From IMG/VR virus record IMGVR_UViG_3300047550_004303: 64,000 bases of DNA; one strand, written 5' to 3'. The notes under the pieces were generated by a model, which worked only from the letters and a program-made list of their open reading frames with translations, was not told the DNA's origin and ran no database searches. How positions within the stretch are numbered: the stretch's first letter is position 1; the number at the start of each line of letters is the position of its first letter. The translations under genes were made by a program, and so were the position numbers. The stretch is from a virus (taxonomy: Duplodnaviria; Heunggongvirae; Uroviricota; Caudoviricetes). Below are positions 1 to 64,000 of the stretch, in pieces.

Positions 1-2
1 GA

Positions 3-3000
3 ACTGAATTTATTCAAAGTTGGACATCAATTGCATCAGGTGCATCACATTCTGCTGCAATTAGAACAGACGGTGGTTTGTTTACTTGGGGAGCAGGAAC
101 AAGTGGTAGATTAGGTGATAATACTACAATTGATAGATCAAGCCCAGTACAAATAGGAACGAGCAGTTGGACTAGTGTAAGTGCCGGAAATGCACACACA
201 GCAGCAATAAGACAGGATGGATCATTATTTACTTGGGGAAGAGGTCTTGATGGACAATTAGGTGATGACGGTTCCATTAATAGATCAAGTCCCGTGCAAA
301 TTGGAACTAGTAGTTGGACAAGTGTGAGTGCTGGTTTTGCACATACTGCTGCAATCAGAAATGGTAGTTCATTATTTACTTGGGGATGCGGTCTATGTGG
401 TGGATTAGGTGATGGAACTACTATTAATAAGTTTAGTCCAGTACAAATTGGTACAAGCAGTTGGACAAGTGTAAGTGCAGGATTTTATAATACCGCTGCA
501 ATACGTTTAGATGGTGCATTGTTTACATGGGGATATGGAAGAGGAGGAAATTTAGGTTGGCTAACCACTGTTCAAAGTTGGACAACAATTTCATCCGGAG
601 TAGGGAATGTCGCCGCTATTAGATCAGATGGTGGTTTGTTTACTTGGGGAGCAGGTAGTTCGGGTAGATTAGGGACAAATGACATTATTGATAGATCAAG
701 TCCGGTACAAATAGGAACAAGTAGTTGGACTAGTGTAGATGCAGGGGCCACTCACGTTGCTGCAATACGAAGTGACGGAAGATTATTTACTTGGGGAGCA
801 GGTGGTGCAGGTCGTTTGGGAAACAATACTACAATTGATAGATCAAGTCCGGTACAAATAGGAACTAGTAGTTGGACAACAGTAAGTGCAGGATGTTTTC
901 ATACTGCGGCAGTAAGATTAGATGGTTCAATATTCACTTGGGGATGCGGTGCAACAGGTAGATTAGGAGACAGTAATACCGTTAATAGGTCTAGTCCAGT
1001 ACAAATTGGAACAAGTAGTTGGACTACCGTTAGCGCAGGAAATAACTTTACAGCAGCCACTAGAAATGACGGAAGACTATTTACATGGGGAACTGGAGGT
1101 TGCGGACAATTAGGATGGTTAACTGCTGTTCAAAGTTGGAACGCGATAGCATCAGGAAATGGACAAGTATTAGCTATTAGATCAGATGGTCTTTTGTTTA
1201 CGTGGGGATCAGGTGGTGCAGGTAGATTAGGAAGCGGAGACACTTTTGATAGGTCAAGCCCAGTACAAGTAGGTGTAAGCAGCTGGACATCAGTAAGTGC
1301 AGGATTTTCACATAGCACAGCTATAAGAAGTGATGGAAGATTATTTACTTGGGGTTCTAATAGTGTAGGGCAATTAGGAGACAACACAACCGTAAACAGA
1401 TCAAGTCCAGTACAGGTAGGAACAAGCAGTTGGACTAGTATCAGTGCAGGAACCTATAGCACAGCAGCAATAAGACAGGATGGTTCTTTATTCATTTGGG
1501 GATTCGGAACATCAGGTAGATTGGGTGATGGCGGTACACTAAATAGATCCAGTCCAGTACAACTTGGAACAAGTAGCTGGACCACTGTTAGTACAGGAAA
1601 TGGAAATACCGCAGCAATAAGACAGGATGGTGCATTATTTACATGGGGGGATAATGCATCAGGACAATTAGGAGAAGTAACAGCAGTATTAAGCTGGAAT
1701 GCAGTTTCTTTTGGTCGTTCTCATGTTACGGCTATAACAAATACTAACATATTATATGCTTGGGGATTAAATAACTATGGACAATTGGGTGATGGTACTA
1801 CAATAAATAGATCCAGTCCAGTGCAAATTGGAACAAGCAGTTGGACCAGTGTAAGTGCCGGAGTTGCACACACAGCCGCAATTAGAACAGACGGTGCTTT
1901 ATTTACTTGGGGAGCAGGTGGTGCAGGTAGATTAGGTGATAGCACAACTATTAATAGATCAAGCCCAGTACAAATCGGCACAAGTAGTTGGACTGCCGTA
2001 GCTGCAGGTGGTTCTCATACAGTAGCTACCAAATCGGATAGTTTGTTATTTACTTGGGGATTAAATAATTTCGGGCAAATGGGCGACGGTACTACAACAA
2101 GTAAATCAAGCCCAGTGCAAATTGGCACAAGTAGTTGGACTACTATAAGTGCAGGACTTCAAATGACTGCTGCGATAAGAAATGACGACGGTAGATTATT
2201 TACTTGGGGAGCAGGTTCAAATGGTAGATTGGGTGATGGCGGTACACTAAATAGATCCAGTCCAGTGCAAGTTGGAACGAGTAGTTGGACAGCCGTAAGC
2301 GCAGGACAAGCACATGTAGTAGCAATAAGGCAAGGTGGTTCATTATTTACTTGGGGATATGGAACAAGTGGTAGATTAGGTGATAATTCAATTATTGCTA
2401 GGTCAAGCCCAGTACAAGTAGGAACAAATAGCTGGACAGCAGTAAGCGCAGGAGAAGCGCATACTGCTGCAATAACAATTAATAATACTTTATTTACATG
2501 GGGAAGAGGACTTGACGGACAATTAGGAGACGGCACTTCAGTTAACAGATCAAGTCCAGTACTAATCGGTGCTAGTACTTGGACTAAAGTAAGCGCAGGG
2601 GGAAATAATACAGGAGTAATAGGACTATTATCATCTGATTTACAAATTACAGGTGCGGCAAATACTGGTCAATTAGGCAACAACTCAACTACAAGTAGAT
2701 CGTCATTGGTGTTAGTGGGCAGTATTGCTGTAGAACCAAGATCATCACCTGTGCAAGTTGGATCAAGTAGTTGGACAACAGTAAGTGCAGGCGGGGATCT
2801 GTTCACTGCTGCTATCCGTAACGATGGAGGCTTATTCACCTGGGGACATAATCTTTTCGGTCAACTAGGAGATAATTCAACTATAAATCGATCCATTCCA
2901 GTGCAAATTGGCAATTGTAGTTGGACTAGTGTAAGTGCAGGAGTACTTAATTTTACTTCAGCAATTCGTAATGATGGTTTACTATTTACATGGGGCTGTA

Positions 3001-6000
3001 ATGGTTTAGGAGCATTAGGAGACGGTACGACAGTTAGAAGATCAAGTCCAGTACAAATAGGTACCGGAAGTTGGACTAGTATAAGCGCAGGTTCTGCATC
3101 TATGTCGGCTATTGATAACAGCTCTGTTGCATATCTTTGGGGATATGGTACTTCAGGTAGAATAGGTGATAACACTAATATAACTAGATCAAGTCCAGTA
3201 GTATTAGGCAATATCAACCCATTGCTAGTTTCTTCTCCAGTGCAAGTAGGCACTAGTAGTTGGATAGCAATAAGTGCAGGATATAATTTTGCAGCAGCTA
3301 TAAATTCAAACAATTTACTTTTTACTTGGGGTTTAGGAGCTAACGGTAGATTAGGTGATGGAAATACCATAGATAGATCAATCCCCGCCCAAATAGGATC
3401 AAGCAGCTGGACATTTGTAAGCGCAGGTGAAAATTCATCAAATCCTGCTGCAATAAGAAGTGATGGTGCTTTATTTACCTGGGGATTCAATTCATCAGGT
3501 CAATTGGGTGATAATACTACTATTAACAGATCAAGTCCAGTGCAAATTGGAACAAGTAGTTGGACATCAGTAAGTGCAGGACAAGATTTTATGTCAGCAA
3601 TTGATAGTACCGCTGTAGCATATATTTGGGGTGAAGGAAGTTCAGGAAGAATAGGTAATAACACCAATATAAGCAACTCAACACCATTAATTTTAGGTAA
3701 TATAAATCCAGTACAGGTTTTTTCTCCAGTTCAAGTTGGAACCAGCAGTTGGACATCAGTAAGTGCGGGATGTTGTTTTGCAGCAGCAATTAGAACAGAC
3801 AGTGCATTATTTACTTGGGGTTTAGGTAGTTCAGGACGTTTAGGAGATGGCACAACTATTAGTAAATCAAGCCCAGTACAAATTGGAACAAGCAGTTGGA
3901 CATCTGTAAGTGCTGGCTTCACTCATACCTCTGCAATAAGAAGTGATGGTGCTTTATTTACCTGGGGATTAAATTCATCAGGTCAATTGGGTGATAATAC
4001 TACTATTAACAGATCAAGTCCGGTACAGATAGGAACAAGTAGTTGGACTACAATTAGTAGTGGTGGTAATTCAACTTTAGGACTAGAAATTGATAACACA
4101 TTATATGCTTGGGGATTAGGAACTTCAGGACAATTAGGTGATAATACAACTATCGCTAGATCAAGTCCAGTTGTATTAGGAGGTATACTAATAACTTCTT
4201 TTTCTAATCCAGTTCAAATTGGAAATAGCAGTTGGACATCTGTAAGTGCAGGTGCAACGCACACTGCTGCAATAAGACAAGATAATGGTTTATTTGTTTG
4301 GGGTGCAGGCAGTTCGGGTAGATTAGGGACAAACGACACCATTAATAGATCAAGTCCAGTGCAAATTGGAACAAGTAGCTGGACTACCGTAAATGCAGGT
4401 GGTACTCACACAGCAGCAATAAGAATTGATGGTTCATTATTTACCTGGGGATTCAATTCATCAGGACAAATAGGTGACAATACCACTATAACCAGATCAA
4501 GTCCAGTACAAATTGGAACAAGCAGTTGGACTAGTGTAAGTGCAGGTATTACTCACACAGCAGCAATAAAACAAGATAGCTTATTATTTACATGGGGAGC
4601 AAATGCATCAGGACAAATAGGTGACAACACTACAATCAATAGATCAAGTCCAGTACAAGTAGGAGGACAACCAATTGATACTTCATCCCCTAATCAAATA
4701 GGCACAAGTAGTTGGACATCCGTAAGTGCAGGTGCGTCTCATTCTATGGCAATAAGAAGTGATAAATTATTATTTGCATGGGGGAGTAATAATCTTGGTC
4801 AACTTGGGGACGGCACAATATTGTCCAGATCAAGCCCTATACAAATTGGATCAAGTAGTTGGACTAGTATAAGTGCAGGTGCATCACATACTGCGGCAAT
4901 AAGAAGTGACAATGCATTATTTGTATGGGGAAGTAACAGTTCAGGGCAAATAGGTGATGATACTACAATAAACAGATCAAGTCCAGTTCAATTAGGAACA
5001 AGCAGTTGGACTAGTGTCAGTGCCGGTAAAAATGGCCCCTTTACTGCTGCAATCAAAAATAATGGCTCATTATTTACATGGGGATTAAACAGTAGCGGAC
5101 GTTTGGGAGACGGAACTACGGTTAACCGTAGTAGTCCAGTACAAATTGGTTCAAGCAGTTGGACCGCTGTAACTGCAGGTTACATAAATGCACATGCTAT
5201 ACGAAGTGATGGATATTTATATACATGGGGAAGTAATAGATATGGACAATTTGGAAATACTGCACCTCTAACTTGGAAGAATTTATCTGTTGTCGTTAAC
5301 ACAGTATTAGCGATACGTAATGACGATTTATTGTTTAGTTGGGGCCTTAATGATTTTGGACAAGTAGGTGACAACACCAAAATCAATAGGTCGAGTCCAG
5401 TACAAATCGGAACAAGCAGTTGGACTGCTATTAGTCAAGGAACCAATGTTAGTTTAGCTATACGTATCGACGGGCGATTATTTGCATGGGGTAGAGGAAC
5501 TAACGGAGCATTGGGACAAGGTAACCAAATTGATTATTCTAGTCCAGTACAAATAGGAACCAGCAGTTGGATTGCAATTGCAGCAGCAACCGAACTTACA
5601 AGTTTTGCTATTCGCGTTGATGGGAGACTTTTTAGTTGGGGTGATAATAGTGTAGGGCAATTAGGTCAAGGTTCAGGAGTAGCATTTGACACTAGCCCAG
5701 TGAACATAGGAACCAGCAGTTGGACTCAAGTTTCAGCCGGACGCAGACATGCAATTGCTTTGCGAAGTGACGGGGCGTTATTTACCTGGGGATCAAATAC
5801 ATCAGGACAATTAGGTGACGGAACAACAATAAACAAAAACAGTCCAGTGCAAATTGGATCCAGTAGTTGGACCGCAATTAGTGCAGGAGGTTATAACTCC
5901 GGTGCAATTCGCGCTGATGGTGCATTATTTACCTGGGGATCAAATACATCAGGACAAATAGGAGATAATACAAGAACTACAAACTCTAGTCCTGTGCAGA

Positions 6001-6680
6001 TAGGAACAAATAGTTGGACAGCGGTAAACATATCATTTGGAGGTAGTACCTGGGCAATTAATAACACTAATTTGATATATGGATGGGGGAGCGATTATTG
6101 GGGAGATGGAACAACTAATACCCGTTCAAGTCCAGTACAAATAGGTACACAAAGTTGGACTGTAATTCAAAGTAATGGCGGAATCACATCAAATTCACTT
6201 TTATATATGTGGGGGGGAGGAGGGTCAGGACAAATAGGAAATAACTCAACTGTCACACAGACTACTTCAACACTCACTGTTTTAGGCGGAATAAGCCAAT
6301 CATCATCACCAATACTTGTTAATTTTAATAGTTGGCGTCAAGTTAATAGTAATGCTTCACACACCGCTGCAATACGTAGTGACTATACACTTTTTACATG
6401 GGGAGCAGGTACATCAGGTAGATTAGGTGACGGAACAACAATTGACAGATCAAGTCCAGTACAAATTGGATCCAGTAGTTGGACCGCAATTAGTGCAGGC
6501 ACAGCACATACTGCTGCAATTAGAACAGACGGTCTTTTGTTTGCTTGGGGAGCAGGTAGTTCAGGACGTTTAGGTACCCAAAATACCATAGATAGATCAA
6601 GTCCAGTATCAATAGGTAGTAATAGTTGGTCTGCGATAGGTGCAGGTGACACATTTACTTTAGGATTATTAAAGGCGTAA
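3..6680 (+). CDS. Giant RCC1/BLIP-II-repeat beta-propeller protein (5' truncated by window edge), probable virion fibre/decoration protein
   Basis: Frame is open from base 3 (TEFIQSWTSIASG...), upstream of the TTG at 78. About 44 copies of a ~49-aa repeat SWxxVSAGxxHTAAIRxDGxLFTWGxxxxGxLGDxTTINRSSPVQIGTS, matching RCC1-type repeats. Virion role is inferred from context. Confidence 0.9.
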   Translation, partial: TEFIQSWTSIASGASHSAAIRTDGGLFTWGAGTSGRLGDNTTIDRSSPVQIGTSSWTSVSAGNAHTAAIRQDGSLFTWGRGLDGQLGDDGSINRSSPVQIGTSSWTSVSAGFAHTAAIRNGSSLFTWGCGLCGGLGDGTTINKFSPVQIGTSSWTSVSAGFYNTAAIRLDGALFTWGYGRGGNLGWLTTVQSWTTISSGVGNVAAIRSDGGLFTWGAGSSGRLGTNDIIDRSSPVQIGTSSWTSVDAGATHVAAIRSDGRLFTWGAGGAGRLGNNTTIDRSSPVQIGTSSWTTVSAGCFHTAAVRLDGSIFTWGCGATGRLGDSNTVNRSSPVQIGTSSWTTVSAGNNFTAATRNDGRLFTWGTGGCGQLGWLTAVQSWNAIASGNGQVLAIRSDGLLFTWGSGGAGRLGSGDTFDRSSPVQVGVSSWTSVSAGFSHSTAIRSDGRLFTWGSNSVGQLGDNTTVNRSSPVQVGTSSWTSISAGTYSTAAIRQDGSLFIWGFGTSGRLGDGGTLNRSSPVQLGTSSWTTVSTGNGNTAAIRQDGALFTWGDNASGQLGEVTAVLSWNAVSFGRSHVTAITNTNILYAWGLNNYGQLGDGTTINRSSPVQIGTSSWTSVSAGVAHTAAIRTDGALFTWGAGGAGRLGDSTTINRSSPVQIGTSSWTAVAAGGSHTVATKSDSLLFTWGLNNFGQMGDGTTTSKSSPVQIGTSSWTTISAGLQMTAAIRNDDGRLFTWGAGSNGRLGDGGTLNRSSPVQVGTSSWTAVSAGQAHVVAIRQGGSLFTWGYGTSGRLGDNSIIARSSPVQVGTNSWTAVSAGEAHTAAITINNTLFTWGRGLDGQLGDGTSVNRSSPVLIGASTWTKVSAGGNNTGVIGLLSSDLQITGAANTGQLGNNSTTSRSSLVLVGSIAVEPRSSPVQVGSSSWTTVSAGGDLFTAAIRNDGGLFTWGHNLFGQLGDNSTINRSIPVQIGNCSWTSVSAGVLNFTSAIRNDGLLFTWGCNGLGALGDGTTVRRSSPVQIGTGSWTSISAGSASMSAIDNSSVAYLWGYGTSGRIGDNTNITRSSPVVLGNINPLLVSSPVQVGTSSWIAISAGYNFAAAINSNNLLFTWGLGANGRLGDGNTIDRSIPAQIGSSSWTFVSAGENSSNPAAIRSDGALFTWGFNSSGQLGDNTTINRSSPVQIGTSSWTSVSAGQDFMSAIDSTAVAYIWGEGSSGRIGNNTNISNSTPLILGNINPVQVFSPVQVGTSSWTSVSAGCCFAAAIRTDSALFTWGLGSSGRLGDGTTISKSSPVQIGTSSWTSVSAGFTHTSAIRSDGALFTWGLNSSGQLGDNTTINRSSPVQIGTSSWTTISSGGNSTLGLEIDNTLYAWGLGTSGQLGDNTTIARSSPVVLGGILITSFSNPVQIGNSSWTSVSAGATHTAAIRQDNGLFVWGAGSSGRLGTNDTINRSSPVQIGTSSWTTVNAGGTHTAAIRIDGSLFTWGFNSSGQIGDNTTITRSSPVQIGTSSWTSVSAGITHTAAIKQDSLLFTWGANASGQIGDNTTINRSSPVQVGGQPIDTSSPNQIGTSSWTSVSAGASHSMAIRSDKLLFAWGSNNLGQLGDGTILSRSSPIQIGSSSWTSISAGASHTAAIRSDNALFVWGSNSSGQIGDDTTINRSSPVQLGTSSWTSVSAGKNGPFTAAIKNNGSLFTWGLNSSGRLGDGTTVNRSSPVQIGSSSWTAVTAGYINAHAIRSDGYLYTWGSNRYGQFGNTAPLTWKNLSVVVNTVLAIRNDDLLFSWGLNDFGQVGDNTKINRSSPVQIGTSSWTAISQGTNVSLAIRIDGRLFAWGRGTNGALGQGNQIDYSSPVQIGTSSWIAIAAATELTSFAIRVDGRLFSWGDNSVGQLGQGSGVAFDTSPVNIGTSSWTQVSAGRRHAIALRSDGALFTWGSNTSGQLGDGTTINKNSPVQIGSSSWTAISAGGYNSGAIRADGALFTWGSNTSGQIGDNTRTTNSSPVQIGTNSWTAVNISFGGSTWAINNTNLIYGWGSDYWGDGTTNTRSSPVQIGTQSWTVIQSNGGITSNSLLYMWGGGGSGQIGNNSTVTQTTSTLTVLGGISQSSSPILVNFNSWRQVNSNASHTAAIRSDYTLFTWGAGTSGRLGDGTTIDRSSPVQIGSSSWTAISAGTAHTAAIRTDGLLFAWGAGSSGRLGTQNTIDRSSPVSIGSNSWSAIGAGDTFTLGLLKA

Positions 6681-6723
6681 CAAAATTTGAACTTCGTACA
6701 AAACTATAATGACCCAAAAAAAC

Positions 6724-6738
6724 TAAATACAATAAATA
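6724..6738 (+). promoter_or_regulatory. Two tandem T4-like late promoter boxes (TAAATA)
   Basis: TAAATA at 6724-6729 and 6733-6738 in the intergenic gap upstream of the ATG at 6766; AAGG SD at about 6754. Confidence 0.55.
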
Positions 6739-6765
6739 TATAAAAATTATACATAAGGTTAAAAT

Positions 6766-9700
6766 ATGGCCGGATTTAAAGTAAATGGCACTGATTTAGA
6801 TAATTTATTTGCACCTATAGGCACTACCAATAAAATTGCCGACGTAGGCTATAGAATTTCAGGCAATGATATATCTAATTTATACCTACCTGCTTCATGT
6901 GGTCTACCATATGGAACCACAAATTATAAAAAAACAGGGTCTGACATCGGTACATTATTTGCATCATTGACTTCGGTCGATGCATTTTTCCTTTATGCAT
7001 GGGGACAAAATAATTATGGAAAATTAGGAAGCATTCCTACAAGTTGGAATACTATAAGTGCAGGATACTGTCATTCAGCAGCAATACGCAGCGATGGTTC
7101 ACTATTTACTTGGGGAGTAGGTACAAGTGGTGCATTAGGTAACGCCAGTACAGTCAGTGAATCTAGCCCAATTCAAATTGGCGCTAGTAGCTGGACAAGT
7201 GTAAGTGCCGGTTTAAATTGGAATTTAGCCGTTCGTAATGATGGATCATTATTTGTTTGGGGAGCAAATGCATCAGGACAATTAGGTGATGGAACTACTG
7301 TAGATAAATCAAGTCCAATTCAAATAGGTACAAGTAGTTGGACATCTGTAAGTGCAGGAAGAACAGTAGCAGCAGGATTACTTTCTAATAAATTATTTAC
7401 TTGGGGATCTAATGATAGTGGACAATTAGGCTTAGGTGACACTACAAATAGATCAAGTCCAGTGCAAGTCGGCACCAATAATTGGACAAAAGTAAGTGCA
7501 GGAAGAGACCATATACTGGCTATTAGTGATACAAATAAACTTTGGGCTTGGGGGAACGGTGGTTCAGGGCAATTAGGTGATGGTACTGTAATAAATAGGT
7601 CAAGTCCAGTACAAATAGGATCTAATAATTGGGTAGATATAAGCGCAAGCCTTGGTAGTTTTTTTAGCACAGGAATAAGACAGGATAATTTACTATTTAC
7701 ATGGGGGGCAGGCTCATTTGGTCAATTAGGTATTGGATTAAGCAGCGGGGATAGATGTAGCCCTGTGCAAGTTGGTGCAAATACATGGTGTAAGGTTAGT
7801 GCTGGAGTAAATTTTGCAACAGCAATTACAACAGCAAATTTAATATTTGCATGGGGAACAGGAACTAACGGTAGGTTAGGAAATAACTCCACTATTGATA
7901 GATCAAGTCCTGTAGTAATAGGATCCAGTAATTGGACCGTAACAAGTTCAGGTGGATTTCACACGTTAGCCTTACTTAACAATAACACGGTATACACATG
8001 GGGATTAGGATCATCCGGTAGATTAGGTGATTTAAACACTGTTAACAGATCAAGTCCGGTACTAATAGGTTTTACAACTGTTAATAGATCAACCCCTTCG
8101 CAAATAGGAACAAACAGTTGGGTTTCAGTAAGTGCAGGACCAAGTCATGTTGCAGCAATTCGTAATGATAGATTACTATTTACATGGGGAAGAAATCTTG
8201 ACGGACAATTAGGCGATGATACTACAACTAACAGATCAAGCCCAGTACAAATTGGTACAAATAGTTGGGCAAATGTAAGTGTAGGACAAGCGCATACTGT
8301 TGGTATATTATTAGGAGGAAGATTATTTACTTGGGGATTCGGAGCAAATGGTAGATTGGGAGATAATTCTAATGTTAACAGGTCAAGTCCAGTACAGGTT
8401 GGCACAAGCTGTTGGATTAGTGTTAGCGCCGGACAGTATCATACTGCTGCAATAGCAGCCAATAGAAAACTATTTACTTGGGGTTGGGGAGCTAACGGTA
8501 GATTAGGTGATGAAACTACTGTGGACAAATCAAGTCCAGTACAAATAGGAACAAGCAGTTGGATTAGCGTGAGCGGAGGTGGTTCTCATACAGCAGCAAT
8601 TCGTAGTGACAATATTTTATTTACCTGGGGATTAAATACATCAGGACAATTAGGCACATGTACTGATGTTTATAGTTGGACCACAGTAAGTGCAGGTAAT
8701 GTCCATACTGCTGCCATACGAAGTGACGGAGCTTTATTTACTTGGGGAGCAGGTAGTTCAGGTAGATTAGGTGACGGAACAACAACCGACAGATCCAGTC
8801 CAATACAAATAGGCACAAGTAGTTGGACATCAGTAGGTGCTGGTGTATTTCATACTGGTGCTATTAGAGTTGATGGGAGATTATTTACTTGGGGTTTAGG
8901 AACATTAGGTAGATTAGGTGACGGCACAACCAATAGATCAAGTCCAATTCAAATTGGTGCAAGTAGTTGGACTACTATAAGTGCAGGAGCAGCACACACT
9001 ACTGCATTAAGAATTGATGGTGCTTTATTTACTTGGGGATATAATAGATTTGGGCAACTAGGTGACAATGCAACAGCCAACAGGTCAAGTCCAGTACAAA
9101 TAGGTATCGACAGTTGGATTACGGTAAGTGCTGGAGGAACTCATACAGCAGCAATTCGCAGCGACAATATTTTATTTACATGGGGAGTAGGTAGTTCAGG
9201 TAGATTAGGAAATGATTCTACTATTGACAGGTCAAGTCCAGTACAAATAGGTACCGGCAGTTGGATTACAGTAAGTGCTGGAGGAACTCATACAGCAGCA
9301 ATTCGCAACGACAATATTTTATTTACATGGGGAGTAGGTAGTTCAGGTAGATTAGGAAATGATTCTACTATTGACAGGTCAAGTCCAGTACAAATAGGAA
9401 CCAGTAGTTGGACATCAGTGAGTGCAGGTGGCACTCACACCGCTGCAATTAGATCAGACGGCGCATTATTTACTTGGGGTTTGTGGATTTCGGGACAATT
9501 AGGTGACAATGCAACAGCCAACAGGTCAAGTCCAGTACAAATAGGAACAAGTAGTTGGACTACGGTAAGTGCCGGAGGAACTCATACAGCAGCAATTCGT
9601 AGCGATAATATTTTATTTACCTGGGGAGCTAGGGGATATGGTCAATTGGGAATCGGAACTAGTGGTAACAATATATCAAGTCCAGTACAGGTCGGTGAAA

Positions 9701-10092
9701 ACATTTTATCAAGTGTTTCTAGTCCAGCACAGGTAGGTACAAACAGTTGGGTGTCCGAAACCGCAGGAGAGAACCATACTGCCGCTATACGAAGTGATTC
9801 ACTGCTATTTATATGGGGAGAAAACGTTTTCGGTCAAGTAGGAGACAACACTACGTTTAATAGATCAAGTCCAATACAAATCGGAACAAGTAGTTGGACA
9901 AGTGTGAATGCTGGATTTTCTTTTACCGCGGCAATTCGTAGTGACAATGCTTTGTTTACATGGGGACGTAATAATTTCGGACAAATAGGTGACAACACTA
10001 CAATCAATAGGTCAAGTCCAGTACAAATAGGAACAAGTAGTTGGACTATGGTTAGTACAGGCGGAAACACAACTTTTGGAATATTTTCATAA
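6766..10092 (+). CDS. RCC1-repeat beta-propeller protein (21 repeats, 3 propellers) with ~70-aa N-terminal module
   Basis: 1108-aa ORF with the same repeat as the upstream paralog. The N-terminus carries three copies of [F/Y]xxxGxD[L/I]xxL[F/Y]. Confidence 0.9.
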   Translation: MAGFKVNGTDLDNLFAPIGTTNKIADVGYRISGNDISNLYLPASCGLPYGTTNYKKTGSDIGTLFASLTSVDAFFLYAWGQNNYGKLGSIPTSWNTISAGYCHSAAIRSDGSLFTWGVGTSGALGNASTVSESSPIQIGASSWTSVSAGLNWNLAVRNDGSLFVWGANASGQLGDGTTVDKSSPIQIGTSSWTSVSAGRTVAAGLLSNKLFTWGSNDSGQLGLGDTTNRSSPVQVGTNNWTKVSAGRDHILAISDTNKLWAWGNGGSGQLGDGTVINRSSPVQIGSNNWVDISASLGSFFSTGIRQDNLLFTWGAGSFGQLGIGLSSGDRCSPVQVGANTWCKVSAGVNFATAITTANLIFAWGTGTNGRLGNNSTIDRSSPVVIGSSNWTVTSSGGFHTLALLNNNTVYTWGLGSSGRLGDLNTVNRSSPVLIGFTTVNRSTPSQIGTNSWVSVSAGPSHVAAIRNDRLLFTWGRNLDGQLGDDTTTNRSSPVQIGTNSWANVSVGQAHTVGILLGGRLFTWGFGANGRLGDNSNVNRSSPVQVGTSCWISVSAGQYHTAAIAANRKLFTWGWGANGRLGDETTVDKSSPVQIGTSSWISVSGGGSHTAAIRSDNILFTWGLNTSGQLGTCTDVYSWTTVSAGNVHTAAIRSDGALFTWGAGSSGRLGDGTTTDRSSPIQIGTSSWTSVGAGVFHTGAIRVDGRLFTWGLGTLGRLGDGTTNRSSPIQIGASSWTTISAGAAHTTALRIDGALFTWGYNRFGQLGDNATANRSSPVQIGIDSWITVSAGGTHTAAIRSDNILFTWGVGSSGRLGNDSTIDRSSPVQIGTGSWITVSAGGTHTAAIRNDNILFTWGVGSSGRLGNDSTIDRSSPVQIGTSSWTSVSAGGTHTAAIRSDGALFTWGLWISGQLGDNATANRSSPVQIGTSSWTTVSAGGTHTAAIRSDNILFTWGARGYGQLGIGTSGNNISSPVQVGENILSSVSSPAQVGTNSWVSETAGENHTAAIRSDSLLFIWGENVFGQVGDNTTFNRSSPIQIGTSSWTSVNAGFSFTAAIRSDNALFTWGRNNFGQIGDNTTINRSSPVQIGTSSWTMVSTGGNTTFGIFS
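9112..9405 (+). repeat. Near-identical 147-bp tandem duplication (two RCC1 repeats)
   Basis: 9112-9258 and 9259-9405 differ at only a handful of positions (agttggattac[g/a]gtaagtgctggaggaactcatacagcagcaattcgc...). Confidence 0.9.
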
Positions 10093-10103
10093 TTAATATG
10101 AAT

Positions 10104-10111
10104 TATAAATA
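10104..10111 (+). promoter_or_regulatory. T4 consensus late promoter TATAAATA
   Basis: Exact TATAAATA upstream of a GAGGA SD and the ATG at 10135; heads the glycan-modification locus. Confidence 0.7.
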
Positions 10112-10134
10112 GTATTTATTTATGAGGATTTTAA

Positions 10135-11187
10135 ATGCATTTAATTGACCAAGAACTTAATTTAATGATTCGTGGTAGATTTGAAGATGGTTGGAAAATT
10201 GCAGAAGAACTTGAACGTATCGATCCAACTGATCGTAGAGCTAAATTTAACCGTGGTTGGTTTCTCATCAATCAAGGTAAATGGCAAGAAGGGTTTCAAT
10301 GCTTAGAATACGGAAGATCACTTAACGTTTATGGTTCTCCAAAACTTCATACCACTAAACCAATTTGGGATGGAACAGATTTAACTGATAAAACTGTTAT
10401 TATCAACTTAGAAGCAGGATACGGCGATAACATCATACAAGCTAGGTTTGCAACAGAAGTCTGGCGGCGTGGGGGAAAATGTATACTATGTTGTGATAAA
10501 ACTGTACATTCAATCTTCATGCGTATTCCAGGTGTAACAGCTTGTATAACATTGCAAGAAGTACAATCAACACATCACGATTTTTGGGTTCCTGGTTTTA
10601 GTTGTAGTTGGATGTTTGGTCATACTGTTGATACTATACCCAACGAACCATATATTTTTGCAAAACCAGAAAGCGTTCAAGTTTGGAAAGAACTAATCAA
10701 AGGTGACAAACCAAAAATAGGTATTCGTTGGAGTGGCAATCCTAAATTTGAACATCAACAATTTAGAATATTTCCACCAGAAATGTTAATCAAAATTCAA
10801 AAAGAATTTCCACATTGTCAATGGTATTCACTACAACGTGATAGCGATCTAAGAGAACTTCCAGAAGGTATCAGTGATTTAAATCATATATTGATAAGTT
10901 GGGAAGACACAGCAGCATGTATTGAGAACCTAGACTTAGTAATATCATCATGCACAAGTATAGCTCATTTGGCTTCTGCAATGGGCAAGCCAACTTGGGT
11001 TATAGTTCCTATTCTTCCATATCATGTTTGGGCATACGGAGATAAACATAGTCCATGGTATACTGAAAATACAGTTGTGTTTAGACAGAAAAAATTTAGC
11101 AAGTGGGAAGAAACATTTACTGAATTAAAGGAAGAACTACACAAACTTTATCCTCAAAAAATTAATCAAGAACCTAAACAAGAGTAA
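10135..11187 (+). CDS. TPR-containing GT9-like (GT-B) glycosyltransferase
   Basis: N-terminal TPR-like helices (AKFNRGWFLINQGKWQEGF); EAGYGDNIIQARF and DLVISSCTSIAHLASAMGKPTW motifs typical of the TPR-GT9 family. Confidence 0.8.
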   Translation: MHLIDQELNLMIRGRFEDGWKIAEELERIDPTDRRAKFNRGWFLINQGKWQEGFQCLEYGRSLNVYGSPKLHTTKPIWDGTDLTDKTVIINLEAGYGDNIIQARFATEVWRRGGKCILCCDKTVHSIFMRIPGVTACITLQEVQSTHHDFWVPGFSCSWMFGHTVDTIPNEPYIFAKPESVQVWKELIKGDKPKIGIRWSGNPKFEHQQFRIFPPEMLIKIQKEFPHCQWYSLQRDSDLRELPEGISDLNHILISWEDTAACIENLDLVISSCTSIAHLASAMGKPTWVIVPILPYHVWAYGDKHSPWYTENTVVFRQKKFSKWEETFTELKEELHKLYPQKINQEPKQE

Positions 11188-11190
11188 ATA
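11185..11190 (+). promoter_or_regulatory. Possible late promoter TAAATA
   Basis: TAAATA overlaps the stop codon; GAAGGA SD precedes the ATG at 11216. Confidence 0.4.
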
Positions 11191-11215
11191 AACTTGTAAC
11201 TTTTGAAGGATATCA

Positions 11216-12010
11216 ATGAAAACTTTACATTTTATTTCAGGCTTGCCACGCTCAGGATCTACACTAATCACAAATATTCTAAAACAGAATCCCAATATTC
11301 ATGGAGAAGCAGTTAGTTCACTTGCATCTATTTTTGGGACTGTAAACGCTAATTGGGGTTCTATTGAATCTAATCAAGAATACCCCAACTATGATGCAAA
11401 AAAAGGCGTACTAACAGGTATACTACAGGGTTATTACTCACATATCAATAAGCCTATAATTTTTGACAAGGACAGAGGTTGGATTCCAATACTAGCCGCA
11501 GTTGAAGAAGTAATGCAATGTCAGGTTAAAATTATTGTATGTGTCAGAAATCCTGCAGAAATATTAGCCAGCTTTGAACGTCTACGGAAAGAAAATCCAT
11601 TGTTCTTTACAAGGGCCGACCTCTCTCTAAGAGAAGGTTCAAGTATCGCAGGTAGAGCATATTACTATGCAGGTCCAGATGGTGCTATGGGAATTGCACA
11701 TAGACATATCAAAGATGCAATAATAATGGGTTACTTAGATAGGTTTTTGTTTGTAGACTACAATAGGTATTGCAGTAGCCCTAAAGCACAAACAAGAAGA
11801 ATATATGATTTCTTTGAAATACCTCATTTTGATCATGATTTTCAAAACATAAAACAAGATGAAATGTATAACGATCATGCAGTGGGACTACCAAACTTAC
11901 ACAGAATTAAACCAGAAATTAACAAGACAACTGTAAATTGTGTTGAGTATTTAGGGTTAGATTTATACGAGCAATACAACAGAGAAATCTTCTGGAATGC
12001 ATGGATATAA
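11216..12010 (+). CDS. Sulfotransferase
   Basis: 5'-PSB loop FISGLPRSGSTL and 3'-PB motif VRNPAEILASF. Confidence 0.85.
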   Translation: MKTLHFISGLPRSGSTLITNILKQNPNIHGEAVSSLASIFGTVNANWGSIESNQEYPNYDAKKGVLTGILQGYYSHINKPIIFDKDRGWIPILAAVEEVMQCQVKIIVCVRNPAEILASFERLRKENPLFFTRADLSLREGSSIAGRAYYYAGPDGAMGIAHRHIKDAIIMGYLDRFLFVDYNRYCSSPKAQTRRIYDFFEIPHFDHDFQNIKQDEMYNDHAVGLPNLHRIKPEINKTTVNCVEYLGLDLYEQYNREIFWNAWI

Positions 12011-12585
12011 ATTTATTTTTTCCCACTTTGGTAGGATCTGCATCCAATCCTACTCATCTTGAAATACAACAAGAGTTAGTTAGTCATTGCATTAAACTAA
12101 AACAAACTGTTGAATCAGGTGGGCAAGGTTGGTTATCAAATAAAACATATAACACCAGTAATGGCAAATATGAAATTTTTCGTGATAACAAGTTTGCTAA
12201 TTTAAACAATTGGGTAAAAGATCAAATCATTGAATACTGCACAAAAGCAGACATTGATACATCATCTTTATCTAACAATGGTTCTTGGTTTAATATCTAT
12301 GAACGAAATGACTTTCAAGAAAATCATGTTCATCCAACAAGTGTAGTATCAGCAATTTATATTTTGACCTGCAGTGAAGATGGTGCAAGAGTGTTTTTTA
12401 ATAGTCCAATAAGTAATATGTACTATGTTAACAAAACAAACAAAAATCAACAAACCGTAGATCAAATAATATGCAAAAGTATTCCAGGTACATTGCTTGT
12501 ATTTCCTAGCTATCTTCTTCATGCAGTAGAAAGGCATGAATCTAGTGACATTAGAATAAGTCTATCTTACAACTTCAAACAATAA
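12001..12585 (+). CDS. 2OG-Fe(II) oxygenase
   Basis: HVH..., FPSYLLHAV and RISLSYN motifs of the phage/bacterial putative 2OG-Fe(II) oxygenase family. Confidence 0.8.
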   Translation: MDINLFFPTLVGSASNPTHLEIQQELVSHCIKLKQTVESGGQGWLSNKTYNTSNGKYEIFRDNKFANLNNWVKDQIIEYCTKADIDTSSLSNNGSWFNIYERNDFQENHVHPTSVVSAIYILTCSEDGARVFFNSPISNMYYVNKTNKNQQTVDQIICKSIPGTLLVFPSYLLHAVERHESSDIRISLSYNFKQ

Positions 12586-12586
12586 T

Positions 12587-13171
12587 ATGGCTAATGAAAT
12601 GCAAAAGTCTGTTATAAGACGGTTAAACGATTCACGTTTTACTAGAGAATATTTTGTAGGTAGGGGAATTGATATAGGTGCAGGTGAAGATAGCTTAGAA
12701 AAATATAAAGAGTTTTTCCCATTAATACAACACATTGATTCATGGGATATACAGCACGGTGATGCACAATATTTGGTTGATGTTCCAGATAATTTATTTG
12801 ATTTTGCTGTTAGCAGTCATTGTTTAGAACATATGTTGGCCCCGCATATAGCATTGAAAAATTGGCTAAGAGTTATTAAAAGTAAAGGATATTTGATCAT
12901 TACTGTTCCAGATGAAGATTTATACGAACAACAAATGTGGCCCTCTGCTTTTAACGGCGATCATAAATTTTCATTTACTATAAACAAAGACAAATCTTGG
13001 AGCCCAAAAAGCATTAACATTTTTGATTTGCTTTCTACAGTCAAAAATCAAGTATCAATTAAAAAAATAGAATTACTAGATAATCTATATTACAAATCTA
13101 TACACGGTGTTGATCAAACAAGATATACTTTTTCAGAAAGTGCAATAGAGATAGTTTTACAAAAATTGTAA
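12587..13171 (+). CDS. Class I SAM-dependent methyltransferase
   Basis: Motif I GIDIGAG; FDFAVSSHCLEH; LRVIKSKGYLIITVP. Confidence 0.8.
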   Translation: MANEMQKSVIRRLNDSRFTREYFVGRGIDIGAGEDSLEKYKEFFPLIQHIDSWDIQHGDAQYLVDVPDNLFDFAVSSHCLEHMLAPHIALKNWLRVIKSKGYLIITVPDEDLYEQQMWPSAFNGDHKFSFTINKDKSWSPKSINIFDLLSTVKNQVSIKKIELLDNLYYKSIHGVDQTRYTFSESAIEIVLQKL

Positions 13172-13190
13172 TTTACATACCAAAAATATT

Positions 13191-14372
13191 ATGTTAGATA
13201 ATTTAATTGAAGGTGCTAAGTTTTTGTTTGAAAACAAACGCTATAAAGATTCAGCACAAGTTTTAAAAATGACTTCTGAATTTATTTCAAATCCAATAAT
13301 TTTGGATAAAATTTACGCAAACATGAGAATGTGTTATTTTTTATCCAATGATGTTCCAAATGCATTTAAAGTATTAGAACTACAAGAAAACCTTCAAGTG
13401 AACGATAGTTTTGAACTAAAACGTGACAAAGCTAATTTTTTACGATATCTTAATCGTCATGAAGAAGCATATAACACAGCAAAAGAAATTTCAGATGATC
13501 CAACTAGATGTTTGGCACTTAGTTGGTTTTTACATAAAGAAGGTAAAACCAAAGAAGCATTTGCAATTACTGAACAAGCTAGGACTAATTCATATTGGTG
13601 GAAAAGAGAACCTAACTATAGATATAAACTTTGGAAAGGTTCTAAAGTAAAAACATTGGTAATAGCAGAAGAATCTGGTTTTGGAGATCAAATAATTTTT
13701 GCTAGATATATACCCATGCTAAAAGAACTATGCGATGAATTATATTACGATGGCACAGGACTAACTAAAACTTTTTGTAGAAATTTTGACATCAAACCAA
13801 TGACAGAATTGAACAAATTTGACAACGATATTTACCTGATACCAATAATGAGTTTGGCGTATGTGTTGGGTATTGAACAGCCTACATCATCTACCTACTT
13901 AACCGCAGATTCTAGTCTAATAGAAATGTACAACAACATATATCCCAAAACTAAAAAAAGAATAGGATTATGTGTTCAGGGAGAAAAGACTCATGTTGAA
14001 ACAAATCTAAGAAAATTACCACTACATGAACTTGCAAGTAAATTACAAAATTATGGAGAAGTAATTAATTTACAAAAAGAAATTGATGAAACTCATGATG
14101 CTATAAGATATATCAATTTTGATTCTTGGGAAGATACATTAGCTTTAATAAGTACATGCGATGTAGTGGTTACTTGCGATACCAGTATTAGTCATGCTGC
14201 CTCAGCTTTAGGCATAAAAACAATAGTATTAATTCATGCTGCTGCATATTTTACATGGAATCATAATCAAGATTTAGGCAAATCAGAATGGTATGATAAT
14301 GCATATTGCATACATCAGGATTATCCATGTGATTGGTCAGGTGCAATAACTAAATGTTTAACTTTACTATGA
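13191..14372 (+). CDS. TPR-containing GT9-like glycosyltransferase (second paralog)
   Basis: Helical TPR-like N-terminus; EESGFGDQIIFARY; DVVVTCDTSISHAASALG. Confidence 0.75.
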   Translation: MLDNLIEGAKFLFENKRYKDSAQVLKMTSEFISNPIILDKIYANMRMCYFLSNDVPNAFKVLELQENLQVNDSFELKRDKANFLRYLNRHEEAYNTAKEISDDPTRCLALSWFLHKEGKTKEAFAITEQARTNSYWWKREPNYRYKLWKGSKVKTLVIAEESGFGDQIIFARYIPMLKELCDELYYDGTGLTKTFCRNFDIKPMTELNKFDNDIYLIPIMSLAYVLGIEQPTSSTYLTADSSLIEMYNNIYPKTKKRIGLCVQGEKTHVETNLRKLPLHELASKLQNYGEVINLQKEIDETHDAIRYINFDSWEDTLALISTCDVVVTCDTSISHAASALGIKTIVLIHAAAYFTWNHNQDLGKSEWYDNAYCIHQDYPCDWSGAITKCLTLL

Positions 14373-15031
14373 AAAATTTATTCTATCACAGTTACAATCT
14401 AGACGTTTCTCAGGCATATATCATTCATGTGCCTAATAACCAACTTTCCGTTGAACTTGCAAACAGATGTTTAGAAAGTTGTAAAAAGATAAATTACAAT
14501 GCTTCATTGTATGAAGGTTTCGATGGCACAGGAAAAGAAATTATTGTGCCGGAACATATCAAAAATCAAAGTTGGTATAAGTGGTTAAAAATTACTGATC
14601 ATTATCAAAGTTTAGCAGAGGTTGCCTGTAGTTTAAGCCATATTTCATTGTGGGTCAAATGTATGGAACAAGACCAACCATTGGTAATTTTAGAGCATGA
14701 TGCAATAATGGTAAAACCCTACACAAGACATGAAATTTACAACGGGATAGTTTATTTGGGTTCGCAAGATGATTTGAGAAATCCAAAAAAATATGACAAT
14801 ATTATTCCTGGCTTCAGTGCAATTAATCAAAATTGGAATTTTATTAACAGGGCACATGCATATTCTATAGATCCTGCATCAGCAAGAAAATTATTTACCA
14901 ACGTGTTAGATAGGGGTATATACGAGAGTGCAGATGTAATGATTAAGGCAGATGACGTTGCAATTATCCAAACTGGATTTTATGCATATGATTTACCAGG
15001 CGAAACAATTATTAAAGTAAGGAAAAAATAA
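14369..15031 (+). CDS. GT25-family glycosyltransferase
   Basis: ACSLSHISLW and LVILEHDA motifs; ATG at 14369 overlaps the upstream TGA (ATGA coupling), so it is preferred over 14354. Confidence 0.7.
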   Translation: MKNLFYHSYNLDVSQAYIIHVPNNQLSVELANRCLESCKKINYNASLYEGFDGTGKEIIVPEHIKNQSWYKWLKITDHYQSLAEVACSLSHISLWVKCMEQDQPLVILEHDAIMVKPYTRHEIYNGIVYLGSQDDLRNPKKYDNIIPGFSAINQNWNFINRAHAYSIDPASARKLFTNVLDRGIYESADVMIKADDVAIIQTGFYAYDLPGETIIKVRKK

Positions 15032-15033
15032 AT

Positions 15034-15630
15034 ATGACACCAGAATCGACAAAACTAAACATGGGCTGTGGTTTTAAAAAGTTATTTGACCATTGGAATG
15101 TTGACATTGAACCAAAATGTAATCCAGATCAAGTACTTGATTTAGATCAAACACCCTGGCCATTTGAAGACAACTTTTTTACAAAAATTACTTGTGATAA
15201 CATCTTAGAACATTTAGGTCAAAATCCCAAAGTTTTTACCAATATAATCAAAGAAATGTATCGTGTTAGTCAAGATAAAGCAGAATGGTATATTTGTGTA
15301 CCACATCATCGTTGTGATTTGTTTTGGGATGATTATACTCATGTACGACCTCTTTCTGCTAAAACATTTAAAATGTTTGATCAAAAGTTTAACTATGACA
15401 CTATTCAACGTGGACTAAGTGAAAGTACATTTGGAATTTATCATTCGGTAGATTTAGACGTATATGATGCTACATATAACATTATTCCTTATTGGAGTTC
15501 ACAAGTAGAACAAGGTATGATGGGAAACAAAGAACTAGATATTAAACTAAACACAATGTCAAACATATGCGAGACATTGAACATTTTTATACGTGTTCAC
15601 AAACCAGGTAGATTTGAACATTTAGTTTAA
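15034..15630 (+). CDS. SAM-dependent methyltransferase (type 11-like)
   Basis: KLNMGCG motif I; DLDQTPWPFEDN; ILEHL; EMYRV. Confidence 0.75.
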   Translation: MTPESTKLNMGCGFKKLFDHWNVDIEPKCNPDQVLDLDQTPWPFEDNFFTKITCDNILEHLGQNPKVFTNIIKEMYRVSQDKAEWYICVPHHRCDLFWDDYTHVRPLSAKTFKMFDQKFNYDTIQRGLSESTFGIYHSVDLDVYDATYNIIPYWSSQVEQGMMGNKELDIKLNTMSNICETLNIFIRVHKPGRFEHLV

Positions 15631-15631
15631 T

Positions 15632-16363
15632 ATGTGGCATGTCTCTGACAAAATCAGAAGAAACGTTTTAGTTTCTTCTGATCAAGGATTAATGATTGTT
15701 AATAGATTTGACCACAATCAAAATATGGTTGGTAATGGACAATTCATTTTAGATCATGGTAATATTTGCACAGTAGAAGCAAATGCATGTATAAATGCTA
15801 TTCGTCACATTGAAAAACCAATCATATTTGATATTGGAGCAAACATAGGTGCATTCACTACTTGGATGTCAACTTACTTTCCAAATGGTAAAATTTATAG
15901 TTTTGAACCACAACGATTAGTTTTTCAAATGCTATGTGGTAATTTAGCAATCAACAATTTATTCAATGTACATGCGTATAACATGGCATTGGGGAAAGAA
16001 AATTCTAGAATAGAATTCTTAGAACCTAATTACAATCAACCAAATGATTTTGGAACTTTCAGTTTAGTTAACGACACTATAAATGAAAAATCTGACCGAT
16101 CCATCATTGATCTTTGTACATTAGACGCATTTGTAAATGGTTTCAATATAACAAATATTGATCTCATTAAAGTTGATGTTGAAGGAATGGATATTGATGT
16201 ACTACAAGGTGCAAAAACAACTATTGAACGTTTCAAACCTGTAATTTTCGTAGAATACTTTGATAATAATCGTTCAATTAAAGAAGAATTAGAATCTATT
16301 TTTAATCAATTGAATTACAGTATAGAGATTATAGGCAATAACATTTTAGGAATAAGCAAATGA
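15632..16363 (+). CDS. FkbM-family methyltransferase
   Basis: IFDIGANIG, SFEPQ, IKVDVEGMD, PVIFVE motifs. Confidence 0.85.
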   Translation: MWHVSDKIRRNVLVSSDQGLMIVNRFDHNQNMVGNGQFILDHGNICTVEANACINAIRHIEKPIIFDIGANIGAFTTWMSTYFPNGKIYSFEPQRLVFQMLCGNLAINNLFNVHAYNMALGKENSRIEFLEPNYNQPNDFGTFSLVNDTINEKSDRSIIDLCTLDAFVNGFNITNIDLIKVDVEGMDIDVLQGAKTTIERFKPVIFVEYFDNNRSIKEELESIFNQLNYSIEIIGNNILGISK

Positions 16364-17175
16364 ACGAAAAAATCAAAATCAATTATGCTCTTCAGATGTG
16401 TGATGTAAGAAGTTACCAAGGTAATAAAAGATTTTGCACCGATAACAGGACTGAACTATCAAAAAAATCTTTGGTATCTTTTTTGAATTCTATTAATTTT
16501 TGTATTAACAAAGAGCCTAAAACTTTTCACGAGGTTAAAATTTTTGCAGACGATTGTTCTGACGAGTTAAAAACATATATTGATAATTGCGTTGAAAAAA
16601 ACATATCAGAACAATTAAGTATTGAAGTCGAACATTTAAACAAAGCAGGCATAGCTAACAGTATTCAATATTGTTATGAATGGTTAAAAGACAATGGTTC
16701 AAATTTAGTTTATCAAGTACAAGATGATTATATTTTTACTGAGCCAGCACTTTATCATTCAATTGATATGTTTTACCAATTATATCAAAACTACAATACA
16801 CATCCAATTATCTGCCCATACATAGATCCTGATTTTATGAGAAATTACAAAGGTAGGTCTGTACCTAGATTAATTGAATTAGGTAAGCACAGTTATTGGT
16901 GTCAGGTTTATGACACTAGTTGCAGTTTTTTAACTAGTCAACATCAATTTGTACAACATTTAGATTTATATGATGTTTTTTACGACTTGATTAGAAAAAA
17001 AATTATAAATGGAAACGTCATTGATTTAGAAAACAAATCATTAAATTATATGTTTACACAAAGAGGTGTGTTAGGAGTTACTCCCATCAATGGATTAACT
17101 TTTCATATGCAAACTGATTCAGAAAAAGATCCATATATAGATTGGAAACCAATTTGGGATAGTATAATCATATGA
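16360..17175 (+). CDS. Putative GT-A fold glycosyltransferase
   Basis: IFADDCS and VYQVQDDY (DxD-like) motifs; cluster context. Confidence 0.55.
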   Translation: MNEKIKINYALQMCDVRSYQGNKRFCTDNRTELSKKSLVSFLNSINFCINKEPKTFHEVKIFADDCSDELKTYIDNCVEKNISEQLSIEVEHLNKAGIANSIQYCYEWLKDNGSNLVYQVQDDYIFTEPALYHSIDMFYQLYQNYNTHPIICPYIDPDFMRNYKGRSVPRLIELGKHSYWCQVYDTSCSFLTSQHQFVQHLDLYDVFYDLIRKKIINGNVIDLENKSLNYMFTQRGVLGVTPINGLTFHMQTDSEKDPYIDWKPIWDSIII

Positions 17176-17831
17176 AAAAAATACTTATAGCTACACCATG
17201 TTTAGATCAAAAAGTTGATGCTTATTTTGTGAATAGTTTGTGCGAAAGTATTAAGTTAGGGTTAAGACACGGTTTGGATATTAAATGTATATTTTTAGCC
17301 AACGAAAGTATTTTGCCAATGGCGAGGAATGAATTATTCAAATTAGCATACAACGAAAATTACGACTCTATGGTTTTCATAGATGATGATGAATCATGGG
17401 AACCAGCTGGATTAATTGAAATTATATTATCCGAAAAGGATGTAGTTGCTATGCCTGTAGTAAACAAAGGAGACAAAAAAATAGAATTCAACATCTACTA
17501 CGACCAAATAAAAAAAGATGTTGATGGGTATTTTGAAATAAAATCTACAGGAACTGGTTTCTTGAAAATGTCAAGAAAAGTAGTTGTTGATTTGTATGAA
17601 TCAAATACTGAGTTAGTTTTTAGAAATAAAAAATTAAGAAATATTTGCGAGTTTACGTATATCAATGGATTGTTTGTAGGTGAAGATATTACGTTGTGTA
17701 GAAAAATAAAAGAGTTAGGTTACAAAATTTGGGTTAATCCTAAATATACCGCATATCATATTGGTAACAAAATGTATAAGGGTGATTTCTTAAATAGCAT
17801 TAGCAAAAATGAATCTAACTCTATATTGTAA
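17172..17831 (+). CDS. Putative GT-A fold glycosyltransferase
   Basis: ILIATP start; ARNELF; MVFIDDD; GTGFLKMSR; GEDITLC. Confidence 0.65.
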   Translation: MKKILIATPCLDQKVDAYFVNSLCESIKLGLRHGLDIKCIFLANESILPMARNELFKLAYNENYDSMVFIDDDESWEPAGLIEIILSEKDVVAMPVVNKGDKKIEFNIYYDQIKKDVDGYFEIKSTGTGFLKMSRKVVVDLYESNTELVFRNKKLRNICEFTYINGLFVGEDITLCRKIKELGYKIWVNPKYTAYHIGNKMYKGDFLNSISKNESNSIL

Positions 17832-18540
17832 TAGTTTTGAAGGCAAAAAACCATTGCATACACAATGCAATCAAAAAACATTAATGTGCGGTTCTTATTA
17901 CTTGTCTGATCCTATTAAACAAGATTGCATTAATAATGGTTATATTTTAGATGATACTTTTCAAAATGTTTCACACTTAAATAATTTGCTGGGTGATTTA
18001 ACCGGGTTATATTGGATATGGAAAAATACAAATGAAGAATTTGTAGGCACTAACCAATACAGAAGATTCTATGACGATCATGAGTTGAAAACATTATTTC
18101 CCCTTGATAAAAAAACGTTATATGTTTCAGATTTTGTAACTTTTAGAATAAGTGTTTGGGATCAATATATTGCATCACACGGTGATTTGGGCATGAAGCT
18201 TTTGAAAAAGGCTATCTCGTTGAATAACGTTTCAATAGATGAACGTATGTTTAACAGTCTTTTTCATACTAATAAACTATCAACCTGTAATACTTTTTTT
18301 GCTCATAAGACCCTATTTGATAAAGTCTGTCAAATATTGTTTGATATAATTTTTGAGCTATACAGAGGATCTAAATATCTATTAGAATTCACACAATTTG
18401 GTATTCATACTGGAAGGAACCCCAACGATAAACGTCTACTAGCATTTTTAGCAGAACGAATTTTGAATATCATCTATTTCAATTCTAATTACTTTTTGGG
18501 CATAAACAATATTGTCCCAATCAAATACTATACAATATAA
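17809..18540 (+). CDS. DUF4422-like putative glycosyltransferase
   Basis: LTGLYWIWKN...VGTNQYRRFY and AFLAERI motifs. Confidence 0.6.
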   Translation: MNLTLYCNSFEGKKPLHTQCNQKTLMCGSYYLSDPIKQDCINNGYILDDTFQNVSHLNNLLGDLTGLYWIWKNTNEEFVGTNQYRRFYDDHELKTLFPLDKKTLYVSDFVTFRISVWDQYIASHGDLGMKLLKKAISLNNVSIDERMFNSLFHTNKLSTCNTFFAHKTLFDKVCQILFDIIFELYRGSKYLLEFTQFGIHTGRNPNDKRLLAFLAERILNIIYFNSNYFLGINNIVPIKYYTI

Positions 18541-18543
18541 ATT

Positions 18544-19818
18544 ATGGACAACATCTTAAAACAAATAAGCGAACAATTTCATCCTTCATACATGCCAAAC
18601 TATGACAATTTTGTTCCAAAAGAATCAAAGGTTCTTTATTCAGGACCATACTGGGATAGCAAAGAACTATATGCTATTTTAAATGCAGTATTGAAGGGTA
18701 ACTGGATAGTAAGCGGTGAACTAGTAGAAAAATTTCAATCAGAATTCAGTGAAAAGTTTAAAGTCAAATTTTCACATATGGTAAACTCTGGTAGTTCGGC
18801 TAATCTTACAATGATTACTGCATTGAAGAAAAGATTCAGATGGAAAGACTTTGATGAAATCATTGTTTCACCAGTTGGTTTTCCAACTACTATCGCACCA
18901 ATAATTCAAAACAACTTAAAACCAGTTTTTATTGACATTGAGTTCAATACACTAAACTTTGATATCAATCAGATTGAAGATGCGATTACAAATAAAACGA
19001 AAGCAATCTTTGTTTCACCAGTTTTAGGTAATCCACCTGATCTTGATGAAATAAAGAAGATATGTGACAAACATAATATTCTTTTAATCGGAGACAATTG
19101 CGACAGTCTAGGATCAAAATATAAAGGTAAATATATACATGAATACTACTACAGTTGGAGTTGTAGTTTTTATCCGGCACATCATATATCCACTGGTGAG
19201 GGTGGAATGGTATGCACCAACGACCAACATCTATATGACCTAACACGTAGTATTAGCTGGTGGGGTAGAGATTGTTATTGTGTGGGTGTTAACAATACAC
19301 TACCATGCGGTACTTGTGGTAAACGTTTTGATTATTGGTTAGAAAACTATGATGGTATAATTGATCACAAGTATATCTACGGAAACATAGGGTATAATCT
19401 TAAGCCATTAGACTTACAGGGTGCAGTTGGTTCTGTACAATTAACCAAATTTGAAGAGATTGATACAAAACGTAAAGCACATAAAAACTTCATAGAAGAA
19501 TCTTGCCATAAACATCTTGATGTGCGTAAGGTAAAAATATTGCAGGACAGTGATCCATGTTGGTTTGGAGTACCTATTCTTTGCAAAGAACAAGGTCAAA
19601 AAGAACTATTAGTTGATTACTTTGAAAGCAACAAGATTCAAACTAGAAATTACTTTGGAGGGAACATTCTATTTCATCCAGCATATAAACATTTAGATGA
19701 CTACAAAAAGTTTCCAAATGCAAACAAAACACTTGATTTGGTTTTCTTTTTAGGTTGCAGCCCTGCTTATAACGACAAAGTACTTCAATACATTGATGAG
19801 GTTATAAAGGCATGGTAA
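18544..19818 (+). CDS. rfbH: CDP-4-keto-6-deoxy-D-glucose 3-dehydrase (E1, RfbH/DdhC), DegT/DnrJ PLP/PMP family
   Basis: VNSGSSANL; SFYPAHHISTGEGG with His at the usual Schiff-base Lys position; Fe-S motif GRDCYC...CGTCGKRF; YNLKPLDLQGAVG; QTRNYFGGN. Confidence 0.85.
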   Translation: MDNILKQISEQFHPSYMPNYDNFVPKESKVLYSGPYWDSKELYAILNAVLKGNWIVSGELVEKFQSEFSEKFKVKFSHMVNSGSSANLTMITALKKRFRWKDFDEIIVSPVGFPTTIAPIIQNNLKPVFIDIEFNTLNFDINQIEDAITNKTKAIFVSPVLGNPPDLDEIKKICDKHNILLIGDNCDSLGSKYKGKYIHEYYYSWSCSFYPAHHISTGEGGMVCTNDQHLYDLTRSISWWGRDCYCVGVNNTLPCGTCGKRFDYWLENYDGIIDHKYIYGNIGYNLKPLDLQGAVGSVQLTKFEEIDTKRKAHKNFIEESCHKHLDVRKVKILQDSDPCWFGVPILCKEQGQKELLVDYFESNKIQTRNYFGGNILFHPAYKHLDDYKKFPNANKTLDLVFFLGCSPAYNDKVLQYIDEVIKAW

Positions 19819-20633
19819 ACTTGTTTGGTAAAGGATTTATAGGTTCACACTATTCTAGTGTGTATCCATGTATAGCTAATCATAGAAATGATCTTGTACC
19901 AAAAACAAATAATATACTTTACCTAATTAGTACCACTGATAACTACAATGTAAAAATTAATCCATACATTGATATTGAAACCAATTTAACCACTTTGATA
20001 CGTGTATTAGAAAATGCTAGACAATTTGAAGATGTAGTATTTAACTTTGCAAGTTCTTGGTTTGTTTATGGTGATGTACCTTTAAATGCTGATGAAAATA
20101 GTTATTGCAATCCAAAAGGATTTTATTCAATAACTAAACGTTCAGCAGAACAACTTTTAATTTCCTATTGTGAAACGTATGGAATAAAATATAGGATACT
20201 ACGATTTGCTAATGTATTGGGGTTAGGTGACAAAAATGTTTCTAACAAGAAAAATGCATTGACCTTTTTGCTCAACAAATTAAAAAACAACGAAGAAATA
20301 AATTTATATGATGATGGTAATTTTTACAGAGATTACATACATGTCAATGATGTTTGCAATGCAATCAATTTAATTTTAACTAATGGAAATACCAACGAAA
20401 TTTATAATGTAGGTACTGGAAACCCTGTGTTGTTTAAAGATGCAATCAACTACATTGTAAAAACATCTAAATCAAATAGTACAGTAAATGTGGTCGAACA
20501 AAGTGATTTTCATAAAATAGTTCAAACTAAATCTTTTTATATGAACTGTGACAAGTTGAGAAATTTAGGCTTCATACCAAAACATAATATATACACTATT
20601 ATTGATGAATTGTTAGATGAAGAACGCAATTGA
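19812..20633 (+). CDS. NAD-dependent epimerase/dehydratase (extended SDR), possible NDP-sugar 4-reductase
   Basis: GKGFIG nucleotide-binding loop, YSITK (YxxxK), RDYIHVNDVCNAI, EIYNVGTG. Confidence 0.8.
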   Translation: MVNLFGKGFIGSHYSSVYPCIANHRNDLVPKTNNILYLISTTDNYNVKINPYIDIETNLTTLIRVLENARQFEDVVFNFASSWFVYGDVPLNADENSYCNPKGFYSITKRSAEQLLISYCETYGIKYRILRFANVLGLGDKNVSNKKNALTFLLNKLKNNEEINLYDDGNFYRDYIHVNDVCNAINLILTNGNTNEIYNVGTGNPVLFKDAINYIVKTSKSNSTVNVVEQSDFHKIVQTKSFYMNCDKLRNLGFIPKHNIYTIIDELLDEERN

Positions 20634-21348
20634 TGTTGTTATTCCCACAATGTGGCGTGATGAAAAATTTACTGAATATTTAGCAGAATATTGCGCTAGT
20701 AGCTATATCAATAAGATTATTTTGATAGATAACGACCAATCAAAAAGACCAAATAGTGACATTTTACGTCATCCAAAACTAGAATTAGTTTCATATGGAA
20801 GAAACATATATGTGAATCCAGCCTGGAATGAAGGATATTATCGTAGTAAGAGTGATATTTTATGTATATTAAATGATGATATTCATGTTAATGATACATT
20901 GTTTTATTACATGTCTGAGTTAGACTTTACTGAAATAGATTTAATAGGAGTTCATCTTAAAGGTAGTGTAGATAATTATCATATAGTTGAGCATCCTGAC
21001 CTTCAAGATGAATTGATAAAATTAAAAGTAAACAAAAAGCAACCAATTGGTGGGCAAAGTTATGCATTTGGTGTTTGCATGTTTATCAAAAGAAGTTCTT
21101 ATAGAGTTATTCCAAGTTTATATCAAATATGGTTCGGGGATGATTATTTGATACAGTGTTGTAAAAACATATATACATTGAAGACTAGTAAAATTAAGGG
21201 TGAAATAAGCAAAACCATTGTTGCGTTTGATAAGGACAGTGACGTACAAAAAAGAATCAATTTAGATTCAAAAAATGCATACAAATTTAACCATTTTTTA
21301 AATTCAAAAAATTGGGATCTAGTTAATCAATATAGACTAAAGGAATAA
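20617..21348 (+). CDS. GT2-family glycosyltransferase
   Basis: DVVIPTM, IILIDND, VNPAWNEG, ILNDDI, WFGDDY. Confidence 0.8.
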   Translation: MKNAIDVVIPTMWRDEKFTEYLAEYCASSYINKIILIDNDQSKRPNSDILRHPKLELVSYGRNIYVNPAWNEGYYRSKSDILCILNDDIHVNDTLFYYMSELDFTEIDLIGVHLKGSVDNYHIVEHPDLQDELIKLKVNKKQPIGGQSYAFGVCMFIKRSSYRVIPSLYQIWFGDDYLIQCCKNIYTLKTSKIKGEISKTIVAFDKDSDVQKRINLDSKNAYKFNHFLNSKNWDLVNQYRLKE

Positions 21349-21351
21349 TTG

Positions 21352-22251
21352 ATGTCAAAGTATAGTATTTTTCATCTTCAAGGTGGAATAGGAAAACATA
21401 TTGCTGCAACTGCCGTTGCAAAAACAATTAAAAACAATCATCCAGACAGAAAATTAATAGTGGTATGTGCTTATCCAGACTTGTTTATAAATTTAGATTT
21501 TGTTCATCGTGTATTTCAAATAGGCAATACCAGTTATTTTTATCAAAACTACGTACAAGATAAAGACTCAATACTATTTCATCATGAACCGTATTACACC
21601 ACAAATCATATTCATAAAAGAAAAAAACTGATTGAAAATTGGTGTGAAATGTATGATTTAAAGTATTCAGGTGAAACACCAATATTGAAATTTAACAAAT
21701 TACAATATGATATGTCGAAGAAATTTTGGACAAAAAATAAACCTATAATGGTTTTGCACACAAATGGAGGCATGATGACAACTGACGCAAAACCATATGC
21801 ATGGACAAGAGATATGCCAGAAGATATTGCACAAGAAATTGTGAATTATTTCCACAAAGAATATCATGTATATCAAATAACAAAAATGAATTCACCAAAG
21901 TTAAGAAATGCTGAACACATTTTTGCGACTCCGCAACATTCGTTGAATTTAATGGAATTGTTTAGCATATTACTTCATGCTAGAAAAAGAGTATTTATTG
22001 ATAGCTGTATGCAACATGCAGCCTCAGCGTTGAAAAAACCTAGTACCGTATTATGGAACGGAACAAGTCCAAATGTATTTGGATATGATATGCATGAAAA
22101 TTTATGCACAGATATACCATATGATTTTAAATTACCAGGAAGCTATCTATTTGATTTTGATTTTAATGGCAATGAGGTTGAATATCCGTTTACCGAAGAC
22201 ACTAAATTATTTAATATTGATAGGATAATAGAGTCAATAAATAAACAATAA
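21352..22251 (+). CDS. GT9-like glycosyltransferase
   Basis: GGIGKHIAAT N-terminal loop and FIDSCMQHAASAL; ATG 21352 fits the AAGGA SD better than the TTG at 21349. Confidence 0.65.
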   Translation: MSKYSIFHLQGGIGKHIAATAVAKTIKNNHPDRKLIVVCAYPDLFINLDFVHRVFQIGNTSYFYQNYVQDKDSILFHHEPYYTTNHIHKRKKLIENWCEMYDLKYSGETPILKFNKLQYDMSKKFWTKNKPIMVLHTNGGMMTTDAKPYAWTRDMPEDIAQEIVNYFHKEYHVYQITKMNSPKLRNAEHIFATPQHSLNLMELFSILLHARKRVFIDSCMQHAASALKKPSTVLWNGTSPNVFGYDMHENLCTDIPYDFKLPGSYLFDFDFNGNEVEYPFTEDTKLFNIDRIIESINKQ

Positions 22252-22260
22252 GGAAAAAGT

Positions 22261-23226
22261 ATGAAGGATGTGATCAGAGAAATTATTAGAGAAGAGATGA
22301 TTAGAAATAAAAAAACATATTACTTTATGTCTGGTCTTCCCAGATCAGGTAGTACATTGTTATCTGCGATACTAAATCAAAATCCTAGATTTTACTCTGG
22401 ACCAAGTTCACCAGTTGTATCAACAATGATTACGTTAGAACAATCATTGTCCAATGATGAGTTATATTTGGCTTATCCAAAACAACAACAAGCAGCAAAG
22501 ATAATTTCAGGAGTTCTAGAAAATTGGTATAGCGACGTTGAAAAGCCTGTAATTGTTGACAAAAACAGGTCATGGGTAAATAGATTGCATTATATTCCAG
22601 GTTATTTTAATATCCAACCAAAAGTTTTATGTCCAGTACGTGACATATCAGAAATACTTGCCTCTTTTATAAGTATGTATCGTAGAAATCCATTTTCAGG
22701 ACAAGGACGCATTCCATTCTTGGATGAAATGCTAATTAAAAGCAACATCCCGCTTAGTGATGATAATAGATGTGAAGTTCTATGTAGCACCGGAGGAATA
22801 GTAGGAGCTAGTTATAGCGGAATCAAACAAGTATTTGCTGAAGGCAAAGAAAAACAAATTCACTTGATTGAATATAACGATTTGATTAACAATCCAAATG
22901 AAACCATGAAAAAGATTTATGATTTCTTAGGCGAAGAATACTACCAACATGATTTTACTAACATTGAAAACATACATAGAGAAAATGATGAAATGGTATA
23001 TGGATTAAAGGACATGCATAATGTGAGGAAAACATTAGGCAAAACTTCTATTGATCCAAAAAATATTTTATCAGGAAATATTCTTTCCAAATGTTCAGGT
23101 GCTGAGTTTTGGAGAAACCTTAATTTTGATCCTGAATTACAAACCGCTGAAGAAACTAAGTATTTAGATGACTTTGATTCAATTAAAAATAGTGTAGCAG
23201 CAAATAATGAAACAATTATAGGATAA
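22261..23226 (+). CDS. Sulfotransferase (second paralog)
   Basis: FMSGLPRSGSTL, VRDISEILASF; C-terminal GLKDMHNVRK parallels GLPNLHRIKP in the first paralog. Confidence 0.85.
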   Translation: MKDVIREIIREEMIRNKKTYYFMSGLPRSGSTLLSAILNQNPRFYSGPSSPVVSTMITLEQSLSNDELYLAYPKQQQAAKIISGVLENWYSDVEKPVIVDKNRSWVNRLHYIPGYFNIQPKVLCPVRDISEILASFISMYRRNPFSGQGRIPFLDEMLIKSNIPLSDDNRCEVLCSTGGIVGASYSGIKQVFAEGKEKQIHLIEYNDLINNPNETMKKIYDFLGEEYYQHDFTNIENIHRENDEMVYGLKDMHNVRKTLGKTSIDPKNILSGNILSKCSGAEFWRNLNFDPELQTAEETKYLDDFDSIKNSVAANNETIIG

Positions 23227-23236
23227 AGGAAAAACT

Positions 23237-23497
23237 ATGAGCAGAGAACCAATGACACAGGAACAAATAGAAGGAACCGTTCGTGCAGCAAGAGATAGTG
23301 TTTGGGTAGTTAATGATGAATTGCAAAAACTATCGAACGGTGGTTCTTGGACAGAACAAAGAAAAGGCAATATTGAACGTAATGTTGTTCATCTTGAACT
23401 AGTAATGTCAAATCCAGAAATTTCAGGCTCTGGACTGGATCTTTCTGATCTTACTGCTGCAATAAATGCAGGAAAAATAGAATTAGCAAATCATTAA
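23237..23497 (+). CDS. Small hypothetical protein
   Basis: 86-aa ORF with AAGGA SD, tightly packed between neighbours. Confidence 0.7.
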   Translation: MSREPMTQEQIEGTVRAARDSVWVVNDELQKLSNGGSWTEQRKGNIERNVVHLELVMSNPEISGSGLDLSDLTAAINAGKIELANH

Positions 23498-23498
23498 A

Positions 23499-24353
23499 AT
23501 GGCAATAAAAATTCTAGTAATGGGATTGCCTGGTGCAGGCAAAACCTACTTCTCTGAACGTCTTAAAACTTATCTTGAAGAAAATTCAAGTATAGATTCT
23601 ATGCCAGCTTACAGAATGGGGCAATATGAATTGCCACCAAGATATTACAAATCAACTGTAAAATGGTTCAATGCTGATGAAGTAAGAAAAAAGTATAATG
23701 ATTGGGATTTCAGTAAAGAAGGAAGAATACGCCAAAGTCTACGCATGGCAGAGTTTGCGTTACAAACTACTGATGATTATGTGATATGTGATTTTGTAGC
23801 ACCTCTTCCCGAAATGCGTCATAACTTTAAAGCAGATTGGACTATATGGATAGATACAATTGATGCTGGCAGATATGAAGATACAAACAAAGTTTTCGTA
23901 TCACCTGAAATATATGACTTCAGAATTACAGAGCAAAATGCTGAGAAGTGGGTAGAGTTTGTAGGTAATCATATTTTACAAAATCGTAGAAGACCTACTT
24001 TTAGTTGGAAAAAAGAAACTGCTATGTTATTAGGTAGATATCAACCATGGCATAAAGGTCATCGTGCATTATTTGAACGTGCATTAGGAAAAACAGGTCA
24101 AGTATGCATCATGATACGTGATTGTCAAGGTTGGAATAGTAGTAATCCATTCGATTTTGAACAGGTTCAAAACTTCATCAAGCGTGATCTTGATCCCTTA
24201 TATCAAGGTCAATATACTATTCAACTTGTACCCAACATTACTGAAATAGTATATGGAAGAGATGTTGGATATAAAATAACACAAGAAGTTTTTAGTGATG
24301 AGATACATGATATCTCAGCAACTAAAATACGAAAAGCTATGGGCTTAGTATAA
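23499..24353 (+). CDS. Adenylyl-sulfate kinase-like P-loop domain fused to a HIGH-superfamily nucleotidyltransferase domain
   Basis: GLPGAGKT P-loop, NADEVR and RIRQSLRM (CysC-like); C-terminal GRYQPWHKGH (HIGH-like) and ISATKIR (KMSKS-like). Confidence 0.75.
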   Translation: MAIKILVMGLPGAGKTYFSERLKTYLEENSSIDSMPAYRMGQYELPPRYYKSTVKWFNADEVRKKYNDWDFSKEGRIRQSLRMAEFALQTTDDYVICDFVAPLPEMRHNFKADWTIWIDTIDAGRYEDTNKVFVSPEIYDFRITEQNAEKWVEFVGNHILQNRRRPTFSWKKETAMLLGRYQPWHKGHRALFERALGKTGQVCIMIRDCQGWNSSNPFDFEQVQNFIKRDLDPLYQGQYTIQLVPNITEIVYGRDVGYKITQEVFSDEIHDISATKIRKAMGLV

Positions 24354-24356
24354 GAA

Positions 24357-24380
24357 AAAAGGTGACTTATGTCACCTTTT
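24357..24380. terminator. Bidirectional intrinsic terminator at the convergence of the two gene blocks
   Basis: AAAAGGTGAC-TTAT-GTCACCTTTT perfect inverted repeat with A and T tracts on both sides. Confidence 0.85.
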
Positions 24381-24381
24381 A

Positions 24382-24684
24382 TTATCTTCTAATCTCTATT
24401 TGGCTTTCTATACCTTCTCCTAGTATACATGCTACTTTATCATTAAATTCAATAATGGTGAAGGTATTTGTTTTTTGATTGTGAAATAGTGAATATCTTG
24501 CTTTTTTGTCACTATCAAGTCCATTCCAAATTGGAAGTTCTTTACTAGGTTCGTTCATAAGAACTCTAACTACATCATTAATAGAACTGCAAACTATTTT
24601 CTTTTGTAATGTTATTACATTGTTTTGTGCGTTAGCGAAGGTGCTTACAAGGCAGAATGTTAACGCCATTGTTGTTTTAAACAT
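24382..24684 (-). CDS. Small secreted/periplasmic hypothetical protein
   Basis: Signal peptide MFKTTMALTFCLVSTFANA-Q; AAGGAG SD; two Cys in the mature part. Confidence 0.7.
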   Translation of the reverse strand: MFKTTMALTFCLVSTFANAQNNVITLQKKIVCSSINDVVRVLMNEPSKELPIWNGLDSDKKARYSLFHNQKTNTFTIIEFNDKVACILGEGIESQIEIRR

Positions 24685-24702
24685 AATGGCTCCTTAAAAA
24701 GA

Positions 24703-24710
24703 TATTTATA
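24703..24710 (-). promoter_or_regulatory. T4 consensus late promoter TATAAATA
   Basis: Forward-strand tatttata at 24703-24710, upstream of the SD and the ATG at 24684. Confidence 0.65.
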
Positions 24711-24738
24711 AAAAAACGGACTATAAAGTCCGTTTTTT
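24711..24738. terminator. Intrinsic terminator downstream of the beta-barrel gene
   Basis: AAAAAACGGACT-ATAA-AGTCCGTTTTTT perfect inverted repeat. Confidence 0.85.
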
Positions 24739-24747
24739 ATTTAGTGT

Positions 24748-25197
24748 TTAGAACTTGTATCGCACACCAGCAGTCAATGCTCCGCCGTCAAACCTACTTA
24801 CACGATCTTGCCCAAATTGATGTGAGTAATCAACATAACCATCAAGACGCTTTGTAATAGGCATTGAAAAATCAACACCAGCAGTCATTGCATACCCATC
24901 AGCACTTAGAGAATTGCTTAGATAAGCAAAACTTACGTTAGGGGTAACTAGAACTGGACCAAGCTTCATTAGATTGACACCACCAGCTAGACTAAAACGA
25001 TTTTGATTGTTTTGTGTATCGGTGCTACGATTAAACCCAAGACCTACATTTACTGGACCAAAGGTCTTACCAACCGTCAAACCTACTGAGTTACGTGGTG
25101 TATTGCCAAAATCTCTTGCAACGTTTGCACCAAGTTCAAATGCTGAAACACTTAGTGCTGCTAGAGCAATTGCTGAACCTACTAATACTTTCTTCAT
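24748..25197 (-). CDS. Small outer-membrane beta-barrel protein (OmpA-TM/Ail/Lom-like, about 8 strands)
   Basis: Signal peptide MKKVLVGSAIALAALSVSA; alternating amphipathic strands; C-terminal BAM signal GVRYKF. Confidence 0.85.
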   Translation of the reverse strand: MKKVLVGSAIALAALSVSAFELGANVARDFGNTPRNSVGLTVGKTFGPVNVGLGFNRSTDTQNNQNRFSLAGGVNLMKLGPVLVTPNVSFAYLSNSLSADGYAMTAGVDFSMPITKRLDGYVDYSHQFGQDRVSRFDGGALTAGVRYKF

Positions 25198-25223
25198 AAA
25201 ATTTCCTTCTTTAAAAGAAGTAT

Positions 25224-25252
25224 ATTGTATTCTGTATTAGAATGATTTGCAA
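25224..25252 (-). promoter_or_regulatory. Sigma70-type (early) promoter TTGCAA-17-TACAAT
   Basis: -35 at 25247-25252, -10 at 25224-25229, 17-nt spacer; AAGGA SD at 25204-25208. Confidence 0.7.
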
Positions 25253-25261
25253 ACAAAAAGG

Positions 25262-25930
25262 TTAAGTTTCTAAATTTATCCAAGGATCAGTAATTACTAT
25301 GGTATTACCGCGCATCATTGCATTTTCAGTGTGAAGATCCCAATCTTGTTTGTTGATTCTTCCAGTATGAAACAATAATGTCATCAATGAAAACAATACC
25401 TGATATTCGGCAACTTCTTTTAATTTTAAACTTTGAAAGTGCATGATAATATCTTCAGGGTCAAGTCCACCTTCATAACCAATCCAAGTATTTGGATCGT
25501 TGATTATTTCTTCAGCTTGTTCCCAATTCATTTTACGAGTGGCTAATTCACTTAATATCCAAACCATTGCTTCTTGAAAACTTCCATTTGGTATAGGTGT
25601 AAGTTTTTCCATAATGATCATTACATAATCTTTACCATCTTCTGTAAAGATACCTTGACCTTCTTTATCTATCATTTGAAATTTTGGTAAGTTCTGCAAG
25701 TCAGAGTGTTCTTCGCAAAATTTATAGAACTTAAAAAAGGTTTGTGCTGCATTTCCTGCACCTTGTCCATGGTCTGGCATTATGATTTTTATAACTTCAT
25801 TTTCATTTTTTGCCCAGACTGTTGCATCAGCACCACTACCTATTAATTTATACCCTTTACTACGTAGTGCATTTCTAATGTTTTTACTTGCACTGGTTCT
25901 TATTTCTGCTTCAAATTGATATGCTCTCAT
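25262..25930 (-). CDS. Protein-kinase-like enzyme (T7 gp0.7/RIO-like), possible internal head protein
   Basis: Gly loop IGSGADATVW, VIK lysine, MEKL hinge, catalytic loop DLHTEN, ITDP metal-binding motif. Confidence 0.8.
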   Translation of the reverse strand: MRAYQFEAEIRTSASKNIRNALRSKGYKLIGSGADATVWAKNENEVIKIIMPDHGQGAGNAAQTFFKFYKFCEEHSDLQNLPKFQMIDKEGQGIFTEDGKDYVMIIMEKLTPIPNGSFQEAMVWILSELATRKMNWEQAEEIINDPNTWIGYEGGLDPEDIIMHFQSLKLKEVAEYQVLFSLMTLLFHTGRINKQDWDLHTENAMMRGNTIVITDPWINLET

Positions 25931-25934
25931 GTTA

Positions 25935-25942
25935 GTATTTAT
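25935..25942 (-). promoter_or_regulatory. Late promoter ATAAATAC, 5 nt from TAAATA to the kinase ATG
   Basis: Minus strand reads ATAAATACTAAC-ATG. Confidence 0.65.
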
Positions 25943-25951
25943 GTCTCACCA

Positions 25952-25981
25952 ATAAAAAAGGCTACAAAATTTGTAGCCTTT
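25952..25981 (-). terminator. Intrinsic terminator after the Ala/Lys-rich secreted protein gene
   Basis: AAAGGCTACAA-AAT-TTGTAGCCTTT stem followed by a U-tract on the minus strand. Confidence 0.8.
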
Positions 25982-25999
25982 GTATTTAGAAAGTAGAAA

Positions 26000-26296
26000 T
26001 TACTTCTTTGCAGCTTCTTCTTTCTTTGCTTCAGCCTTTGCTGCTGGCTTCTTTTCATCGGCCTTCTTTTCATCAGCCTTTGCTGCTGGCTTCTTTTCAT
26101 CGGCCTTCTTTTCAGCCTTTTGCTCACTCTTCTTGGCAGGAAGCTTCATTTCAGTCTTTGCCTTTTCATCAGCCTTAGCTGGTGCCGCTGCAGCGGGTGC
26201 CGCAGTTGCCGCAGAAGGAGCAGCAGCGGGAGCTGCTGTTTGAGCGAATGAAGCTACTGTGAATAGTGATGCTACTAGTGCGAGAATAAATTTCAT
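26000..26296 (-). CDS. Secreted low-complexity Ala/Pro/Lys/Glu-rich protein
   Basis: Signal peptide MKFILALVASLFTVASFA-Q; GGAGG SD; AAPA and ADEKKPAAK repeats. Confidence 0.75.
   Translation of the reverse strand: MKFILALVASLFTVASFAQTAAPAAAPSAATAAPAAAAPAKADEKAKTEMKLPAKKSEQKAEKKADEKKPAAKADEKKADEKKPAAKAEAKKEEAAKK
26032..26114. repeat. 42-bp tandem duplication (EKKADEKKPAAKAD)
   Basis: cagcctttgctgctggcttcttttcatcggccttcttttca begins at 26032 and again at 26074. Confidence 0.9.
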
Positions 26297-26393
26297 AATA
26301 TACCTCCGAAAGTTTAGAAATTTGTGAATATCACTGTTAAATATTAACTTATTTATGTTTCAAAATCAAGCTTTTATTTTCCCAAATAATCAA

Positions 26394-27239
26394 TTAAGGG
26401 TTGTTTACTGATTTAATTGTCCAAAAATCAAAACTTAAGTTTTGATTTTGTATAACACTAAAGGGCATATAAAAATAACCTTTGTCTCCCCAACCACTTC
26501 CCCAACTGTTTCTTGCAATATATACTTGTCTAGTTTTATCATATCCAACTAATAAAACTGCATGGCCACCTAACAATCTTTCTCTTGCTGTATTAGGGTG
26601 CGGCATTATACCTGTTCTTGCAACTGTTGTTGACATAAAACTTGAATATACACAAAAACCAATTATCACTGGAAACCCATTATTCAATGCGTCCAATACA
26701 CCATTATGGTTTTCAATTCTTTCATATAATGTTACTTTTCTTTTTGCTGCATCTCTTACTGAAACATCACTGGGTCTATTTTTGAATTTTCTTATATCAT
26801 ACGGCCAATATATTTCTAATGGTGCACCTTGCTTGTTTGTTACCTTTATTCCATCACGTATATAAGCACCACTATCATAATTAACTGTTCCTAAAAGTTG
26901 TCTCTCATAATAATAGATAAACAATCTACTAACATCAGTTGATTTTCTGTTTCTTTTATTCAAAAGCTCAATTGCACCTGCAATTGCCTGTCCTGTACAA
27001 CTTCCCAAATTTCCTTGATTTTCTATCAAAGAACAAAAATTTCTTAAATCAACTACATCTTTTTGTACGTTAGATGAAACCAAATACTTATAATCTCTGT
27101 TATCTGGTTTATCTTTATTTAAATGAAACTTTGGAATTTTAAGATTGAATTTTTCTTGTTTGATCTTTTGTATTAAAGGTCTACGATGTAATGCTGGATC
27201 TTGTTCTATATCAATAATTGGATTATTATTTTTAGCCAT
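26394..27239 (-). CDS. Papain-family (C1A) cysteine protease
   Basis: NQGNLGSCTG (oxyanion Gln and catalytic Cys), GGHAVLLVGY (His), RNSWG..WGDKGY (Asn). Confidence 0.92.
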   Translation of the reverse strand: MAKNNNPIIDIEQDPALHRRPLIQKIKQEKFNLKIPKFHLNKDKPDNRDYKYLVSSNVQKDVVDLRNFCSLIENQGNLGSCTGQAIAGAIELLNKRNRKSTDVSRLFIYYYERQLLGTVNYDSGAYIRDGIKVTNKQGAPLEIYWPYDIRKFKNRPSDVSVRDAAKRKVTLYERIENHNGVLDALNNGFPVIIGFCVYSSFMSTTVARTGIMPHPNTARERLLGGHAVLLVGYDKTRQVYIARNSWGSGWGDKGYFYMPFSVIQNQNLSFDFWTIKSVNNP

Positions 27240-27254
27240 ATGTTTACCTTAAAG

Positions 27255-28133
27255 TTAATCTTGTTTTTTTGCAGAATATTTTTTCTTTAAAAACTCAATC
27301 AATTCACCGACATCATTTAATCTATTAGCTCTCATAAAATTTATAATGGTAGTTGCATGTTTTCTATCAGGTCCGGAATTTGGTTTACGTGCATTTGATA
27401 AATCAGATTCAAACCCATTAATCATATCTTGCTTGTACATTCCGCCATAATATTTTAAACTATATACCAAACTTTTAGCTTTATCACTCATCTTTGAAGG
27501 ATCTTTTGAAGAAAGTAACTCTATCCATGGCAATAAATATCCACGATTTCTACTCACATAGCCTTTAATATCATCTACGCCCTTTTCAAGCATAGAAACA
27601 TCAGTTTGTTTTCTGATATCTTGTAATCTCCAGGCTTCTTTATCATTATACAAATATGTTTTTATTTTTCGTTTTTTGGCTAAAATCAATGCCTTTCTTG
27701 CCCATGCCCTAGTTCGTGGTTCGGCTTCCGGACTTACATAAACGTGCATAGCCATAACGCCAGTTATAGGTATAGTAGGTTCTTTACTGAACAATCTATC
27801 TTCAGCTTCATGCGCCCTGTGAAATGCTACTGCTGGGTCTCTATTCAACCAATAATCTACGCTTTTTGCAGGATATCTTTGATTGTACCAAGTACCATCT
27901 AAAACAAACATTACAGCATCACTTGATATTCCTTGATGATATCCACCTACTTTTGTTCTGGTAGTGCTTAAAAAATAAAAATACCCTTTAGGAGAATATT
28001 TTTGTTCTATGCTACCCAATACACTACTTAATTCAAATGTACCTGACTCTAAAATCTTTATAGCAGATAATAGTCTGGTATAGTGGAAAACAATAGGGCT
28101 TAAACTTTCAGTGATTAACTCTTTTATTTGCAT
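27255..28133 (-). CDS. Putative internal head protein with ADP-ribosyltransferase-like N-terminal domain
   Basis: N-terminus MQIKELITE resembles T4 Alt (MELITE); VFHYT...ILESG...FLSTTR and AEDR resemble ART-fold motifs. Fold call is by eye. Confidence 0.5.
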   Translation of the reverse strand: MQIKELITESLSPIVFHYTRLLSAIKILESGTFELSSVLGSIEQKYSPKGYFYFLSTTRTKVGGYHQGISSDAVMFVLDGTWYNQRYPAKSVDYWLNRDPAVAFHRAHEAEDRLFSKEPTIPITGVMAMHVYVSPEAEPRTRAWARKALILAKKRKIKTYLYNDKEAWRLQDIRKQTDVSMLEKGVDDIKGYVSRNRGYLLPWIELLSSKDPSKMSDKAKSLVYSLKYYGGMYKQDMINGFESDLSNARKPNSGPDRKHATTIINFMRANRLNDVGELIEFLKKKYSAKKQD

Positions 28134-29135
28134 CTAGTATTTATTACTAGATTCGTATTTTGTCTTATAGTAATTTTCTAACCAATCCCATTCATATGTT
28201 AACATCAATTTCTCATAATTTCCATTTACTATATTGTAATACTCTACTGCGTCTTTACTGCCCAATAAACAATATTCAGCAAAATTACCTTCTGCTTTTG
28301 TTAGCCAAACATTTAATCTTTCTTTGCTAGCTTCATCCTTTTGATTGCAAAGTTTTATACATTCTCTAAACGCTGTTTTCCAAGTTGTGTAAGAACTACA
28401 GTTAAACTTAGCGGTGCCAACAAGTTGTTCTACAACTGCATGTTTACCCTCCATAGTAAAATCTAATTCTTTACCTGATGTTTCTAGCACTAATCTTCTA
28501 TTGTAAAGTACCAAACTCTGATGACCATATACCAGACCGTTGACTGGGTTTAATGCATAAAAAATATAATGTTTTGGGTCTTTATGATTATAATCAAACA
28601 CATAATCAAATTTGAAATCATCGTTTATAAACAATTTTGCAAAAACAATATAAAACCAAAATGATTCAGCTTCTTCAGCCGCTGCATGAAATGCTTTAAC
28701 TCTACCATTTATGTTTTCAATTTTTTTAACTTTATTTGGTAAATTTTTTGTGACTCTAAGTAATTGTTCAAAATTTTCTTCACGGCATTCTTCACCATTA
28801 CTCATAAAGATAATGTCAGGTGAATACTGTTTAGTAGTTGATAATGGAGTAACATCATGCCGATAGATAACATCAGACTTTGCATGTTTTGAACATAACA
28901 TTGTTCCGCTATTCTTTTGATAAATGCTGGGCCAAACATTAATCTTTTGTTCAGAATCATCATCTAAAAAATCAAAGTCAAAATTCCAATCAAATTTTTC
29001 ATACTTACAGTGTTCGTTTATTATCCAAAAATGCTCTGTCTTTGACCTTTTGGTAGCATCAGTTAAGTTATAAGCATATCTTTCTTTTGGATGTACGTTT
29101 GGTTTTTCCCCGAAATAAAAAACATCTCTATTCAT
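28134..29135 (-). CDS. Putative glycosyltransferase-like protein
   Basis: C-terminal domain (DIIFMSNGE, NGRVKAFHAAA, NPVNGLVYGHQS, WKTAFRECIKL) is paralogous to the upstream ORF; ATG 29135 overlaps the upstream stop and is preferred over 29210. Confidence 0.55.
   Translation of the reverse strand: MNRDVFYFGEKPNVHPKERYAYNLTDATKRSKTEHFWIINEHCKYEKFDWNFDFDFLDDDSEQKINVWPSIYQKNSGTMLCSKHAKSDVIYRHDVTPLSTTKQYSPDIIFMSNGEECREENFEQLLRVTKNLPNKVKKIENINGRVKAFHAAAEEAESFWFYIVFAKLFINDDFKFDYVFDYNHKDPKHYIFYALNPVNGLVYGHQSLVLYNRRLVLETSGKELDFTMEGKHAVVEQLVGTAKFNCSSYTTWKTAFRECIKLCNQKDEASKERLNVWLTKAEGNFAEYCLLGSKDAVEYYNIVNGNYEKLMLTYEWDWLENYYKTKYESSNKY
28137..28144 (-). promoter_or_regulatory. Late promoter ATAAATAC, 4 nt from TAAATA to ATG
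   Basis: Minus strand reads ATAAATACTAG-ATG. Confidence 0.65.
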
Positions 29136-30063
29136 GTGTTTCTTTCTGTAATGGATCAATGTTTTTCCTGTAGTTGTAGTGTCGCTTAAAAAACTTACTT
29201 TGTTCTGCATTTAATGTACAAATAGGAAGACCTAATTTGTCATGTAACCTATGACCTATTTCTTCAGCTTGTTCTTTAGGATTCAAATCTTTTATTTGTT
29301 CAAACATCATTGAAAAATAATCAAACCATTGTACATCTTTATAATCCCAACTATCCATAAAAAATGTGTAGAAAGTTCCCATACGTGCCCCGTATATTGC
29401 CCACATTCCGTTTTCTACATCAGCTCCTACGTTATGCCAAATAGTTAGATTGTTTAAGTTACGGATAGAAATTAGTTCTTTAAATTCGTTTATAGTAGGC
29501 ACTTTTCCACCCACAAGACACATTTTAGTACCTTCTCGAAATCCAGCACGCCATGCTTGAAAGGGTGTATAGTTTGGGTATGTAGTTGAATAACAATCAT
29601 TCATTGCCCAATATAAATTGTCAGACCTATCTAAACAAAAATCAGCAATACGTGCAACATCACCGTCAGTCTGAGCCTCATGAGTTTTCATGTTGGCTAC
29701 ATATTCTTTTGTCCAACAACTTATTCCGCCATTGCCATATCTTAATCCATTGATATGATTAATTGCTTTCCATCTAAATTGAGCCTTTTTGTATATAGGA
29801 TCTTTGTTGGAGAAATTTAACTGCAAATCAAAAAATTGTTTATTAGGTAAATTGTCCCCATCAATTACAATGAATCTATCAGTATCACTTACTAACCCTG
29901 CTGCTTTATGTGCTGCATCTATTCCCTTTATCCCATCAACACGTTTTGCCCAAGGACACATGTTTTTTATTTTTAGCCAAAATTCTTCTTTTTGTGGCTC
30001 GTCATAGGTTAAATAAATCACAGATAAATCTGCAATATCAACTAAATCATCAGTTAATTTCAT
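29128..30063 (-). CDS. Putative GT-A glycosyltransferase
   Basis: VIYLTYDEP, GIDAAHKAA, FIVIDGDN (DxD), NGLRYGNGG, AWRAGFREGTK. Confidence 0.6.
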   Translation of the reverse strand: MKLTDDLVDIADLSVIYLTYDEPQKEEFWLKIKNMCPWAKRVDGIKGIDAAHKAAGLVSDTDRFIVIDGDNLPNKQFFDLQLNFSNKDPIYKKAQFRWKAINHINGLRYGNGGISCWTKEYVANMKTHEAQTDGDVARIADFCLDRSDNLYWAMNDCYSTTYPNYTPFQAWRAGFREGTKMCLVGGKVPTINEFKELISIRNLNNLTIWHNVGADVENGMWAIYGARMGTFYTFFMDSWDYKDVQWFDYFSMMFEQIKDLNPKEQAEEIGHRLHDKLGLPICTLNAEQSKFFKRHYNYRKNIDPLQKETHE

Positions 30064-30346
30064 TAACAACTAATCTCCATTTTTGATGTGGCTCATTTTC
30101 AGACACAATAACACTAATGTCTTCTATTGCACATTTAATTCCATCATTGTCGTCTAGTACATATTTTGACCATACCAACTGTGTTGCACTTATAATTTTG
30201 CCATTTTTGATTTTTATATCAAATCTACATGCTGCATAAATTGCTGCATCTATTATCATAAAATTGTAAGGTAAATCAGTTTTTTCACCAGAGTAACTAA
30301 CTACATTACCATCGTCATCATAATACAATCTAAATTCAGGTTTCAT
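30050..30346 (-). CDS. Hypothetical protein
   Basis: 98-aa ORF overlapping both neighbours in the operon. Confidence 0.7.
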   Translation of the reverse strand: MKPEFRLYYDDDGNVVSYSGEKTDLPYNFMIIDAAIYAACRFDIKIKNGKIISATQLVWSKYVLDDNDGIKCAIEDISVIVSENEPHQKWRLVVNEIN

Positions 30347-31137
30347 AAAAGTTTATTTGCAAAATCTTTAATATGGTAATGCAATGGATATTCTTGAGGA
30401 ATAGTGTTAATTCTTATTGAATCTTTATTTATTTCATACAGCAATGCATCTGTCCAATTTTCTGAAGGTAAGTTATTTACAAACTGTTTCATATGTACCA
30501 TTGACATGCCAGTGAAGCTTGGCATTGTGGTGTTTTCTTTTCCTAAAATATGCGAAGCTAATGCATATGCCCAATCAGTTGTTACTGGTTCATCTAAGTT
30601 ACATTTAAGAAACTTTTTGTATTGTTCCCAGTTTTCAAAAACATCTTTCACTATCTTGAAAAAATCTTCAGCTAGTTTTGATTTCTTAAAATAGGTAATT
30701 GCATTGTAACAATCTGGTAAATTGTTTTCATCTATGAATTTTCTATATACCCTACAATTAGAAATTTCTTGTTTGAAATTTCGTATCGTTGTACATATTA
30801 CTACATCTTTTTGATTAAGAATATCAAACCAATAATCAATTGGTTTAGATATCAACAAATCTGCTTCAAGTTTGATTGTATGTTCAAATGGACTAGCTTC
30901 ATAGATTTGCCAATCATTTGAAAGTTTCCATTTGCCATTATGATCTAAGTCTCCGTAAGGTAATTTACTGATCACATCAAAATTTTTCACTTCATCGTCA
31001 TTGATGGTTTCATTTGTTATTAGTGCAATTCTACTGTTAGGCATTACCTTTTTTATACTTTTTGCTAAAGCCAGAGCACAATTGATGTAATTAGTATCAC
31101 TAGTATTCTGAGCAATAATTGCGAAACCTTTATCCAT
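30343..31137 (-). CDS. Putative GT8-like nucleotide-diphospho-sugar transferase
   Basis: KWQ-like WQIYEASPFEHTIKLEADLL (E/DxD); YNAITYFKKS; DWAYALA. Confidence 0.55.
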   Translation of the reverse strand: MDKGFAIIAQNTSDTNYINCALALAKSIKKVMPNSRIALITNETINDDEVKNFDVISKLPYGDLDHNGKWKLSNDWQIYEASPFEHTIKLEADLLISKPIDYWFDILNQKDVVICTTIRNFKQEISNCRVYRKFIDENNLPDCYNAITYFKKSKLAEDFFKIVKDVFENWEQYKKFLKCNLDEPVTTDWAYALASHILGKENTTMPSFTGMSMVHMKQFVNNLPSENWTDALLYEINKDSIRINTIPQEYPLHYHIKDFANKLL

Positions 31138-31936
31138 TTACAATCTCGGCAAAATTATCTTTTGACATCATATGAAAATCAAAGTCTTTAATGACAATAT
31201 AGTTTTTTCTTGTCCTACCATTCTTTGTTTCATCCACCATCATTGTATATTCGGTATTGAATTCATTATTTGTGTTTGGATAAACTATTACATCTTTAGA
31301 TACATGCCAAAGATTCCAGGGTATTAATTCTTTGTTTGAAATTTTATGACCATTGGCAATTCTTAGTGCTAGTGTAAGTGCATAGTCATTTCTATATACT
31401 CCTCCCAAAAAACCATGTATATTAGCATAATGTTCAAAATTATTTTGTATCATTTCAATACATTCAAAGATATGTTTTGTTTTCGTTGTTTTTTTAAACA
31501 CCATAGCAGTTGCCCACAATAGTTGAAAACTATTTTTACTTAAATATTCTTGGTTTAAATTAGGGAACATGAAAAAACTAGTAGATCCATGACACATGAA
31601 ATCATCGTATATTGAAAATACTTGTGTGAGTTTATTTGAGTTAATCAAAAAATCAACATCTAATAAAAGTGTTTCATCGTACGGAGAAAAATGATATGCT
31701 TTATATCTATCTTTATTTTGCCAAACTTTTTTGTCTCGTTTGTTAGATGTATTAGGTTCTTCTAGAATGATAGAGTCAAAATTAAATTTTGGGTATTCTG
31801 GTAAGCTTTCTTCGTTAGTTACAAGTGTTACTGGCAAATTTAAAAAATGATTGATTCTTTTTGCTGTGAATTCAGCCATATGATAGTAATCACAATTTTC
31901 TGAATTGAATGCGAATAGTAATGCTCCTCTTTTCAT
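31130..31936 (-). CDS. Putative GT8-like transferase (paralog of the downstream gene)
   Basis: RYKAYHFSPYDETLLLDVDF (DxD); WATAMVFKKT; RNDYALTLA. Confidence 0.6.
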   Translation of the reverse strand: MKRGALLFAFNSENCDYYHMAEFTAKRINHFLNLPVTLVTNEESLPEYPKFNFDSIILEEPNTSNKRDKKVWQNKDRYKAYHFSPYDETLLLDVDFLINSNKLTQVFSIYDDFMCHGSTSFFMFPNLNQEYLSKNSFQLLWATAMVFKKTTKTKHIFECIEMIQNNFEHYANIHGFLGGVYRNDYALTLALRIANGHKISNKELIPWNLWHVSKDVIVYPNTNNEFNTEYTMMVDETKNGRTRKNYIVIKDFDFHMMSKDNFAEIVNG

Positions 31937-32238
31937 CTTCTATTTTCCAAAGAAGAAAATTCATTGTACCATTCACTGGTAACTGATTGGTACACTAAAG
32001 ATAATTTATCGAGAAGTTCTTTTCTATTTACTAATACTGGATTACCAAATATGTCTACAACAACTAGAGTTGTAGTATCAAAACTAGATAAAAAACTAAT
32101 AGTTTGAATATCTGCCTTCCATAGACCATCTTGTTCAGCCACTTGAAGTTTTGATTCGTATTTTTCTTTTAAGTATTGTTTAGCTGAATTTAGATTAAAT
32201 CTTGCTTTAGCTTCAATAATAAGTTGTTCGGTATTCAT
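31933..32238 (-). CDS. Hypothetical protein, first gene of the second GT operon
   Basis: 101-aa ORF with AAGGAAG SD and its own TAAATA box. Confidence 0.75.
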   Translation of the reverse strand: MNTEQLIIEAKARFNLNSAKQYLKEKYESKLQVAEQDGLWKADIQTISFLSSFDTTTLVVVDIFGNPVLVNRKELLDKLSLVYQSVTSEWYNEFSSLENRR

Positions 32239-32267
32239 CTAAATACTTCCTTTGAAATATTTAGATG
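32236..32267 (-). promoter_or_regulatory. Late promoter embedded in the 5' arm of a hairpin that occludes the SD and AUG
   Basis: mRNA CAUCUAAAUA-UUUC-AAAG-GAAG-UAUUUAGAUG forms a 14-bp stem (one G.U pair); TAAATA lies at 32258-32263. Confidence 0.65.
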
Positions 32268-32287
32268 TCTTCTCGAAATAGAAAAAA

Positions 32288-33238
32288 TTATGACCCTGAT
32301 ACGGTGCCTGAAAGCGTTATAGCTCCCCAGGTGTTAGCAATGTATGTAGTTGACGGTGGTCTTATAGCCAATGTAGTAGTTGAACCTGCACTTGCAGTAA
32401 ATCCATCAGGAACTTCATCCCAAACAGTATAAATTGTAATTATATTACCAGCATCACCGTTTGATCCTTGTGTTCCATTACTTTTTACTATTACACGAAT
32501 AAATGTTCCTAAATATGGACTTGGTCCTTGTGCCGCGGTTTGCGTGAACACGTTTGCATTTGCAGAAGTCAATGCATAATACCCATTATTGCTACTAATA
32601 GTAGGCGCAGGAAGTCCTCCTCCTATTTTAGTTATTCCATCATAAGGTGTTGATGCAATAGTTACCGTACCTGATGAGGGCGCGCTTAAATAAATTGTAC
32701 CTATATTAGCTGCTAACCCAGTTAATGTTAAGTCGATTCCTGATCCAGAAGGATGTTGGCATTGGAGAGAAAGTTGTCCTCCGGCATTAAAAAAGTATCT
32801 TGCTGCATCTCCTGAAGCAAAAGTTACAGTATGTGTAAACGTTAGTGCAGATGACCAAGTTGAACCATATGTTGCAGTGTTTACCGTAATTGAACCCTGT
32901 GAAATAGCATTTAATCGATTATTATAGATAGTAGTTAAATTAGATGAAATAGCAGAATTAAAAGTAATGACATTTCCCGCAGAAGGAGCGGTGACACTTG
33001 TAATACTAGAGCCTTGATGTGCTGCTGCATTTGTAGTATTGTTTACAATTGAAGCCCAATTGCTTGCTGCAACACTGGTTCCAACTGTAACATTACCCAC
33101 TGGAGTTTGACCATATCCCGCTGAACCACCTCCTGTAGCCCATACAGTATTGATTTTACCACTACTGGTAACTGGATTTCCACCAGCTAAATTATTGAAG
33201 TCGCTAGCTTCTACTAATCCAAATTGTGCGTAGCTCAT
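32288..33238 (-). CDS. Virion structural protein (baseplate/fibre-associated)
   Basis: Ser/Thr/Gly/Ala-rich beta-type 316-aa ORF downstream of the baseplate genes; ARYFFNAGGQL motif. Confidence 0.6.
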   Translation of the reverse strand: MSYAQFGLVEASDFNNLAGGNPVTSSGKINTVWATGGGSAGYGQTPVGNVTVGTSVAASNWASIVNNTTNAAAHQGSSITSVTAPSAGNVITFNSAISSNLTTIYNNRLNAISQGSITVNTATYGSTWSSALTFTHTVTFASGDAARYFFNAGGQLSLQCQHPSGSGIDLTLTGLAANIGTIYLSAPSSGTVTIASTPYDGITKIGGGLPAPTISSNNGYYALTSANANVFTQTAAQGPSPYLGTFIRVIVKSNGTQGSNGDAGNIITIYTVWDEVPDGFTASAGSTTTLAIRPPSTTYIANTWGAITLSGTVSGS

Positions 33239-33247
33239 CTTAAACCT

Positions 33248-34486
33248 TTACTTAATTACAACTATGGCTTCGACCATACCCACATCAATTGAGCCTTTGT
33301 CAGCCAATGACCTTCCTAAAGTATTAAATGCTGTTGCTTCACCCTGTTTAGCTGATCTAGCCAATCCATTGCCAGCGCTGACAAGTCGGTCACCTTTTTT
33401 AACTGTTCCCTTTACCTTAACATGTACTCTTCCGCTAACAGCAATTGGGGGATGTGTATTGTCGTCTCCGGCACCTGCATTCATTAGATAAGCAGCAGTA
33501 TTACTTACTACGCCGAAAACATCTTCACTTAATTCGGATTTAACCATAGTAATTTCTTTTAATCCGCCCAATTCTACAACGGTTCCGGGCTCATAAATTT
33601 CGTCAGCTTCAAATCTTTCAGCAAGGTCAGCATAAGTTGCTTGTAATCTACTACCTGCTGTTAAAGTCCAATTACCAGTTATATTACCTGCTGTCGTATT
33701 TGCACCAGTATTAATTACTCTTCCATTAAAAGTCGCTGTTGCTGATCCGTCACCTATTGTTCCTGCATATGTTGGTAAATATGCTGAAACGTTGCTATTT
33801 CCATAAGAACCTGCAAAACTTATCGGTGAACCATTGCTATAATAGAAGTAATCGGAAACTATGCCAATAGACCCTGGACCCTTAACAACAATATTACCTA
33901 TGTTAGAATAGAATGCAGTACCTGAAATACTATTTGCAGTACCATTTCCTACTACTGTCCAAGTTCCAGTAAGTACTCCGCCGGTAGTTGAAGATCCTGC
34001 ATCAATAACGGTAGTATTCACAGTACTTAAATTTGCAGTAGTAATAATAGCATTTGAAGCAGTTATATTTCCAGTTAGTGTTGCATTTAATGCAAACATA
34101 TTTCCACTACAGTTTATATCATTAATAACACTCAAACTATTAATCTCAGCAGTAGTAGTTATAGTAACTGAACCGAATGTTGTTGTTCCCGTTCCTATTG
34201 ATGATGTCAATTGAAGCCAATTATTGGGATCAGTTTCACCATCACTAGGACAAACATACATTATATTATTGTTGATATTAAACCATAACTGACCTCGTAT
34301 TGGATTGTCAGGTGGAACAGTATCTGCAAAGTTTTCTAATGTTCTAACAAAATTAGTATCAACTGATTGCCCATACCCAGCATAATTTCTTCCAGGTAAA
34401 CCTAACGATGTACTTGTAGTATTAATTGTGCCATCTGGAACAGTTGTTAATACTGTACCGTCACTTTTAACAATTGTGTATGCCAT
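33248..34486 (-). CDS. Tail fibre-like structural protein with C-terminal chaperone/peptidase G2-like domain
   Basis: N-terminal GRNYAGYG...ENFA...PIRGQLWF; T/N-rich beta-helix-like middle; C-terminal YADLAERFEAD...PGTVV...GVVS...PIAVSGRVHVKV. Confidence 0.6.
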   Translation of the reverse strand: MAYTIVKSDGTVLTTVPDGTINTTSTSLGLPGRNYAGYGQSVDTNFVRTLENFADTVPPDNPIRGQLWFNINNNIMYVCPSDGETDPNNWLQLTSSIGTGTTTFGSVTITTTAEINSLSVINDINCSGNMFALNATLTGNITASNAIITTANLSTVNTTVIDAGSSTTGGVLTGTWTVVGNGTANSISGTAFYSNIGNIVVKGPGSIGIVSDYFYYSNGSPISFAGSYGNSNVSAYLPTYAGTIGDGSATATFNGRVINTGANTTAGNITGNWTLTAGSRLQATYADLAERFEADEIYEPGTVVELGGLKEITMVKSELSEDVFGVVSNTAAYLMNAGAGDDNTHPPIAVSGRVHVKVKGTVKKGDRLVSAGNGLARSAKQGEATAFNTLGRSLADKGSIDVGMVEAIVVIK

Positions 34487-34498
34487 TTTCCTATCCTA

Positions 34499-35119
34499 TT
34501 ATATAGTTATCATGTTGGTTAGTGATTGAATTCTAACCGTATAATCTATTTGAATTTGTCTGTTTAAACTTTTCTGCACCGGGTGAAAAATCACATGGGT
34601 CAACAATTTTGTAATTACTTGTCCGTTTTCATCGGTACCATATCTAGCTTGTAACCCCAATTCATCAAAAACAAATTGCCCATCATACAAAGTGCCATTA
34701 TCAAATGCATCTTGACCAAATGGTTCGCCGTAATCTAGTAAACACTGAACTAAAATATCAGTATAGTAGTTTCCTGCGGTATGTGTAACAATCATTTTGT
34801 TTCTAGATGGGTCTAAATTGAATACACTCGTATCATCAACTACTTTTTGATATGTTTGATTATACAAAGCAGAATTCTGCCCAGTAGTATTAGGTGGCAA
34901 ATAGGTTATGACGCCAGTGCTATCAACGGATGCTCCACCATTTCCAAACGCCATTTGATAAATAGTTCCATATCCTCTGTTACTCAAAGAATCTGCTATA
35001 GCAATAGACATATTCTCATAGTTTATTTGATTGTTTTTTTCAACAAATACTTCACTGGTGTTGGGGTCAAATATCTTTATTGATCCTTGAATTTTATATG
35101 ACACATTAATTGTTGACAT
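34499..35119 (-). CDS. Baseplate-associated structural protein
   Basis: 206-aa ORF in the baseplate operon; MAFGNGG, FDELGL, FHPVQKSLNRQIQIDYTVRI. Confidence 0.6.
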   Translation of the reverse strand: MSTINVSYKIQGSIKIFDPNTSEVFVEKNNQINYENMSIAIADSLSNRGYGTIYQMAFGNGGASVDSTGVITYLPPNTTGQNSALYNQTYQKVVDDTSVFNLDPSRNKMIVTHTAGNYYTDILVQCLLDYGEPFGQDAFDNGTLYDGQFVFDELGLQARYGTDENGQVITKLLTHVIFHPVQKSLNRQIQIDYTVRIQSLTNMITI

Positions 35120-35259
35120 CAGTTATCGCCTCTTTTTTGTACTAATACTTTTTGAGTTTTAGGATCAAAAATCTTCAAATGAGTAGAAAAATAAAAACCC
35201 GCCTGCTCATTTGGTTTGTTTTTTTCCTGTTTGGTATTTAATACTTTATTTTGTTCCAT
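35119..35259 (-). CDS. 46-aa small protein not in the ORF track
   Basis: MEQNKVLNTKQEKNKPNEQAGFYFSTHLKIFDPKTQKVLVQKRGDN; own late promoter; TGATG overlap with the next gene. Confidence 0.75.
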   Translation of the reverse strand: MEQNKVLNTKQEKNKPNEQAGFYFSTHLKIFDPKTQKVLVQKRGDN

Positions 35260-35262
35260 AAT

Positions 35263-35270
35263 GTATTTAT
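35263..35270 (-). promoter_or_regulatory. Late promoter ATAAATAC
   Basis: Minus strand reads ATAAATACATT-ATG. Confidence 0.65.
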
Positions 35271-38200
35271 CATTCATTTGAATCGATCCTTAAGAAAATA
35301 GCACTATCTGTTGTACTAATTTGCAACGGATCACCTTCTGTGCTGTTATAAAAATAAGAGTTCCATTCTAAATCGTAATAATTTTCTGGCATTTTATTAG
35401 TATTTAACAAGCCATAAACTTTGGTATATTTAGGTATCAAATTTTGAGTACCGGTTGTGTTTATTCCTCTTGATAGACCTGTTATAGTATTTGCCGCAAC
35501 ATTAATAGTGGTAAATCCTATTTGTTCCCCATTAATAAAGATAGTATCACCTTCTGTAATTGTTATTGTCAATGTTTGTCCATCATTTATTACCAGTGGG
35601 TCAGCTTCAATTATTAACGTTGGAACTAAATCAATAACTTCAATAGTGTAATAAGAAGAACTTATATATGAACTTGTATTTTCGTTATAAACAGTTACAC
35701 TATTTATTATGTTTTTATCAGCAGTTAATCCAATAAAATATTCCCCTGAAACTGCGGAAATATTAGTTTCAACTTGAGTTGTTATAGTTACTAACTTTAA
35801 AACGTCGTTTACATATATAGTTTCATCAGTAAATTTAAAATCTTCAGTTAACCAAGTTACAGTTGAAGGGTTTTGTCTATAAACTAAAGGTTGATTTAAA
35901 GCATTTACATTGATGAAGAATTTTTCTTGATTTGGGGTTGCTGATGGCATCATACTTGTGATGATTACAGTATCGGTGTTAGTTATTGAAGTTAAAATAC
36001 TTAACTCATTTACATTGTTTATTTTTAATAAATTAGTAGAAACTTTATAACCATTCAATGTTACCCATAATCTATCAGTATTAGTTTGCTCCCATTGCGT
36101 GACATTCATGGTTCCGGTTGCATTACTAAGACTTAGTTCGTCTCCGCCTCTTGTTGTTGAAATTGTAAATTGAGTTCCGCTTACTATTTCTCTTACATAA
36201 TATTCCTGTCCATCAGAGATGTTTCCAAATGTTGTTACTGGATTACTAGAAATTATCATTTGAGTAAAATACACCGGAGTATCTACCACTAGTTTACTAG
36301 TATCATTAACAGTTATTATGTTTGTACTTGCAGTAGTAGCTGTTGCGTTTGCCGCTGATGGTAACAAGAAATTATCTCTTAACCATCCAAAGCCACCACT
36401 TATATAAGTTGACACTGAAAGTACTGGATCATTTATTGCATTGATTCCTGAATTGTATGCAGTATTGTACAAATCAAAGATAGAAGATGTTATCTTCTTT
36501 ACATAATACAAGTTATTGTTAAGTTGAACTGATCCAACGACTCCGTCAATTCTAATTCTATCATTTTCCGCAAATGTAGTAGCAGTCGCAAACGTAACTC
36601 TTACCGCAGGTTGTCCTCCCACAACAGCAACAACAGCACTAGGTGTCGCTGTTCCTGGATCAAAAGTACTTCCACCTAAAGATGTAGAAATAGTTATGTC
36701 ATTACCTACAACTGTTAATATGAAATAAACAGTTCCATCAGTCAATACGTTTCCAAATGCTGTTCCCAAAAATTGTATTGTTTGATTTACAGCCATTCCA
36801 GCTGTACTACCAAATGAAATTTTATTTGTTACTGCTGATGACGCGGTTGGACTTTGTTGAGCAGTATATGGCGTAATTGAATTGTTAATAGTTTGAATTT
36901 GGTAAACATAATTACCTGTAATGTTGTACTCTGTATTCAAATATTGACGTTCTGTGTTGTTGTACGAAGTTACTCCAACAATATCCCCATTGTTTAGTGT
37001 CGCTGATACAGTTAATTGATTAGTAATACTATTAATGGTATAGTCTGTGTCTGGTAATCTTAAACCGTTTAATTCAACAATTGCATTGTCTGGATTATCT
37101 TGTCCAACAAAATTAGTTAAACTAAAGGTAGAAACTATACCATCAGCAGTAAATTCTTGATATTCAGGAACTGTATATCCATATTCACTTGCATCACCCG
37201 AGCTACCAAAAATTGTATAACTTATAAAGTCTGTATCTACATCATAAGAATTTGTAAAAACTAGTTTTGCTAAATTGTTTAGGTCTCCTGGAACTATTTG
37301 TTCAATGGTATAATCAACTCCATAAACCAATTGTGATCCGTTATGATAAACTATCGGATCAGTGTAAACTGTTTGTAGTGTAAAATCAATTATACTGTAA
37401 TATAAGTAATCCAAATAAATTTCACTATCACCAGAATCTTCATTAGTAATGATAGGGTTAATGTCAGTGCAGGATTTTACAACCTGATTTCCGTTTCCGA
37501 CTTCATACACATTAACAATTAATCTATCTGCTATTGGTAAATAAGTCAATGGAGAATTTAGAATAATTTTTTTGTTTACCCAATCAACAGTGTAGTTTGA
37601 ATCGAAATACCTTTCTGCTAAATTAGTTGATCCATTTACTAAATAAACACTAATTTGTGCAGGAACCTGCACAACATTATTAAAAGAATATTCAACTTGA
37701 GTTCCTGATTCCGGTGAAAGTTCGACAGATACAACATTGTACCCAACATGTTGATATTCTGTTGCTGACCATACTGTTCCAGGAGTTGTATTTACTTGCA
37801 ACATTAAACTATCAGTAATATTGCCAGGAACTAATTCTTCTGGTCCATAACCATACGCAAAAGTCGCGCCCTGAAAATCATATACGGTAGGAGTGGTACT
37901 AGTGAACGTTCTGTCACTTATTTCACTATCTAATGCAAACTGTTGTGAGGGTTCAAACGCATTATTCAATAAAGTTAAGTATGGGAAAGCTATTCCATTT
38001 ACCAACTGTGTTAAATTCAAACCAGGCATATTTGCAGTTGGTGAGTAATAACCCATTATTCTGTCTAATGCATTTAATCTTACATCATCAGATTGTATAA
38101 GTTGCCATTTTGAAGAAATAAATTCATCATCATTGTTACCTACAATACAAACATAAAGTCTGTTATTAAATTTGACTATACTTTGTTTGAATTCATAAGG

Positions 38201-41200
38201 TGAAGTTATAACAAATACTGATCCTATCTTAGCCATTGATAATGATTGATTTGACGGAGAACCTACGGCAAATGTTGTCCCGCCCGGTACTGTACTTATT
38301 GTTATAGTATTAGTTGCTTTGGTTAAAATGTAATATGTTTCACCAATAGTAATGTTACCGCCAGTTATATCACCGGTAAATACTACCATGTCATTTACTG
38401 AAAAATTAGTTCCTGATGTAAGTGTTATGTTTGGACTTGAAATTGAAGCGACTGTTGTAGAAACTATTCCAGAATACGGTAAGGTCAATCCACTCACCGG
38501 AATCGTAAACATGTTATCTTCATATAACATAAATTCAGTTTGATTTATAGCTTTTAAATAGTAGCTATTTGTTGTATCGTTAGGATTTCCTTGGCATATT
38601 ACCTTTAATATTTCTCCGTCAGTATCTATATCAATAACGGTAAGTGTTAAGTCATTAGTAGGAGTAGTTCCACCAATCAAATTGCCTGTAATAACCAATG
38701 TGTTATTATTTGCATATCCTTCACCTGGATTAGTAATTACAACTCTATAACCACCTGCAATATAGCTAACACTGAATTCTGGTGCTGTTGTAGGTGTTTG
38801 AATTAATTCACTAACTGTTACACTATCATTTCCAGTAGTTGCAGGTGTTCCGCTTTTAGTTGTTGAAACCTGAACGTAGGAAGTTCCAGTTCCTACCATA
38901 GTTCCTGTGCCATTAGCGACAACCAAAGTTGATCCCCCTTCAGTGGTTGATATAGTAAATTGTGTCCCATTAACAATTGTTTTTACAAAATAAATCTCAT
39001 TTAAATCTACTCCACCAATTCCAGAAAATCCTGAAAATTTTATTGGCATATTTACATACATTAAATCAGTGGTATCGCATACTAATATATTAGTAACTGC
39101 TATTGTTTGAGTAACTGTGATTTCAATGGTGTCTATTGTAACAACATAATATTGTGTTGCAGCGGTCAAACTTCCTATGTTAACTGAAAATTCAACTGGC
39201 ATATTTACATAAAAATTATCAGTAGCATCGTCAAAATATTGATTGGTAGGATTCAAAACAACGATGCCACCAGTAAGTGTGGTGACATTTTTTACTAATC
39301 TAATACTTGCTTCAATTAAAGTTTCACTCGTTGGATTTATTCCAACATATTGACTAGAAGTTGTATAGAATGTAACTCTTTGACCGTTCAGTTGTCCGGA
39401 ACTCACTGGGGAATCCATGTTCAATAACATACTACCTGAAGCAGAGGTAAGCTCAACAGTGTTAATTTGGCTGGTCATTTTTCCAGTTGTGTTTGTTGCA
39501 CTTGCAACAGTAGTTAAATTTACAACTGATCCATTAACTGAAGTTGCAAGTTTAATCTGAGTTGTGTTTACTATCTCTATTACATAGTATGTTGTTCCTG
39601 CAACGATTCCACCAAAATTAGTTACTAATGAACCTGCAATTTGCAATTCTGTAAATATAATAGGTTCATTAATTTCTAATGTGTCAGTAGTTTCTTCAAG
39701 TGTCACTGTGTCACTTGCACCATCAGTTGAAACTAAGGTAAATATATTTGGGTCCTTTGTTTCTGACATTGTAAAGTTTTCACCATCAATTACAGTAGTA
39801 ACATAATAGGTTTGATTTGATTTGATTCCACCAAACTCAGTTCCAGTAAAGAATATTGGTAAGTTTGTGTAGAAACCATTTGTACCAGCAGTACCAACTA
39901 AAGTATAAGGAACTGTTATGGTATTAGTTAAAGCAGTAGTTGCATTAATATTTCTGATATTTGGAAAATTAACTGAGACAACCGCAGTATTTATGATCTG
40001 CCCGGTACTTACATACAAAGGCGAAGAAGCAGTTGCAGTAGTAAGTGCTAATGGACTACCTAAAGGATCACCGCCTGCAATTGTAGAAACAGTAAATTCA
40101 TCTAATCCTAAAATACTATGTACATAGTAGGTAGTAGTTGAACTTAACCCACCTATCATTGCACCGCTGAATTGTATAGGCATTCCAATGAAAAAGCCAA
40201 CTGTTGAACCAGAACCATTCTCAAAAGTAGAACTTACATCTAATATAATACTGTCGGTAGATGATGAGGTACTCAATGCACTACGTAAAAATGAACTATA
40301 CGTAATTTGTTCATTATTTTCAACACTATTAATAGAAAAAACTGAACCATTGAAACTTGCAAGTATATTAGAAATCGGAGGATCAACACTTTCTAATTGA
40401 ATCGTTGAACTTGATAGGAATGTTTCCGCAAAGGGTGCGCTGTAGAAACCACCCGGTTCCCAATTAGTAACTTGACTTGTATAACTTGTTCTGTCAAACT
40501 TGATAGTAGTTTTGTTTTCTCTTGTTGGTCTAGAGGTAACAACTGAAATAGCCTTCGCACCCATACATAACTGATATTCACCTGTACCTAAATTCAACAA
40601 ATCTATTCTGTTGAAATTGTTATAGCAATCATGTATGTTGTTGTATAAACCTATTTTCAGATTTGGGGTAATTTGTAAAACATTAACGTAATACCATTGA
40701 CCATCTATCAAATTGCCAATATTTGTTCCAGAAACAACTTTATATTGTACCAAATCACCTGTCTGTAATGTATTAATTTCCAGATCAATTGAGCTTGTGA
40801 AGGCAATATCATCATTAGCAAATGACACATTTGTAGTTGAAAACCCTAAAGTAACTGAAGGTTCAATTATTATTTCTGGAATAGTCATATATCCTTTTCC
40901 AGGATCTATTACTTCTACACCTATTACCCTACCATTATTCATTATTGCTTGCAATAACGCTGGTTTTATTGGGGGAGGAAATACAGTAGTGTCTATCAAT
41001 GCATAAACATCAGGAACTTCAACATAATTTCTACCTGATTCCATTACTAATACTTCAGGTAAGTTAATATAAATTTGATCCCCTGGAATGTGAGTTTCAA
41101 TAGCTGTACCATCTACTCCTCTCACTAGTTCAGTTAGTAGTCCCAATTCTCTGTCAATATTATTGTACTGAATAATTTCGTTACCAATAACTACAGTTCC

Positions 41201-44200
41201 CGTTACAGGAAAACTGTTAATGTTTTTAACCGACATTGAAGTTGTATTCAGTGCAAGATATGAACTAAGATATGTTATTGGAACATTTTCATATCTAGAC
41301 AGACTTAATCCTCTGTTACTAAACCATTGATTATAGTTTTGATCATTCCAAATATCACTGGTAGTAGAATATGTATAAACATTATCAGGATTTGAGTAAA
41401 CTAATTGTGGTGAAACAAAGTTATCAACAGAGGTATTATATTGTGCAGGTAAATCAAAATCAGTTATGTTACCTTCATATACATCTGTACCTGTGTATCT
41501 AAATGTGAATTCTTTAATAACTACGTGATAAGGTTTAGCTTCTCTGATATATCCTTCCAAAAATTGATCATTGTCATTTTGTAAATTTTGTATAGGTCTA
41601 AGTTCTCTGATTGTATGGAAAACATCAACAAGAGAAGTTTTATTTAACCAAGGCAAGTAATTTTGATTTTCTAATGTTTCACTTTGAATATACTCAAAAA
41701 GTAAAATCAAACTCTTGTTTCTAAAGATAGAAAATTCATCAGTGAAAATTTGTTCGTTGATCGCACGAATGATATTTCTTGTTTCTTGTGATGGGAAAGA
41801 ATCAAATGGTGTTGCATCAAAGAAATTATCACCGAATCCAATCTTTCCTGCACTGTAATCATACAGTAAAGAACTAAATTGTATAGTTCCATTCTGCAAT
41901 CCAATTCTTATCCAACCTACTTCTGTGTAGATATATGTCTCTACACCTACTGTATTGTTTTGTGTGACATTTACGATTGTGCCAAAAGGAACAGTTAATG
42001 TTGACAAATCAGCATAGTAAGTTACCTGATATGCAGCTTTAGTATTATTACTGTATCCAGTTGCCCACCAATTTGCATATTCCCAGTAATCTTGTGTACG
42101 ATAGAATGGTAAAGGACCACCTTGCCATTCTGGATTATCTACTGTTGAAGGATTGATCGCACCCTCAGTGAACAATAAACTAAACTGCTTAAGTTCAGTT
42201 ATTGGGAACTGTAATAAAACTGTGTTGGTATACTGAATATAATTTTTTAATGCCAATAACCTATTGTAGAAAAAGCTTTGTCTGGGTCTTACAAGTATAC
42301 CAGTTTGAACTAGTTTAGGTAAATTAATATCAGGTACATTTTCTCCTTCTTCATCCAAACCTGCAAAACTATCTAACAATCTGTCATACAATGAGATAGG
42401 AACACCATCTACTGTGTCTGGTACGCCTGGTAAAAAGTCATCAGCATAATTTGATCTTATCAAATCATATTGATTGTGAGTCAAATCATCACTATTTCCA
42501 GTTGCAAATCCTATATTCAATAAAGTATCAGATGCATTGATATATGGTCCTGAATTGTAAAGTGCAAACACATCAGGTAACAATGGAGCAAAATAGCTTA
42601 TACCAGAAAACTTAGGGGAAGCTATATAACGTTCAATAATACTATCTGCTAATGTTTTACCTTGATTTATGAAGATAATGTTAGAATTTCTTACCCAATA
42701 GAAATATACTGGGGTAAGTGTTCCTTGATCATTTATTATGAACTGAGTTGAATAACTATCAAAATCATAAACTGTTCCAGGACCTGTGTAGTTTATAGGC
42801 AACACATCACTTGATATCCATGAATAAACTGCTACATCACTACCTGGGAATAAAGTGGCCCAATATTCACTATTGTATGCAATATCATTGTTTTGATGAT
42901 AGTTTACGAATCTTACATTTGAAGTGTTGAACCATATTTGTCCGACTTGAGTTGCACCCCAAACTAACTTACCATTAACATTAGATCCAGAGTTGTATCC
43001 AGCTGGATCAGCGTTACTAATAAAGTCGATATTTTGTCTAGCCGCACCAAGAATTTTTCCTTGTAATGGATCAATATAATCCATATTAACTAATGTGTTA
43101 TTGGTTTCAGCACTAAACAATTGGATGTTTGCAATCTTTTCAATATCAACAACTTTGCTTGACTGTCTGTAAACTTGCCAATCTGATAAACGTGTGCTAT
43201 TAGTATAGACGGTTACGATACCATCATCTTGATCTGGTGTTCCGATCAATACGTTAAAGTTGTTGAAGTCAAGTGCAGTTCCATATTTAGGCTGACTTCC
43301 ATATGTTTGATCATTTGAATTAACACTTTGTGCATAAATGTATTTTCCAGGATCATTTATGTTTTCATTGTAATTACTTACATAATCAAACATGTAGACT
43401 GCACCTGCATTTGGATATTGATCTATAAATTGTGTTGCATTGTTATCAAAAATAGTGTCATTATCCTGATTTTCATCGTCAGTAAAATCAAAAGTAGTGC
43501 TTGAGAATCTTGTTCCAACTATTGCACTTGCAACAAATGAATTGAACTCATTAGTCTTTACAGTAAATCCAAATTGAGTTCTGTTGCTAGTATGTGGGCA
43601 AGTAATAGTTTGTGTTTTTATATATGTAACGAATCCCAATTCAGTTAAAGTATCAGGATCGGTTGATGTTAAAATAAGTTTTTGATTTACTGGTGCAATT
43701 GAATTGTTTACCAATGAAATAGTTAATATGCCGTTTGATGCAGAAGCGGTAACATTTGTGATTTTGCTTCCAACAATAACGTTTGCAGCGGCAGCAGCAT
43801 TTCCAGCTGGCAAATTAACCAAATAACCATTTATTAACAATGGTCTTGTAGTTGTTAAATTGACCGAAGTTTGACCTGTTACTGTTCCATATTTAGAACC
43901 TGCATTAGTAAATCTGTGAACAGCACCTTCTTGATCTTGTGTGATTAATTGATATGGTGCTCCTATAATGATTTCACTTGCATATAGATTTGTATCCATG
44001 CTAGTAGCGAATTGCACACCTATTTGCGGAGTTGATTCATTACTCAATCTTTGCATGTAGTTGAATTCTTTTGCATTGACTGTAATAATATCACCTGCAT
44101 TTAAAGAACCAACATATGCTAATTGACTTCCCACTACCGCATATTGATTATCTTCTACTAATGTTCCATTTAAAGCAACAAACAATGTGTCATTTTGTGC

Positions 44201-47200
44201 TGATGCATTACCTGACATTGAACCCTTAGTTTGTAACGCTACTACAGTTCCACCAAATCTTGCAGTTTTAATAGTTATGTCACTACCGCTTATGCTTGCA
44301 ATGTAGTAAACAGTATTGGTTGAAATGTTAGTATTAACAAAGTCAGTACCTGATACACCATTAGTAAAGATGATAGGATCATTTACAGTTAGGTTAGTGG
44401 TGTTATTTAGAGTTATTAAGTTTGTTCCCGATGTAGTAGCGGTAACTGTCTTAGACAAGGTGTCTGGAGTCCAAGCAAGATTAAACATTTGTCTATTATT
44501 GGTACTTGCAGATTGAACTTCAATATTTTGATAGTATCTGTTAAACACATATGCATAACCATAATCTTCAACCGAAACATTATAATTTTGGTTTGGTGCA
44601 CCAACAACTAATACATCGCCTTGGTAGTTTGTTGCTAATGTAGCACTAAAATTATCACCTGATGTGGTTAAACCTAATGCATCACCATCAATTGTATTTG
44701 TGTTTATATAAGTTGTTTTATTTGCAGTACCTGTTCCTGTTCCAACACCAGTCGTAACAAATGTTACTCCAACTGTATTAGATGGTGCGCCCAATAGTGT
44801 AAAGTCTGTTGTTCCTAGACTTGTAATTGTGTATGTCTGTCCGACAACAAAACTTCCAGCAGGAGTTGGAATAAATGACTTTTGGTAAACATAAACAGTG
44901 TTATTGTTAATGTCAGAAACATAAATCCAATTTTTATCTCCCGAAATTGCTAACGCACTTCCCCAATCAGTTATTCCCCCAGGAGCAGAAATTACTTGTA
45001 TTTCATTTAATGTGTTACTTATTGTGTTTTCAACTAGTTGATAAACATAAACTTTAGGTGTGCCACTTGGTTCAGAAACTACAAATATGTCATCACTATA
45101 AACAATAGTTGATCCAAACGAAGAACCTTCAGTAATTACCGGTACTTGTAATATATACTGATTGCTTATAGGATTAAAGACATAGCGATAAAGTTTACCT
45201 GCATCTTTATCTCCTATAATATATCCTGCATTATCAGTATAAGCAACTGCACTTCCAAAACTACTTGAACCCTGATATTCAATTGTTTCATTTAATGCAT
45301 AATTAATGCTTTTTCTATATACTGCCCAAGAGCCATCAGTACTGGTGTCTACCCAAACAGTATTTTTTCTGAATTCACTATTGATTAGAGGTAAATCGTT
45401 TATCTCACTTGGCTTATTAACTCTTTGTGATTGTAACTTTAATCCTATACCCCTAGCCTGTATTTGTGTTATAGATGGATCTAAAGTTAAAGAAACCAAT
45501 ACTCTATATGAATCAACTACTGCACTAACAATATAGTATCCATCAACTGCTGCATTGAAATTTACAACAGCAAAAGGTTGATATTGAGTTAGATTGTGTG
45601 GGTTTAAAAATGTAATCGTAACAGTGTTGTTTAAGTTATTGTTTACTGTTATCACCTGTCCTAATGAATCAGGGGTAAATACCTGCCATGATTCTAAGAA
45701 ATTTGCTAACCATACATAGTCACGAACATAAAAGTTTTCAATAGGAACGATGTTTCCCTTTGTATTTGTTGCTACAGGAAGACCTGAATAAAAATACGAT
45801 GACATTTTTACATCGTTATAGTTTACATAACCTGCATCAGAATATACCTTGTTTGGCTCTGATGGACTAATAGTTGCTAATATTTCAGGATTAGTAATTG
45901 GTCTACTATAATTACTGATGTTATTCAATGTAATGGCTTGTTGGACCCCATCTGAAACTACACCAGTAGTTAATTGAACTATAGCTGGGTTTCCAGTTAG
46001 TTTGTATTGATTTAATCTTAAGTTAACAAAATTATTGTTTAATACTCCACCAAACTCACCTGTTTTGATTGCCCAATTTTCATAAACTTCATACTGTATT
46101 CCGCCCTGTGGCAATGTTGCTCCCTTAAATGCACTTATCGCATTAGTAGAACCTTTATTCTTAATCAAGTTTTTATAAACGTTTACTTGCGTGATATCAG
46201 ATAAGTCAGCAGCATTTAAATAGTTTCTAGGTCTATAACCAATCAACGAGAAACCTAGTAAATCTGCATCATTTTCCAAATTAGCAGTATTGGTATCATA
46301 GTATAATGTGCTTTCATATGAACGTGTGCTGCTATTAGGTAACAAGCCTTTTTGAATTTTATCATAGTCAGTGACTATCCAATAATTTTCCAAGAAGGTT
46401 GTACTTGCAGGAACTATGTTAATAGCAACATAATACTTGTTTTTATAAGTTACTATTTCACCTTTGGTGTATTTTCTATTTGTTTGCCATTCTTGTATAT
46501 TGTCTTGATTGTAAATGAAACCATCAGCATCTAATAATCCATTCCATTCTGCTGTTTTCTTACCTGTCAGATATATACGATTTTGTCTCAATCCAGTAAT
46601 AGGATCATAAATCAAATCATCAAATATGGTAACGTTATTGAAAACTATACCATGCTCAATATTACTTAGATTGAATTGCCCATAACTTATTGCATCACCT
46701 TCGTTTAATGCGGTAACACTAAATTTTGTTTGTTCACGTAATACATTCAAATCAACTGATTTGATTGGATACAAGTTCTGATTCAGTACAAAGTTTACTT
46801 GTTGTAAGGTAAGTGGTTGAACAACGGTGCTTTCTTTGTCGATCAATACTGTTCTAGCAGCTGGATTTAATGTGACAATGCTTCCATCTTGCCAACCTGT
46901 TTGTGCCCAATATAAGAATTCAGCAACCATCTGTTGCCATGTTACATGTATACCATTTTCTATTTGGTCAAACAACATCCCTTGTTTTTGCAAGTAATAG
47001 CCATAGTTCATCAAAAACTGTGAAACTTCTTGCACAGTATTGAATACTGTTCTATATGGAACAATATTTTCCTTTTGTTCAAAGAAAGTATTAGCAACTT
47101 TTACAGTTAATGCATCTATAGTAACAGTAACATAGCTATCAAATTTAGGCTGTAATGTTTTGAAATAGGTTGTTAGTTGGCTATTTCCATATACCGCATA

Positions 47201-50200
47201 TCCAGTACTAACTTTTTGAACCAATACTCCTGAATATAAGATTCTACCAAATGGTTGGTTCTCATATAGTAAAACACTAAAACTTTCATCTGGTATTAAT
47301 AAAGAAGCGTTATTGTCATTAGGTGAACCCTTTTCTACAAAGAATTTTAGTAATGCTTTGTCACTGAAACCAGCTAGTCTATATGCTAATCTTACGTCTA
47401 AGTTTTTAAACAGAGTTGTTAGGTTTTCAGTTGCATTTATACCATATTGTTTTTCATAGTCAACTATCCAGTTTAAATAACTTGTTTTAGCCGTGCCAGA
47501 CCCATATATTTGAACTTCATTTAAGATCAAATGTTTACGATTGTTAACCAAATACTGGTTAAATTCTTCATTGTACTGGTAGTTATCTAAGTCTATTGCA
47601 AGGTTGTAAAACTGTGCTGGCTTCATTAGAGCCAACATTTTGATAAGATCAAACGGGTATGTGCTGCTTCTACGATAGCTCAATTCAACCGGACTTACAT
47701 CTCCGATCTTCCAATCACGTTGGAACAATTTGCTATCATAAACACCCACAATATTGTATAATGGAGCAACAACATTACCAGCACCATCAACAGGAATTAT
47801 TTGTAGTAATCCAGGACGTACAAATTCTGGTAATACAACAGGATTTCCATTATTGTAATTTATACCATTACTTAAATCTTCCCATAAAACTAAGTTATCA
47901 GATGTATATGGAGCACTACCATATCTAGATTGCCACCAATCTGGTTCATTTGTAAATCCTAACATTTCCCAAGGAGTAGTATCAGGAGTGCTTGTGTCAA
48001 AGAAGTATTCAAATAAACCTCTCCAATAACCTTGAATTAATGGAGCTCCTGTCAGTTTATTTCCTGATTGATAGTAGTTGTATGTAAACTTATTGTTTAC
48101 ATTGTAGTATTGAGTTCTGTAGTCTAAACGATTTTGTCCTATCCAGTTCAAGAAATTAACACTGTACATTGACATGAATTCTTCATAGGAATATTCAGTT
48201 GTTCTGAAGTTTCCTGGGATAAAGTCATATAGGTTAATAGGCAATGCACTGCTTAGTTTCAAGTTGTTGTAAATTCTCTTTTCAAATTCTAGTAAAACCT
48301 GATCTCTAAAGTCTTCTAATATTTCTGTTTCTGCATTGTATGCACCATATAACTTATTGTATGACCCATCATGACCTTGAATAAAATAAGTTGGATTTTG
48401 AAAATTTGGATCTAATACAACACTAGGAATAGTGGATGGATATAATCCTAATTTGGTTGGAGTGTTAGGTACAAAACTTCCATATGTTTGATTGTACTCA
48501 TTTATAGTAATAACATCATTAGGTTGTAATGTTATTGTTACAGACAATGAATTAGCGGTCTCACTTACAGTGTAATCTTGATTAATTATAAGTTGAGTAA
48601 TTTTTCTAATTCCAGAAACACTACGTGTCAAGTAAACCAATATACCATTGTAATTTGCAGTTTGAAAATTGTAAATTTGTGAGAGTGGGAAAACTCCAGT
48701 ACTTAAAGTGCTTGAAAATGTATATGAGTTACTTACGTATGGTGATTTTGAAGGGAGCATGTCGCTCCAGAAGAAAGGTAAACTTTTATCCTTCGCACTA
48801 GTAATTTGATCCAAAGCGTTATCGAGCATAAATGCTGGATCATAACGTTGTTCAAAATCACTTTTTTCAACTAAATCTACCAATAAGTTTTTAAACTTAA
48901 CATATTCATTACTTGAGTAAGAAATAGAATTAATCAAATTATGTGCAGGGCTTCTTAATTGAGCACCTAACGCAGCCAAACTTGCACTATTTTGAATAAT
49001 TTTTGTACCATAAGGTACCATGTTTCCTAAATCACGATAGTTATTAGATCCAAAAACGTCACCAGTTGTGTTTACATTGTTGTAAAAAATACTTTGGTAT
49101 TGTCCTCTAATATCACCCAAATTAACAAATTGAATATCTTTGTTGAATGGGTTGTTGCTAAGGTTTATTGGGATAGAGTAGTAAGCTACTTTACTAATTT
49201 GCTCACTTACTACAAGAATTTGAATGATGTTATCAGTTACAATACTAACATCAGTTAGTGTTACAATAGTTGTATCTGTTCCGACAGTAACCTGATACTG
49301 ATCAACTGATAAAATTTGATTATTGACCAATACCTGAATTGTTGGCCAATTAGTAAACGAATCTGCAACTTTTGCAACATCAAGTTCAAACGTAGTTGTA
49401 GGATTGTTTACATAATAGTTAAATTGAAAAACTTGATATTGAATGCTTGGGCTTACAGCAGTTTGCCAACCTAACTCTCTAGTAAAATCAGTAAGACTGT
49501 TATACTTATAAACGTAACCAGTATTTACTTGTTGAGTTATAGGTGTAGTGCCATTGGTATAATTGAAGGAATCTATGTTGATAGAAACATCAAATTTTAT
49601 ATCGCCGACATTTTCAATAGAACTATAATCCAATGCAAAGCCTAGAACACTATCAATTGGACCTGATCCAACACTATATCTGAACAATTTATTTCCAGCA
49701 AAATCGCTACTTGGATAAATTGTTTTATCTCCAAAACTATTTCCATCTATATCCAATATATCGAACAATGGATATTGATTTACAGTAGTTTTAGTTTGTC
49801 CAACATCCCAAATTAAACCATTATAGTAAAATTGCTTGTTAATATTCAATGCACCACGAATCGCTACAGTTTGTTGTTCAGGTAAAACAGTACCATTTTG
49901 ATCTAATGTAAGTGCAATAACAGGAACAACTTCAGAAGGTGGAGTGTAAAAATTTACTACATAAATTTTATCTTTTTGATTTTCATCATTTGTGAAAACA
50001 ATTTTTGCACCATCAAATAACGCAAAATTGTCTAAGTTTGTAAAAGTTGAAACTAGAGATATGTTTGATTCAGCATCAAAATATACTCCGGTCGTTTGAT
50101 TCCAACTTACTGTAATATACAATGTGCTACCAACAGTGCTTAATGCACTAATAGTTGTGTTGGTTGGTAAGACTTTTAAGTTATCAGTAATATATTGATC

Positions 50201-52303
50201 AACTGCAAAAGTTCCAGTAATTTGATCGGTATCAATTGTTACTGTGGTACTTTGAGGAATCCACGTAAATGCATATGACCCACTAAAAGTTATATCAGTA
50301 AATGAACTTCCATTTTCTGTTGCTGAAAGTTTGAAATCAGTTCCATCAATTACTTCAACAATATAATAGGTAGTATTTGATGCTAATGGTGAAGGCATAG
50401 CAACAGTAAACTTTACGATGTCACCAACATTGAATCCTGTAGTGCTGTCACAAACAAATACAGTTTCAGTATTTGTAATTGACTCATCTGCCGCTGATGT
50501 ACAAGTTCTACTTGGTGTATAATTAGTTGAACTTATAGTTGCTGTTGCGGTAGTATATACGTTTACATCTGGGTAGTACCATGGTTGACCAACTACTTCT
50601 CCGAATGCATCTGTTGTTCTAGTATCTATAAAATCTACGAATTGTTTACCTTCTATACCAGAATCAAACAATTTCAAATTAGGATAGTATTCAATAATTG
50701 GGCGTTTGGCTTTGTTTCGTACATTGCCAAATGTATCAACAATTGCTGGATCATTATTAAAAAATGCTGAAGTTTTTATTACTTCAATATGAAACCAACG
50801 ATTGCTTCTTGACCATGCATTTTTGTCTATGCTATTTCTAGCAATAGTAATGTAGTCAGGAGTCACTGGTACATTAGAAGCACCATCAAATGGTGTAGTG
50901 TCGAATGGCGTAACATCGAACCCAATATCAATAGTAGAGGTATAAGTTTCTGGTGTTACTAACGAAGATGTAGACAAAAGTTGAATAGCTGTGCCTACAT
51001 TCTCTACATAATATTCACCTGTCTTATAACTTTCTGGAACTATATTTCCAGTGAACTTTACTTTCAAACCATTAGTAAACTGTATTCCAGTTTCAGATGT
51101 ATATTGAGTTTGTCCTAAAATTTCAGTTTCAACATTAATGTAGTTGATTTCATTTGATTCTATTAACTTGATTATACCTACTTTGTCTGCATCAAATTCA
51201 TCTTGGTAATAAATAATATCCAAATCTGCACTTAAGTATGGAATTAATTCAACTGGTCCAGTTGGATCCTTGTAAAAACTTCTATCACCATAAGTTTCAC
51301 CATACAATACATTGATGGTAGTATCAACAGGTATTACAGTCCCTGCAGTAAGATTTATGATAGGATCATTAGTAGGACCAGACAATGATATTGTGTAGAA
51401 ATTATTAACTAGTTCATCATTATATAGAAGCAATGATAGTCCATTCAATGAAGTTATACCATCAAGTCCACCTATTGATGAAACTGTTTGTCCATCAATC
51501 TCACTAAATGTTAATGTGCTTACTATATCAACTGTAGTTGAATTCTCAAATTTGTATTGGTCTTGTGCTGTTATTAATGGTACATTAAAAGTAATAGTAC
51601 CTTGAGAAATTCCGTTGTTAGTTACTCCCAATACATCTCTAGTTTGAATGTTAGGGTTTGTAGGGTCAATACCAGTTAAGCCAGGTTGACCTTGAATATA
51701 AAATTTACTAGTTTGGTTTACAGTAAAAGTATATGTTCCGCCTCTTATCAAAGTGATAGTTGGGTTTTTACCAGCAATTACCGGGCTACTGGTTAGGTCA
51801 AGATTATAGTAAGTAGGATAATTTATTACATCATAATCACCTACCATATACACAATGTTAGGGGTAACTGTAACTACTGGTGGACCTTCAGGTAACCAAT
51901 AATATTGATTATAGTTGATAACCATGTCTAGGTTAACAAAAGAATCCCAAGAATAGAATTGACTTTCAAACAATCTTGAATTGTTATCAGTAATAGCTCC
52001 TTCTAATTTAAGAGCATCAATAAAGCCAGGATAACTAATAAAGTCTTTTGCCGTAGTTAAGTTGTCTTTAGTAAAAACAATACTAGGGTCTAACTGATAA
52101 TCAGTTCTAGTTTTATTGGGTTCGGTAACGTAATAAGAATTAGCATTAACCCCATATCCTAATTTGCTACCCACATAACCCTGAATTTTCTTTAAATTGG
52201 GTTGAGCAACTAATTGATCCAGTGTTGCATTTAAAAATTGAGAATTTGTAGGTGTTTGAAATATTTCTGGGAGAAAATTTAATGTTCTTATTCTTGTTGC
52301 CAT
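35270..52303 (-). CDS. Giant (5677 aa) virion structural protein at the gp7-like position after the gp6-like wedge; contains an FG-GAP-like propeller and about 10 repeated beta modules
   Basis: Uninterrupted 17-kb ORF directly downstream of the gp6-like gene; seven FG-GAP-like blades (about 43200-45275); repeated modules ending in YY[V/I]...F[T/K][I/L]S. Confidence 0.7.
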   Translation of the reverse strand: MATRIRTLNFLPEIFQTPTNSQFLNATLDQLVAQPNLKKIQGYVGSKLGYGVNANSYYVTEPNKTRTDYQLDPSIVFTKDNLTTAKDFISYPGFIDALKLEGAITDNNSRLFESQFYSWDSFVNLDMVINYNQYYWLPEGPPVVTVTPNIVYMVGDYDVINYPTYYNLDLTSSPVIAGKNPTITLIRGGTYTFTVNQTSKFYIQGQPGLTGIDPTNPNIQTRDVLGVTNNGISQGTITFNVPLITAQDQYKFENSTTVDIVSTLTFSEIDGQTVSSIGGLDGITSLNGLSLLLYNDELVNNFYTISLSGPTNDPIINLTAGTVIPVDTTINVLYGETYGDRSFYKDPTGPVELIPYLSADLDIIYYQDEFDADKVGIIKLIESNEINYINVETEILGQTQYTSETGIQFTNGLKVKFTGNIVPESYKTGEYYVENVGTAIQLLSTSSLVTPETYTSTIDIGFDVTPFDTTPFDGASNVPVTPDYITIARNSIDKNAWSRSNRWFHIEVIKTSAFFNNDPAIVDTFGNVRNKAKRPIIEYYPNLKLFDSGIEGKQFVDFIDTRTTDAFGEVVGQPWYYPDVNVYTTATATISSTNYTPSRTCTSAADESITNTETVFVCDSTTGFNVGDIVKFTVAMPSPLASNTTYYIVEVIDGTDFKLSATENGSSFTDITFSGSYAFTWIPQSTTVTIDTDQITGTFAVDQYITDNLKVLPTNTTISALSTVGSTLYITVSWNQTTGVYFDAESNISLVSTFTNLDNFALFDGAKIVFTNDENQKDKIYVVNFYTPPSEVVPVIALTLDQNGTVLPEQQTVAIRGALNINKQFYYNGLIWDVGQTKTTVNQYPLFDILDIDGNSFGDKTIYPSSDFAGNKLFRYSVGSGPIDSVLGFALDYSSIENVGDIKFDVSINIDSFNYTNGTTPITQQVNTGYVYKYNSLTDFTRELGWQTAVSPSIQYQVFQFNYYVNNPTTTFELDVAKVADSFTNWPTIQVLVNNQILSVDQYQVTVGTDTTIVTLTDVSIVTDNIIQILVVSEQISKVAYYSIPINLSNNPFNKDIQFVNLGDIRGQYQSIFYNNVNTTGDVFGSNNYRDLGNMVPYGTKIIQNSASLAALGAQLRSPAHNLINSISYSSNEYVKFKNLLVDLVEKSDFEQRYDPAFMLDNALDQITSAKDKSLPFFWSDMLPSKSPYVSNSYTFSSTLSTGVFPLSQIYNFQTANYNGILVYLTRSVSGIRKITQLIINQDYTVSETANSLSVTITLQPNDVITINEYNQTYGSFVPNTPTKLGLYPSTIPSVVLDPNFQNPTYFIQGHDGSYNKLYGAYNAETEILEDFRDQVLLEFEKRIYNNLKLSSALPINLYDFIPGNFRTTEYSYEEFMSMYSVNFLNWIGQNRLDYRTQYYNVNNKFTYNYYQSGNKLTGAPLIQGYWRGLFEYFFDTSTPDTTPWEMLGFTNEPDWWQSRYGSAPYTSDNLVLWEDLSNGINYNNGNPVVLPEFVRPGLLQIIPVDGAGNVVAPLYNIVGVYDSKLFQRDWKIGDVSPVELSYRRSSTYPFDLIKMLALMKPAQFYNLAIDLDNYQYNEEFNQYLVNNRKHLILNEVQIYGSGTAKTSYLNWIVDYEKQYGINATENLTTLFKNLDVRLAYRLAGFSDKALLKFFVEKGSPNDNNASLLIPDESFSVLLYENQPFGRILYSGVLVQKVSTGYAVYGNSQLTTYFKTLQPKFDSYVTVTIDALTVKVANTFFEQKENIVPYRTVFNTVQEVSQFLMNYGYYLQKQGMLFDQIENGIHVTWQQMVAEFLYWAQTGWQDGSIVTLNPAARTVLIDKESTVVQPLTLQQVNFVLNQNLYPIKSVDLNVLREQTKFSVTALNEGDAISYGQFNLSNIEHGIVFNNVTIFDDLIYDPITGLRQNRIYLTGKKTAEWNGLLDADGFIYNQDNIQEWQTNRKYTKGEIVTYKNKYYVAINIVPASTTFLENYWIVTDYDKIQKGLLPNSSTRSYESTLYYDTNTANLENDADLLGFSLIGYRPRNYLNAADLSDITQVNVYKNLIKNKGSTNAISAFKGATLPQGGIQYEVYENWAIKTGEFGGVLNNNFVNLRLNQYKLTGNPAIVQLTTGVVSDGVQQAITLNNISNYSRPITNPEILATISPSEPNKVYSDAGYVNYNDVKMSSYFYSGLPVATNTKGNIVPIENFYVRDYVWLANFLESWQVFTPDSLGQVITVNNNLNNTVTITFLNPHNLTQYQPFAVVNFNAAVDGYYIVSAVVDSYRVLVSLTLDPSITQIQARGIGLKLQSQRVNKPSEINDLPLINSEFRKNTVWVDTSTDGSWAVYRKSINYALNETIEYQGSSSFGSAVAYTDNAGYIIGDKDAGKLYRYVFNPISNQYILQVPVITEGSSFGSTIVYSDDIFVVSEPSGTPKVYVYQLVENTISNTLNEIQVISAPGGITDWGSALAISGDKNWIYVSDINNNTVYVYQKSFIPTPAGSFVVGQTYTITSLGTTDFTLLGAPSNTVGVTFVTTGVGTGTGTANKTTYINTNTIDGDALGLTTSGDNFSATLATNYQGDVLVVGAPNQNYNVSVEDYGYAYVFNRYYQNIEVQSASTNNRQMFNLAWTPDTLSKTVTATTSGTNLITLNNTTNLTVNDPIIFTNGVSGTDFVNTNISTNTVYYIASISGSDITIKTARFGGTVVALQTKGSMSGNASAQNDTLFVALNGTLVEDNQYAVVGSQLAYVGSLNAGDIITVNAKEFNYMQRLSNESTPQIGVQFATSMDTNLYASEIIIGAPYQLITQDQEGAVHRFTNAGSKYGTVTGQTSVNLTTTRPLLINGYLVNLPAGNAAAAANVIVGSKITNVTASASNGILTISLVNNSIAPVNQKLILTSTDPDTLTELGFVTYIKTQTITCPHTSNRTQFGFTVKTNEFNSFVASAIVGTRFSSTTFDFTDDENQDNDTIFDNNATQFIDQYPNAGAVYMFDYVSNYNENINDPGKYIYAQSVNSNDQTYGSQPKYGTALDFNNFNVLIGTPDQDDGIVTVYTNSTRLSDWQVYRQSSKVVDIEKIANIQLFSAETNNTLVNMDYIDPLQGKILGAARQNIDFISNADPAGYNSGSNVNGKLVWGATQVGQIWFNTSNVRFVNYHQNNDIAYNSEYWATLFPGSDVAVYSWISSDVLPINYTGPGTVYDFDSYSTQFIINDQGTLTPVYFYWVRNSNIIFINQGKTLADSIIERYIASPKFSGISYFAPLLPDVFALYNSGPYINASDTLLNIGFATGNSDDLTHNQYDLIRSNYADDFLPGVPDTVDGVPISLYDRLLDSFAGLDEEGENVPDINLPKLVQTGILVRPRQSFFYNRLLALKNYIQYTNTVLLQFPITELKQFSLLFTEGAINPSTVDNPEWQGGPLPFYRTQDYWEYANWWATGYSNNTKAAYQVTYYADLSTLTVPFGTIVNVTQNNTVGVETYIYTEVGWIRIGLQNGTIQFSSLLYDYSAGKIGFGDNFFDATPFDSFPSQETRNIIRAINEQIFTDEFSIFRNKSLILLFEYIQSETLENQNYLPWLNKTSLVDVFHTIRELRPIQNLQNDNDQFLEGYIREAKPYHVVIKEFTFRYTGTDVYEGNITDFDLPAQYNTSVDNFVSPQLVYSNPDNVYTYSTTSDIWNDQNYNQWFSNRGLSLSRYENVPITYLSSYLALNTTSMSVKNINSFPVTGTVVIGNEIIQYNNIDRELGLLTELVRGVDGTAIETHIPGDQIYINLPEVLVMESGRNYVEVPDVYALIDTTVFPPPIKPALLQAIMNNGRVIGVEVIDPGKGYMTIPEIIIEPSVTLGFSTTNVSFANDDIAFTSSIDLEINTLQTGDLVQYKVVSGTNIGNLIDGQWYYVNVLQITPNLKIGLYNNIHDCYNNFNRIDLLNLGTGEYQLCMGAKAISVVTSRPTRENKTTIKFDRTSYTSQVTNWEPGGFYSAPFAETFLSSSTIQLESVDPPISNILASFNGSVFSINSVENNEQITYSSFLRSALSTSSSTDSIILDVSSTFENGSGSTVGFFIGMPIQFSGAMIGGLSSTTTYYVHSILGLDEFTVSTIAGGDPLGSPLALTTATASSPLYVSTGQIINTAVVSVNFPNIRNINATTALTNTITVPYTLVGTAGTNGFYTNLPIFFTGTEFGGIKSNQTYYVTTVIDGENFTMSETKDPNIFTLVSTDGASDTVTLEETTDTLEINEPIIFTELQIAGSLVTNFGGIVAGTTYYVIEIVNTTQIKLATSVNGSVVNLTTVASATNTTGKMTSQINTVELTSASGSMLLNMDSPVSSGQLNGQRVTFYTTSSQYVGINPTSETLIEASIRLVKNVTTLTGGIVVLNPTNQYFDDATDNFYVNMPVEFSVNIGSLTAATQYYVVTIDTIEITVTQTIAVTNILVCDTTDLMYVNMPIKFSGFSGIGGVDLNEIYFVKTIVNGTQFTISTTEGGSTLVVANGTGTMVGTGTSYVQVSTTKSGTPATTGNDSVTVSELIQTPTTAPEFSVSYIAGGYRVVITNPGEGYANNNTLVITGNLIGGTTPTNDLTLTVIDIDTDGEILKVICQGNPNDTTNSYYLKAINQTEFMLYEDNMFTIPVSGLTLPYSGIVSTTVASISSPNITLTSGTNFSVNDMVVFTGDITGGNITIGETYYILTKATNTITISTVPGGTTFAVGSPSNQSLSMAKIGSVFVITSPYEFKQSIVKFNNRLYVCIVGNNDDEFISSKWQLIQSDDVRLNALDRIMGYYSPTANMPGLNLTQLVNGIAFPYLTLLNNAFEPSQQFALDSEISDRTFTSTTPTVYDFQGATFAYGYGPEELVPGNITDSLMLQVNTTPGTVWSATEYQHVGYNVVSVELSPESGTQVEYSFNNVVQVPAQISVYLVNGSTNLAERYFDSNYTVDWVNKKIILNSPLTYLPIADRLIVNVYEVGNGNQVVKSCTDINPIITNEDSGDSEIYLDYLYYSIIDFTLQTVYTDPIVYHNGSQLVYGVDYTIEQIVPGDLNNLAKLVFTNSYDVDTDFISYTIFGSSGDASEYGYTVPEYQEFTADGIVSTFSLTNFVGQDNPDNAIVELNGLRLPDTDYTINSITNQLTVSATLNNGDIVGVTSYNNTERQYLNTEYNITGNYVYQIQTINNSITPYTAQQSPTASSAVTNKISFGSTAGMAVNQTIQFLGTAFGNVLTDGTVYFILTVVGNDITISTSLGGSTFDPGTATPSAVVAVVGGQPAVRVTFATATTFAENDRIRIDGVVGSVQLNNNLYYVKKITSSIFDLYNTAYNSGINAINDPVLSVSTYISGGFGWLRDNFLLPSAANATATTASTNIITVNDTSKLVVDTPVYFTQMIISSNPVTTFGNISDGQEYYVREIVSGTQFTISTTRGGDELSLSNATGTMNVTQWEQTNTDRLWVTLNGYKVSTNLLKINNVNELSILTSITNTDTVIITSMMPSATPNQEKFFINVNALNQPLVYRQNPSTVTWLTEDFKFTDETIYVNDVLKLVTITTQVETNISAVSGEYFIGLTADKNIINSVTVYNENTSSYISSSYYTIEVIDLVPTLIIEADPLVINDGQTLTITITEGDTIFINGEQIGFTTINVAANTITGLSRGINTTGTQNLIPKYTKVYGLLNTNKMPENYYDLEWNSYFYNSTEGDPLQISTTDSAIFLRIDSNE

Positions 52304-52304
52304 A

Positions 52305-55300
52305 TTATCTCACTTGTAGTTCTGTGGGGGTTAATGCTGCAATTACTAACACATCGTTTGCTGTTGCTGCATTTACAAAAATTTCATAAGGTAAACATTT
52401 TATTTCATATAAGTCACCAAACGTCATTGTAGGGTCATTTGGTACTAATACAACTGAACTTAATAAATCTCCAATTGAACTATGAAGATAGGCACTTAGT
52501 TCGGAGAAGTAAAAAGTGTCTCCGAAGTTCCAATTGTTTATGTTGAAATAATTATTCATTTCTGTTAGTACTGCACTTCGTATTTCACTGTTACTTGCAT
52601 TAGTTAAACTTGATCTAATCACTTTTATTGTTGCCCTGAGTTTCGGATCAGCTTTTGGTCCAAATAATGGTTTAAACACAACACTATTAGGAATTACACT
52701 GTCACTCAACATCTTATAGTTATTTATTTCACTGTATTCATCGGTTAATTCATTAATCGTTGGTCTAGGTGGCATAGGAACCGTATTAGTTGTATCTTGA
52801 ATATAATTCTGATACTGAGTGTAATACGATTGTGTTACCAAATATAAATCAATTACATTAGTTGTTGCTGGATCAATTCTTGTCGTATTATTACTGTTGT
52901 GTCTATATTGAAATTGTAAACCTTGACGACCATATTGTATTGAATACTGAGGTTGTTCAACTAAGTTATACAATGGAGTAGACACGTTTACATCTTGAAC
53001 AGTAATGTAAAATTTGTTTTCACTGAACGCATAAAATAATTGTCCCAATGGATAATCATACTTTGATTGTTCAATCTGAGTTGTATTTTGAATCTGAACT
53101 ACACTTGAAGTTGGAACTATTTGATATCTTGATAAATTTATTGCGTCTTCAACTAATTCAAAGAATACGTATATTCCAGTATTTGCTGCACCATTTACGT
53201 ACCCAGTAACAGTAGTGAAGAAATCGGGATCAAGTATTACATTTCTATTATTGGTGTCGATTGATGCAACTTGAATTTCAAAATCATTTACATAGCCATC
53301 ACTTTCAACAGTTTGACCAACTACACTTACTTGAACATCTTTGGCTAAAGAATAGTTGCTGTTGTATTGTGTATTAGTAGCAAGTATTCTTACAAAGTCT
53401 TGTAGATTTTTTCCAGAAAAAGGATCATAGATTACTTTATCACGTTCAAAGAAAAATCTAGTTTCGCTTACGCTACCAAAATAATAGACCAATGAACGAT
53501 AACTTATAGTGTATCTATTTTCTCCTATGCTTAAGAAGTTTAAAAACCATCCAGTTGCATCATAAGCACCAACACTCCAACGATCCTGTGCTATAGTTAA
53601 TGAGTTATTAAATATCAAAGAAAAATTTTGATTTAGTTCAATTCTAGTAACACATTCATTAATTATAGTGTTAGAGAATGAATTATCAAATGCGGGCAAA
53701 ACTGTTGTAAGTATTGCTCCTGTAGGGACATATCCATTAACTGTTATAGGTCCTGTTCCATTCGCAAACCCACCTTGTCCATTATTGTAACCGTCTCCTA
53801 TCACATTAAGTATTGAAACCCAAATATATGTAATGTTTGATGGGCCGGCAATACCTGCAACTAATCTGTTATTACTATCAAAATAGTAACCAGTTGGAGC
53901 AATAAATTTTGCCAATGCCCCAGGAGTTATATACTTTGCATTATTAGTTGAATAGGTTCCAACTGGAATAGGAACACTTGTAGTTCCATCTAAATTGTAA
54001 AAGTAACCAGTATTGGAATTAGTATTTACTGTTTTGTTTTGCCAATAAACTGTACCATCACCTGATGAACTGTTGATTGGATACTGTGGATAGTTCTGAA
54101 CATAATACTGATTTGTTTTATTACCTAATAACAATCCATTCAATATATCGGTAAAGAAGGATATAATGTCACCGACATCATTGGCAGTTAAAGTTAAAAA
54201 GCCATTAGTAGTATTTTGCCACAATGCTCCGTCGTCAGCAAAAGAGTTTGTACTTGAATATTTTCCAGTAGGATCTAAAAGGTCTAAGTTTTTACTTACC
54301 CCAATTGAACTTCTATTAATAGCTTTACTCTTAACTATTGAACTATAAAGTGTGTATGGGAAATTATTATAGTCTTCTCCGTTTACCATTCTATTTTGAG
54401 AATAGTATCTTGTTGGGGCACGTTGTTTGATTTCTTCAAGTGGTTCCCTTACTTGTGCGTTTGTTACTGGTACTTGTAATTCTAAACCAAATGTCAATAA
54501 TTCTGTATTTCCATACCTATTTACGTATGAAAAACTTACAGATATTCCCTGCATTTCGCTTGGGTCTATTGTATATGTTAGTGCATTTCCTGAACGTACA
54601 TATGCTCTAAACAATCCAACTGGGATTTGGCTGAACACACCGTCTCCAAACACATAACTAACTTGATCATTGGCTCTTGAATTTACAGAAAATATTTTTC
54701 TATCGCTACTTTCTTTTTGTAGATATGCATTTGCATAAACATTTTCTACTAGTTCCCAAATAGTTCTATCACCATTGTTAACATTCAATTGGTATAGCCA
54801 TGTATCAGTATTGTTGATTCCATCAATGTCAATATCAACTACTTGATTTGCAATTTGTTGATCTAAGTTGAAATCAAAGTTTCTTAAAGAGCCCTGTTTG
54901 AAGTAGAAGAAGAATCCTGTGTTTGGACTACCGAATCCCAATTTGTCATTTCTATAAACTATATTGAATTTTTCAACTGGTGCAGGTGGAATTTCATAGA
55001 TATAATCTTTACCTAAACTTGTAACACTGACCAATTCAAAATTCATATTGGTATTATCTACTACAGAATTGAAGGGCACGATTGGTAATGCATCACTTGG
55101 GATTTTTATTGAGTATTCATCAGTTGTGACACCCAATATTTCTGCCCTATTACCTGGTCTACCTACTTTTTGTGAATCAACTAATGCTGCATTTATGATT
55201 GTGTTAAATTGTTCTAGCCAACTAGTATTGGCTGGATCATTCCATAAAATAGGTAGATTACTTAAATTTACCCCATTCAAATCAGTAATGTTTTGGGTAG

Positions 55301-55673
55301 TTTGGATACTTGTGACTTTTATGTACCCTTGAGAAGCTAAATTTCTTTTTGGAGTATAGCTAACTAAGTTTGCAAGTTTGATAACACTATCTCGTCTGAA
55401 GGCAGTGTCAATAAAATTTTCTCTGGTATTCAGATCGTTTCTGAATGCAAGACCCTGACCCATGAATGCCATTACATCTAGCAAAGCTATAAACTCTGAG
55501 CTTTCTATGTAATCGTTGAATGTTTCAGGGTAATAAAGTTTTAGGTAATCTATGAAAGATTTTCTTAGTGTTTCATAGTCATAGCTTTTAAAGTCAGCCT
55601 CTTTAAAGGTCTGATAAATTGCTTGCCAATCGTTTACACCAAAAATTGCAGTTGATCTTGAACTTGTTGCCAT
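52305..55673 (-). CDS. Baseplate wedge subunit (T4 gp6 / baseplate J-like)
   Basis: FKSYDYETLRKSFIDYL...FIALLDVMAF...ENFIDTA.RRDSVIKLA..VSY.P; EPLEEIKQRAP..Y.SQNRMVNGEDY. Confidence 0.85.
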   Translation of the reverse strand: MATSSRSTAIFGVNDWQAIYQTFKEADFKSYDYETLRKSFIDYLKLYYPETFNDYIESSEFIALLDVMAFMGQGLAFRNDLNTRENFIDTAFRRDSVIKLANLVSYTPKRNLASQGYIKVTSIQTTQNITDLNGVNLSNLPILWNDPANTSWLEQFNTIINAALVDSQKVGRPGNRAEILGVTTDEYSIKIPSDALPIVPFNSVVDNTNMNFELVSVTSLGKDYIYEIPPAPVEKFNIVYRNDKLGFGSPNTGFFFYFKQGSLRNFDFNLDQQIANQVVDIDIDGINNTDTWLYQLNVNNGDRTIWELVENVYANAYLQKESSDRKIFSVNSRANDQVSYVFGDGVFSQIPVGLFRAYVRSGNALTYTIDPSEMQGISVSFSYVNRYGNTELLTFGLELQVPVTNAQVREPLEEIKQRAPTRYYSQNRMVNGEDYNNFPYTLYSSIVKSKAINRSSIGVSKNLDLLDPTGKYSSTNSFADDGALWQNTTNGFLTLTANDVGDIISFFTDILNGLLLGNKTNQYYVQNYPQYPINSSSGDGTVYWQNKTVNTNSNTGYFYNLDGTTSVPIPVGTYSTNNAKYITPGALAKFIAPTGYYFDSNNRLVAGIAGPSNITYIWVSILNVIGDGYNNGQGGFANGTGPITVNGYVPTGAILTTVLPAFDNSFSNTIINECVTRIELNQNFSLIFNNSLTIAQDRWSVGAYDATGWFLNFLSIGENRYTISYRSLVYYFGSVSETRFFFERDKVIYDPFSGKNLQDFVRILATNTQYNSNYSLAKDVQVSVVGQTVESDGYVNDFEIQVASIDTNNRNVILDPDFFTTVTGYVNGAANTGIYVFFELVEDAINLSRYQIVPTSSVVQIQNTTQIEQSKYDYPLGQLFYAFSENKFYITVQDVNVSTPLYNLVEQPQYSIQYGRQGLQFQYRHNSNNTTRIDPATTNVIDLYLVTQSYYTQYQNYIQDTTNTVPMPPRPTINELTDEYSEINNYKMLSDSVIPNSVVFKPLFGPKADPKLRATIKVIRSSLTNASNSEIRSAVLTEMNNYFNINNWNFGDTFYFSELSAYLHSSIGDLLSSVVLVPNDPTMTFGDLYEIKCLPYEIFVNAATANDVLVIAALTPTELQVR

Positions 55674-55691
55674 ACTTTTTCTCTGTTTTTA

Positions 55692-55699
55692 GTATTTAT
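55692..55699 (-). promoter_or_regulatory. Late promoter ATAAATAC
   Basis: Forward-strand gtatttat upstream of the gp6-like ATG. Confidence 0.6.
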
Positions 55700-55720
55700 C
55701 ATACCTAAAACCTTGTTTTT

Positions 55721-56170
55721 TTACTGTAACGTTAATTGGTAAGTATTAATGTTAGCAAAAAGTTGAAGAACTTGTGCTTGATTAAAAGGGGTAACTGCTA
55801 ATTCAACTTCTATCAAAACTCCATTATCTTGGGGATAACATTCTACATAGTTTAGATTTATTCTAGGATCAAGAGAAGCAACTCTTCTTACTTCACTTTT
55901 TATCCTATCTTGAGTAGTACTGTCATTGGGTTCAAATACAAAATTCCATAAAATGGTACCATACTGAGGCTGACCTACTTTTTGACCTTGCTTGATATTC
56001 AATGCGTTTACTAAATCTTGAACAACTATCGCAGAATCAACAAGTTTATATTTTTTACCCGCATTTATAGGTTTAGTTACAGTACCAAATCCACCATTAT
56101 TACCTATATTAGCATTAGTGGTTCTTGGTTTATTTGCGTTGATTGAGCTATACCCTAAATAGTTTGCCAT
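55721..56170 (-). CDS. Baseplate wedge subunit (T4 gp25-like)
   Basis: VQDLVNALNIKQGQKVGQPQYGTILWNFVFEP...DPRINL matches the gp25/GPW family pattern. Confidence 0.85.
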   Translation of the reverse strand: MANYLGYSSINANKPRTTNANIGNNGGFGTVTKPINAGKKYKLVDSAIVVQDLVNALNIKQGQKVGQPQYGTILWNFVFEPNDSTTQDRIKSEVRRVASLDPRINLNYVECYPQDNGVLIEVELAVTPFNQAQVLQLFANINTYQLTLQ

Positions 56171-56175
56171 AACTA

Positions 56176-56183
56176 TATTTATA
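56176..56183 (-). promoter_or_regulatory. T4 consensus late promoter TATAAATA, 5 nt from ATG
   Basis: Minus strand reads TATAAATATAGTT-ATG; overlaps the stop codon of the gp5-like gene. Confidence 0.65.
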
Positions 56184-59100
56184 CAATCAGTAAGGTCTTG
56201 AACTTGTTGTCAAGTTCTTGTTTTAAAGTTAACCATTTATTTTTAGTTTCTTCAATTTTGGGATCTCCTGCAGGTAAAGAACTTTCTGCTTCAAAGTATT
56301 CAATTTTGGCCTTTTCTACTTGTTCATTTTGTTCTATTAAACTATTGAATGACGAAGTTAAAGCAATATTGTTGTCAATAGTTTTTTGTACAGCATTTTT
56401 TGCTGAATCCGTCGGTCCGGATCCTGAGAAGTTGGGCAGAGGAATCTTGCTATTACCTAGTAAAGATTTTATTTGAGTATTGATTTCTGAACGATCATTT
56501 GTATTAACTGCATTTACTGGCAAGTTTATTGGAGTTGAAGAATTCTTACTAACACTCGCAATCGCTGATTTCAACTGTGCTGCTTCACCTGCTGGCAATT
56601 CTGATAAAACAACTTTTTTGATATCGTTTTCAGGAGCTAATATTGTTTGTGTTTCTTGATTTGTTTTTTCTTGACTAGCACTCGCTACTGAAACATTGTT
56701 TTTGTTAGCGGTATACACATTGTTGATAGTGCTTTGAACTTTAGATGTTCCTGGTAATCCAGTTCTATTTGTAGTTTGGTTAACAATAGACCCTACACTA
56801 TACAAAGCACCTGGTAATGCGCTTAATCCTGTAGATTTACCTGTGTTGCTTAAAACAGAAGATATTCTGTTTATGTTATTAATTATGTTACCAACTGACG
56901 CTGTTATCGCGTTTGGATTATTAGTTGTAGTAATTGTTTGTGTTGATCTTAAAATTTGACCTGTACTATTTAAGATAGAGTTAACATTGTTAGTAGTTTT
57001 TACTAAAGATGGTTCACCTAAAACAGATCCAATTTTTCCTATACTGCGTACAACACCAGATACACTACTTATTGCCTGTGCAGGATTAGCACTTGCATTT
57101 AATTTAGTAATTGAATTAGCCGCACCTGCAGTTGCTTGTGCAAGTGACCCTATTTCTCGTAAACTTTTTGCTGCGGCAGGATTGCCTATAGAATTTGAAA
57201 AATTAGCAAAACTGTTAAGTATGGTGCTTATACCATTTATAGTTTGTGTAGGATTTTTAGCTGAGTTAACTGTGTTAATTGCATTAAATACACCTGCTGA
57301 ACTTCTTGCAATTTTAGATACATCGGTAAGTGATTTATCCCCTGTTACTCTGCCCAAAGTACTTAACAATCCTGATGTTGCTGATAGAGTTTTAGAAGGA
57401 TCTTTACTATTGCTTATTTGATTTACATAATTTGTAATCTGTTTTATTGGAATACCTGTTACTTGTCCAACAGTAGACAACACTACTGCGGTTGTTTTAT
57501 CATCAAGTGTAGAATTACTTATTGATTTTGCTGAATTTTGATTTGATATTTGAGTAAGGTTTTGTGGTACTCCCACTTGTAAAGGTTTAAATGAAGATGT
57601 AATTGAATTGAAGGCTGCTGCACTTGCTGATTTAGTAGTATCAGTAACTGCACCAGTAACACCAACTGAATTAGTAGCAGCATCTCCTATTGCCCCACTA
57701 GATCCTAAATTATTTGCAATTTTTGCTGCTTTGTTTCCAGAACTAATTGCATTTTTAATACTTCCCAATATACCCTTTCTAGATGTAGTAACACTAGGAG
57801 CTTCAACAGAAGTATTTGTTTTTATAGTGTTGACAACATTGTTTACTCCTGCAGCATTAGTTGCAACAATCAATCCTGCTATTGATTCACTGCTTTCTTT
57901 TCCAGTAATAACACCTGTGTTTATCAACTCAGTTTCTGACTTCTTTAAAGTTTCAACTGTAGTTTGAATCTGTAATGTTTTAGAACTAGTAAAAGCTTGT
58001 AAACTTGTTGCGCCATTCTTGCCTGTAAAGATGCTATCTGGCATTGCTTTTTGTAAACTGTATCCCTGATTAATCAAAGAATTTACCATTTTACTAGATC
58101 CAGGTTTAATTATACCGGCTTGCTCAAGTTGGTCAGGAGTCAATGCAAGTTTACCTATACTTGCAACATTACCATTGATTGTTGGTACTATACCTGAATT
58201 GTTTTTGACAGCAAAACTTGCAGGTCCTGTTGCTGCATTTTTCGAAATTGCACTTAATATACCTGCTGTAGTTGAAGCATTTATATTTTCACTTATTGGT
58301 GGTATAGGAGGAACACTTGCAATTATGTCAGAGATAAATTCAGATGAAACATTTGCGCTTGCCGCTTCATTATTAACAGATTGTACTGAAGAACTTGCAG
58401 ATGAGGGTAATACATCACTAGCATTGGTACTAGTTTCTACGTTTACCCCTTGACCTGCATTTGCCCAAGGCATATGTGCTGGAGCGCGTGAAACAATACT
58501 TACAAGTTTACCTGGTGCCGCAGCATAACCTTTTACATTGTCAAACAATGTATCAGTGTGAGCAACAAATGCGATTGGTTGAACTATTTTTGGTACAACA
58601 CTTGTTTCTCCTGTGTTAAGATTGATTACACTGCCATTTATAAACATAGTACCAGAACTTGCGTATGAAGATTCACCTTTTGCAAACATACTCATTGAAC
58701 CATCAATTTTATATGTGTAATTTCCTTTAGTGTAAACTGAATAATTTTCTCCCACAATTTGATTTGTAGATTTTTCTGATGTTACATAGATTTCATCTGC
58801 ATAGATGTTTAATTTTTTCTTAGCATTAATGTTGATATTATTGTCAGAATGAAAGTTTACGTCACCCTGAGTCCTAACATTGAAACTGTTAGTTGAATAG
58901 CAATCTATGGTTCCTTCTTTGCCCAATTCAATATAAGATTGACCATTGCTATGTGTGATAAAAATAGTTTGCCCGTCATCACTTAATGTTATTTGATGAC
59001 CTGCCGCAGAACGTATTCTTATTAATTGGTCTCTTCCAATTATGTCACCGTCGTCCATAACAATGCTATGACCACCACGGCGAGCTATAACTTTAAGTTT

Positions 59101-59850
59101 ACTGTCTAAACCTTCTTGAGCGCCCAATGCTATTGTTTCATCAGTATATCCACCTTCGTAGATAGGGCGTCCTGGAGTGCTAACTCCCCAACCAACACGA
59201 CTAGGACTTTCTCGTTGTGCGCTAGTAGAAATTGGCCCACGTAGGGTATCACGAATTAATCCCTGTTGATTCATTATCATAGCAACATAACTATGAATGG
59301 GTTTAGGTTGTGTTAAGAAGTTTGCACTATCTGCGATTCCAGTATTATTAGTGTTGATATTTGTAACTGGTAATCTTGTTGCACCACCATATCCATTTCC
59401 TTCTCCTTGAGTATTAGCGACAACATAATCACTTGCACCAATTGCAGGAACCATATGTAGTGCGTCAGGTTCAGGAACACAACCTATATAAAATCCGTAA
59501 TTAGGATCACCGTTGATAAAGATGCATATTACAGTTGTTCCAATATCAGGTGGACTATTCCATATGCCATAAGAACTAGGATTTGAAATATAATCACCAA
59601 ACCCTGTGTTAGGTGCATTGGGTTTTACGAACCCATAGAAAGGAGGAAGATAAGAAACAGTACACCAATTGTTATAATCATCTGGATCAGGACTTCCAAA
59701 AGCTGCAATATAAACCTGTAATCTACCTGTTCGGTTTGGATCAATATTATTTTTTACGACACCAAACACCGGGGCTAGCCTTGGATTGGCCCCACCTGAA
59801 CTAGGAGTACTTGCTTTTAATGAACCTGAGGGTTTAAAAATATTCTGCAT
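56179..59850 (-). CDS. Baseplate hub/spike protein (T4 gp5 / VgrG-like) with long C-terminal extension
   Basis: OB-fold GVVKNNIDPNRTGRLQVYI...PPDIGTTVICIFING; RRGGHSIVMDD and RSAAGHQITLSDD beta-helix entry; about 750 extra C-terminal residues. Confidence 0.8.
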   Translation of the reverse strand: MQNIFKPSGSLKASTPSSGGANPRLAPVFGVVKNNIDPNRTGRLQVYIAAFGSPDPDDYNNWCTVSYLPPFYGFVKPNAPNTGFGDYISNPSSYGIWNSPPDIGTTVICIFINGDPNYGFYIGCVPEPDALHMVPAIGASDYVVANTQGEGNGYGGATRLPVTNINTNNTGIADSANFLTQPKPIHSYVAMIMNQQGLIRDTLRGPISTSAQRESPSRVGWGVSTPGRPIYEGGYTDETIALGAQEGLDSKLKVIARRGGHSIVMDDGDIIGRDQLIRIRSAAGHQITLSDDGQTIFITHSNGQSYIELGKEGTIDCYSTNSFNVRTQGDVNFHSDNNININAKKKLNIYADEIYVTSEKSTNQIVGENYSVYTKGNYTYKIDGSMSMFAKGESSYASSGTMFINGSVINLNTGETSVVPKIVQPIAFVAHTDTLFDNVKGYAAAPGKLVSIVSRAPAHMPWANAGQGVNVETSTNASDVLPSSASSSVQSVNNEAASANVSSEFISDIIASVPPIPPISENINASTTAGILSAISKNAATGPASFAVKNNSGIVPTINGNVASIGKLALTPDQLEQAGIIKPGSSKMVNSLINQGYSLQKAMPDSIFTGKNGATSLQAFTSSKTLQIQTTVETLKKSETELINTGVITGKESSESIAGLIVATNAAGVNNVVNTIKTNTSVEAPSVTTSRKGILGSIKNAISSGNKAAKIANNLGSSGAIGDAATNSVGVTGAVTDTTKSASAAAFNSITSSFKPLQVGVPQNLTQISNQNSAKSISNSTLDDKTTAVVLSTVGQVTGIPIKQITNYVNQISNSKDPSKTLSATSGLLSTLGRVTGDKSLTDVSKIARSSAGVFNAINTVNSAKNPTQTINGISTILNSFANFSNSIGNPAAAKSLREIGSLAQATAGAANSITKLNASANPAQAISSVSGVVRSIGKIGSVLGEPSLVKTTNNVNSILNSTGQILRSTQTITTTNNPNAITASVGNIINNINRISSVLSNTGKSTGLSALPGALYSVGSIVNQTTNRTGLPGTSKVQSTINNVYTANKNNVSVASASQEKTNQETQTILAPENDIKKVVLSELPAGEAAQLKSAIASVSKNSSTPINLPVNAVNTNDRSEINTQIKSLLGNSKIPLPNFSGSGPTDSAKNAVQKTIDNNIALTSSFNSLIEQNEQVEKAKIEYFEAESSLPAGDPKIEETKNKWLTLKQELDNKFKTLLIV

Positions 59851-59859
59851 GTTTTTACC

Positions 59860-61893
59860 TTATGGTGCAACAATATTGCTTATTAGATGTTGATCATCGT
59901 TTGATGAAATGGGAGAAGTTTGAGAAGTTGAAAATAAAGGTTGAGCGGCAGTAGCATTTGCGGTGACTGCTGGGTTCGGTCTCAATCCTGTTATAGGGTT
60001 TGGTCTGTCGGGTTGCGAAGTTGCCGATGACACAGGAACATCCGGAAACGTATTAATTATTAAGTCTAAGTTCTGTGTGAATTTTCCGCCCTTGAAAAAA
60101 CTTATAACTTTAATAACTCTATAACTAACTTTATTTCCTAAATTAAACTTTTGAATTATTTCTTTTGGATAATTCCAAAATAAAATGTTTGTATTTAAAG
60201 TTAATGTACCTACATTATGATCATAATCTACTGGTTCGTTAAATCCAATTTCAATGAAAGTTTGTTGACCAGTAAAATTAATGGTGTTTCCATCAATAGC
60301 GTACTTACCAAAATTTGTCGAGTCTAATCCCAACCAATCAGGGTCACCTAAAATATCTATTTTTGCTCTTGCATATTTTGCTGGATCCATCAAGTAAGTT
60401 ATAGCAGAATTTTGTGCAGCTAGATTCTGTGCATTACTTACCCCTTGTGAATTACCACCAGGTGTACCGGTTGTTGCAGAAGACAAATTTGCTCCTCCTC
60501 CTGATGAATTATTAGTTATTCCTAAAGCATCAAGCACAACAGTAAAATACGTATTGTCTAATATTTGTTCATAACGTAAAATTTCAGAGTTTTCACCTGT
60601 ATAGTAGTATTGATATACTTTAACTGGTCCGTAATAAGGCGTTACAGAACTTACATATCCAGTTGACATTTCTGCAATTAGGTATGGTTTTATTTCATAG
60701 TTAATGTTGTAATACCAAGAAGATAATTCATTATCCCATTTAGGTTCACCTACAATTTTTGGCTGCACATTGAACCACTGGAACGGACGATTGTTTCTTT
60801 GTTGTTGTGAAGAATTTTTTCCCGGTTCAACATCATTTTTCACAACAGCGGTCAATGGTTCACTTACATATGAACTTAGTTTAATTACGTCTTCAATTGC
60901 TTTTAAAATGATTGTTCCGTTATTAAACTTTATTTCTTTCGCTAACGGGTTAGGATTGCTTCGTTGTTCACTTGCAGGATTTACTTTTCCTGTACCTGTC
61001 ACTCCCGGTGTATTTGCAGTAGTTTTTGATTTGTCAGTATCATATGGATTAGCTAACAAAGCATTTTCAATTTTTTCAACTCCTGGACCAACAAAAGTCA
61101 CACTATAACGATTGTATGCATCTGTTTTTCCTTTGTTTTGTGAAATTTTTCGTTGGTCATCTGTTAGTTTTGCCATCAATTGTCGTAATACATCTCCTAC
61201 TGTTTTTCCAGTTAAATTGTATGCACCGTTATTGATAACACCATATTGTATTCCCATTGTTGTAGAGGAAGTTACTACCGCTTTTAGATTATATGTTGTA
61301 ACTGTTCCATCTATTTTGAATTTCAACTCATGTAACAATATGTCATAAAATTTTTCAGATGATAAATTATCACTGGTCAATGATATTAAATTTCCCTTTA
61401 TATCATATCCAGTAAATTTGAATCCCATTACGAAAATGAGTTTGGTTGCATTCTGTAAATTAGATTGTTGTAATATCTTGCTTTTATTTTTTAAGCTTTC
61501 TAACGTATTTTTTAAATTAGTAACAAACTTAAAGCCTAATTGTTCCACAATTTTAAATTCAACATCATAAGTTACGGTTGATGTTTGTGTTGCTTCTGGA
61601 CTAACTGCTGCGGTTAATTTTACATCATCTATGTAATAATCAAACTCAAAACCAGCCGCACGGTTAGAGTCTTGGTTGTTTACACCACCACTTTGTGCTA
61701 CAACTACAACTCCATCACTTTTCGCTAATTGAGTTTTATTACTAACTACAAACAAATTATAAGCTTCAGGTGTAACTGCATATAAAGTTATGTTATAGGT
61801 GTAGCTTGCATATTTTGAAAGTGGATTGAAGGGTCTTGATGGTTCTTCAATTTTTGAAGGGGCACTATTCTGTTGTTTATCATCACTTGCCAT
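59860..61893 (-). CDS. Probable baseplate hub protein (gp27-like position)
   Basis: Lies between the gp53-like and gp5-like genes; FNPLSKYASYTYNITL, AKIDILGDPDW, YRVIKVISFFKGGKFTQNLDL. Confidence 0.55.
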   Translation of the reverse strand: MASDDKQQNSAPSKIEEPSRPFNPLSKYASYTYNITLYAVTPEAYNLFVVSNKTQLAKSDGVVVVAQSGGVNNQDSNRAAGFEFDYYIDDVKLTAAVSPEATQTSTVTYDVEFKIVEQLGFKFVTNLKNTLESLKNKSKILQQSNLQNATKLIFVMGFKFTGYDIKGNLISLTSDNLSSEKFYDILLHELKFKIDGTVTTYNLKAVVTSSTTMGIQYGVINNGAYNLTGKTVGDVLRQLMAKLTDDQRKISQNKGKTDAYNRYSVTFVGPGVEKIENALLANPYDTDKSKTTANTPGVTGTGKVNPASEQRSNPNPLAKEIKFNNGTIILKAIEDVIKLSSYVSEPLTAVVKNDVEPGKNSSQQQRNNRPFQWFNVQPKIVGEPKWDNELSSWYYNINYEIKPYLIAEMSTGYVSSVTPYYGPVKVYQYYYTGENSEILRYEQILDNTYFTVVLDALGITNNSSGGGANLSSATTGTPGGNSQGVSNAQNLAAQNSAITYLMDPAKYARAKIDILGDPDWLGLDSTNFGKYAIDGNTINFTGQQTFIEIGFNEPVDYDHNVGTLTLNTNILFWNYPKEIIQKFNLGNKVSYRVIKVISFFKGGKFTQNLDLIINTFPDVPVSSATSQPDRPNPITGLRPNPAVTANATAAQPLFSTSQTSPISSNDDQHLISNIVAP

Positions 61894-62205
61894 TTAAAAT
61901 CCTAAAATTTGTTTAAGATAATCTAATTTAGGTATGTATATTTCTATGTCGGTAACAAAATCGAAATAAGGATCTTTTAGCTTATTTGGATTACGTTGAG
62001 CGAATACCCACCACAATCTTGCATCACTATATAAATCAAATGCCAATAAGTCAGGTCTATATTCATAGACTTTTGGCAATTTCAATAGTACATCTGAGAC
62101 TTGAGACGGTATGGGTCTATTCTGCATTATGTCCAAATATTTTTGTTCTACAATCTCTGTAAAATAATAAGGACTTGTTGTAGTGTAAAAATTATTATTT
62201 GCCAT
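61894..62205 (-). CDS. Baseplate wedge gp53-like / LysM protein
   Basis: YEYRPDLLAFDLYSDARLWWVFAQRN...IYIP. Confidence 0.8.
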   Translation of the reverse strand: MANNNFYTTTSPYYFTEIVEQKYLDIMQNRPIPSQVSDVLLKLPKVYEYRPDLLAFDLYSDARLWWVFAQRNPNKLKDPYFDFVTDIEIYIPKLDYLKQILGF

Positions 62206-63630
62206 TTACCATATCCCTGCGCCAATTTTTTCGTTTGTTTTACCTTGTAGTAAATTACCAGTTGCATACTCTTTAAGACTAAAGTTATCACTGATATCTT
62301 TTCTAGATACAACTGCTATCGCTGCAATTTGTATTTGAATTTTTGTAGGAACATATGTGGGTACTTCAGACGACTCTAACTTTGTAAAGTCAGGTGGAGG
62401 CGGATTGCCTCCGGGAGTTATCCGTGTTTGTAAAACTTCCGCTCTTGGATTAGCTGCAAAATTAGATGTTCCTTGATCTATTTGTGGTGTACCTGCCGGT
62501 GCTGTAAAATAAGGGGTAGCTCTTATGTAATCTACATCTGTTGGCAATGAATATGTAAAAGAAGTAATCAATAACGGATGTTTGTTAAATTGATATGTAC
62601 CAAATCCATCAAGATAGCATATGGGAGGAGGAGTTCCCCTTGTCGGAGTTTGATCTTGTCCATAAAACATTTTTGTAACTGATCTAAGAAAATGAATTAC
62701 TGCTAGCAAATAATTAGCCTCTTCTGTATCTTGCGCTGTAAATTCTCCTGATATAGAGATATTCTCAACAGAACTATTTTTGTAGGCATACAATTTATAG
62801 TTACTATGTGTAACATCAAATGGATCATAATGTGCATTATATGAAACTTGTATTGCAGGAGTATACGGGAAAATTATTCCTTCTGTTTTTTTCAATGGAC
62901 TTAATAATTTATTTTTAGTATCGTTATATAGATAATTACTGCTTGGAGCTAGATATAATTTTACTCTCCAATCTTTCGAAACCTGATTATTCCCTTGATT
63001 AAGTCTAGTTGCCTCACTTCTTGTTTGAGCAGTTGCACCCTGTAATCCAGCATTGGTATTGTTGGGTACAGGAAATCTATTCAATAATCTGCTGTATTCG
63101 TCTCCAGTGTCTGTTACTCTGGTAGAGGGAATAGGCTCTGTTCTCGTACCTCCTATTGCTGGGCGTCTTGTGGGTAAAGGAGTTACAACAGTAATATCCT
63201 TTAACTGTTTCATAACTCTTGCTCTTTGAGCTTTTTTTCGTTCTAATGTACTAGTTGCAAGTAATTGTGCTGTTCTACCAGATGGACCTTTCTTTTGCGC
63301 GTCTACTATTTGAGCTTCCAACGCTGCAATTTCTGCATCTAATTCTGTCAATTGAGTTTGTAATGAAAATTGAGAATTGACCGTTGAATTTGTCGCGGCT
63401 GCCCCAGAAGGGGATGAGTTTGCGGACGTAGTGTTTATGTTTTTTAACTGATTTTCCAAACTGGCAAAAGTTTTTTTATCAGTTTCTATTTGCGTTTGCA
63501 AACGTTGAATTTTTGCAGGGTCTTGTTGTGAAACAGGCAAACTCAATTCTGCATTGAGAATGTTTTGTTGTGTTGTAATTGCACGCCTAACAAAATTTAA
63601 ATTATTAACTATTTGTTCTTGCGAAGCCAT
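62206..63630 (-). CDS. Tail-tube initiator/baseplate protein (gp48/gp54-like) with N-terminal coiled-coil extension
   Basis: GIIFPYTP.IQ, ISISGEFT, HFLRSVTKMFYG, PPPICYLDGFG, ITSFTYSLP; first gene of the operon. Confidence 0.6.
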   Translation of the reverse strand: MASQEQIVNNLNFVRRAITTQQNILNAELSLPVSQQDPAKIQRLQTQIETDKKTFASLENQLKNINTTSANSSPSGAAATNSTVNSQFSLQTQLTELDAEIAALEAQIVDAQKKGPSGRTAQLLATSTLERKKAQRARVMKQLKDITVVTPLPTRRPAIGGTRTEPIPSTRVTDTGDEYSRLLNRFPVPNNTNAGLQGATAQTRSEATRLNQGNNQVSKDWRVKLYLAPSSNYLYNDTKNKLLSPLKKTEGIIFPYTPAIQVSYNAHYDPFDVTHSNYKLYAYKNSSVENISISGEFTAQDTEEANYLLAVIHFLRSVTKMFYGQDQTPTRGTPPPICYLDGFGTYQFNKHPLLITSFTYSLPTDVDYIRATPYFTAPAGTPQIDQGTSNFAANPRAEVLQTRITPGGNPPPPDFTKLESSEVPTYVPTKIQIQIAAIAVVSRKDISDNFSLKEYATGNLLQGKTNEKIGAGIW

Positions 63631-63649
63631 TTGTATTTCCTTTATATAC

Positions 63650-63666
63650 TATTTATGTCATAAATA
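63650..63666. promoter_or_regulatory. Back-to-back late promoters, TATTTATG-T-CATAAATA
   Basis: Perfect 8-bp inverted repeat giving CATAAATA on each strand, at the divergence point. Confidence 0.65.
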
Positions 63667-63698
63667 TATCTGCTTTTTTACCTTTTCTTAAAAAATTA

Positions 63699-63727
63699 TT
63701 GCAACTCTGCGTAATTTTTAGTACAAT
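63699..63727 (+). promoter_or_regulatory. Sigma70-type promoter TTGCAA-17-TACAAT
   Basis: -35 at 63699-63704, -10 at 63722-63727, A-rich upstream; AAGGA SD at about 63742. Confidence 0.7.
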
Positions 63728-63750
63728 TGCCATCATTAAAAAAGGATACT

Positions 63751-64000
63751 ATGTCAACCACCATAAAAAAACCCGTCAACTACTTAAACAATAAGGACAT
63801 TCTCAAAGAGATTCATGAAAGTAAAAACTCTTATTGTTTTTATACTGAAAAAGATTACAACAAATATGACCTAATAGTAAGCATAGAAGATTCAACATTG
63901 GAAGATTGCTTTGAATACATCTTTAAAGAAAGTACACTACTTAAAGCTAAAGAAAATCGTGCTGCTAGATTAAACCAAGAAAATAATACCAGTCTATCTA
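63751..64000 (+). CDS. Late-transcription sigma factor (T4 gp55-like), 3' truncated
   Basis: MSTTIKKPVNYLNNKDILKEIHESK resembles the T4 gp55 N-terminus (YNYVNNKELLQAI); open to the window end; consistent with the TAAATA promoters. Confidence 0.7.
   Translation, partial: MSTTIKKPVNYLNNKDILKEIHESKNSYCFYTEKDYNKYDLIVSIEDSTLEDCFEYIFKESTLLKAKENRAARLNQENNTSLS

Follow-up and report, generated by a model that had tools for sequence, protein, structure and literature searches.

The DNA analyzed here (64,000 nucleotides in full; hereafter, the window) begins inside a gene for a very large protein made of RCC1 repeats, and the question is how these repeats fold: into propellers that follow one another along the chain, or into propellers inserted in one another. 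We favor the second answer, with a probability of roughly 0.82 for the reading as a whole: in this phage of the T4-like cyanophage type, a very large protein, probably a virion appendage, forms seven-bladed propellers from its RCC1 repeats by recursive insertion and not sequentially. Each propeller is very probably inserted in a loop of the next; the deeper levels of this nest rest on the junction grammar and on the paralogy of the shells, and one level rests on predicted folding.

Repeat anatomy and bracket grammar

The gene is a single open frame that runs past the 5' edge of the window.

3..6680, plus strand: 5'-truncated ORF of the giant RCC1-repeat protein, 2225 aa and 45 repeats in the window (translation, Pfam, repeat parse)

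The tandem repeats of ~50 aa (49 aa each in the repeat parse) exceed the curated Pfam thresholds for RCC1 (PF00415), RCC1_2 and WD40_RLD, which match along the whole ORF (PF25390, 1483 bits; PF00415, 1204 bits in 35 stretches; PF13540, 676 bits). Each repeat would supply four strands, denoted W (SWTxVSAG), H (HTAAIR), F (LFTWG..GxLG) and P (SSPVQIG). Ten junctions of two types interrupt the array: (i) four short openers, in which the SSPVQIG strand is absent; and (ii) six long closers, in which this strand is doubled. A fifth opener, TEFIQ, is truncated by the window start. The short repeats (r4, r8, r12 and r35; 38-39 aa) stop at GxLG plus a linker of 5-6 aa and lack DxTTxNRSSPVQIGTS, whereas the long repeats (r19, r22, r25, r28, r31 and r42; 59-64 aa) contain a linker of 5-7 aa followed by a second SSPVQxG. 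The spacer past GxLG is 16 aa in normal repeats, compared to 5-6 aa in openers and 29-30 aa in closers. Blades ahead of closers are often degenerate (core-HMM scores of 7 bits for r19, 24 for r22, 29 for r25 and 10 for r42, against a mean of 47), and such blades are spaced 3 repeats apart rather than 7. The linkers, all from the repeat parse, are as follows.

3..17, plus strand: opening linker TEFIQ, truncated at the window start
558..575, plus strand: opening linker WLTTVQ
1116..1133, plus strand: opening linker WLTAVQ
1674..1691, plus strand: opening linker EVTAVL; AF2 pLDDT falls to 84
2721..2741, plus strand: closing linker SIAVEPR; AF2 pLDDT falls to 84
3210..3230, plus strand: closing linker NINPLLV
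3699..3719, plus strand: closing linker NINPVQV
4182..4202, plus strand: closing linker GILITSF
4665..4682, plus strand: closing linker GQPIDT
5256..5270, plus strand: opening linker NTAPL
6288..6302, plus strand: closing linker GISQS

If openers and closers are written as brackets around repeat counts, the giant ORF reads (4(4(4(7)3)3)3)3)4(7)3, with seven repeats in each complete level. A sequence-only reading of this locus had placed the openers and closers at coordinates that our parse reproduces to the base, together with their spacings (558/558 nt and 489/489/483/483 nt); its claim of seven repeats per bracketed level is true of every complete level. Very probably, four levels are present in full in the window, each within the next (L5, L4, L3 and L2 from the inside out); the window further includes the L1 C-part, the larger part of L0 and an additional L0 guest.

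18..557, plus strand: propeller L2 N-part, r1-r4, aa 6-185 (grammar only)
576..1115, plus strand: propeller L3 N-part, r5-r8, aa 192-371 (bracket grammar; junction collinearity with homologue P0055 and its three-level nest)
1134..1673, plus strand: propeller L4 N-part, blades 1-4, r9-r12, aa 378-557 (parse, AF2, co-folding with the C-part)
1692..2720, plus strand: L5, the innermost propeller, made of seven uninterrupted repeats, r13-r19, aa 564-906 (bracket parse, AF2, UVR8 superposition)
2742..3209, plus strand: propeller L4 C-part, resumed SSPVQVG strand and blades 5-7, r20-r22, aa 914-1069 (parse, co-folding, AF2)
3231..3698, plus strand: propeller L3 C-part, r23-r25, aa 1077-1232 (parse, P0055 collinearity)
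3720..4181, plus strand: propeller L2 C-part, r26-r28, aa 1240-1393 (grammar only)
4203..4664, plus strand: propeller L1 C-part, r29-r31, aa 1401-1554, with the N-part upstream of the window (grammar only)
4683..5255, plus strand: outermost propeller L0, middle part, SSPNQIG strand and r32-r35, aa 1561-1751 (parse; analogy to paralogue and P0055)
5271..6287, plus strand: second propeller inserted in L0 as a guest, made of seven uninterrupted repeats, r36-r42, aa 1757-2095 (parse)
6303..6677, plus strand: outermost propeller L0, C-terminal part, r43-r44 and a final half repeat, aa 2101-2225 (parse; paralogue, P0055)

The parse counts 27 strands of L0 inside the window; by analogy, the 28th is expected to be a lone N-terminal strand upstream. 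A complete paralogue follows.

6766..10092, plus strand: complete paralogue, 1108 aa, 1(7)4(7)2 plus a half repeat (Pfam, parse)

In this protein, a head piece of 73 aa and a lone N-terminal strand accompany one host with two guest propellers, and the outer propeller reaches 28 strands with the lone strand included. The outer ring of P0055, whose brackets, 1(7)3(4(4(7)3)3)3, balance exactly, likewise requires a lone N-terminal strand. The three-level nest of P0055 is collinear with L3-L5 of the giant protein (57% identity), and all four junctions are in register.

The same grammar holds in 405 homologues, the family comparison that the sequence-only reading had called for. For heights 1 to 5, the fractions of closed levels summing to seven are 212/364, 59/73, 33/34, 13/15 and 8/8, respectively, and the guest interrupts its host at varied split points (2+5, 3+4, 4+3, 5+2 and 6+1). 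Among the 33 proteins with at least three levels, there are 31 distinct architectures. The inter-repeat linker length in the family is trimodal (~6, 16-17 and 30 aa). In an earlier set of 343 proteins, the numbers of sum-to-seven levels at heights 2-5 were 45, 25, 11 and 6, far above the means of two kinds of shuffle (1.6-3.7, 0.1-0.4, ~0 and ~0, respectively). It should be noted that the homologues share kinship, and the counts do not represent independent events. At the level of sequence, the junction grammar and its family-wide generality are established, and recursion over at least three levels has strong support from this grammar.

Predicted structures and the proposed architecture

A fragment with two levels and 14 repeats (aa 378-1071) was modeled with AF2 from a collinear alignment of 106 rows. 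These rows are natural contiguous sequences, chosen by the same grammar, so that the selection was not blind. The mean pLDDT was 96.5 (at least 95.5 in all five models; pTM 0.76), and confidence dropped at two linkers only, EVTAVL and SIAVEPR. These linkers bound a complete propeller at model residues 184-530 (aa 561-907), with flanks at residues 1-180 and 537-694. The VIA alignment placed the whole of UVR8 (345 of 373 residues) onto residues 184-530 with Z 56.2, rmsd 1.3 Å and 30% identity; in the Foldseek comparison of the model to UVR8, TM was 0.87-0.91 by target and 0.49 by query. DSSP assigned 28 strands to the middle and 15+13 = 28 to the flanks, which had pLDDT of ~97. In the model, the inner unit is a ring of seven four-stranded blades and the flanks have the same number of strands; the guest is contiguous and complete between two host segments (A1-B-A2), and the co-folding of both host segments as one domain is a prediction only. 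Closure of the outer ring in the single-chain model is inferred from strand count, pLDDT, pTM and a separate two-chain prediction; the coordinates were not inspected.

In that two-chain ESMFold2 run, aa 378-557 and aa 914-1071, which lie 356 residues apart in the chain, were joined with ipSAE 0.83, compared to 0.00 for the best of three controls. Of 80 solved complexes, 58 reach the mark applied, as do 2 of 110 mismatched pairs; these counts are only approximate here because our own alignment was supplied. The runs share at least 97% of contacts, with partner pLDDT of at least 88. Each chain makes contacts at its two ends (1-17 with 649-694; 151-180 with 537-560), the first strands of the N-part touching the final repeat and final strand of the C-part, and the predicted ring is therefore closed. 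The pass may be partly due to likeness to solved RCC1 propellers; 4+3 blades are modeled as one ring, and this says nothing on binding in the cell. Thus, one level of nesting is demonstrated in confident structure predictions, whereas nesting at deeper levels is inferred. The sequence-only reading had predicted that discontinuous 4+3 segments co-fold into one seven-bladed propeller, and the grammar, AF2 and the two-chain prediction support this, with folding evidence for one level only; sequential contiguous propellers, named there as the refuting case, are not what the AF2 model shows.

Under the proposed architecture, a guest propeller would begin with a W strand and end with a P strand, and because these are the limits of the crystallized UVR8 core, its ends are inferred to meet in one blade. 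Two linkers of 5-7 residues would join the guest into the F-to-P connection of the host past blade 4; the host would lack a P strand at the opener and carry a second one at the closer because the guest sits in this connection. The guest itself would host the next propeller. By analogy to the complete paralogue and full-length homologues, a lone N-terminal F strand beside a small head piece would close L0; the two chain ends would then share one propeller with the presumed attachment module, and the nest would project from that propeller. Folding may proceed inside-out, the innermost propeller being completed first and each shell closing once its C-part is made; this order, the shape of the whole array and a role in multivalent host-surface binding are inferred. 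The same applies to the linear stalk of high mechanical strength suggested by the sequence-only reading.

Role of the protein and alternative readings

Baseplate wedge and hub genes are present in the window. The P0055 gene lies directly downstream of a Phage_tail_APC chaperone gene and beside T4 gp13, gp15 and sheath genes, and the relative in Synechococcus phage BUCT-ZZ01, a Kyanoviridae phage, directly follows a tail fibre gene. Given this T4-like cyanophage tail and baseplate context, the giant protein is likely to be a host-binding appendage; there are no data on its presence in the virion or on receptor binding. It is possible, if rather doubtful, that the architecture is right and the protein serves instead as a capsid decoration, as a secreted or intracellular protein-binding scaffold, or as a carrier of neighbour-encoded glycan modifications. 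The PHROG families are labeled only 'regulator of chromosome condensation', the head piece matches only a PHROG of unknown function, and a large sugar-modification gene cluster lies downstream of the gene; however, the genes are located among tail, baseplate and fibre genes, and in relatives the adjoining gene encodes a tail-fibre chaperone or a tail fibre.

Nesting could also be confined to the innermost one or two levels, with the outer shells pairing otherwise (e.g., neighbouring N-parts) or remaining open half-propellers that assemble between oligomeric fibre subunits. Phage fibres are commonly oligomers. Deeper levels have not been folded successfully: a three-level fragment, with a two-sequence alignment only, gave pLDDT of 52, no propeller matches and an uninterpretable model. 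The shells of the giant protein are also near-interchangeable in sequence (N-parts 67-71% identical to one another, C-parts 60-68%), and, with the repeats homogenized, positional homology could not be resolved by blade-by-blade identity. Nevertheless, we consider such partial nesting unlikely. Two neighbouring N-parts would make 8 blades and two neighbouring C-parts 6, whereas relatives whose splits are unequal still total seven at heights 3-5 (33/34, 13/15 and 8/8), and the three-level nest is kept junction for junction in P0055. Moreover, the tethers between each part and the adjacent termini of the guest are linkers of 5-7 residues, from which we infer that the bracket partner is the spatial neighbour.

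A chain of consecutive propellers, each built from seven adjoining repeats among the 45, with the odd junctions as ordinary loop-length variants, is very improbable: although many relatives have 14, 15, 21, 22 or 56 uniform repeats without special junctions, for which tandem propellers are possible, and architectures of the 7)7)7)7 type occur, the complete propeller in the 14-repeat AF2 fragment lies at 184-530 and not at 1-343 and 344-694, guest flanks total seven at every height and any split point far above shuffles, degenerate terminal blades come at 3-repeat intervals, and collinear alignments to multi-propeller RCC1 proteins (Foldseek; AFDB, BFVD) superpose poorly (TM 0.22-0.30, rmsd 25-40 Å).

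Relation to known systems

UVR8 (PDB 6XZL, 4DNW), RCC1 (1A12) and the HERC2 RLDs are single seven-bladed propellers of the RCC1 type. Each seven-repeat unit of the phage protein matches UVR8 by sequence (E 1e-49), and the guest units share their start and end strands with the crystallized UVR8 core. The outermost propeller L0 would have an RCC1-like arrangement, with a lone N-terminal strand and C-terminal strands. In the UVR8, RCC1 and HERC2 proteins, there is one contiguous propeller per domain, whereas propellers of the phage protein would be mostly discontinuous, with a whole propeller inserted in the inter-blade connection past blade 4. The RCC1-like domain of human UBR5 (PDB 8P83, 8D4X) is interrupted in a similar manner, the chain exiting and re-entering. 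The VIA alignment to UBR5 has 252 aligned residues spread over chain residues 44-873. The UBR5 guests are small unrelated domains; unlike in the architecture proposed for the phage protein, there is a single level and no recursion.

Phage RCC1-repeat proteins of PHROG 7220, 4219 and 16766 belong to the same repeat family as the giant protein. The 'BNR repeat domain protein' of BUCT-ZZ01 is 47% identical to the paralogue but, unlike the giant protein, has 15 uniform repeats and no openers or closers. Our literature search found no paper describing nesting in the phage RCC1-repeat family and no report of recursive same-fold insertion of whole propellers. The muzzle protein of crAss-like phages contains a propeller in a tail protein, with Ig-like domains between blades (PMC10172136); this propeller hosts guests, as proposed for the RCC1-repeat protein, but they are of another fold and form a single level.

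The closest construction logic is that of SI3 in the cyanobacterial RNA polymerase beta' subunit (rpoC2), in which HABAS, or sandwich-barrel hybrid motif, domains are recursively inserted, up to six levels (PMC13114784; PMC11515920). The depth would be equal if the upstream part of the phage protein closes L1 and L0. The small SI3 domains are described as sometimes swapping secondary-structure elements (PMC11515920). SI3 consists of small modules in an essential enzyme, whereas the units here are predicted to be closed propellers of 340 residues in a protein of the phage structural region, with one defined inter-blade insertion site and with depth and branching that differ among relatives. In the literature that we found, such recursive same-fold insertion has precedent only among much smaller domains.

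Repeat anatomy of the giant ORF and its relatives

Two RCC1-repeat genes were analyzed in the window:
3..6680, + strand: giant RCC1-repeat ORF, a single open frame of 2225 codons, open at the 5' end of the window
6766..10092, + strand: downstream paralogue, 1108 aa

Matches to RCC1, RCC1_2 and WD40_RLD (Pfam) span the entire giant ORF, which we parsed into 45 repeats of 49 aa (r1-r45), using four strand motifs per repeat: W (SWTxVSAG), H (HTAAIR), F (LFTWG..GxLG) and P (SSPVQIG). The regularity of the array is broken at ten junctions only, in addition to the TEFIQ linker that is cut by the window start. In four short junctions, or openers (after r4, r8, r12 and r35), 5-6 residues stand in place of the 16-aa F-to-W segment, and the P strand is absent. 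In six long junctions, or closers (after r19, r22, r25, r28, r31 and r42), the array carries a 5-7-residue linker and then a second P strand. The coordinates and spacings of the junctions in the sequence-only reading were all exact on re-parsing. Representing repeats as numbers, openers as "(" and closers as ")", the giant ORF reads (4(4(4(7)3)3)3)3)4(7)3; the earlier claim of seven repeats per level is thus true for all levels that the window holds in full.

The blade preceding a closer is often degenerate (7, 24, 29 and 10 bits, compared to the mean of 47), and such blades are spaced every three repeats, a spacing that would be expected of terminal blades in nested units. Between the host levels (shells), the segments before the guest propeller (N-parts) are 67-71% identical and those after it (C-parts) 60-68% identical. 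Judging by these identities, the shells are paralogues of one another, and nesting depth probably grew via the addition of whole shells; no order of duplication could be recovered from the shell-to-shell identities. The blade-by-blade identity matrix, in which contiguous units were compared to split units, showed no diagonal (53.7% vs 51.9%) and, because the repeats are homogenised, supports neither arrangement.

The downstream paralogue consists of a head piece, a lone F strand, an opener, 7 repeats, a closer, 4 repeats, an opener, 7 repeats, a closer, and 2 repeats with a final W-H half, so that its outer ring has exactly 28 strands when the lone N-terminal strand is counted. The head piece has no Pfam family, and its sole match is a PHROG without an assigned function. 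P0055, a full-length homologue of 1807 aa, has the bracket string 1(7)3(4(4(7)3)3)3; its three-level nest is collinear with the three innermost levels of the giant ORF (L3-L5) at 57% identity, with 4 of 4 junctions in register. A search for close relatives found no near-identical phage record, and the paralogue was not found in the records; viral, genome and metagenome contigs gave no match when scanned for exact patterns, and IMG/VR relatives are at most 45% identical.

Repeat counts across the family

Homologues were collected using three word-indexed protein searches and one profile search, and the linker between successive cores was measured with a 33-residue W-H-F profile. The profile search of 1.84 billion representatives yielded further giant relatives and no additional 4(7)3 units. 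Linker length in the family is trimodal (about 6, 16-17 and 30 aa). Bracket strings were reduced inside-out, and closed levels were scored for a sum of seven, with height being the nesting level counted from inside.

Closed levels summing to seven in 405 homologues
Height 1: 212 of 364
Height 2: 59 of 73
Height 3: 33 of 34
Height 4: 13 of 15
Height 5: 8 of 8

In a set of 343 proteins, there were 45, 25, 11 and 6 sum-to-seven levels at heights 2-5, compared to means of 1.6-3.7, 0.1-0.4 and about 0 when run lengths or junction order were shuffled. The bracket logic proposed from the window thus carries over to homologues, where the sum of seven recurs far above shuffles. The split points vary (2+5, 3+4, 4+3, 5+2 and 6+1), and 33 proteins with at least three levels contain 31 distinct architectures. 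It should be noted that the family counts are not independent events, because the proteins are related. The rival explanation, a sequential arrangement of propellers, cannot explain why the flanks of a 7-repeat unit always total seven.

About a quarter of the relatives, including the protein of Synechococcus phage BUCT-ZZ01, have 14, 15, 21, 22 or 56 uniform repeats and no special junction at all; multi-propeller RCC1 proteins therefore do not, in general, need such junctions. Fully uniform members (15, 22 or 56 repeats; 6131-8233 in the BUCT-ZZ01 locus, L011) keep the lone N-terminal strand and the C-terminal half repeat, and the partition of uniform arrays into propellers is not readable from sequence.

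Several other patterns were observed. P0373 and P0356 read 7)7)7)7)7, i.e., with a long junction every seven repeats. In P0351 (6624 aa), openers run on without closers, 4(3(r4(3(r4(3..., outside the sum-to-seven grammar; this protein may have a different propeller size or junction type. Eight relatives (P0015, P0028, P0034, P0035, P0043, P0045, P0345 and P0352) contain foreign domains of about 260-290 aa, which appear to occupy the same inter-blade connections as the guest propellers. Pfam lists PF13385 (Laminin_G_3) for several of these relatives, and some of them have branched nests at least 5 levels deep.

Predicted structure of the two-level unit

The two-level unit (aa 378-1071, level L4 around the innermost L5) was modeled by AF2 using the A5 alignment of 106 natural collinear rows, each with an opener, seven repeats and a closer (A4 filtered). 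An alignment of whole units and bare 7-repeat rows (A2) was misregistered by MAFFT; it was discarded and replaced by rows with both junctions. The mean pLDDT was 96.5, with 5 of 5 models at or above 95.5 and a pTM of 0.76, and the dips in confidence (to 84) were confined to the two linkers. Of the strands in the model, 28 lie in the middle, and the flanks contribute 15+13. In VIA-align, UVR8 matched over its whole propeller, with 345 of 373 residues aligned to model residues 184-530 at Z 56.2 and rmsd 1.3 A; this stretch coincides exactly with the unit between EVTAVL and SIAVEPR. A Foldseek search with the model gave TM of 0.87-0.91 by target and 0.49 by query. Sequential, contiguous propellers, the outcome named in the sequence-only reading as its refutation, would have had boundaries near residue 343 and were not seen in the model. 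Multi-propeller RCC1 proteins from AFDB and BFVD, aligned collinearly to the model, fit poorly (TM 0.22-0.30, rmsd 25-40 A), and among the matches listed from ESM Atlas, AFDB clusters and BFVD there was no model matching both propellers at once.

We also modeled the flanks (aa 378-557 and aa 914-1071), which are 356 residues apart in sequence, as separate chains using ESMFold2. The two-chain score was 0.83, compared to 0.00 for the best of three controls; among solved complexes 58 of 80 reach the score mark, as do 2 of 110 mismatched pairs, counts that are only rough because our own alignment was used. The runs share at least 97% of contacts, with a partner pLDDT of at least 88. The N-part and the C-part touch each other at both termini, always end to start, which makes a closed ring. 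For the two-level unit, the proposed co-folding of discontinuous segments is thus borne out in prediction, which shows 4+3 blades modeled as a single ring. This pass may reflect likeness to RCC1 propellers, since solved examples exist.

The three-level nest (aa 188-1236), modeled by AF2 with a two-sequence alignment, had a pLDDT of 52 and only solenoid-like chance matches. We consider this modeling result uninformative, and not evidence against nesting. With regard to alignment depth, window 564-3710 with a two-row alignment gave a low-confidence, solenoid-like AF2 model of near-consensus repeats, and window 1134-3215 with about 100 architecture-matched rows gave the same repeats at pLDDT 96.5.

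Proposed architecture, genomic context and precedents

In the proposed nested architecture, the guest unit starts with a W strand and ends with a P strand, the limits of the crystallised UVR8 core, from which we infer that the guest ends lie side by side in one blade. These adjoining ends would plug, through two short linkers, into a host loop, in every case the F-to-P connection that joins one blade to the next. With linkers as short as 5-7 residues, the host N-part has to end close in space to where the C-part starts; we infer by induction that no pairing other than bracket order is possible. Folding would proceed inside-out, and the outermost propeller, carrying both chain ends and the head piece, would serve as the anchor; both points are inferred, as is the overall shape of the array, and a linear, mechanically robust stalk remains speculation.

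Taken together, we assign a probability of roughly 70% to the following reading: a large family of environmental phage appendages is built by one general and evolvable rule, the recursive insertion of whole seven-bladed propellers at one defined inter-blade loop; the products are tree-like, branched arrays that can reach nine or more propellers over five to six levels and that hold foreign lectin-like domains in those loops too, with inside-out folding and both chain ends in a single anchoring propeller, an architecture class as yet undescribed for large repeat domains.

The window encodes baseplate wedge, hub/lysozyme and virion proteins, and the closest named phages are Kyanoviridae. The P0055 gene has gp13, gp15 and sheath genes as neighbours, with a tail-fibre assembly chaperone gene directly upstream; after it come a 345-aa gene and a sulfotransferase, the same as in the window; the BUCT-ZZ01 relative directly follows a tail fibre gene. 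Our best guess, which we hold to be fairly probable, is that the giant protein is a multivalent host-surface-binding appendage.

The RCC1 gene is immediately followed, both in the window (10135-11187, + strand) and in the P0055 locus (L012, 15457-16494), by a gene of about 350 aa to which Pfam assigns no family; this conserved neighbour may encode a modifying enzyme or a partner. The stretch immediately downstream of the RCC1 pair (window 11216-23226, + strand) contains sugar/small-molecule modification genes: two sulfotransferases, a 2OG-Fe(II) oxygenase, several methyltransferases including the FkbM type, a family 25 glycosyltransferase and a DegT-type aminotransferase. In L012, from another T4-like phage, the RCC1 giant is likewise paired with sulfotransferase, methyltransferase and glycosyltransferase genes. 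A 5677-aa ORF (window 35270-52303, - strand) adjoins the baseplate wedge gene; its N-terminal 4101 residues are without any Pfam match.

Should nesting hold at every level, a closed repeat domain of 340 residues would act both as host and as guest, five or six levels deep, and a four-blade N-part would have to wait, unfolded or open, up to about 1,500 residues for ring closure, which would make the system attractive for studies of co-translational folding and chaperone dependence. For design, the rule would be guest entry at the F-to-P connection, with the guest termini in one blade. The grammar lets thousands of viral-metagenome "alpha-tubulin suppressor-like RCC1" giants be read as defined propeller trees, and nesting suggests a route for phages to enlarge and vary a host-binding appendage, with whole shells added or swapped.

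Domains placed between propeller blades are known in the literature; in our search for nested, inserted or discontinuous propellers, we found no whole propeller nested in a propeller. The one deep case of same-fold recursion that we found, over six levels, is SI3 of cyanobacterial RNA polymerase, which is built of small HABAS/SBHM domains (PMC13114784, PMC11515920). Whereas the SI3 modules are small, the module of the giant phage protein, a closed repeat domain, is far larger.

Follow-up and report, generated by a model that had tools for sequence, protein, structure and literature searches.

A phage enzyme locus adjoining RCC1 propeller genes: a candidate system for decorating virion fibres

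What do some 18 sugar-, sulfate- and methyl-adding enzymes act upon when a phage encodes them as one block directly behind two RCC1 beta-propeller genes? The question arises from a 64,000-nucleotide stretch of viral DNA, referred to here as the window. Its source phage is uncultured, giant and of freshwater origin. An earlier note had proposed that the enzymes build a sulfated, methylated glycan on the propeller fibres themselves. The layout that it described is confirmed: two RCC1 genes are followed by the late-promoter consensus TATAAATA, a block of 18 same-strand open reading frames (10135-24353) and a single terminator (Table 1).

Table 1. Features of the RCC1 genes and the enzyme locus in the window
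Feature	Coordinates	Strand	Basis or remark
Giant RCC1 beta-propeller repeat protein	3..6680	+	PHROG 7220/4219/16766; >2225 aa, 5' end outside window
Late-type promoter-like motif (A)ATAAATA	6732..6738	+	27 nt 5' of second RCC1 gene
Second RCC1 repeat protein	6766..10092	+	Pfam RCC1/WD40_RLD; 1108 aa
TATAAATA, T4-type late-promoter consensus	10104..10111	+	23 nt 5' of ATG at 10135
FlmG-like GT-B glycosyltransferase, soluble, GT9-related	10135..11187	+	predicted fold and RCC1 synteny; first gene of locus
Sulfotransferase 1, core member	11216..12010	+	Pfam Sulfotransfer_1/3
2OG-Fe(II) oxygenase	12001..12585	+	PF13759, 69 bits
Class I SAM methyltransferase, accessory	12587..13171	+	Methyltransf_23/11
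Second GT9-like glycosyltransferase, distant 10135 paralogue	13191..14372	+	sequence identity; longer N-terminal extension
GT25-family glycosyltransferase	14354..15031	+	PF01755, 44 bits
Class I SAM methyltransferase, core member	15034..15630	+	phrog_6636
FkbM-family methyltransferase, RfbT-like	15632..16363	+	PF05050, 77 bits
GT2-like glycosyltransferase, lead only	16360..17175	+	Atlas feature score 0.98
phrog_1574 protein	17172..17831	+	faint glycosyltransferase similarity
DUF4422 (glycosyltransferase-like) protein	17809..18540	+	PF14393, 87 bits
DegT/DnrJ/EryC1 PLP aminotransferase (NDP-aminosugar synthesis)	18544..19818	+	PF01041, 239 bits
Short SDR NDP-sugar epimerase/dehydratase	19812..20633	+	PF01370, 100 bits
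Weak GT2-like protein	20617..21348	+	Pfam GT2 E 0.009, below cut-off
Weak GT9-like protein	21349..22251	+	Pfam GT9 E 0.007, below cut-off; phrog_8954; TIGR02193 E 0.004
Internal ATAAATA motif	22237..22243	+	17 nt 5' of second sulfotransferase
Sulfotransferase 2	22261..23226	+	Sulfotransfer_3/1
86-aa protein	23237..23497	+	no family assignment
APS-kinase domain plus small HxGH/ISxTxxR adenylyltransferase-like domain	23499..24353	+	last gene of locus
Bidirectional hairpin terminator and T-run	24357..24380	.	between convergent gene blocks

The propeller genes and their setting

Both RCC1 proteins are as rich in Ser and Thr as the earlier note had claimed (24.9-26.9%, the giant protein having the higher value) and poor in Lys (about 1%; 0.6% in the giant protein). 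The giant protein is 45-48% identical to a 1771-aa RCC1 protein of contig L004. The second protein scores 625 bits with Pfam RCC1 across 19 stretches and 679 bits with WD40_RLD; it begins with a non-RCC1 piece of 75 amino acids, and its 49-aa repeat consensus conserves at least nine Ser/Thr positions. RCC1 proteins linked to the glycosyltransferase contain 20-27% Ser+Thr (median 23.9%, 77 loci), whereas six phage RCC1 proteins without this link have 13-19%; phylogeny and the presence of non-RCC1 domains confound the contrast. In phages GAP32 and W70, RCC1 proteins have been detected in the particles by mass spectrometry (PMC5259590, PMC11370258). By analogy with these other phages, the RCC1 proteins beside the cassette are likely virion appendages, and the giant one is proposed to be both an appendage and a substrate of the enzymes.

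The motif class of TATAAATA also lies upstream of two baseplate genes in the window, gp6-like (55673) and gp25-like (56170). The window contains 18 sense copies of ATAAATA, of which seven sit 17-53 nt 5' of start codons, among them those of the second RCC1 gene, the enzyme locus and the gp6-like gene. Sigma-70-like sites fall short of expectation (72 observed, 102 expected). From the motif alone we infer that the locus is transcribed late. The hairpin at its end is the top terminator-like site across 6000-25500.

The enzymes and their closest known relatives

The product of the first gene, 10135, has no Pfam match. Its AF2 model (pLDDT 92.6) adopts a GT-B glycosyltransferase fold, preceded by about 60 residues of short helical hairpins. 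The top match among Swiss-Prot AFDB models is Caulobacter FlmG/FlbA (TM 0.80 by query, E 9.5e-20, 21% identity, FlbA residues 230-593), LPS heptosyltransferases and TibC being weaker (TM about 0.5). Matches in the PDB are to GT9, WaaC/WaaF and TibC, and the protein heptosyltransferases TibC, Aah and BAHT also match the model. The GT9 signature motifs are invariant across alignment A1. The same type of domain is fused to a sulfotransferase in P0138 and P0225, and to a 15034-type methyltransferase in BUCT-ZZ01.

FlmG (Swiss-Prot P21296, 'FlbA') is a soluble cytoplasmic flagellin O-glycosyltransferase (PMC7591256). The two enzymes are alike in being soluble and cytoplasmic, in carrying helical/TPR repeats before the GT-B domain, and in being encoded with the assembly genes of a substrate, presumed in the phage case, that is repetitive, Thr/Ser-rich and later an external filament. 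However, FlmG has a long N-terminal TPR domain that binds flagellin in place of the few helices of 10135, and its substrate is flagellin rather than the presumed beta-propeller. FlmG uses pseudaminic acid made via the NeuB pathway, whereas the window holds neither NeuB nor a CMP-sugar synthetase; nor was an ADP-heptose pathway, which would fit a GT9 enzyme, found within it. In the phage, moreover, genes for sulfotransferase, methyltransferase and APS kinase accompany the enzyme. TibC and Aah (BAHT) are likewise GT9-related GT-B enzymes, which hyper-glycosylate Ser in the tandem repeats of the adhesins encoded next door, TibA and AIDA-I. They match the model at probability 1.0 but with lower TM (0.43-0.48), and their substrates are beta-helices, not propellers. 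TibC itself is an iron-binding dodecamer; one weak phage homologue of 10135 is annotated 'tibC'. The LPS-core heptosyltransferases WaaC and WaaF (CAZy GT9) resemble 10135 in their GT-B fold and in the signature for donor binding, D/C-T-S-x-x-H-L-A-A-A, but their acceptor is a membrane glycolipid, their structural match falls below that of FlmG, and the sequence scores lie far under family cut-offs (TIGR02193, 16.8 bits versus 185).

As for the rest of the locus, the two sulfotransferases, three methyltransferases, oxygenase, NDP-sugar enzymes and APS-kinase fusion listed in the earlier note are all borne out. Its estimate of about eight glycosyltransferase-like genes is fair: four are solid (10135 by fold, 13191 as its paralogue, the GT25 and DUF4422 proteins), while 20617 and 21349 are weak or below cut-off, and 16360 and 17172 are leads only. 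The 13191 protein shares 27% identity with the homologue of 10135 in L004 and 22-26% with TPR proteins of S-SRM01, AG-345-E08 and BUCT-ZZ01, with a weak, below-cut-off Pfam GT9 match. The 16360 product is probably a GT2-like glycosyltransferase; it lacks a Pfam or NCBIfam match, and its Atlas match is to viral clusters with GT2 in 30-49% of members. Methyltransferase 15034 is an Atlas lead (0.99) to Methyltransf_11 clusters, and 20617 resembles NCBIfam HpsN at E 1.4e-4, far below cut-off. A P-loop-like G-L-P-R-S-G-S-T lies close to the N-terminus of the first sulfotransferase, and the SDR carries the nucleotide-binding motif G-K-G-F-I-G-S at residues 6-12. The second sulfotransferase is 35% identical to that of S-SRM01. 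The 23237 protein matches no family in Pfam, PHROG or NCBIfam. None of the 18 locus proteins has a transmembrane segment.

Linkage of the enzymes to RCC1 genes in other phages

Genomic co-occurrence of RCC1 genes with the enzyme set was examined in 80 IMG/VR loci carrying a 10135 homologue (36-78% identity). An RCC1 gene stands alongside in 78; the other two begin at the glycosyltransferase gene and have no upstream DNA, so that adjacency holds in 78/78 informative loci. In nearly every case the two genes share a strand and the RCC1 gene stops 0-150 bp before the glycosyltransferase gene; no other neighbour is constant. The 80 nearest homologues from cellular genomes served as a control: in just 4 does an RCC1 gene lie within 10 kb. 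In the tree, the RCC1-linked genes fall on one side of a split with 98% support; 69 of the 72 rows there are linked, and the three that are not have 0-1.5 kb of upstream DNA. The linkage comes from essentially one clade and reads as conserved synteny, not as many independent gains. Homologues of 10135 occur in 7 of 50,697 phage records, and the best three (BUCT-ZZ01, AG-345-E08, S-SRM01) are also the best three RCC1 matches.

The pair lies within T4-type tail-fibre/neck gene blocks. In L004 the module sits between tail-fibre genes and gp13/gp14/gp15/terminase/sheath, in S-SRM01 downstream of baseplate and long-tail-fibre genes, and in BUCT-ZZ01 next to a tail-fibre gene. Homologues of sulfotransferase 11216 and methyltransferase 15034 are found in 50 and 54 of the 80 loci, those of the GT25 protein in 26 (and in AG-345-E08), of the FkbM protein in 19 and of 16360 in 13; in S-SRM01 and AG-345-E08, the RCC1-linked clusters include oxygenases as well. 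RCC1, glycosyltransferase, sulfotransferase, methyltransferase 15034 and kinase fusion make up the conserved core. The remaining 14 or so genes form a variable accessory set that differs among related phages, as O-antigen loci do. Methyltransferase 12587 has no homologue in any of the 80 loci. Five accessory genes in all lack one there, so their tie to RCC1 is by operon membership only. Altogether, gene order supports a functional tie between cassette and RCC1 proteins. A published description of such a cassette was not found in the literature.

What the cassette may modify

We favour, with moderate confidence, the view that the cassette is a late, cytoplasmic system for O-glycosylation, sulfation and methylation of the phage's own RCC1 fibres before assembly. 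The earlier proposal of a phage-built decoration finds support as regards the cassette-RCC1 tie and the probable appendage nature of the propellers, in view of the adjacency in all informative loci, the T4-type structural blocks, the GAP32/W70 particles and the late motif shared with baseplate genes. Its chemical route, N-glycosylation of N-x-S/T by a cytoplasmic HMW1C-type (GT41) enzyme, is very unlikely. Sequons are present and exceed residue shuffling in the two RCC1 proteins (61 versus 37 expected, z 4.6; 31 versus 19, z 3.2), and roughly every second repeat contains N-R-S. However, the sequons are not independent events, since 27 are the NRS of the repeat consensus T-x-N-R-S-S-P-V-Q; the excess stems from this one conserved motif, and the reversed S/T-x-N is frequent too (32 and 23). 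Furthermore, no locus protein matches GT41 in Pfam or NCBIfam, GT41 structures (SPY, OGT) are remote from 10135 (E about 3e-4 to 2e-3, TM 0.25-0.30), and the lead enzyme resembles the O-glycosylating FlmG/TibC.

Glycosylated DNA is known from phages, and the locus does contain a 2OG oxygenase and sugar-nucleotide enzymes. That its sugar, methyl and sulfate enzymes decorate modified bases is nevertheless barely credible: the locus lacks a nucleotide-metabolism or base-modifying partner, its oxygenase is PF13759 and not TET/JBP, it lies in a structural block behind a late-type motif, and a tie to RCC1 has no DNA-modification rationale. The main rival to fibre decoration is remodelling of host LPS, which we consider unlikely. 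Here, intermediates of the host's LPS core, O-antigen or capsule would be the acceptors, reached from the cytoplasmic side, and the heptosyl, galactosyl, amino-sugar, methyl and sulfate groups added to them would prevent superinfection or change the cell as it lyses; RCC1 adjacency would reflect a common 'host surface' theme, not enzyme-substrate pairing. The GT9-like, GT25 'LPS biosynthesis', FkbM/RfbT-like, DegT and SDR families are classic for LPS/O-antigen loci, WaaC and WaaF are among the matches of 10135, soluble glycosyltransferases can exploit host lipid carriers and exporters, and cyanophage glycosyltransferase clusters have been assigned to host surface remodelling (PMC7824862, section 3.4.10). 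Yet an initiating phosphoglycosyltransferase, a flippase, a polymerase, a ligase and an ABC exporter are all missing from the locus, as are membrane-spanning proteins, and 10135 is much nearer the protein glycosyltransferase FlmG than WaaC/WaaF. Superinfection exclusion does not predict the RCC1 adjacency in late structural blocks, seen in all informative loci, and no early promoters of the sigma-70 type were identified, a further point against host remodelling.

It is rather improbable, too, that the target or its fate is a different one: another structural protein (the neighbouring tail fibre or a 5677-aa giant protein) might be modified, the RCC1 proteins might be modified but released or kept intracellular, or they might bind the product non-covalently, as lectins do. 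Tail-fibre genes do adjoin the module in L004, S-SRM01 and BUCT-ZZ01, and bacterial operons of oxygenase, methyltransferase, sulfotransferase and PAPS synthetase genes are predicted to modify the phage tail-collar or collagen-like proteins encoded with them (Iyer et al. 2010, PMC2938197). These resemble the present locus in placing PAPS synthesis and the other activities beside a fibrous predicted substrate, but they are cellular and without FlmG-like glycosyltransferase or RCC1. Against a different target stand the constancy of RCC1 as neighbour, its presence in virions of other phages and the unusually high Ser/Thr content of the linked proteins.

If the RCC1 fibres are indeed the substrate, the 10135 enzyme would recognise the repeats and attach the initial sugar, in O-linkage, to a portion of their many conserved Ser/Thr residues. 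The GT25, DUF4422, GT2-like and further GT9-like proteins may then lengthen or vary the glycan, with the DegT aminotransferase and SDR providing an amino-deoxy sugar. The three methyltransferases and two PAPS-type sulfotransferases could cap the glycan or protein hydroxyls themselves, some of which the oxygenase may generate. As for precedents, Freeman et al. (Cell Host Microbe, 2023) are said to have described virion glycosylation in mycobacteriophages. There, as with giant-virus capsids and fibrils, virus-encoded glycosyltransferases act on the virus's own structural proteins, but enzyme families and substrates differ, and we know of no such system with sulfotransferases or a PAPS-supply gene.

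Activated sulfate would come from the fusion protein 23499, which is proposed to supply PAPS. Its best 20 PDB matches in Foldseek are all APS kinases. It shares with bifunctional PAPS synthase (APS kinase and ATP sulfurylase) the kinase fold, an APS-binding-like motif, co-occurrence with sulfotransferases and, with animal PAPSS, the order of kinase then nucleotidyltransferase-superfamily domain. Its C-terminal domain (about 110 residues, poorly modelled) is NMNAT-like, however, resembling NMN/pantetheine-phosphate adenylyltransferases and not ATP sulfurylase. Genes of this type are found in 19 viral loci, of which 18 also encode a sulfotransferase, and at least 7915 relatives occur in metagenomes.

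The enzyme locus and its setting

All the elements listed in the earlier note (a pair of RCC1 genes, a late box, the enzyme families and a terminator) were recovered by ORF calls, family searches, and motif and hairpin scans. Family matches bear out a pair of sulfotransferases and three methyltransferases, one 2OG-Fe(II) oxygenase, a DegT aminotransferase and an SDR epimerase/dehydratase, together with a GT25 protein, a DUF4422 protein and a kinase/nucleotidyltransferase fusion. The estimate of about eight glycosyltransferase (GT)-like genes is reasonable, with uneven support: the GT25 and DUF4422 proteins are identified by family search, the lead GT (ORF 10135; ORFs are named by their starts) by its fold and 13191 as a paralogue, while four more are based on sub-threshold matches or language-model leads. 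The locus DNA has no near-identical match among 50,697 phage records, and a direct sequence search of the PDB gave no match for 10135, its distant GT9-like paralogue 13191, sulfotransferase 11216 or methyltransferase 15034. The G+C content of the RCC1 genes is 39-42% (2-10 kb), whereas that of the enzyme locus is 28-35% (10-24 kb), which may reflect the Gly/Ser/Thr-rich repeat composition or separate histories of the two parts.

Coordinates of the features discussed
Feature	Position	Strand	Remarks
RCC1 ORF 1	3-6680	+	5'-open; RCC1/WD40_RLD scores very high; PHROGs 7220, 4219, 16766
RCC1 ORF 2	6766-10092	+	RCC1/WD40_RLD scores very high; PHROGs 7220, 4219, 16766
RCC1 ORF 2, residues 1-75	6766-6990	+	non-RCC1
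Late box TATAAATA	10104-10111	+	5' of locus start
Enzyme block	10135-24353	+	18 ORFs, closely packed or overlapping
Terminator hairpin	24357-24380		10-bp stem, T-runs on both strands; common to the convergent minus-strand block
Late box TATAAATA	24703-24710	-	before the gene ending at 24684
Strong hairpin	24711-24738		directly upstream of the minus-strand box
gp0.7-type protein	25262-25930	-	222 aa
Peptidase_G2 protein	33248-34486	-	412 aa
Giant ORF	35270-52303	-	5677 aa
gp6-like wedge	52305-55673	-	
gp25-like protein	55721-56170	-	
gp5-like hub	56179-59850	-	
gp53-like protein	61894-62205	-	

The minus-strand half of the window carries T4-type baseplate genes. The gp6-like wedge shares about 33% identity with its counterparts in jumbo myoviruses (350-490 kb) such as Sinorhizobium Phosso, Xanthomonas XbC2, Serratia BF and Agrobacterium Atu_ph07. 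The giant ORF adjoining this gene has a sub-threshold CBM_5_12 signal as its sole Pfam domain hit, and presumably encodes a giant baseplate or fibre protein. Another product, which matches the Peptidase_G2/intramolecular-chaperone autoproteolytic domain and tail-fibre PHROGs, has the look of a fibre or spike that cleaves itself. Among the genes convergent with the enzyme locus is one whose product matches phrog_15752 (E 1e-10), a T7 gp0.7-type protein kinase/host-transcription inhibitor.

The sequence ATAAATA occurs 18 times in sense orientation in the window. Seven of these copies lie 17-53 nt before starts, within a zone (8-60 nt before starts) that makes up 3.4% of the window. They precede, among others, RCC1 ORF 2, the start of the locus, the genes for the second sulfotransferase and the gp6-like protein, and a structural gene ending at 63630; the full late box is also found directly 5' of the gp25-like gene. 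Sigma-70-like sites are depleted between 6000 and 25500 (72, as against 102.1 in shuffles, sd 8.8). This pattern fits late co-expression of the cassette with structural genes. On the minus strand, a hairpin directly followed by a late box forms a terminator-then-late-promoter arrangement (24703-24738).

Linkage of the enzymes to RCC1 genes

Only 7 of the 50,697 phage records hold a homologue of 10135, and its top three matches, in phages BUCT-ZZ01, AG-345-E08 and S-SRM01, are also the top three RCC1 matches. In S-SRM01 the homologue (gp338, annotated "TPR protein") lies among three RCC1 genes (gp335, gp337 and gp344), 3' of baseplate and long-tail-fibre genes; a 2OG oxygenase and an epimerase, as well as a sulfotransferase and a glycosyltransferase, are encoded between the RCC1 genes. 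AG-345-E08 shows this mix too. In BUCT-ZZ01 an RCC1 gene (product UTS52180) adjoins a fusion of a 10135-type domain to a 15034-type methyltransferase, with a tail-fibre gene beside it. A minimal module is present in L004, a 152-kb T4-like metagenomic contig, where tail-fibre genes are followed by genes for a 1771-aa RCC1 protein, a GT (77% identical), a sulfotransferase, a 15034-type methyltransferase and the kinase fusion, and then immediately by gp13, gp14, gp15, terminase, sheath and tube genes. The window shares these four enzymes with L004, its own module being enlarged by some 14 inserted genes.

In IMG/VR a profile scan detected 593 relatives of 10135, the best 80 of which (36-78% identity) were inspected. 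An RCC1 gene is found in the flank of 78 of these 80 loci, on the same strand in 77, and usually ends 0-150 bp upstream of the GT gene; the remaining two loci start at the GT gene itself. As a control, prokaryote contigs restricted to one genome per species were examined; of the 80 homologues closest to 10135 there (28-42% identity), only four have RCC1 nearby. Three of the four rank second to fourth among the matches and lie on short contigs from MAGs, possibly phage DNA; in the fourth, RCC1 is 9 kb away on the opposite strand. In a maximum-likelihood tree, a branch with 98% support separates cellular sequences from the phage side, where RCC1 linkage holds for 69 of 72 rows and the other three have little or no upstream DNA. 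The association thus represents one old specialised clade and not many independent gains. Judged from these comparisons, RCC1-GT synteny has outlasted very deep divergence in genomes that are otherwise mosaic.

An RCC1-GT pair is present on three contigs assigned to Patescibacteria/Bdellovibrio MAGs (L091, L092 and L093), of which L091 has a sulfotransferase as well. In the tree all three group within the phage clade, and the contigs probably represent wrongly binned DNA of phage or prophage origin.

Other members of the cassette recur in the best 80 of the 593 viral loci, at frequencies limited by flank length: 54 loci contain the 15034-type methyltransferase, 50 a sulfotransferase, 26 GT25, and 19 each FkbM and the kinase fusion. 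The GT domain is fused to a sulfotransferase in two metagenomic proteins, P0138 (60% identical) and P0225. The kinase fusion is accompanied by a sulfotransferase in 18 of its 19 loci and is found in none of the approximately 20 loci of a subclade devoid of sulfotransferase.

The lead glycosyltransferase and a proposed sulfate supply

ORF 10135 has no Pfam match. Its close relatives number 2015 in a set of 5.8 billion proteins, and an exhaustive search returned 32,592 clusters at E < 1e-3. Its AlphaFold (AF2) model, built from a 33-sequence alignment, is of high quality (pLDDT 92.6, pTM 0.92) and consists of about 60 residues of helical hairpins (residues 3-62) followed by a GT-B fold. The best structural matches in the PDB are GT9 enzymes, i.e. 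the Veillonella protein 3tov, WaaF, WaaC and the protein O-heptosyltransferase TibC; 3tov, 1psw, 4rap/4rb4 and 2h1h match at probability 1.0. Among Swiss-Prot models the first rank is taken by residues 230-593 of Caulobacter FlbA, also called FlmG, the flagellin O-glycosyltransferase (TM 0.80, E 9.5e-20); LPS heptosyltransferases, BimC, BAHT, Aah and TibC follow at TM 0.43-0.52 (E 1e-8 to 1e-5). In alignment A1 the GT9 donor-site block H278-L-A-A-A and the N-terminal G-D98 motif are invariant or nearly so, which argues for an active enzyme. The protein is predicted to be soluble, with neither signal peptide nor membrane segment (top 19-residue hydropathy average 1.25, no window above 1.6).

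FlmG is a soluble protein, required and sufficient for cytoplasmic flagellin O-glycosylation, with an N-terminal domain that confers substrate specificity (PMC7591256). The predicted GT-B domain of 10135 matches its C-terminal catalytic domain, and 10135 is likewise soluble by hydropathy. FlmG binds its substrate through a long N-terminal TPR domain. In this region 10135 has helices only at residues 3-62; its paralogue 13191 is longer, and so are its cyanophage homologues, which measure 436-449 aa and bear a TPR annotation. FlmG also uses pseudaminic acid made via a NeuB-type synthase, and no such pathway was found within the window: Pfam, PHROGs and NCBIfam gave no match to NeuB or CMP-nonulosonate synthetase among the locus proteins. 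With the CAZy GT9/BAHT enzymes (TibC, Aah), 10135 shares the predicted GT-B fold and the GT9 donor-binding signature. Unlike them, it scores below the curated family cut-offs (TIGR02193, 16.8 bits against 185; for 13191, PF01075, 18.9 against 22), and family searches of the locus proteins found none of the ADP-heptose supply enzymes GmhA, HldE and GmhB. A heptose donor could come from the host.

Giant relatives of 10135 are common, with 3-6 GT-domain copies between TPR arrays, and score 109-118 bits on Pfam GT9. They include cellular proteins such as P0121-P0137 (1400-3100 aa), in which 3-6 tandem FlmG-like GT domains are separated by long TPR arrays. To our knowledge, proteins with several catalytic domains of this kind have no function assigned in the literature.

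The kinase fusion, 23499, is the candidate source of activated sulfate. Its N-terminal domain gives a good model whose top 20 Foldseek hits are all APS kinases (7yq1, 1m7g and PAPSS1/2 among them); its homologues exceed the PF01583 cut-off (35 bits), and conservation extends to the P-loop and to a D-D-I-R...F-S...R motif. HxGH and ISxTxxR nucleotidyltransferase motifs lie in the last 110 residues, a stretch that resembles NMN adenylyltransferases. The partner of this nucleotidyltransferase domain is an APS-kinase fold and not a PfkB sugar kinase. 23499 resembles PAPS synthases in its predicted APS-kinase domain but differs in the second, NMNAT-like domain, for which no ATP-sulfurylase family match was found and whose model (pLDDT about 50-65) is too poor to tell whether the active site is ATP-sulfurylase-like or NMNAT-like. 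We infer that 23499 supplies PAPS. The assignment of the kinase half is supported, and we hypothesize that the second half acts as a sulfate adenylyltransferase.

RCC1 appendages as proposed substrates

Both RCC1 proteins of the window contain 25-27% Ser+Thr and about 1% Lys. The earlier note had drawn attention to their N-x-S/T sequons, the sites used by HMW1C-type N-glycosyltransferases. Sequons do exceed the expectation from residue shuffles (61 against 37.3 and 31 against 19.4). However, alignment of 46 repeats yields a 49-residue consensus with N-R-S-S-P within the conserved core, N being present in about half of the repeats, and 27 sequons belong to this single motif. The excess was set aside, since one inherited repeat motif is no evidence of selection for sequons. 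Nor did any locus protein match the GT41 (HMW1C) family; GT41 structures are only remotely similar to 10135 (TM 0.25-0.30). In the same 46-repeat alignment each repeat has nine or more sites at which 60-95% of the copies carry Ser or Thr, and GT-linked RCC1 proteins (77 viral ORFs) have a Ser+Thr content of 20-27% (median 23.9%), in contrast to 13-19% in six RCC1 proteins from phages lacking the enzyme. The latter contrast is a supporting but confounded signal. The N-glycosylation mechanism lacks support, and O-glycosylation of the FlmG/TibC kind fits better.

RCC1 proteins were detected by mass spectrometry in particles of Cronobacter phage GAP32, according to a passage citing that work in PMC5259590, and three phrog_4219 RCC1 proteins were found likewise in E. 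coli phage W70 particles (PMC11370258). These data and the positions of the genes among fibre, baseplate and neck genes agree, and point to a place on the particle. The present data lend no support to an earlier view of such proteins as DNA-condensing factors (PMC7247149). The 75 N-terminal residues of RCC1 ORF 2 contain three copies of G-x-D-(I/L)-x-x-L-(F/Y); a search for this segment as a possible shared virion-attachment module found no homologue in the window or any fetched locus.

On strong comparative evidence (synteny, fusions and tree) we infer that the cassette enzymes probably decorate RCC1 appendages, the part of the earlier proposal that is retained once its N-glycosylation mechanism is dropped. 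The main rival, above all for the accessory genes, is that they remodel host LPS or polysaccharide. Cyanophage glycosyltransferase clusters have been read in this way (Iyer et al., PMC7824862) and several cassette families are typical of such loci. Yet family and hydropathy searches of the 18 locus proteins detected none of the membrane components of an O-antigen or capsule locus: no protein has a hydrophobic segment, and there is no initiating phosphoglycosyltransferase, Wzx/Wzy flippase/polymerase, ABC exporter or ligase. Moreover, the closer match of the lead enzyme is FlmG, which glycosylates protein, and polysaccharide remodelling does not predict RCC1 adjacency inside late structural blocks. 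We regard it as unlikely. DNA hypermodification was rejected on account of an oxygenase not of the TET/JBP type, the absence of a base-modifying partner in the locus, the structural-block setting and the tie to RCC1. A variant of RCC1 decoration concerns the attachment site. Iyer et al. (2010, PMC2938197) predicted bacterial operons whose oxygenases, methyltransferases, sulfotransferases and PAPS synthetases would act directly on tail-collar or collagen-like proteins. By analogy, sulfate and methyl may be attached here to hydroxyls of the protein instead of sugar.

We class the cassette as a probable case of virus-encoded decoration of the phage's own structural proteins, combining a flagellin-type cytoplasmic O-glycosyltransferase with an added sulfation arm. 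In its fullest form, the proposal is a self-sufficient pathway of aquatic T4-like and jumbo phages. The FlmG-like enzyme would O-glycosylate the RCC1 propeller fibres, while the APS kinase joined to a 110-residue adenylyltransferase would be a previously unrecognised minimal PAPS synthase feeding the sulfotransferases; the virion would thereby bear sulfated, methylated glycoprotein fibres. As a whole, this combination is tentative, and we put it at somewhat below an even chance.

Very few phages are documented to glycosylate their own particles. Our literature search (phage RCC1, sulfotransferases, TPR/GT9 protein glycosylation, tail-fibre glycosyltransferases) found no publication on the cassette and no documented sulfated phage particle; in one paper that seems to tie RCC1 to a prasinovirus hypervariable region, "RCC" denotes culture-collection strain numbers. 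If correct, the proposal would provide the first sulfated structural protein or glycan of any bacteriophage, a compact candidate PAPS-making enzyme, and a second, independent substrate class for FlmG-type cytoplasmic O-glycosyltransferases. It would also mean that a very common aquatic phage group chemically tailors its host-recognition appendages. The accessory enzyme set varies between relatives, which would then give host range, particle stability and the evasion of grazing or defence a further, non-genetic layer at the level of glycans. The cassette is directly testable, S-SRM01 and BUCT-ZZ01 being cultured cyanophages. The gene family responsible would be present in thousands of environmental phage contigs: besides the 593 lead-enzyme relatives in IMG/VR, at least 7915 kinase-fusion proteins were counted in metagenomes.

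Follow-up and report, generated by a model that had tools for sequence, protein, structure and literature searches.

The RCC1-repeat protein P0001 is encoded by a late gene of an uncultured T4-like giant freshwater (lake) phage and most probably consists of three seven-bladed RCC1 propellers in a branched nest. Very probably, the protein is one seven-bladed ring whose chain leaves a blade loop twice, each time builds a complete second ring, and returns. A core with two inserted propellers had been proposed in an initial annotation of this DNA, and the proposal is supported by the phase arithmetic of the repeats, by in silico excision, by the domain boundaries in an AlphaFold2 model, by the assembly of the core pieces in a separate prediction, and by a comparative series of related phage proteins. 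The coordinates of the features (Table 1) refer to the window, i.e., the whole stretch of 64,000 nt that was analyzed.

Table 1. Parts of P0001 and their positions in the window (aa, amino acids; nt, nucleotides)
Feature	aa	nt	Strand	Basis
RCC1-repeat protein P0001, 21 repeats, three probable propellers, 1108 aa (stop codon included in nt)	1-1108	6766..10092	+	ORF, Pfam
N-terminal head piece, presumed attachment leader	1-72	6766..6981	+	motif pattern
First half-repeat of core: strand C and GKLG of the closing "velcro" blade	73-88	6982..7029	+	parse (model positions ~20-33)
Opening linker 1, SIPT	89-92	7030..7041	+	motif search, parse
Putative inserted propeller 1, 7.0 repeats	93-435	7042..8070	+	parse, AlphaFold2, structural alignment
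Return to core: rest of loop, FTTVNR (aa 436-441, nt 8071-8088), and outer strand D of velcro blade, STPSQIG	436-450	8071..8115	+	parse
Core repeats: three full, then strands A-C and GQLG of the next blade	451-630	8116..8655	+	parse
Opening linker 2, TCTDVY	631-636	8656..8673	+	motif search, parse
Putative inserted propeller 2, 7.0 repeats	637-977	8674..9696	+	parse
Closing linker 2, ENILSSV	978-984	9697..9717	+	motif search, parse
Core C-terminal part: strand D (SSPAQVG), two full repeats, terminal velcro strands A-B	985-1108	9718..10089	+	parse

In the proposed architecture, the chain would begin with the 72-residue head piece, followed by strand C of the core's closing blade, and would make its first exit after the GxLG motif to form a complete propeller (aa 93-435). 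Back in the core, it would supply strand D and then three and a half more blades, before a second exit through the same loop of the fourth repeat gives rise to another complete propeller (aa 637-977). The chain would then return with strand D of the interrupted blade and add two further blades, after which the terminal strands A-B would close the ring against the N-terminal strand. Because exit and return occur at the same loop, each satellite would be attached to the core at a single point, through two short linkers. The head piece and the two ends of the chain would all be located on the core.

The start codon has an AAGGT ribosome site 7 nt 5' of it, and the N-terminus is conserved in L002, L003, L004, L012, and L013, both of which support this choice of start. 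Pfam matches were found to RCC1 (PF00415; E 1e-192, 19 stretches, 625 bits against a cut-off of 21.7) and to the RCC1-like domain (PF25390; E 2e-204, 679 bits against a cut-off of 150), and with both curated thresholds exceeded the protein is placed by its sequence among the RCC1-like domain (RLD) proteins. The head piece carries three G-x-D-[LI]-x-x-L-[FY] motifs (at aa 8, 33, and 58, a spacing of 25 residues), matches phrog_11610 (function unknown) weakly, is modeled by AlphaFold2 with pLDDT <50, and gave no paralog in a search of the 64,000-nt window.

Repeats were parsed by a cyclic-profile Viterbi procedure, using a 49-residue repeat model in which phase jumps are permitted. The parse places four phase discontinuities in P0001, and no more. 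At two of them ("opens"), a repeat breaks off after GxLG, at model position 33 or 38, and the model restarts at position 1; at the other two ("closes"), the SSPxQxG strand occurs a second time once a repeat has been finished, with re-entry at position 36 or 41. The bracketed spans hold 6.96 and 7.00 repeats, and the repeats outside the brackets add up, in continuous phase, to 6.9 (0.3 in aa 73-88, then 4.1 and 2.5), i.e., a whole number of blades (seven) for each ring. The initial annotation had named the four linker motifs SIPT, FTTVNR, TCTDVY, and ENILSSV, had counted exactly seven repeats within each pair, and had taken the remainder to be one seven-bladed core with half-repeats at its ends; all four motifs were found where it had placed them, and the parse agrees with both the counts and the remainder. 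When aa 89-435 and 637-984 are excised in silico, an uninterrupted 6.9-repeat (seven-repeat) array is left. Junctions reappear if the cut points are moved by at least 5 residues C-terminally or at least 10 N-terminally, and a shift of -5 gives none. In the parse, the strand D that starts at aa 985 completes the blade interrupted by insert 2.

The same arithmetic bears on a simpler reading, in which P0001 is a plain string of three consecutive propellers and the four junctions are irregular inter-domain linkers or decayed blades. Such strings are not foreign to the family, as junction-free tandem forms occur (P0029 with 28 repeats, L031 with 14). However, the junctions of P0001 fall at 0.3, 7.3, 11.4, and 18.4 repeats, which are not multiples of seven, and a split near aa 790 would leave a three-stranded blade in one ring and a surplus strand in another, with the N- and C-terminal part-blades orphaned.

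The full-length AlphaFold2 model (mean pLDDT 73, pTM 0.43) breaks at the brackets and not at ~790: every segment with pLDDT <50 is either the head piece or one of the four junctions. Values are ~90 for insert 1, 70-88 for aa 451-630, and 55-85 for insert 2, with flanks <50. Residues 1-92 and 436-452 are also <50, so that the closing blade is left unmodeled. At junction 2, only one of the two candidate D strands is formed as a strand. Insert 1 (89-438) models as a closed propeller that superposes on UVR8 (4dnv_A; VIA-align Z 55.5, rmsd 1.4 Å, 347 residues aligned, 28% identity) and on RCC1 (1a12; Z 40.9); all 50 matches listed for the full model map to insert 1, so this superposition covers insert 1 only. 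Structure prediction, which had been suggested as a check at the outset, thus agrees with the nest in its low-confidence breaks at all four junctions and in the closed insert 1, but a closed discontinuous core ring was not produced by the full-length model, a point that could be held in favor of the plain string. Given that AlphaFold2 did not close the core, the fold is one that we strongly infer. A further AlphaFold2 run on aa 436-1108 was unusable (mean pLDDT 47; nine-sequence alignment, in register with the junctions), and the RCC1 models retrieved by an ESM Atlas shape search were all single or loose matches (TM by query 0.31-0.45), which do not address topology.

For the core itself, aa 59-92, 436-636, and 978-1108 were folded as separate chains using ESMFold2. 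The pieces assemble, with a complex score of 0.92 versus 0.47 for the best of three controls, and the three core pieces are predicted to form one ring. The mark used for ESMFold2 complexes is reached by 51 of 78 solved complexes and by two of 108 mismatched pairs, a calibration set made up of pairs of single chains and thus unlike the three-piece core job. Contact agreement between the core runs is at least 98%, and partner pLDDT is at least 92. The contacts with the lowest error join residues 618-621 (before insert 2) to the outer strand at 987-990 (after insert 2), so that in this prediction the strand that follows the inserted ring completes the interrupted blade of its host. Residues 73-83 and 86-87 lie in the predicted interface, against a partner chain that includes 1094-1108, as do residues 440-444. 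It should be noted that the ESMFold2 pass may reflect memory of solved RCC1 rings.

This predicted strand pairing spans the insert, and the plain tandem reading was rejected, as it disagrees with the junction positions, the break positions, and the strand pairing; we consider it very unlikely. A different concern arises because the core pieces were run as separate chains, which makes the ESMFold2 result equally compatible with assembly between chains. P0001 could then be a domain-swapped dimer or trimer, in which the N-terminal core part of one subunit is completed by the C-terminal part of another, and phage fibers are usually oligomeric. Every level nevertheless sums to seven in a single chain, even at a depth of four or five levels, and the linkers are just 4-7 residues long. 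Excising a ring leaves termini that are, by construction, next to each other, which favors closure within the chain, and the solved analogs Trm734 and Utp21 do close within one chain. We judge a swap to be very improbable.

The reading that we prefer, with the core ring closed within a single chain, has precedents: a propeller within a propeller is already known from solved WD40 proteins (Trm734, Aip1, and Utp21), at one or two levels. In the yeast triple propeller Trm734, the seven-bladed BPB is inserted between strands c7 and d7 of BPA, and the third propeller, BPC, contributes the N-terminal d7 strand that encloses the BPA/BPB pair (PMC6847430). It resembles the proposed P0001 nest in its c-to-d loop insertion and its strand-closure logic, which in Trm734 runs two levels deep. 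However, it is a WD40 protein and a eukaryotic tRNA-methylation cofactor, its insertions are at the closing blade only, and it is without the branching, deeper recursion, and copy-number variation of the phage RCC1 family. In Aip1 and Utp21, which are tandem WD40 double propellers, the two rings are joined by two loops (PMC3897721); the last blade of ring 2 is completed by the strand with which the chain begins, and the topology therefore places ring 1 inside ring 2. The first bracket pair of P0001 and orthologs of the form 0.4(7.0)6.5 (repeat numbers, with brackets around inserts) correspond to this arrangement, although the WD40 proteins are interrupted between blades (D to A) and not in the C-D loop, and have no mid-ring insertion.

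Among RCC1-type proteins, the RCC1-like domain of human UBR5 is a discontinuous ring with insertions after blade 1 and blade 4 (bioRxiv 10.1101/2022.11.03.515015), and UBR5 (8d4x_A) aligns over chain residues 36-873 in VIA-align. What is inserted in UBR5 is a UBA domain together with further accessory domains, whereas in P0001 it would be whole propellers. The module fold also matches UVR8 (4dnv), the HERC2 RLDs (7q40, 3kci), and RCC1 (1a12), which, unlike P0001, are single continuous rings (with roles in UV-B sensing, as a ubiquitin ligase, and as a Ran exchange factor, respectively). The phage RCC1-repeat proteins of PHROG 7220, 4219, and 16766 belong to the same sequence family as P0001 and occur in large phages; phAPEC6 has 11 RCC1-repeat copies (PMC7247149). 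In the searchable literature, including that on phage RCC1-repeat proteins, we found no description of nested or inserted RCC1 propellers. Given the Trm734 precedent, the topology itself is not new; the novelty lies in recursion, branching, the RCC1 type, and variation in copy number.

The giant gene upstream (P0002) parses as ...3.8(3.7(3.8(7.0)3.2)3.1)3.1)3.1)3.9(7.0)2.6. As far as the window shows, this agrees with the earlier description of the upstream protein, whose outer layout matches that of P0001 and whose first arm is nested more deeply. Modules of P0001 and P0002 are 47-68% identical in all pairings, and there is no orthology by position. P0001 had been put forward as an independent second example that makes chance unlikely. 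The two proteins are, however, paralogs and so are not fully independent, and independent support comes from other phages; there the second half of the argument holds, as sequence comparison excludes a chance origin of the P0001 bracket pattern through its generality in homologs. Roughly 7000 relatives are present in databases. Of the 51 innermost bracket pairs in 120 database homologs, 29 span 6.9-7.2 repeats. Five exceptions were parsed as "9-repeat" pairs, and in at least three of these the parser overlooked a close after repeat 7. The opens lie at model positions 33-39, the same loop, in 169 of 238 cases, most commonly with the fourth blade as host.

A synteny series was anchored on a conserved gene for a 350-aa protein, which lies directly 3' of the RCC1 gene (74% identical in L001). 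The 33 related phage loci yielded 25 distinct RCC1 proteins, nearly all encoded immediately 5' of this gene, with lengths of 711, ~1080, 1425, ~1780, ~1820, 2118, and 2455 aa. Steps of ~350 aa, which the initial annotation had proposed looking for, are thus seen from 711 to 2455 aa. The smallest ortholog type (L022, 711 aa) reads 0.4(7.0)6.5. Bracketed levels in the syntenic orthologs hold ~7 repeats in 34 of 42 cases and ~14 in four; the search for non-multiples of seven within brackets therefore came out largely in favor of nesting, but one database homolog (P0112) has nine clean repeats between its brackets. Between related phages, both the number of rings (two to seven) and their branching vary at the same locus. 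The suggestion that arm length is tuned by nesting depth is accordingly right in that depth varies, but incomplete, as branching varies too and the junction-free tandem forms exist.

As regards function, the gene context, and only that context, suggests that P0001 is a virion appendage that binds the host surface, in which case propeller number and branching would set reach and valency. In the L001 phage, genes for an Mtd_N protein, a collagen-repeat protein, and a tail assembly chaperone are directly upstream of the ortholog, and neck and terminase genes are downstream. The gp25 and wedge (baseplate) genes in the window are ~45 kb from P0001, on the opposite strand, and a blastn comparison of this baseplate region with cultured-phage records gave no match. 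Downstream of P0001, together with the gene for the 350-aa protein, lie conserved genes for sugar, sulfate, and methyl transferases, whose products may modify P0001. The 350-aa protein has a sub-threshold Pfam match to GT9 (E 0.048), and a search for sequence relatives in the PDB found none.

Alternatively, the architecture may be right but the role may lie inside the cell or capsid, in DNA organization or as a scaffold or substrate of the neighboring transferases. There is no phage RCC1 protein with a tested function, PHROGs places these families in nucleotide metabolism (by name only), and the phAPEC6 authors suggested DNA ordering (PMC7247149). This sits poorly with the position of the gene among late and structural genes, and with that of the L001 ortholog right after the tail assembly chaperone, collagen-repeat, and Mtd_N proteins. 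Moreover, a seven-bladed propeller is present in the phiKZ baseplate protein gp131 (4gbf, among the VIA-align matches), and rapid variation in module number at one locus would be typical of host-range genes. Overall, we regard an internal role as unlikely, although less so than the rival topologies.

A broader generalization suggests itself, to which we give about an even chance. It is that these proteins follow a recursive "tree grammar," in which the insertion site of a whole seven-bladed RCC1 ring is always the same loop (after GxLG) in a blade of another ring, giving rigid, doubly tethered, branched or chained arrays of two to at least seven rings, and in which ring gain, loss, and re-grafting at one locus tune the reach and valency of a host-binding, possibly glycosylated appendage. 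Repeat proteins are normally thought to grow by end-to-end addition of units; here, in contrast, one fixed loop position would repeatedly take up a whole closed domain of the same kind. To our knowledge, no protein family has been reported to use recursive same-fold domain insertion as a regular, evolvable principle of construction. The proteins form a natural series for studies of protein evolution and design (e.g., the tolerance of same-fold insertion and its recombinational origin), in which one can ask whether two-point tethers stiffen multi-domain arms relative to single linkers. For phage biology, they make up a very common, uncharacterized group of proteins in T4-like phages of freshwater, probably host-recognition appendages, linked to conserved sugar, sulfate, and methyl transferase genes.

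Whether inserted propellers cluster by level had been posed as a check in the initial annotation; the repeat-level comparison gave no clean clustering. Insert 1 repeats share 47.5% mutual identity, which is below their 55% identity to insert 2, and the repeats of insert 2 are the most consensus-like and closest to one another (mean pairwise identity 69%).

The start of the open reading frame encoding the 1108-aa RCC1 protein is sound, as related phage contigs share its N-terminus, and RCC1 repeats run along the whole protein (Pfam PF00415, 625 bits; PF25390, 679 bits). We parsed it with a profile of the 49-residue repeat, taken to begin at the SW motif, and a cyclic Viterbi parser in which phase jumps are permitted at a penalty. 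Exactly four phase discontinuities were found. All four linker motifs named in the initial annotation (SIPT, FTTVNR, TCTDVY, and ENILSSV) lie exactly where it had placed them. Opens, after aa 88 and aa 635, cut a repeat right behind GxLG, at model position 33 or 38, with the next repeat beginning from position 1; at closes, after aa 435 and aa 979, a repeat is completed and the SSPxQxG strand then occurs once more (re-entry position 36 or 41). The proposed seven repeats per linker pair are borne out by open-to-close spans of 6.96 and 7.00 repeats. The remainder amounts to 0.3 (aa 73–88) + 4.1 + 2.5 = 6.9 repeats, in line with the proposed seven-blade core.

The host repeat phase runs unbroken across both inserts. 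In silico excision of aa 89–435 and 637–984 leaves a single uninterrupted array with canonical repeat lengths, the first element of which is strand C and the last strand B, both of one blade. Moving the cuts at least 5 residues C-terminally or at least 10 N-terminally brings junctions back, but a shift of −5 does not. Splitting the protein in silico into three consecutive rings was rejected, because junctions then remain within rings. At the DNA level, the 147-nt period is interrupted only at junctions, by spacings of 186, 264, and 339 nt. We regard the observation as confirmed and its interpretation, a core plus two satellites, as supported.

Coordinates of features in the window (nt)
Feature	Position	Strand	Remark
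Giant RCC1 gene	3–6680		precedes the studied gene
ORF of the 1108-aa protein	6766–10092	+	ATG preceded by AAGGT ribosome site, 7 nt away
Identical 90-nt stretches	9162–9251; 9309–9398		both within insert 2
T4 late-promoter consensus, exact	10104–10111		24 nt upstream of the 350-aa gene
350-aa gene	10135–11187		just downstream of the studied ORF
5677-aa ORF	35270–52303	−	adjoins baseplate wedge genes
Large wedge subunit	52305–55673	opposite	phrog_10646, E 6e-250
gp25 wedge protein	55721–56170	opposite

AlphaFold2 was run on the whole protein with a 20-sequence alignment (mean pLDDT 73, pTM 0.43). Insert 1 (residues 93–435) has a pLDDT of about 90 and matches UVR8 (4dnv_A) around the full ring, with Z 55.5 and an rmsd of 1.4 Å (347 residues aligned; model residues 89–438); its Z against RCC1 (1a12) is 40.9. 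The longer segments with pLDDT <50 are the head piece (1–92) and junctions 436–452, 625–644, and 964–982 only, thus the domain breaks coincide with the brackets rather than with the borders of three consecutive rings. The full-length model did not place the N-terminal half-blade and strand 443–449, and at junction 2 it includes one of two candidate outer strands, so AlphaFold2 alone does not show the core ring. A run on aa 436–1108, using nine sequences aligned so as to respect the junctions, gave no usable model (pLDDT 47). Given that the core ring was left unshown, aa 59–92, 436–636, and 978–1108 were folded as three chains using ESMFold2. The assembly scored 0.92, versus 0.47 for the best of three controls, in a job that is unlike the tool's calibration and compatible with closure within or between chains alike, and the pass may reflect solved RCC1 rings already familiar to the predictor. 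Of 78 solved complexes, 51 attain this mark, compared with 2 of 108 mismatched pairs. Contact agreement between runs was at least 98%, with partner pLDDT of at least 92. The lowest-error contacts (618–621 with 987–990) pair strand C of the interrupted blade with the strand after insert 2, and N-terminal residues 73–87 lie within the interface to the partner, which includes 1094–1108. Overall, the predicted nested-propeller architecture of the 1108-aa protein is very probable.

The adjacent 350-aa gene offers an anchor for comparison. Its product is 74% identical in L001, a 167-kb phage contig, and 61–81% identical in the 34 viral contigs retrieved with it, and the gene is nearly always immediately 3′ of an RCC1 gene. 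We parsed 33 loci (L001 and 32 of the retrieved contigs; 25 distinct RCC1 proteins), in nearly all of which the RCC1 gene ends 20–57 nt before the 350-aa gene. As the initial annotation had anticipated, lengths step by about 350 aa with sevenfold counts between linker pairs: 34 of the 42 closed levels total 6.8–7.1 repeats. Four total about 14 (L009, L010, L019, L013), which are either two tandem rings within one level or cases in which the parser missed an open/close pair. The suggestion that nesting depth tunes arm length captures part of this diversity, as depth does vary, but branching varies as well. One locus, L003, carries two consecutive RCC1 genes (1993–6441 and 6491–9697; 1483 and 1069 aa) with a long head piece, as in the window; the second encodes a core with two inserts like the 1108-aa protein, except that insert 2 leaves the core at repeat 2, not 4.

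Repeat parses of RCC1 proteins (numbers, repeats; "(", open; ")", close; e.g., 0.4(7.0)6.5 is a seven-repeat ring inside a host ring)
Protein	Parse	Remark
Syntenic, 698 aa	14.1	tandem, no junction
Syntenic, 711 aa	0.4(7.0)6.5	
Syntenic, 1069 aa	(7.0)1.9(6.1)4.6	
Syntenic, 1093 aa	0.4(3.7(7.1)3.1)6.5	final close assigned by analogy with P0106
Syntenic, 1425 aa	9.2(3.8(7.0)3.1)3.2)1.6	
Syntenic, about 1780 aa	0.4(3.7(3.8(7.0)3.2)10.4)6.6	
Syntenic, 1819 aa	(2.8(3.7(7.0)3.2)4.2)3.0(7.0)3.5	
Syntenic, 1821 aa	(1.7(7.1)5.2)1.9(3.8(7.0)3.2)4.7	
Syntenic, 2118 aa	0.4(3.8(7.0)0.9(3.7(3.7(7.0)3.1)3.1)2.3)6.6	
Syntenic, 2455 aa		five nested opens
Database relative P0106	0.3(3.9(7.0)3.1)6.5	
Database relative P0037	0.6(6.9)1.9(7.1)4.7	
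Database relatives P0006, P0008		four nested opens each

Many of the 120 best database relatives likewise give balanced bracket expressions in the Viterbi parse, and their lengths cluster at about 1100, 1450, and 1800 aa. Innermost bracket pairs hold 6.9–7.2 repeats in 29 of 51 cases. Five pairs seemed to hold nine repeats; on inspection, at least three of these contain a close behind repeat 7 that the parser had overlooked. One relative (P0112, aa 41–494) has nine clean repeats from open to close; it may genuinely break the seven-repeat rule, or a cryptic junction may be hidden at its degenerate seventh repeat. Some members have 14 or 28 continuous repeats and no junction (L031 7798–9894, P0058, P0068, and P0029, the last with 28). 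One of these forms occupies the syntenic position, so the family uses both tandem and nested building.

The giant RCC1 gene parses within the window as 3.8(3.7(3.8(7.0)3.2)3.1)3.1)3.1)3.9(7.0)2.6, including one spurious extra close at 1239. This agrees with the earlier reading that it shares the outer layout of the 1108-aa protein with a deeper first arm (five rings, two opens preceding the window start). The two proteins are paralogues, with modules 47–68% identical and no orthology by position.

In the RCC1 structure ascribed to Renault (1998), blade strands A–D reportedly run from inside to outside. We take W..VS.G, HTAAIR, LFTWG, and SSPVQI to be strands A, B, C, and D, respectively, which places the insertion site in the C–D loop. 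Across 145 parsed proteins, 169 of 238 opens fall at model positions 33–39, the loop from GxLG to the SSP strand, and the next insert is most often in the fourth blade of the inserted ring (38 cases), then in blades 3, 5, and 2. An inserted array (positions 1 to 47) would correspond to a ring opened at the two-residue D-to-A turn; because its ends are adjacent, it can hang from the loop by two short linkers. With insertion in a loop, the N- and C-termini would stay on the core together with the head piece, and each satellite, held at two points, would presumably be stiffer than on a single linker.

Related topologies are known. In Trm734, a solved WD40 protein, ring BPB lies between strands c7 and d7 of BPA, and the N-terminal strand of BPC encloses both (PMC6847430). 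In the double propellers of Aip1 and Utp21, two loops join the rings and the first strand closes the last blade (PMC3897721), and accessory domains interrupt the RCC1-type ring of UBR5 after blades 1 and 4 (bioRxiv 10.1101/2022.11.03.515015). To a depth of one or two levels, the topology of the 1108-aa protein therefore has known counterparts. RCC1 rings inside RCC1 rings, recursive, branching mid-ring insertion, and ring-number variation at one locus were not found in the searchable literature.

The window is from an uncultured giant T4-like freshwater phage. Its opposite strand encodes gp25 and the large wedge subunit, a hub-like protein, virion structural proteins, and the 5677-aa ORF; downstream of the studied gene is a block with sulfotransferase, methyltransferase, glycosyltransferase, and 2OG-oxygenase genes. 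The sole Pfam match of the 350-aa protein is a sub-threshold one to GT9 (heptosyltransferase; E 0.048), and a PDB sequence search found no relative. PHROG groups the 1108-aa protein with phage RCC1 proteins. From its genomic context, we infer that the 1108-aa protein is a virion appendage binding the host surface, a reading supported by late-type promoter motifs (TATAAATA at 10104–10111) and by the tail-fibre-type neighbour genes of the L001 orthologue. The phAPEC6 authors, in contrast, suggested a role in DNA organisation for the RCC1 proteins of that phage (PMC7247149).

Syntenic RCC1 proteins start with either of two unrelated leaders: a short MLLIEQLLAK peptide, about 20 residues long (L001, L009, L010, L017, L019, L022, L024), or a head piece (about 75 residues) in which a G-x-D-[LI]-x-x-L-[FY] motif occurs three times, every 25 residues (L002, L003, L004, L012, L013). 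The 1108-aa protein has the latter (72 residues, three motifs). Any nesting pattern can follow either leader. Two alternative leaders fit an attachment tag.

Within the 1108-aa protein, repeat comparison shows that only insert 2 makes its own similarity cluster. Its repeats 4 and 5 are 96% identical in protein and share an identical 90-nt stretch. This similarity suggests either recent gene conversion or a duplication that was offset by a loss within the seven-blade ring.
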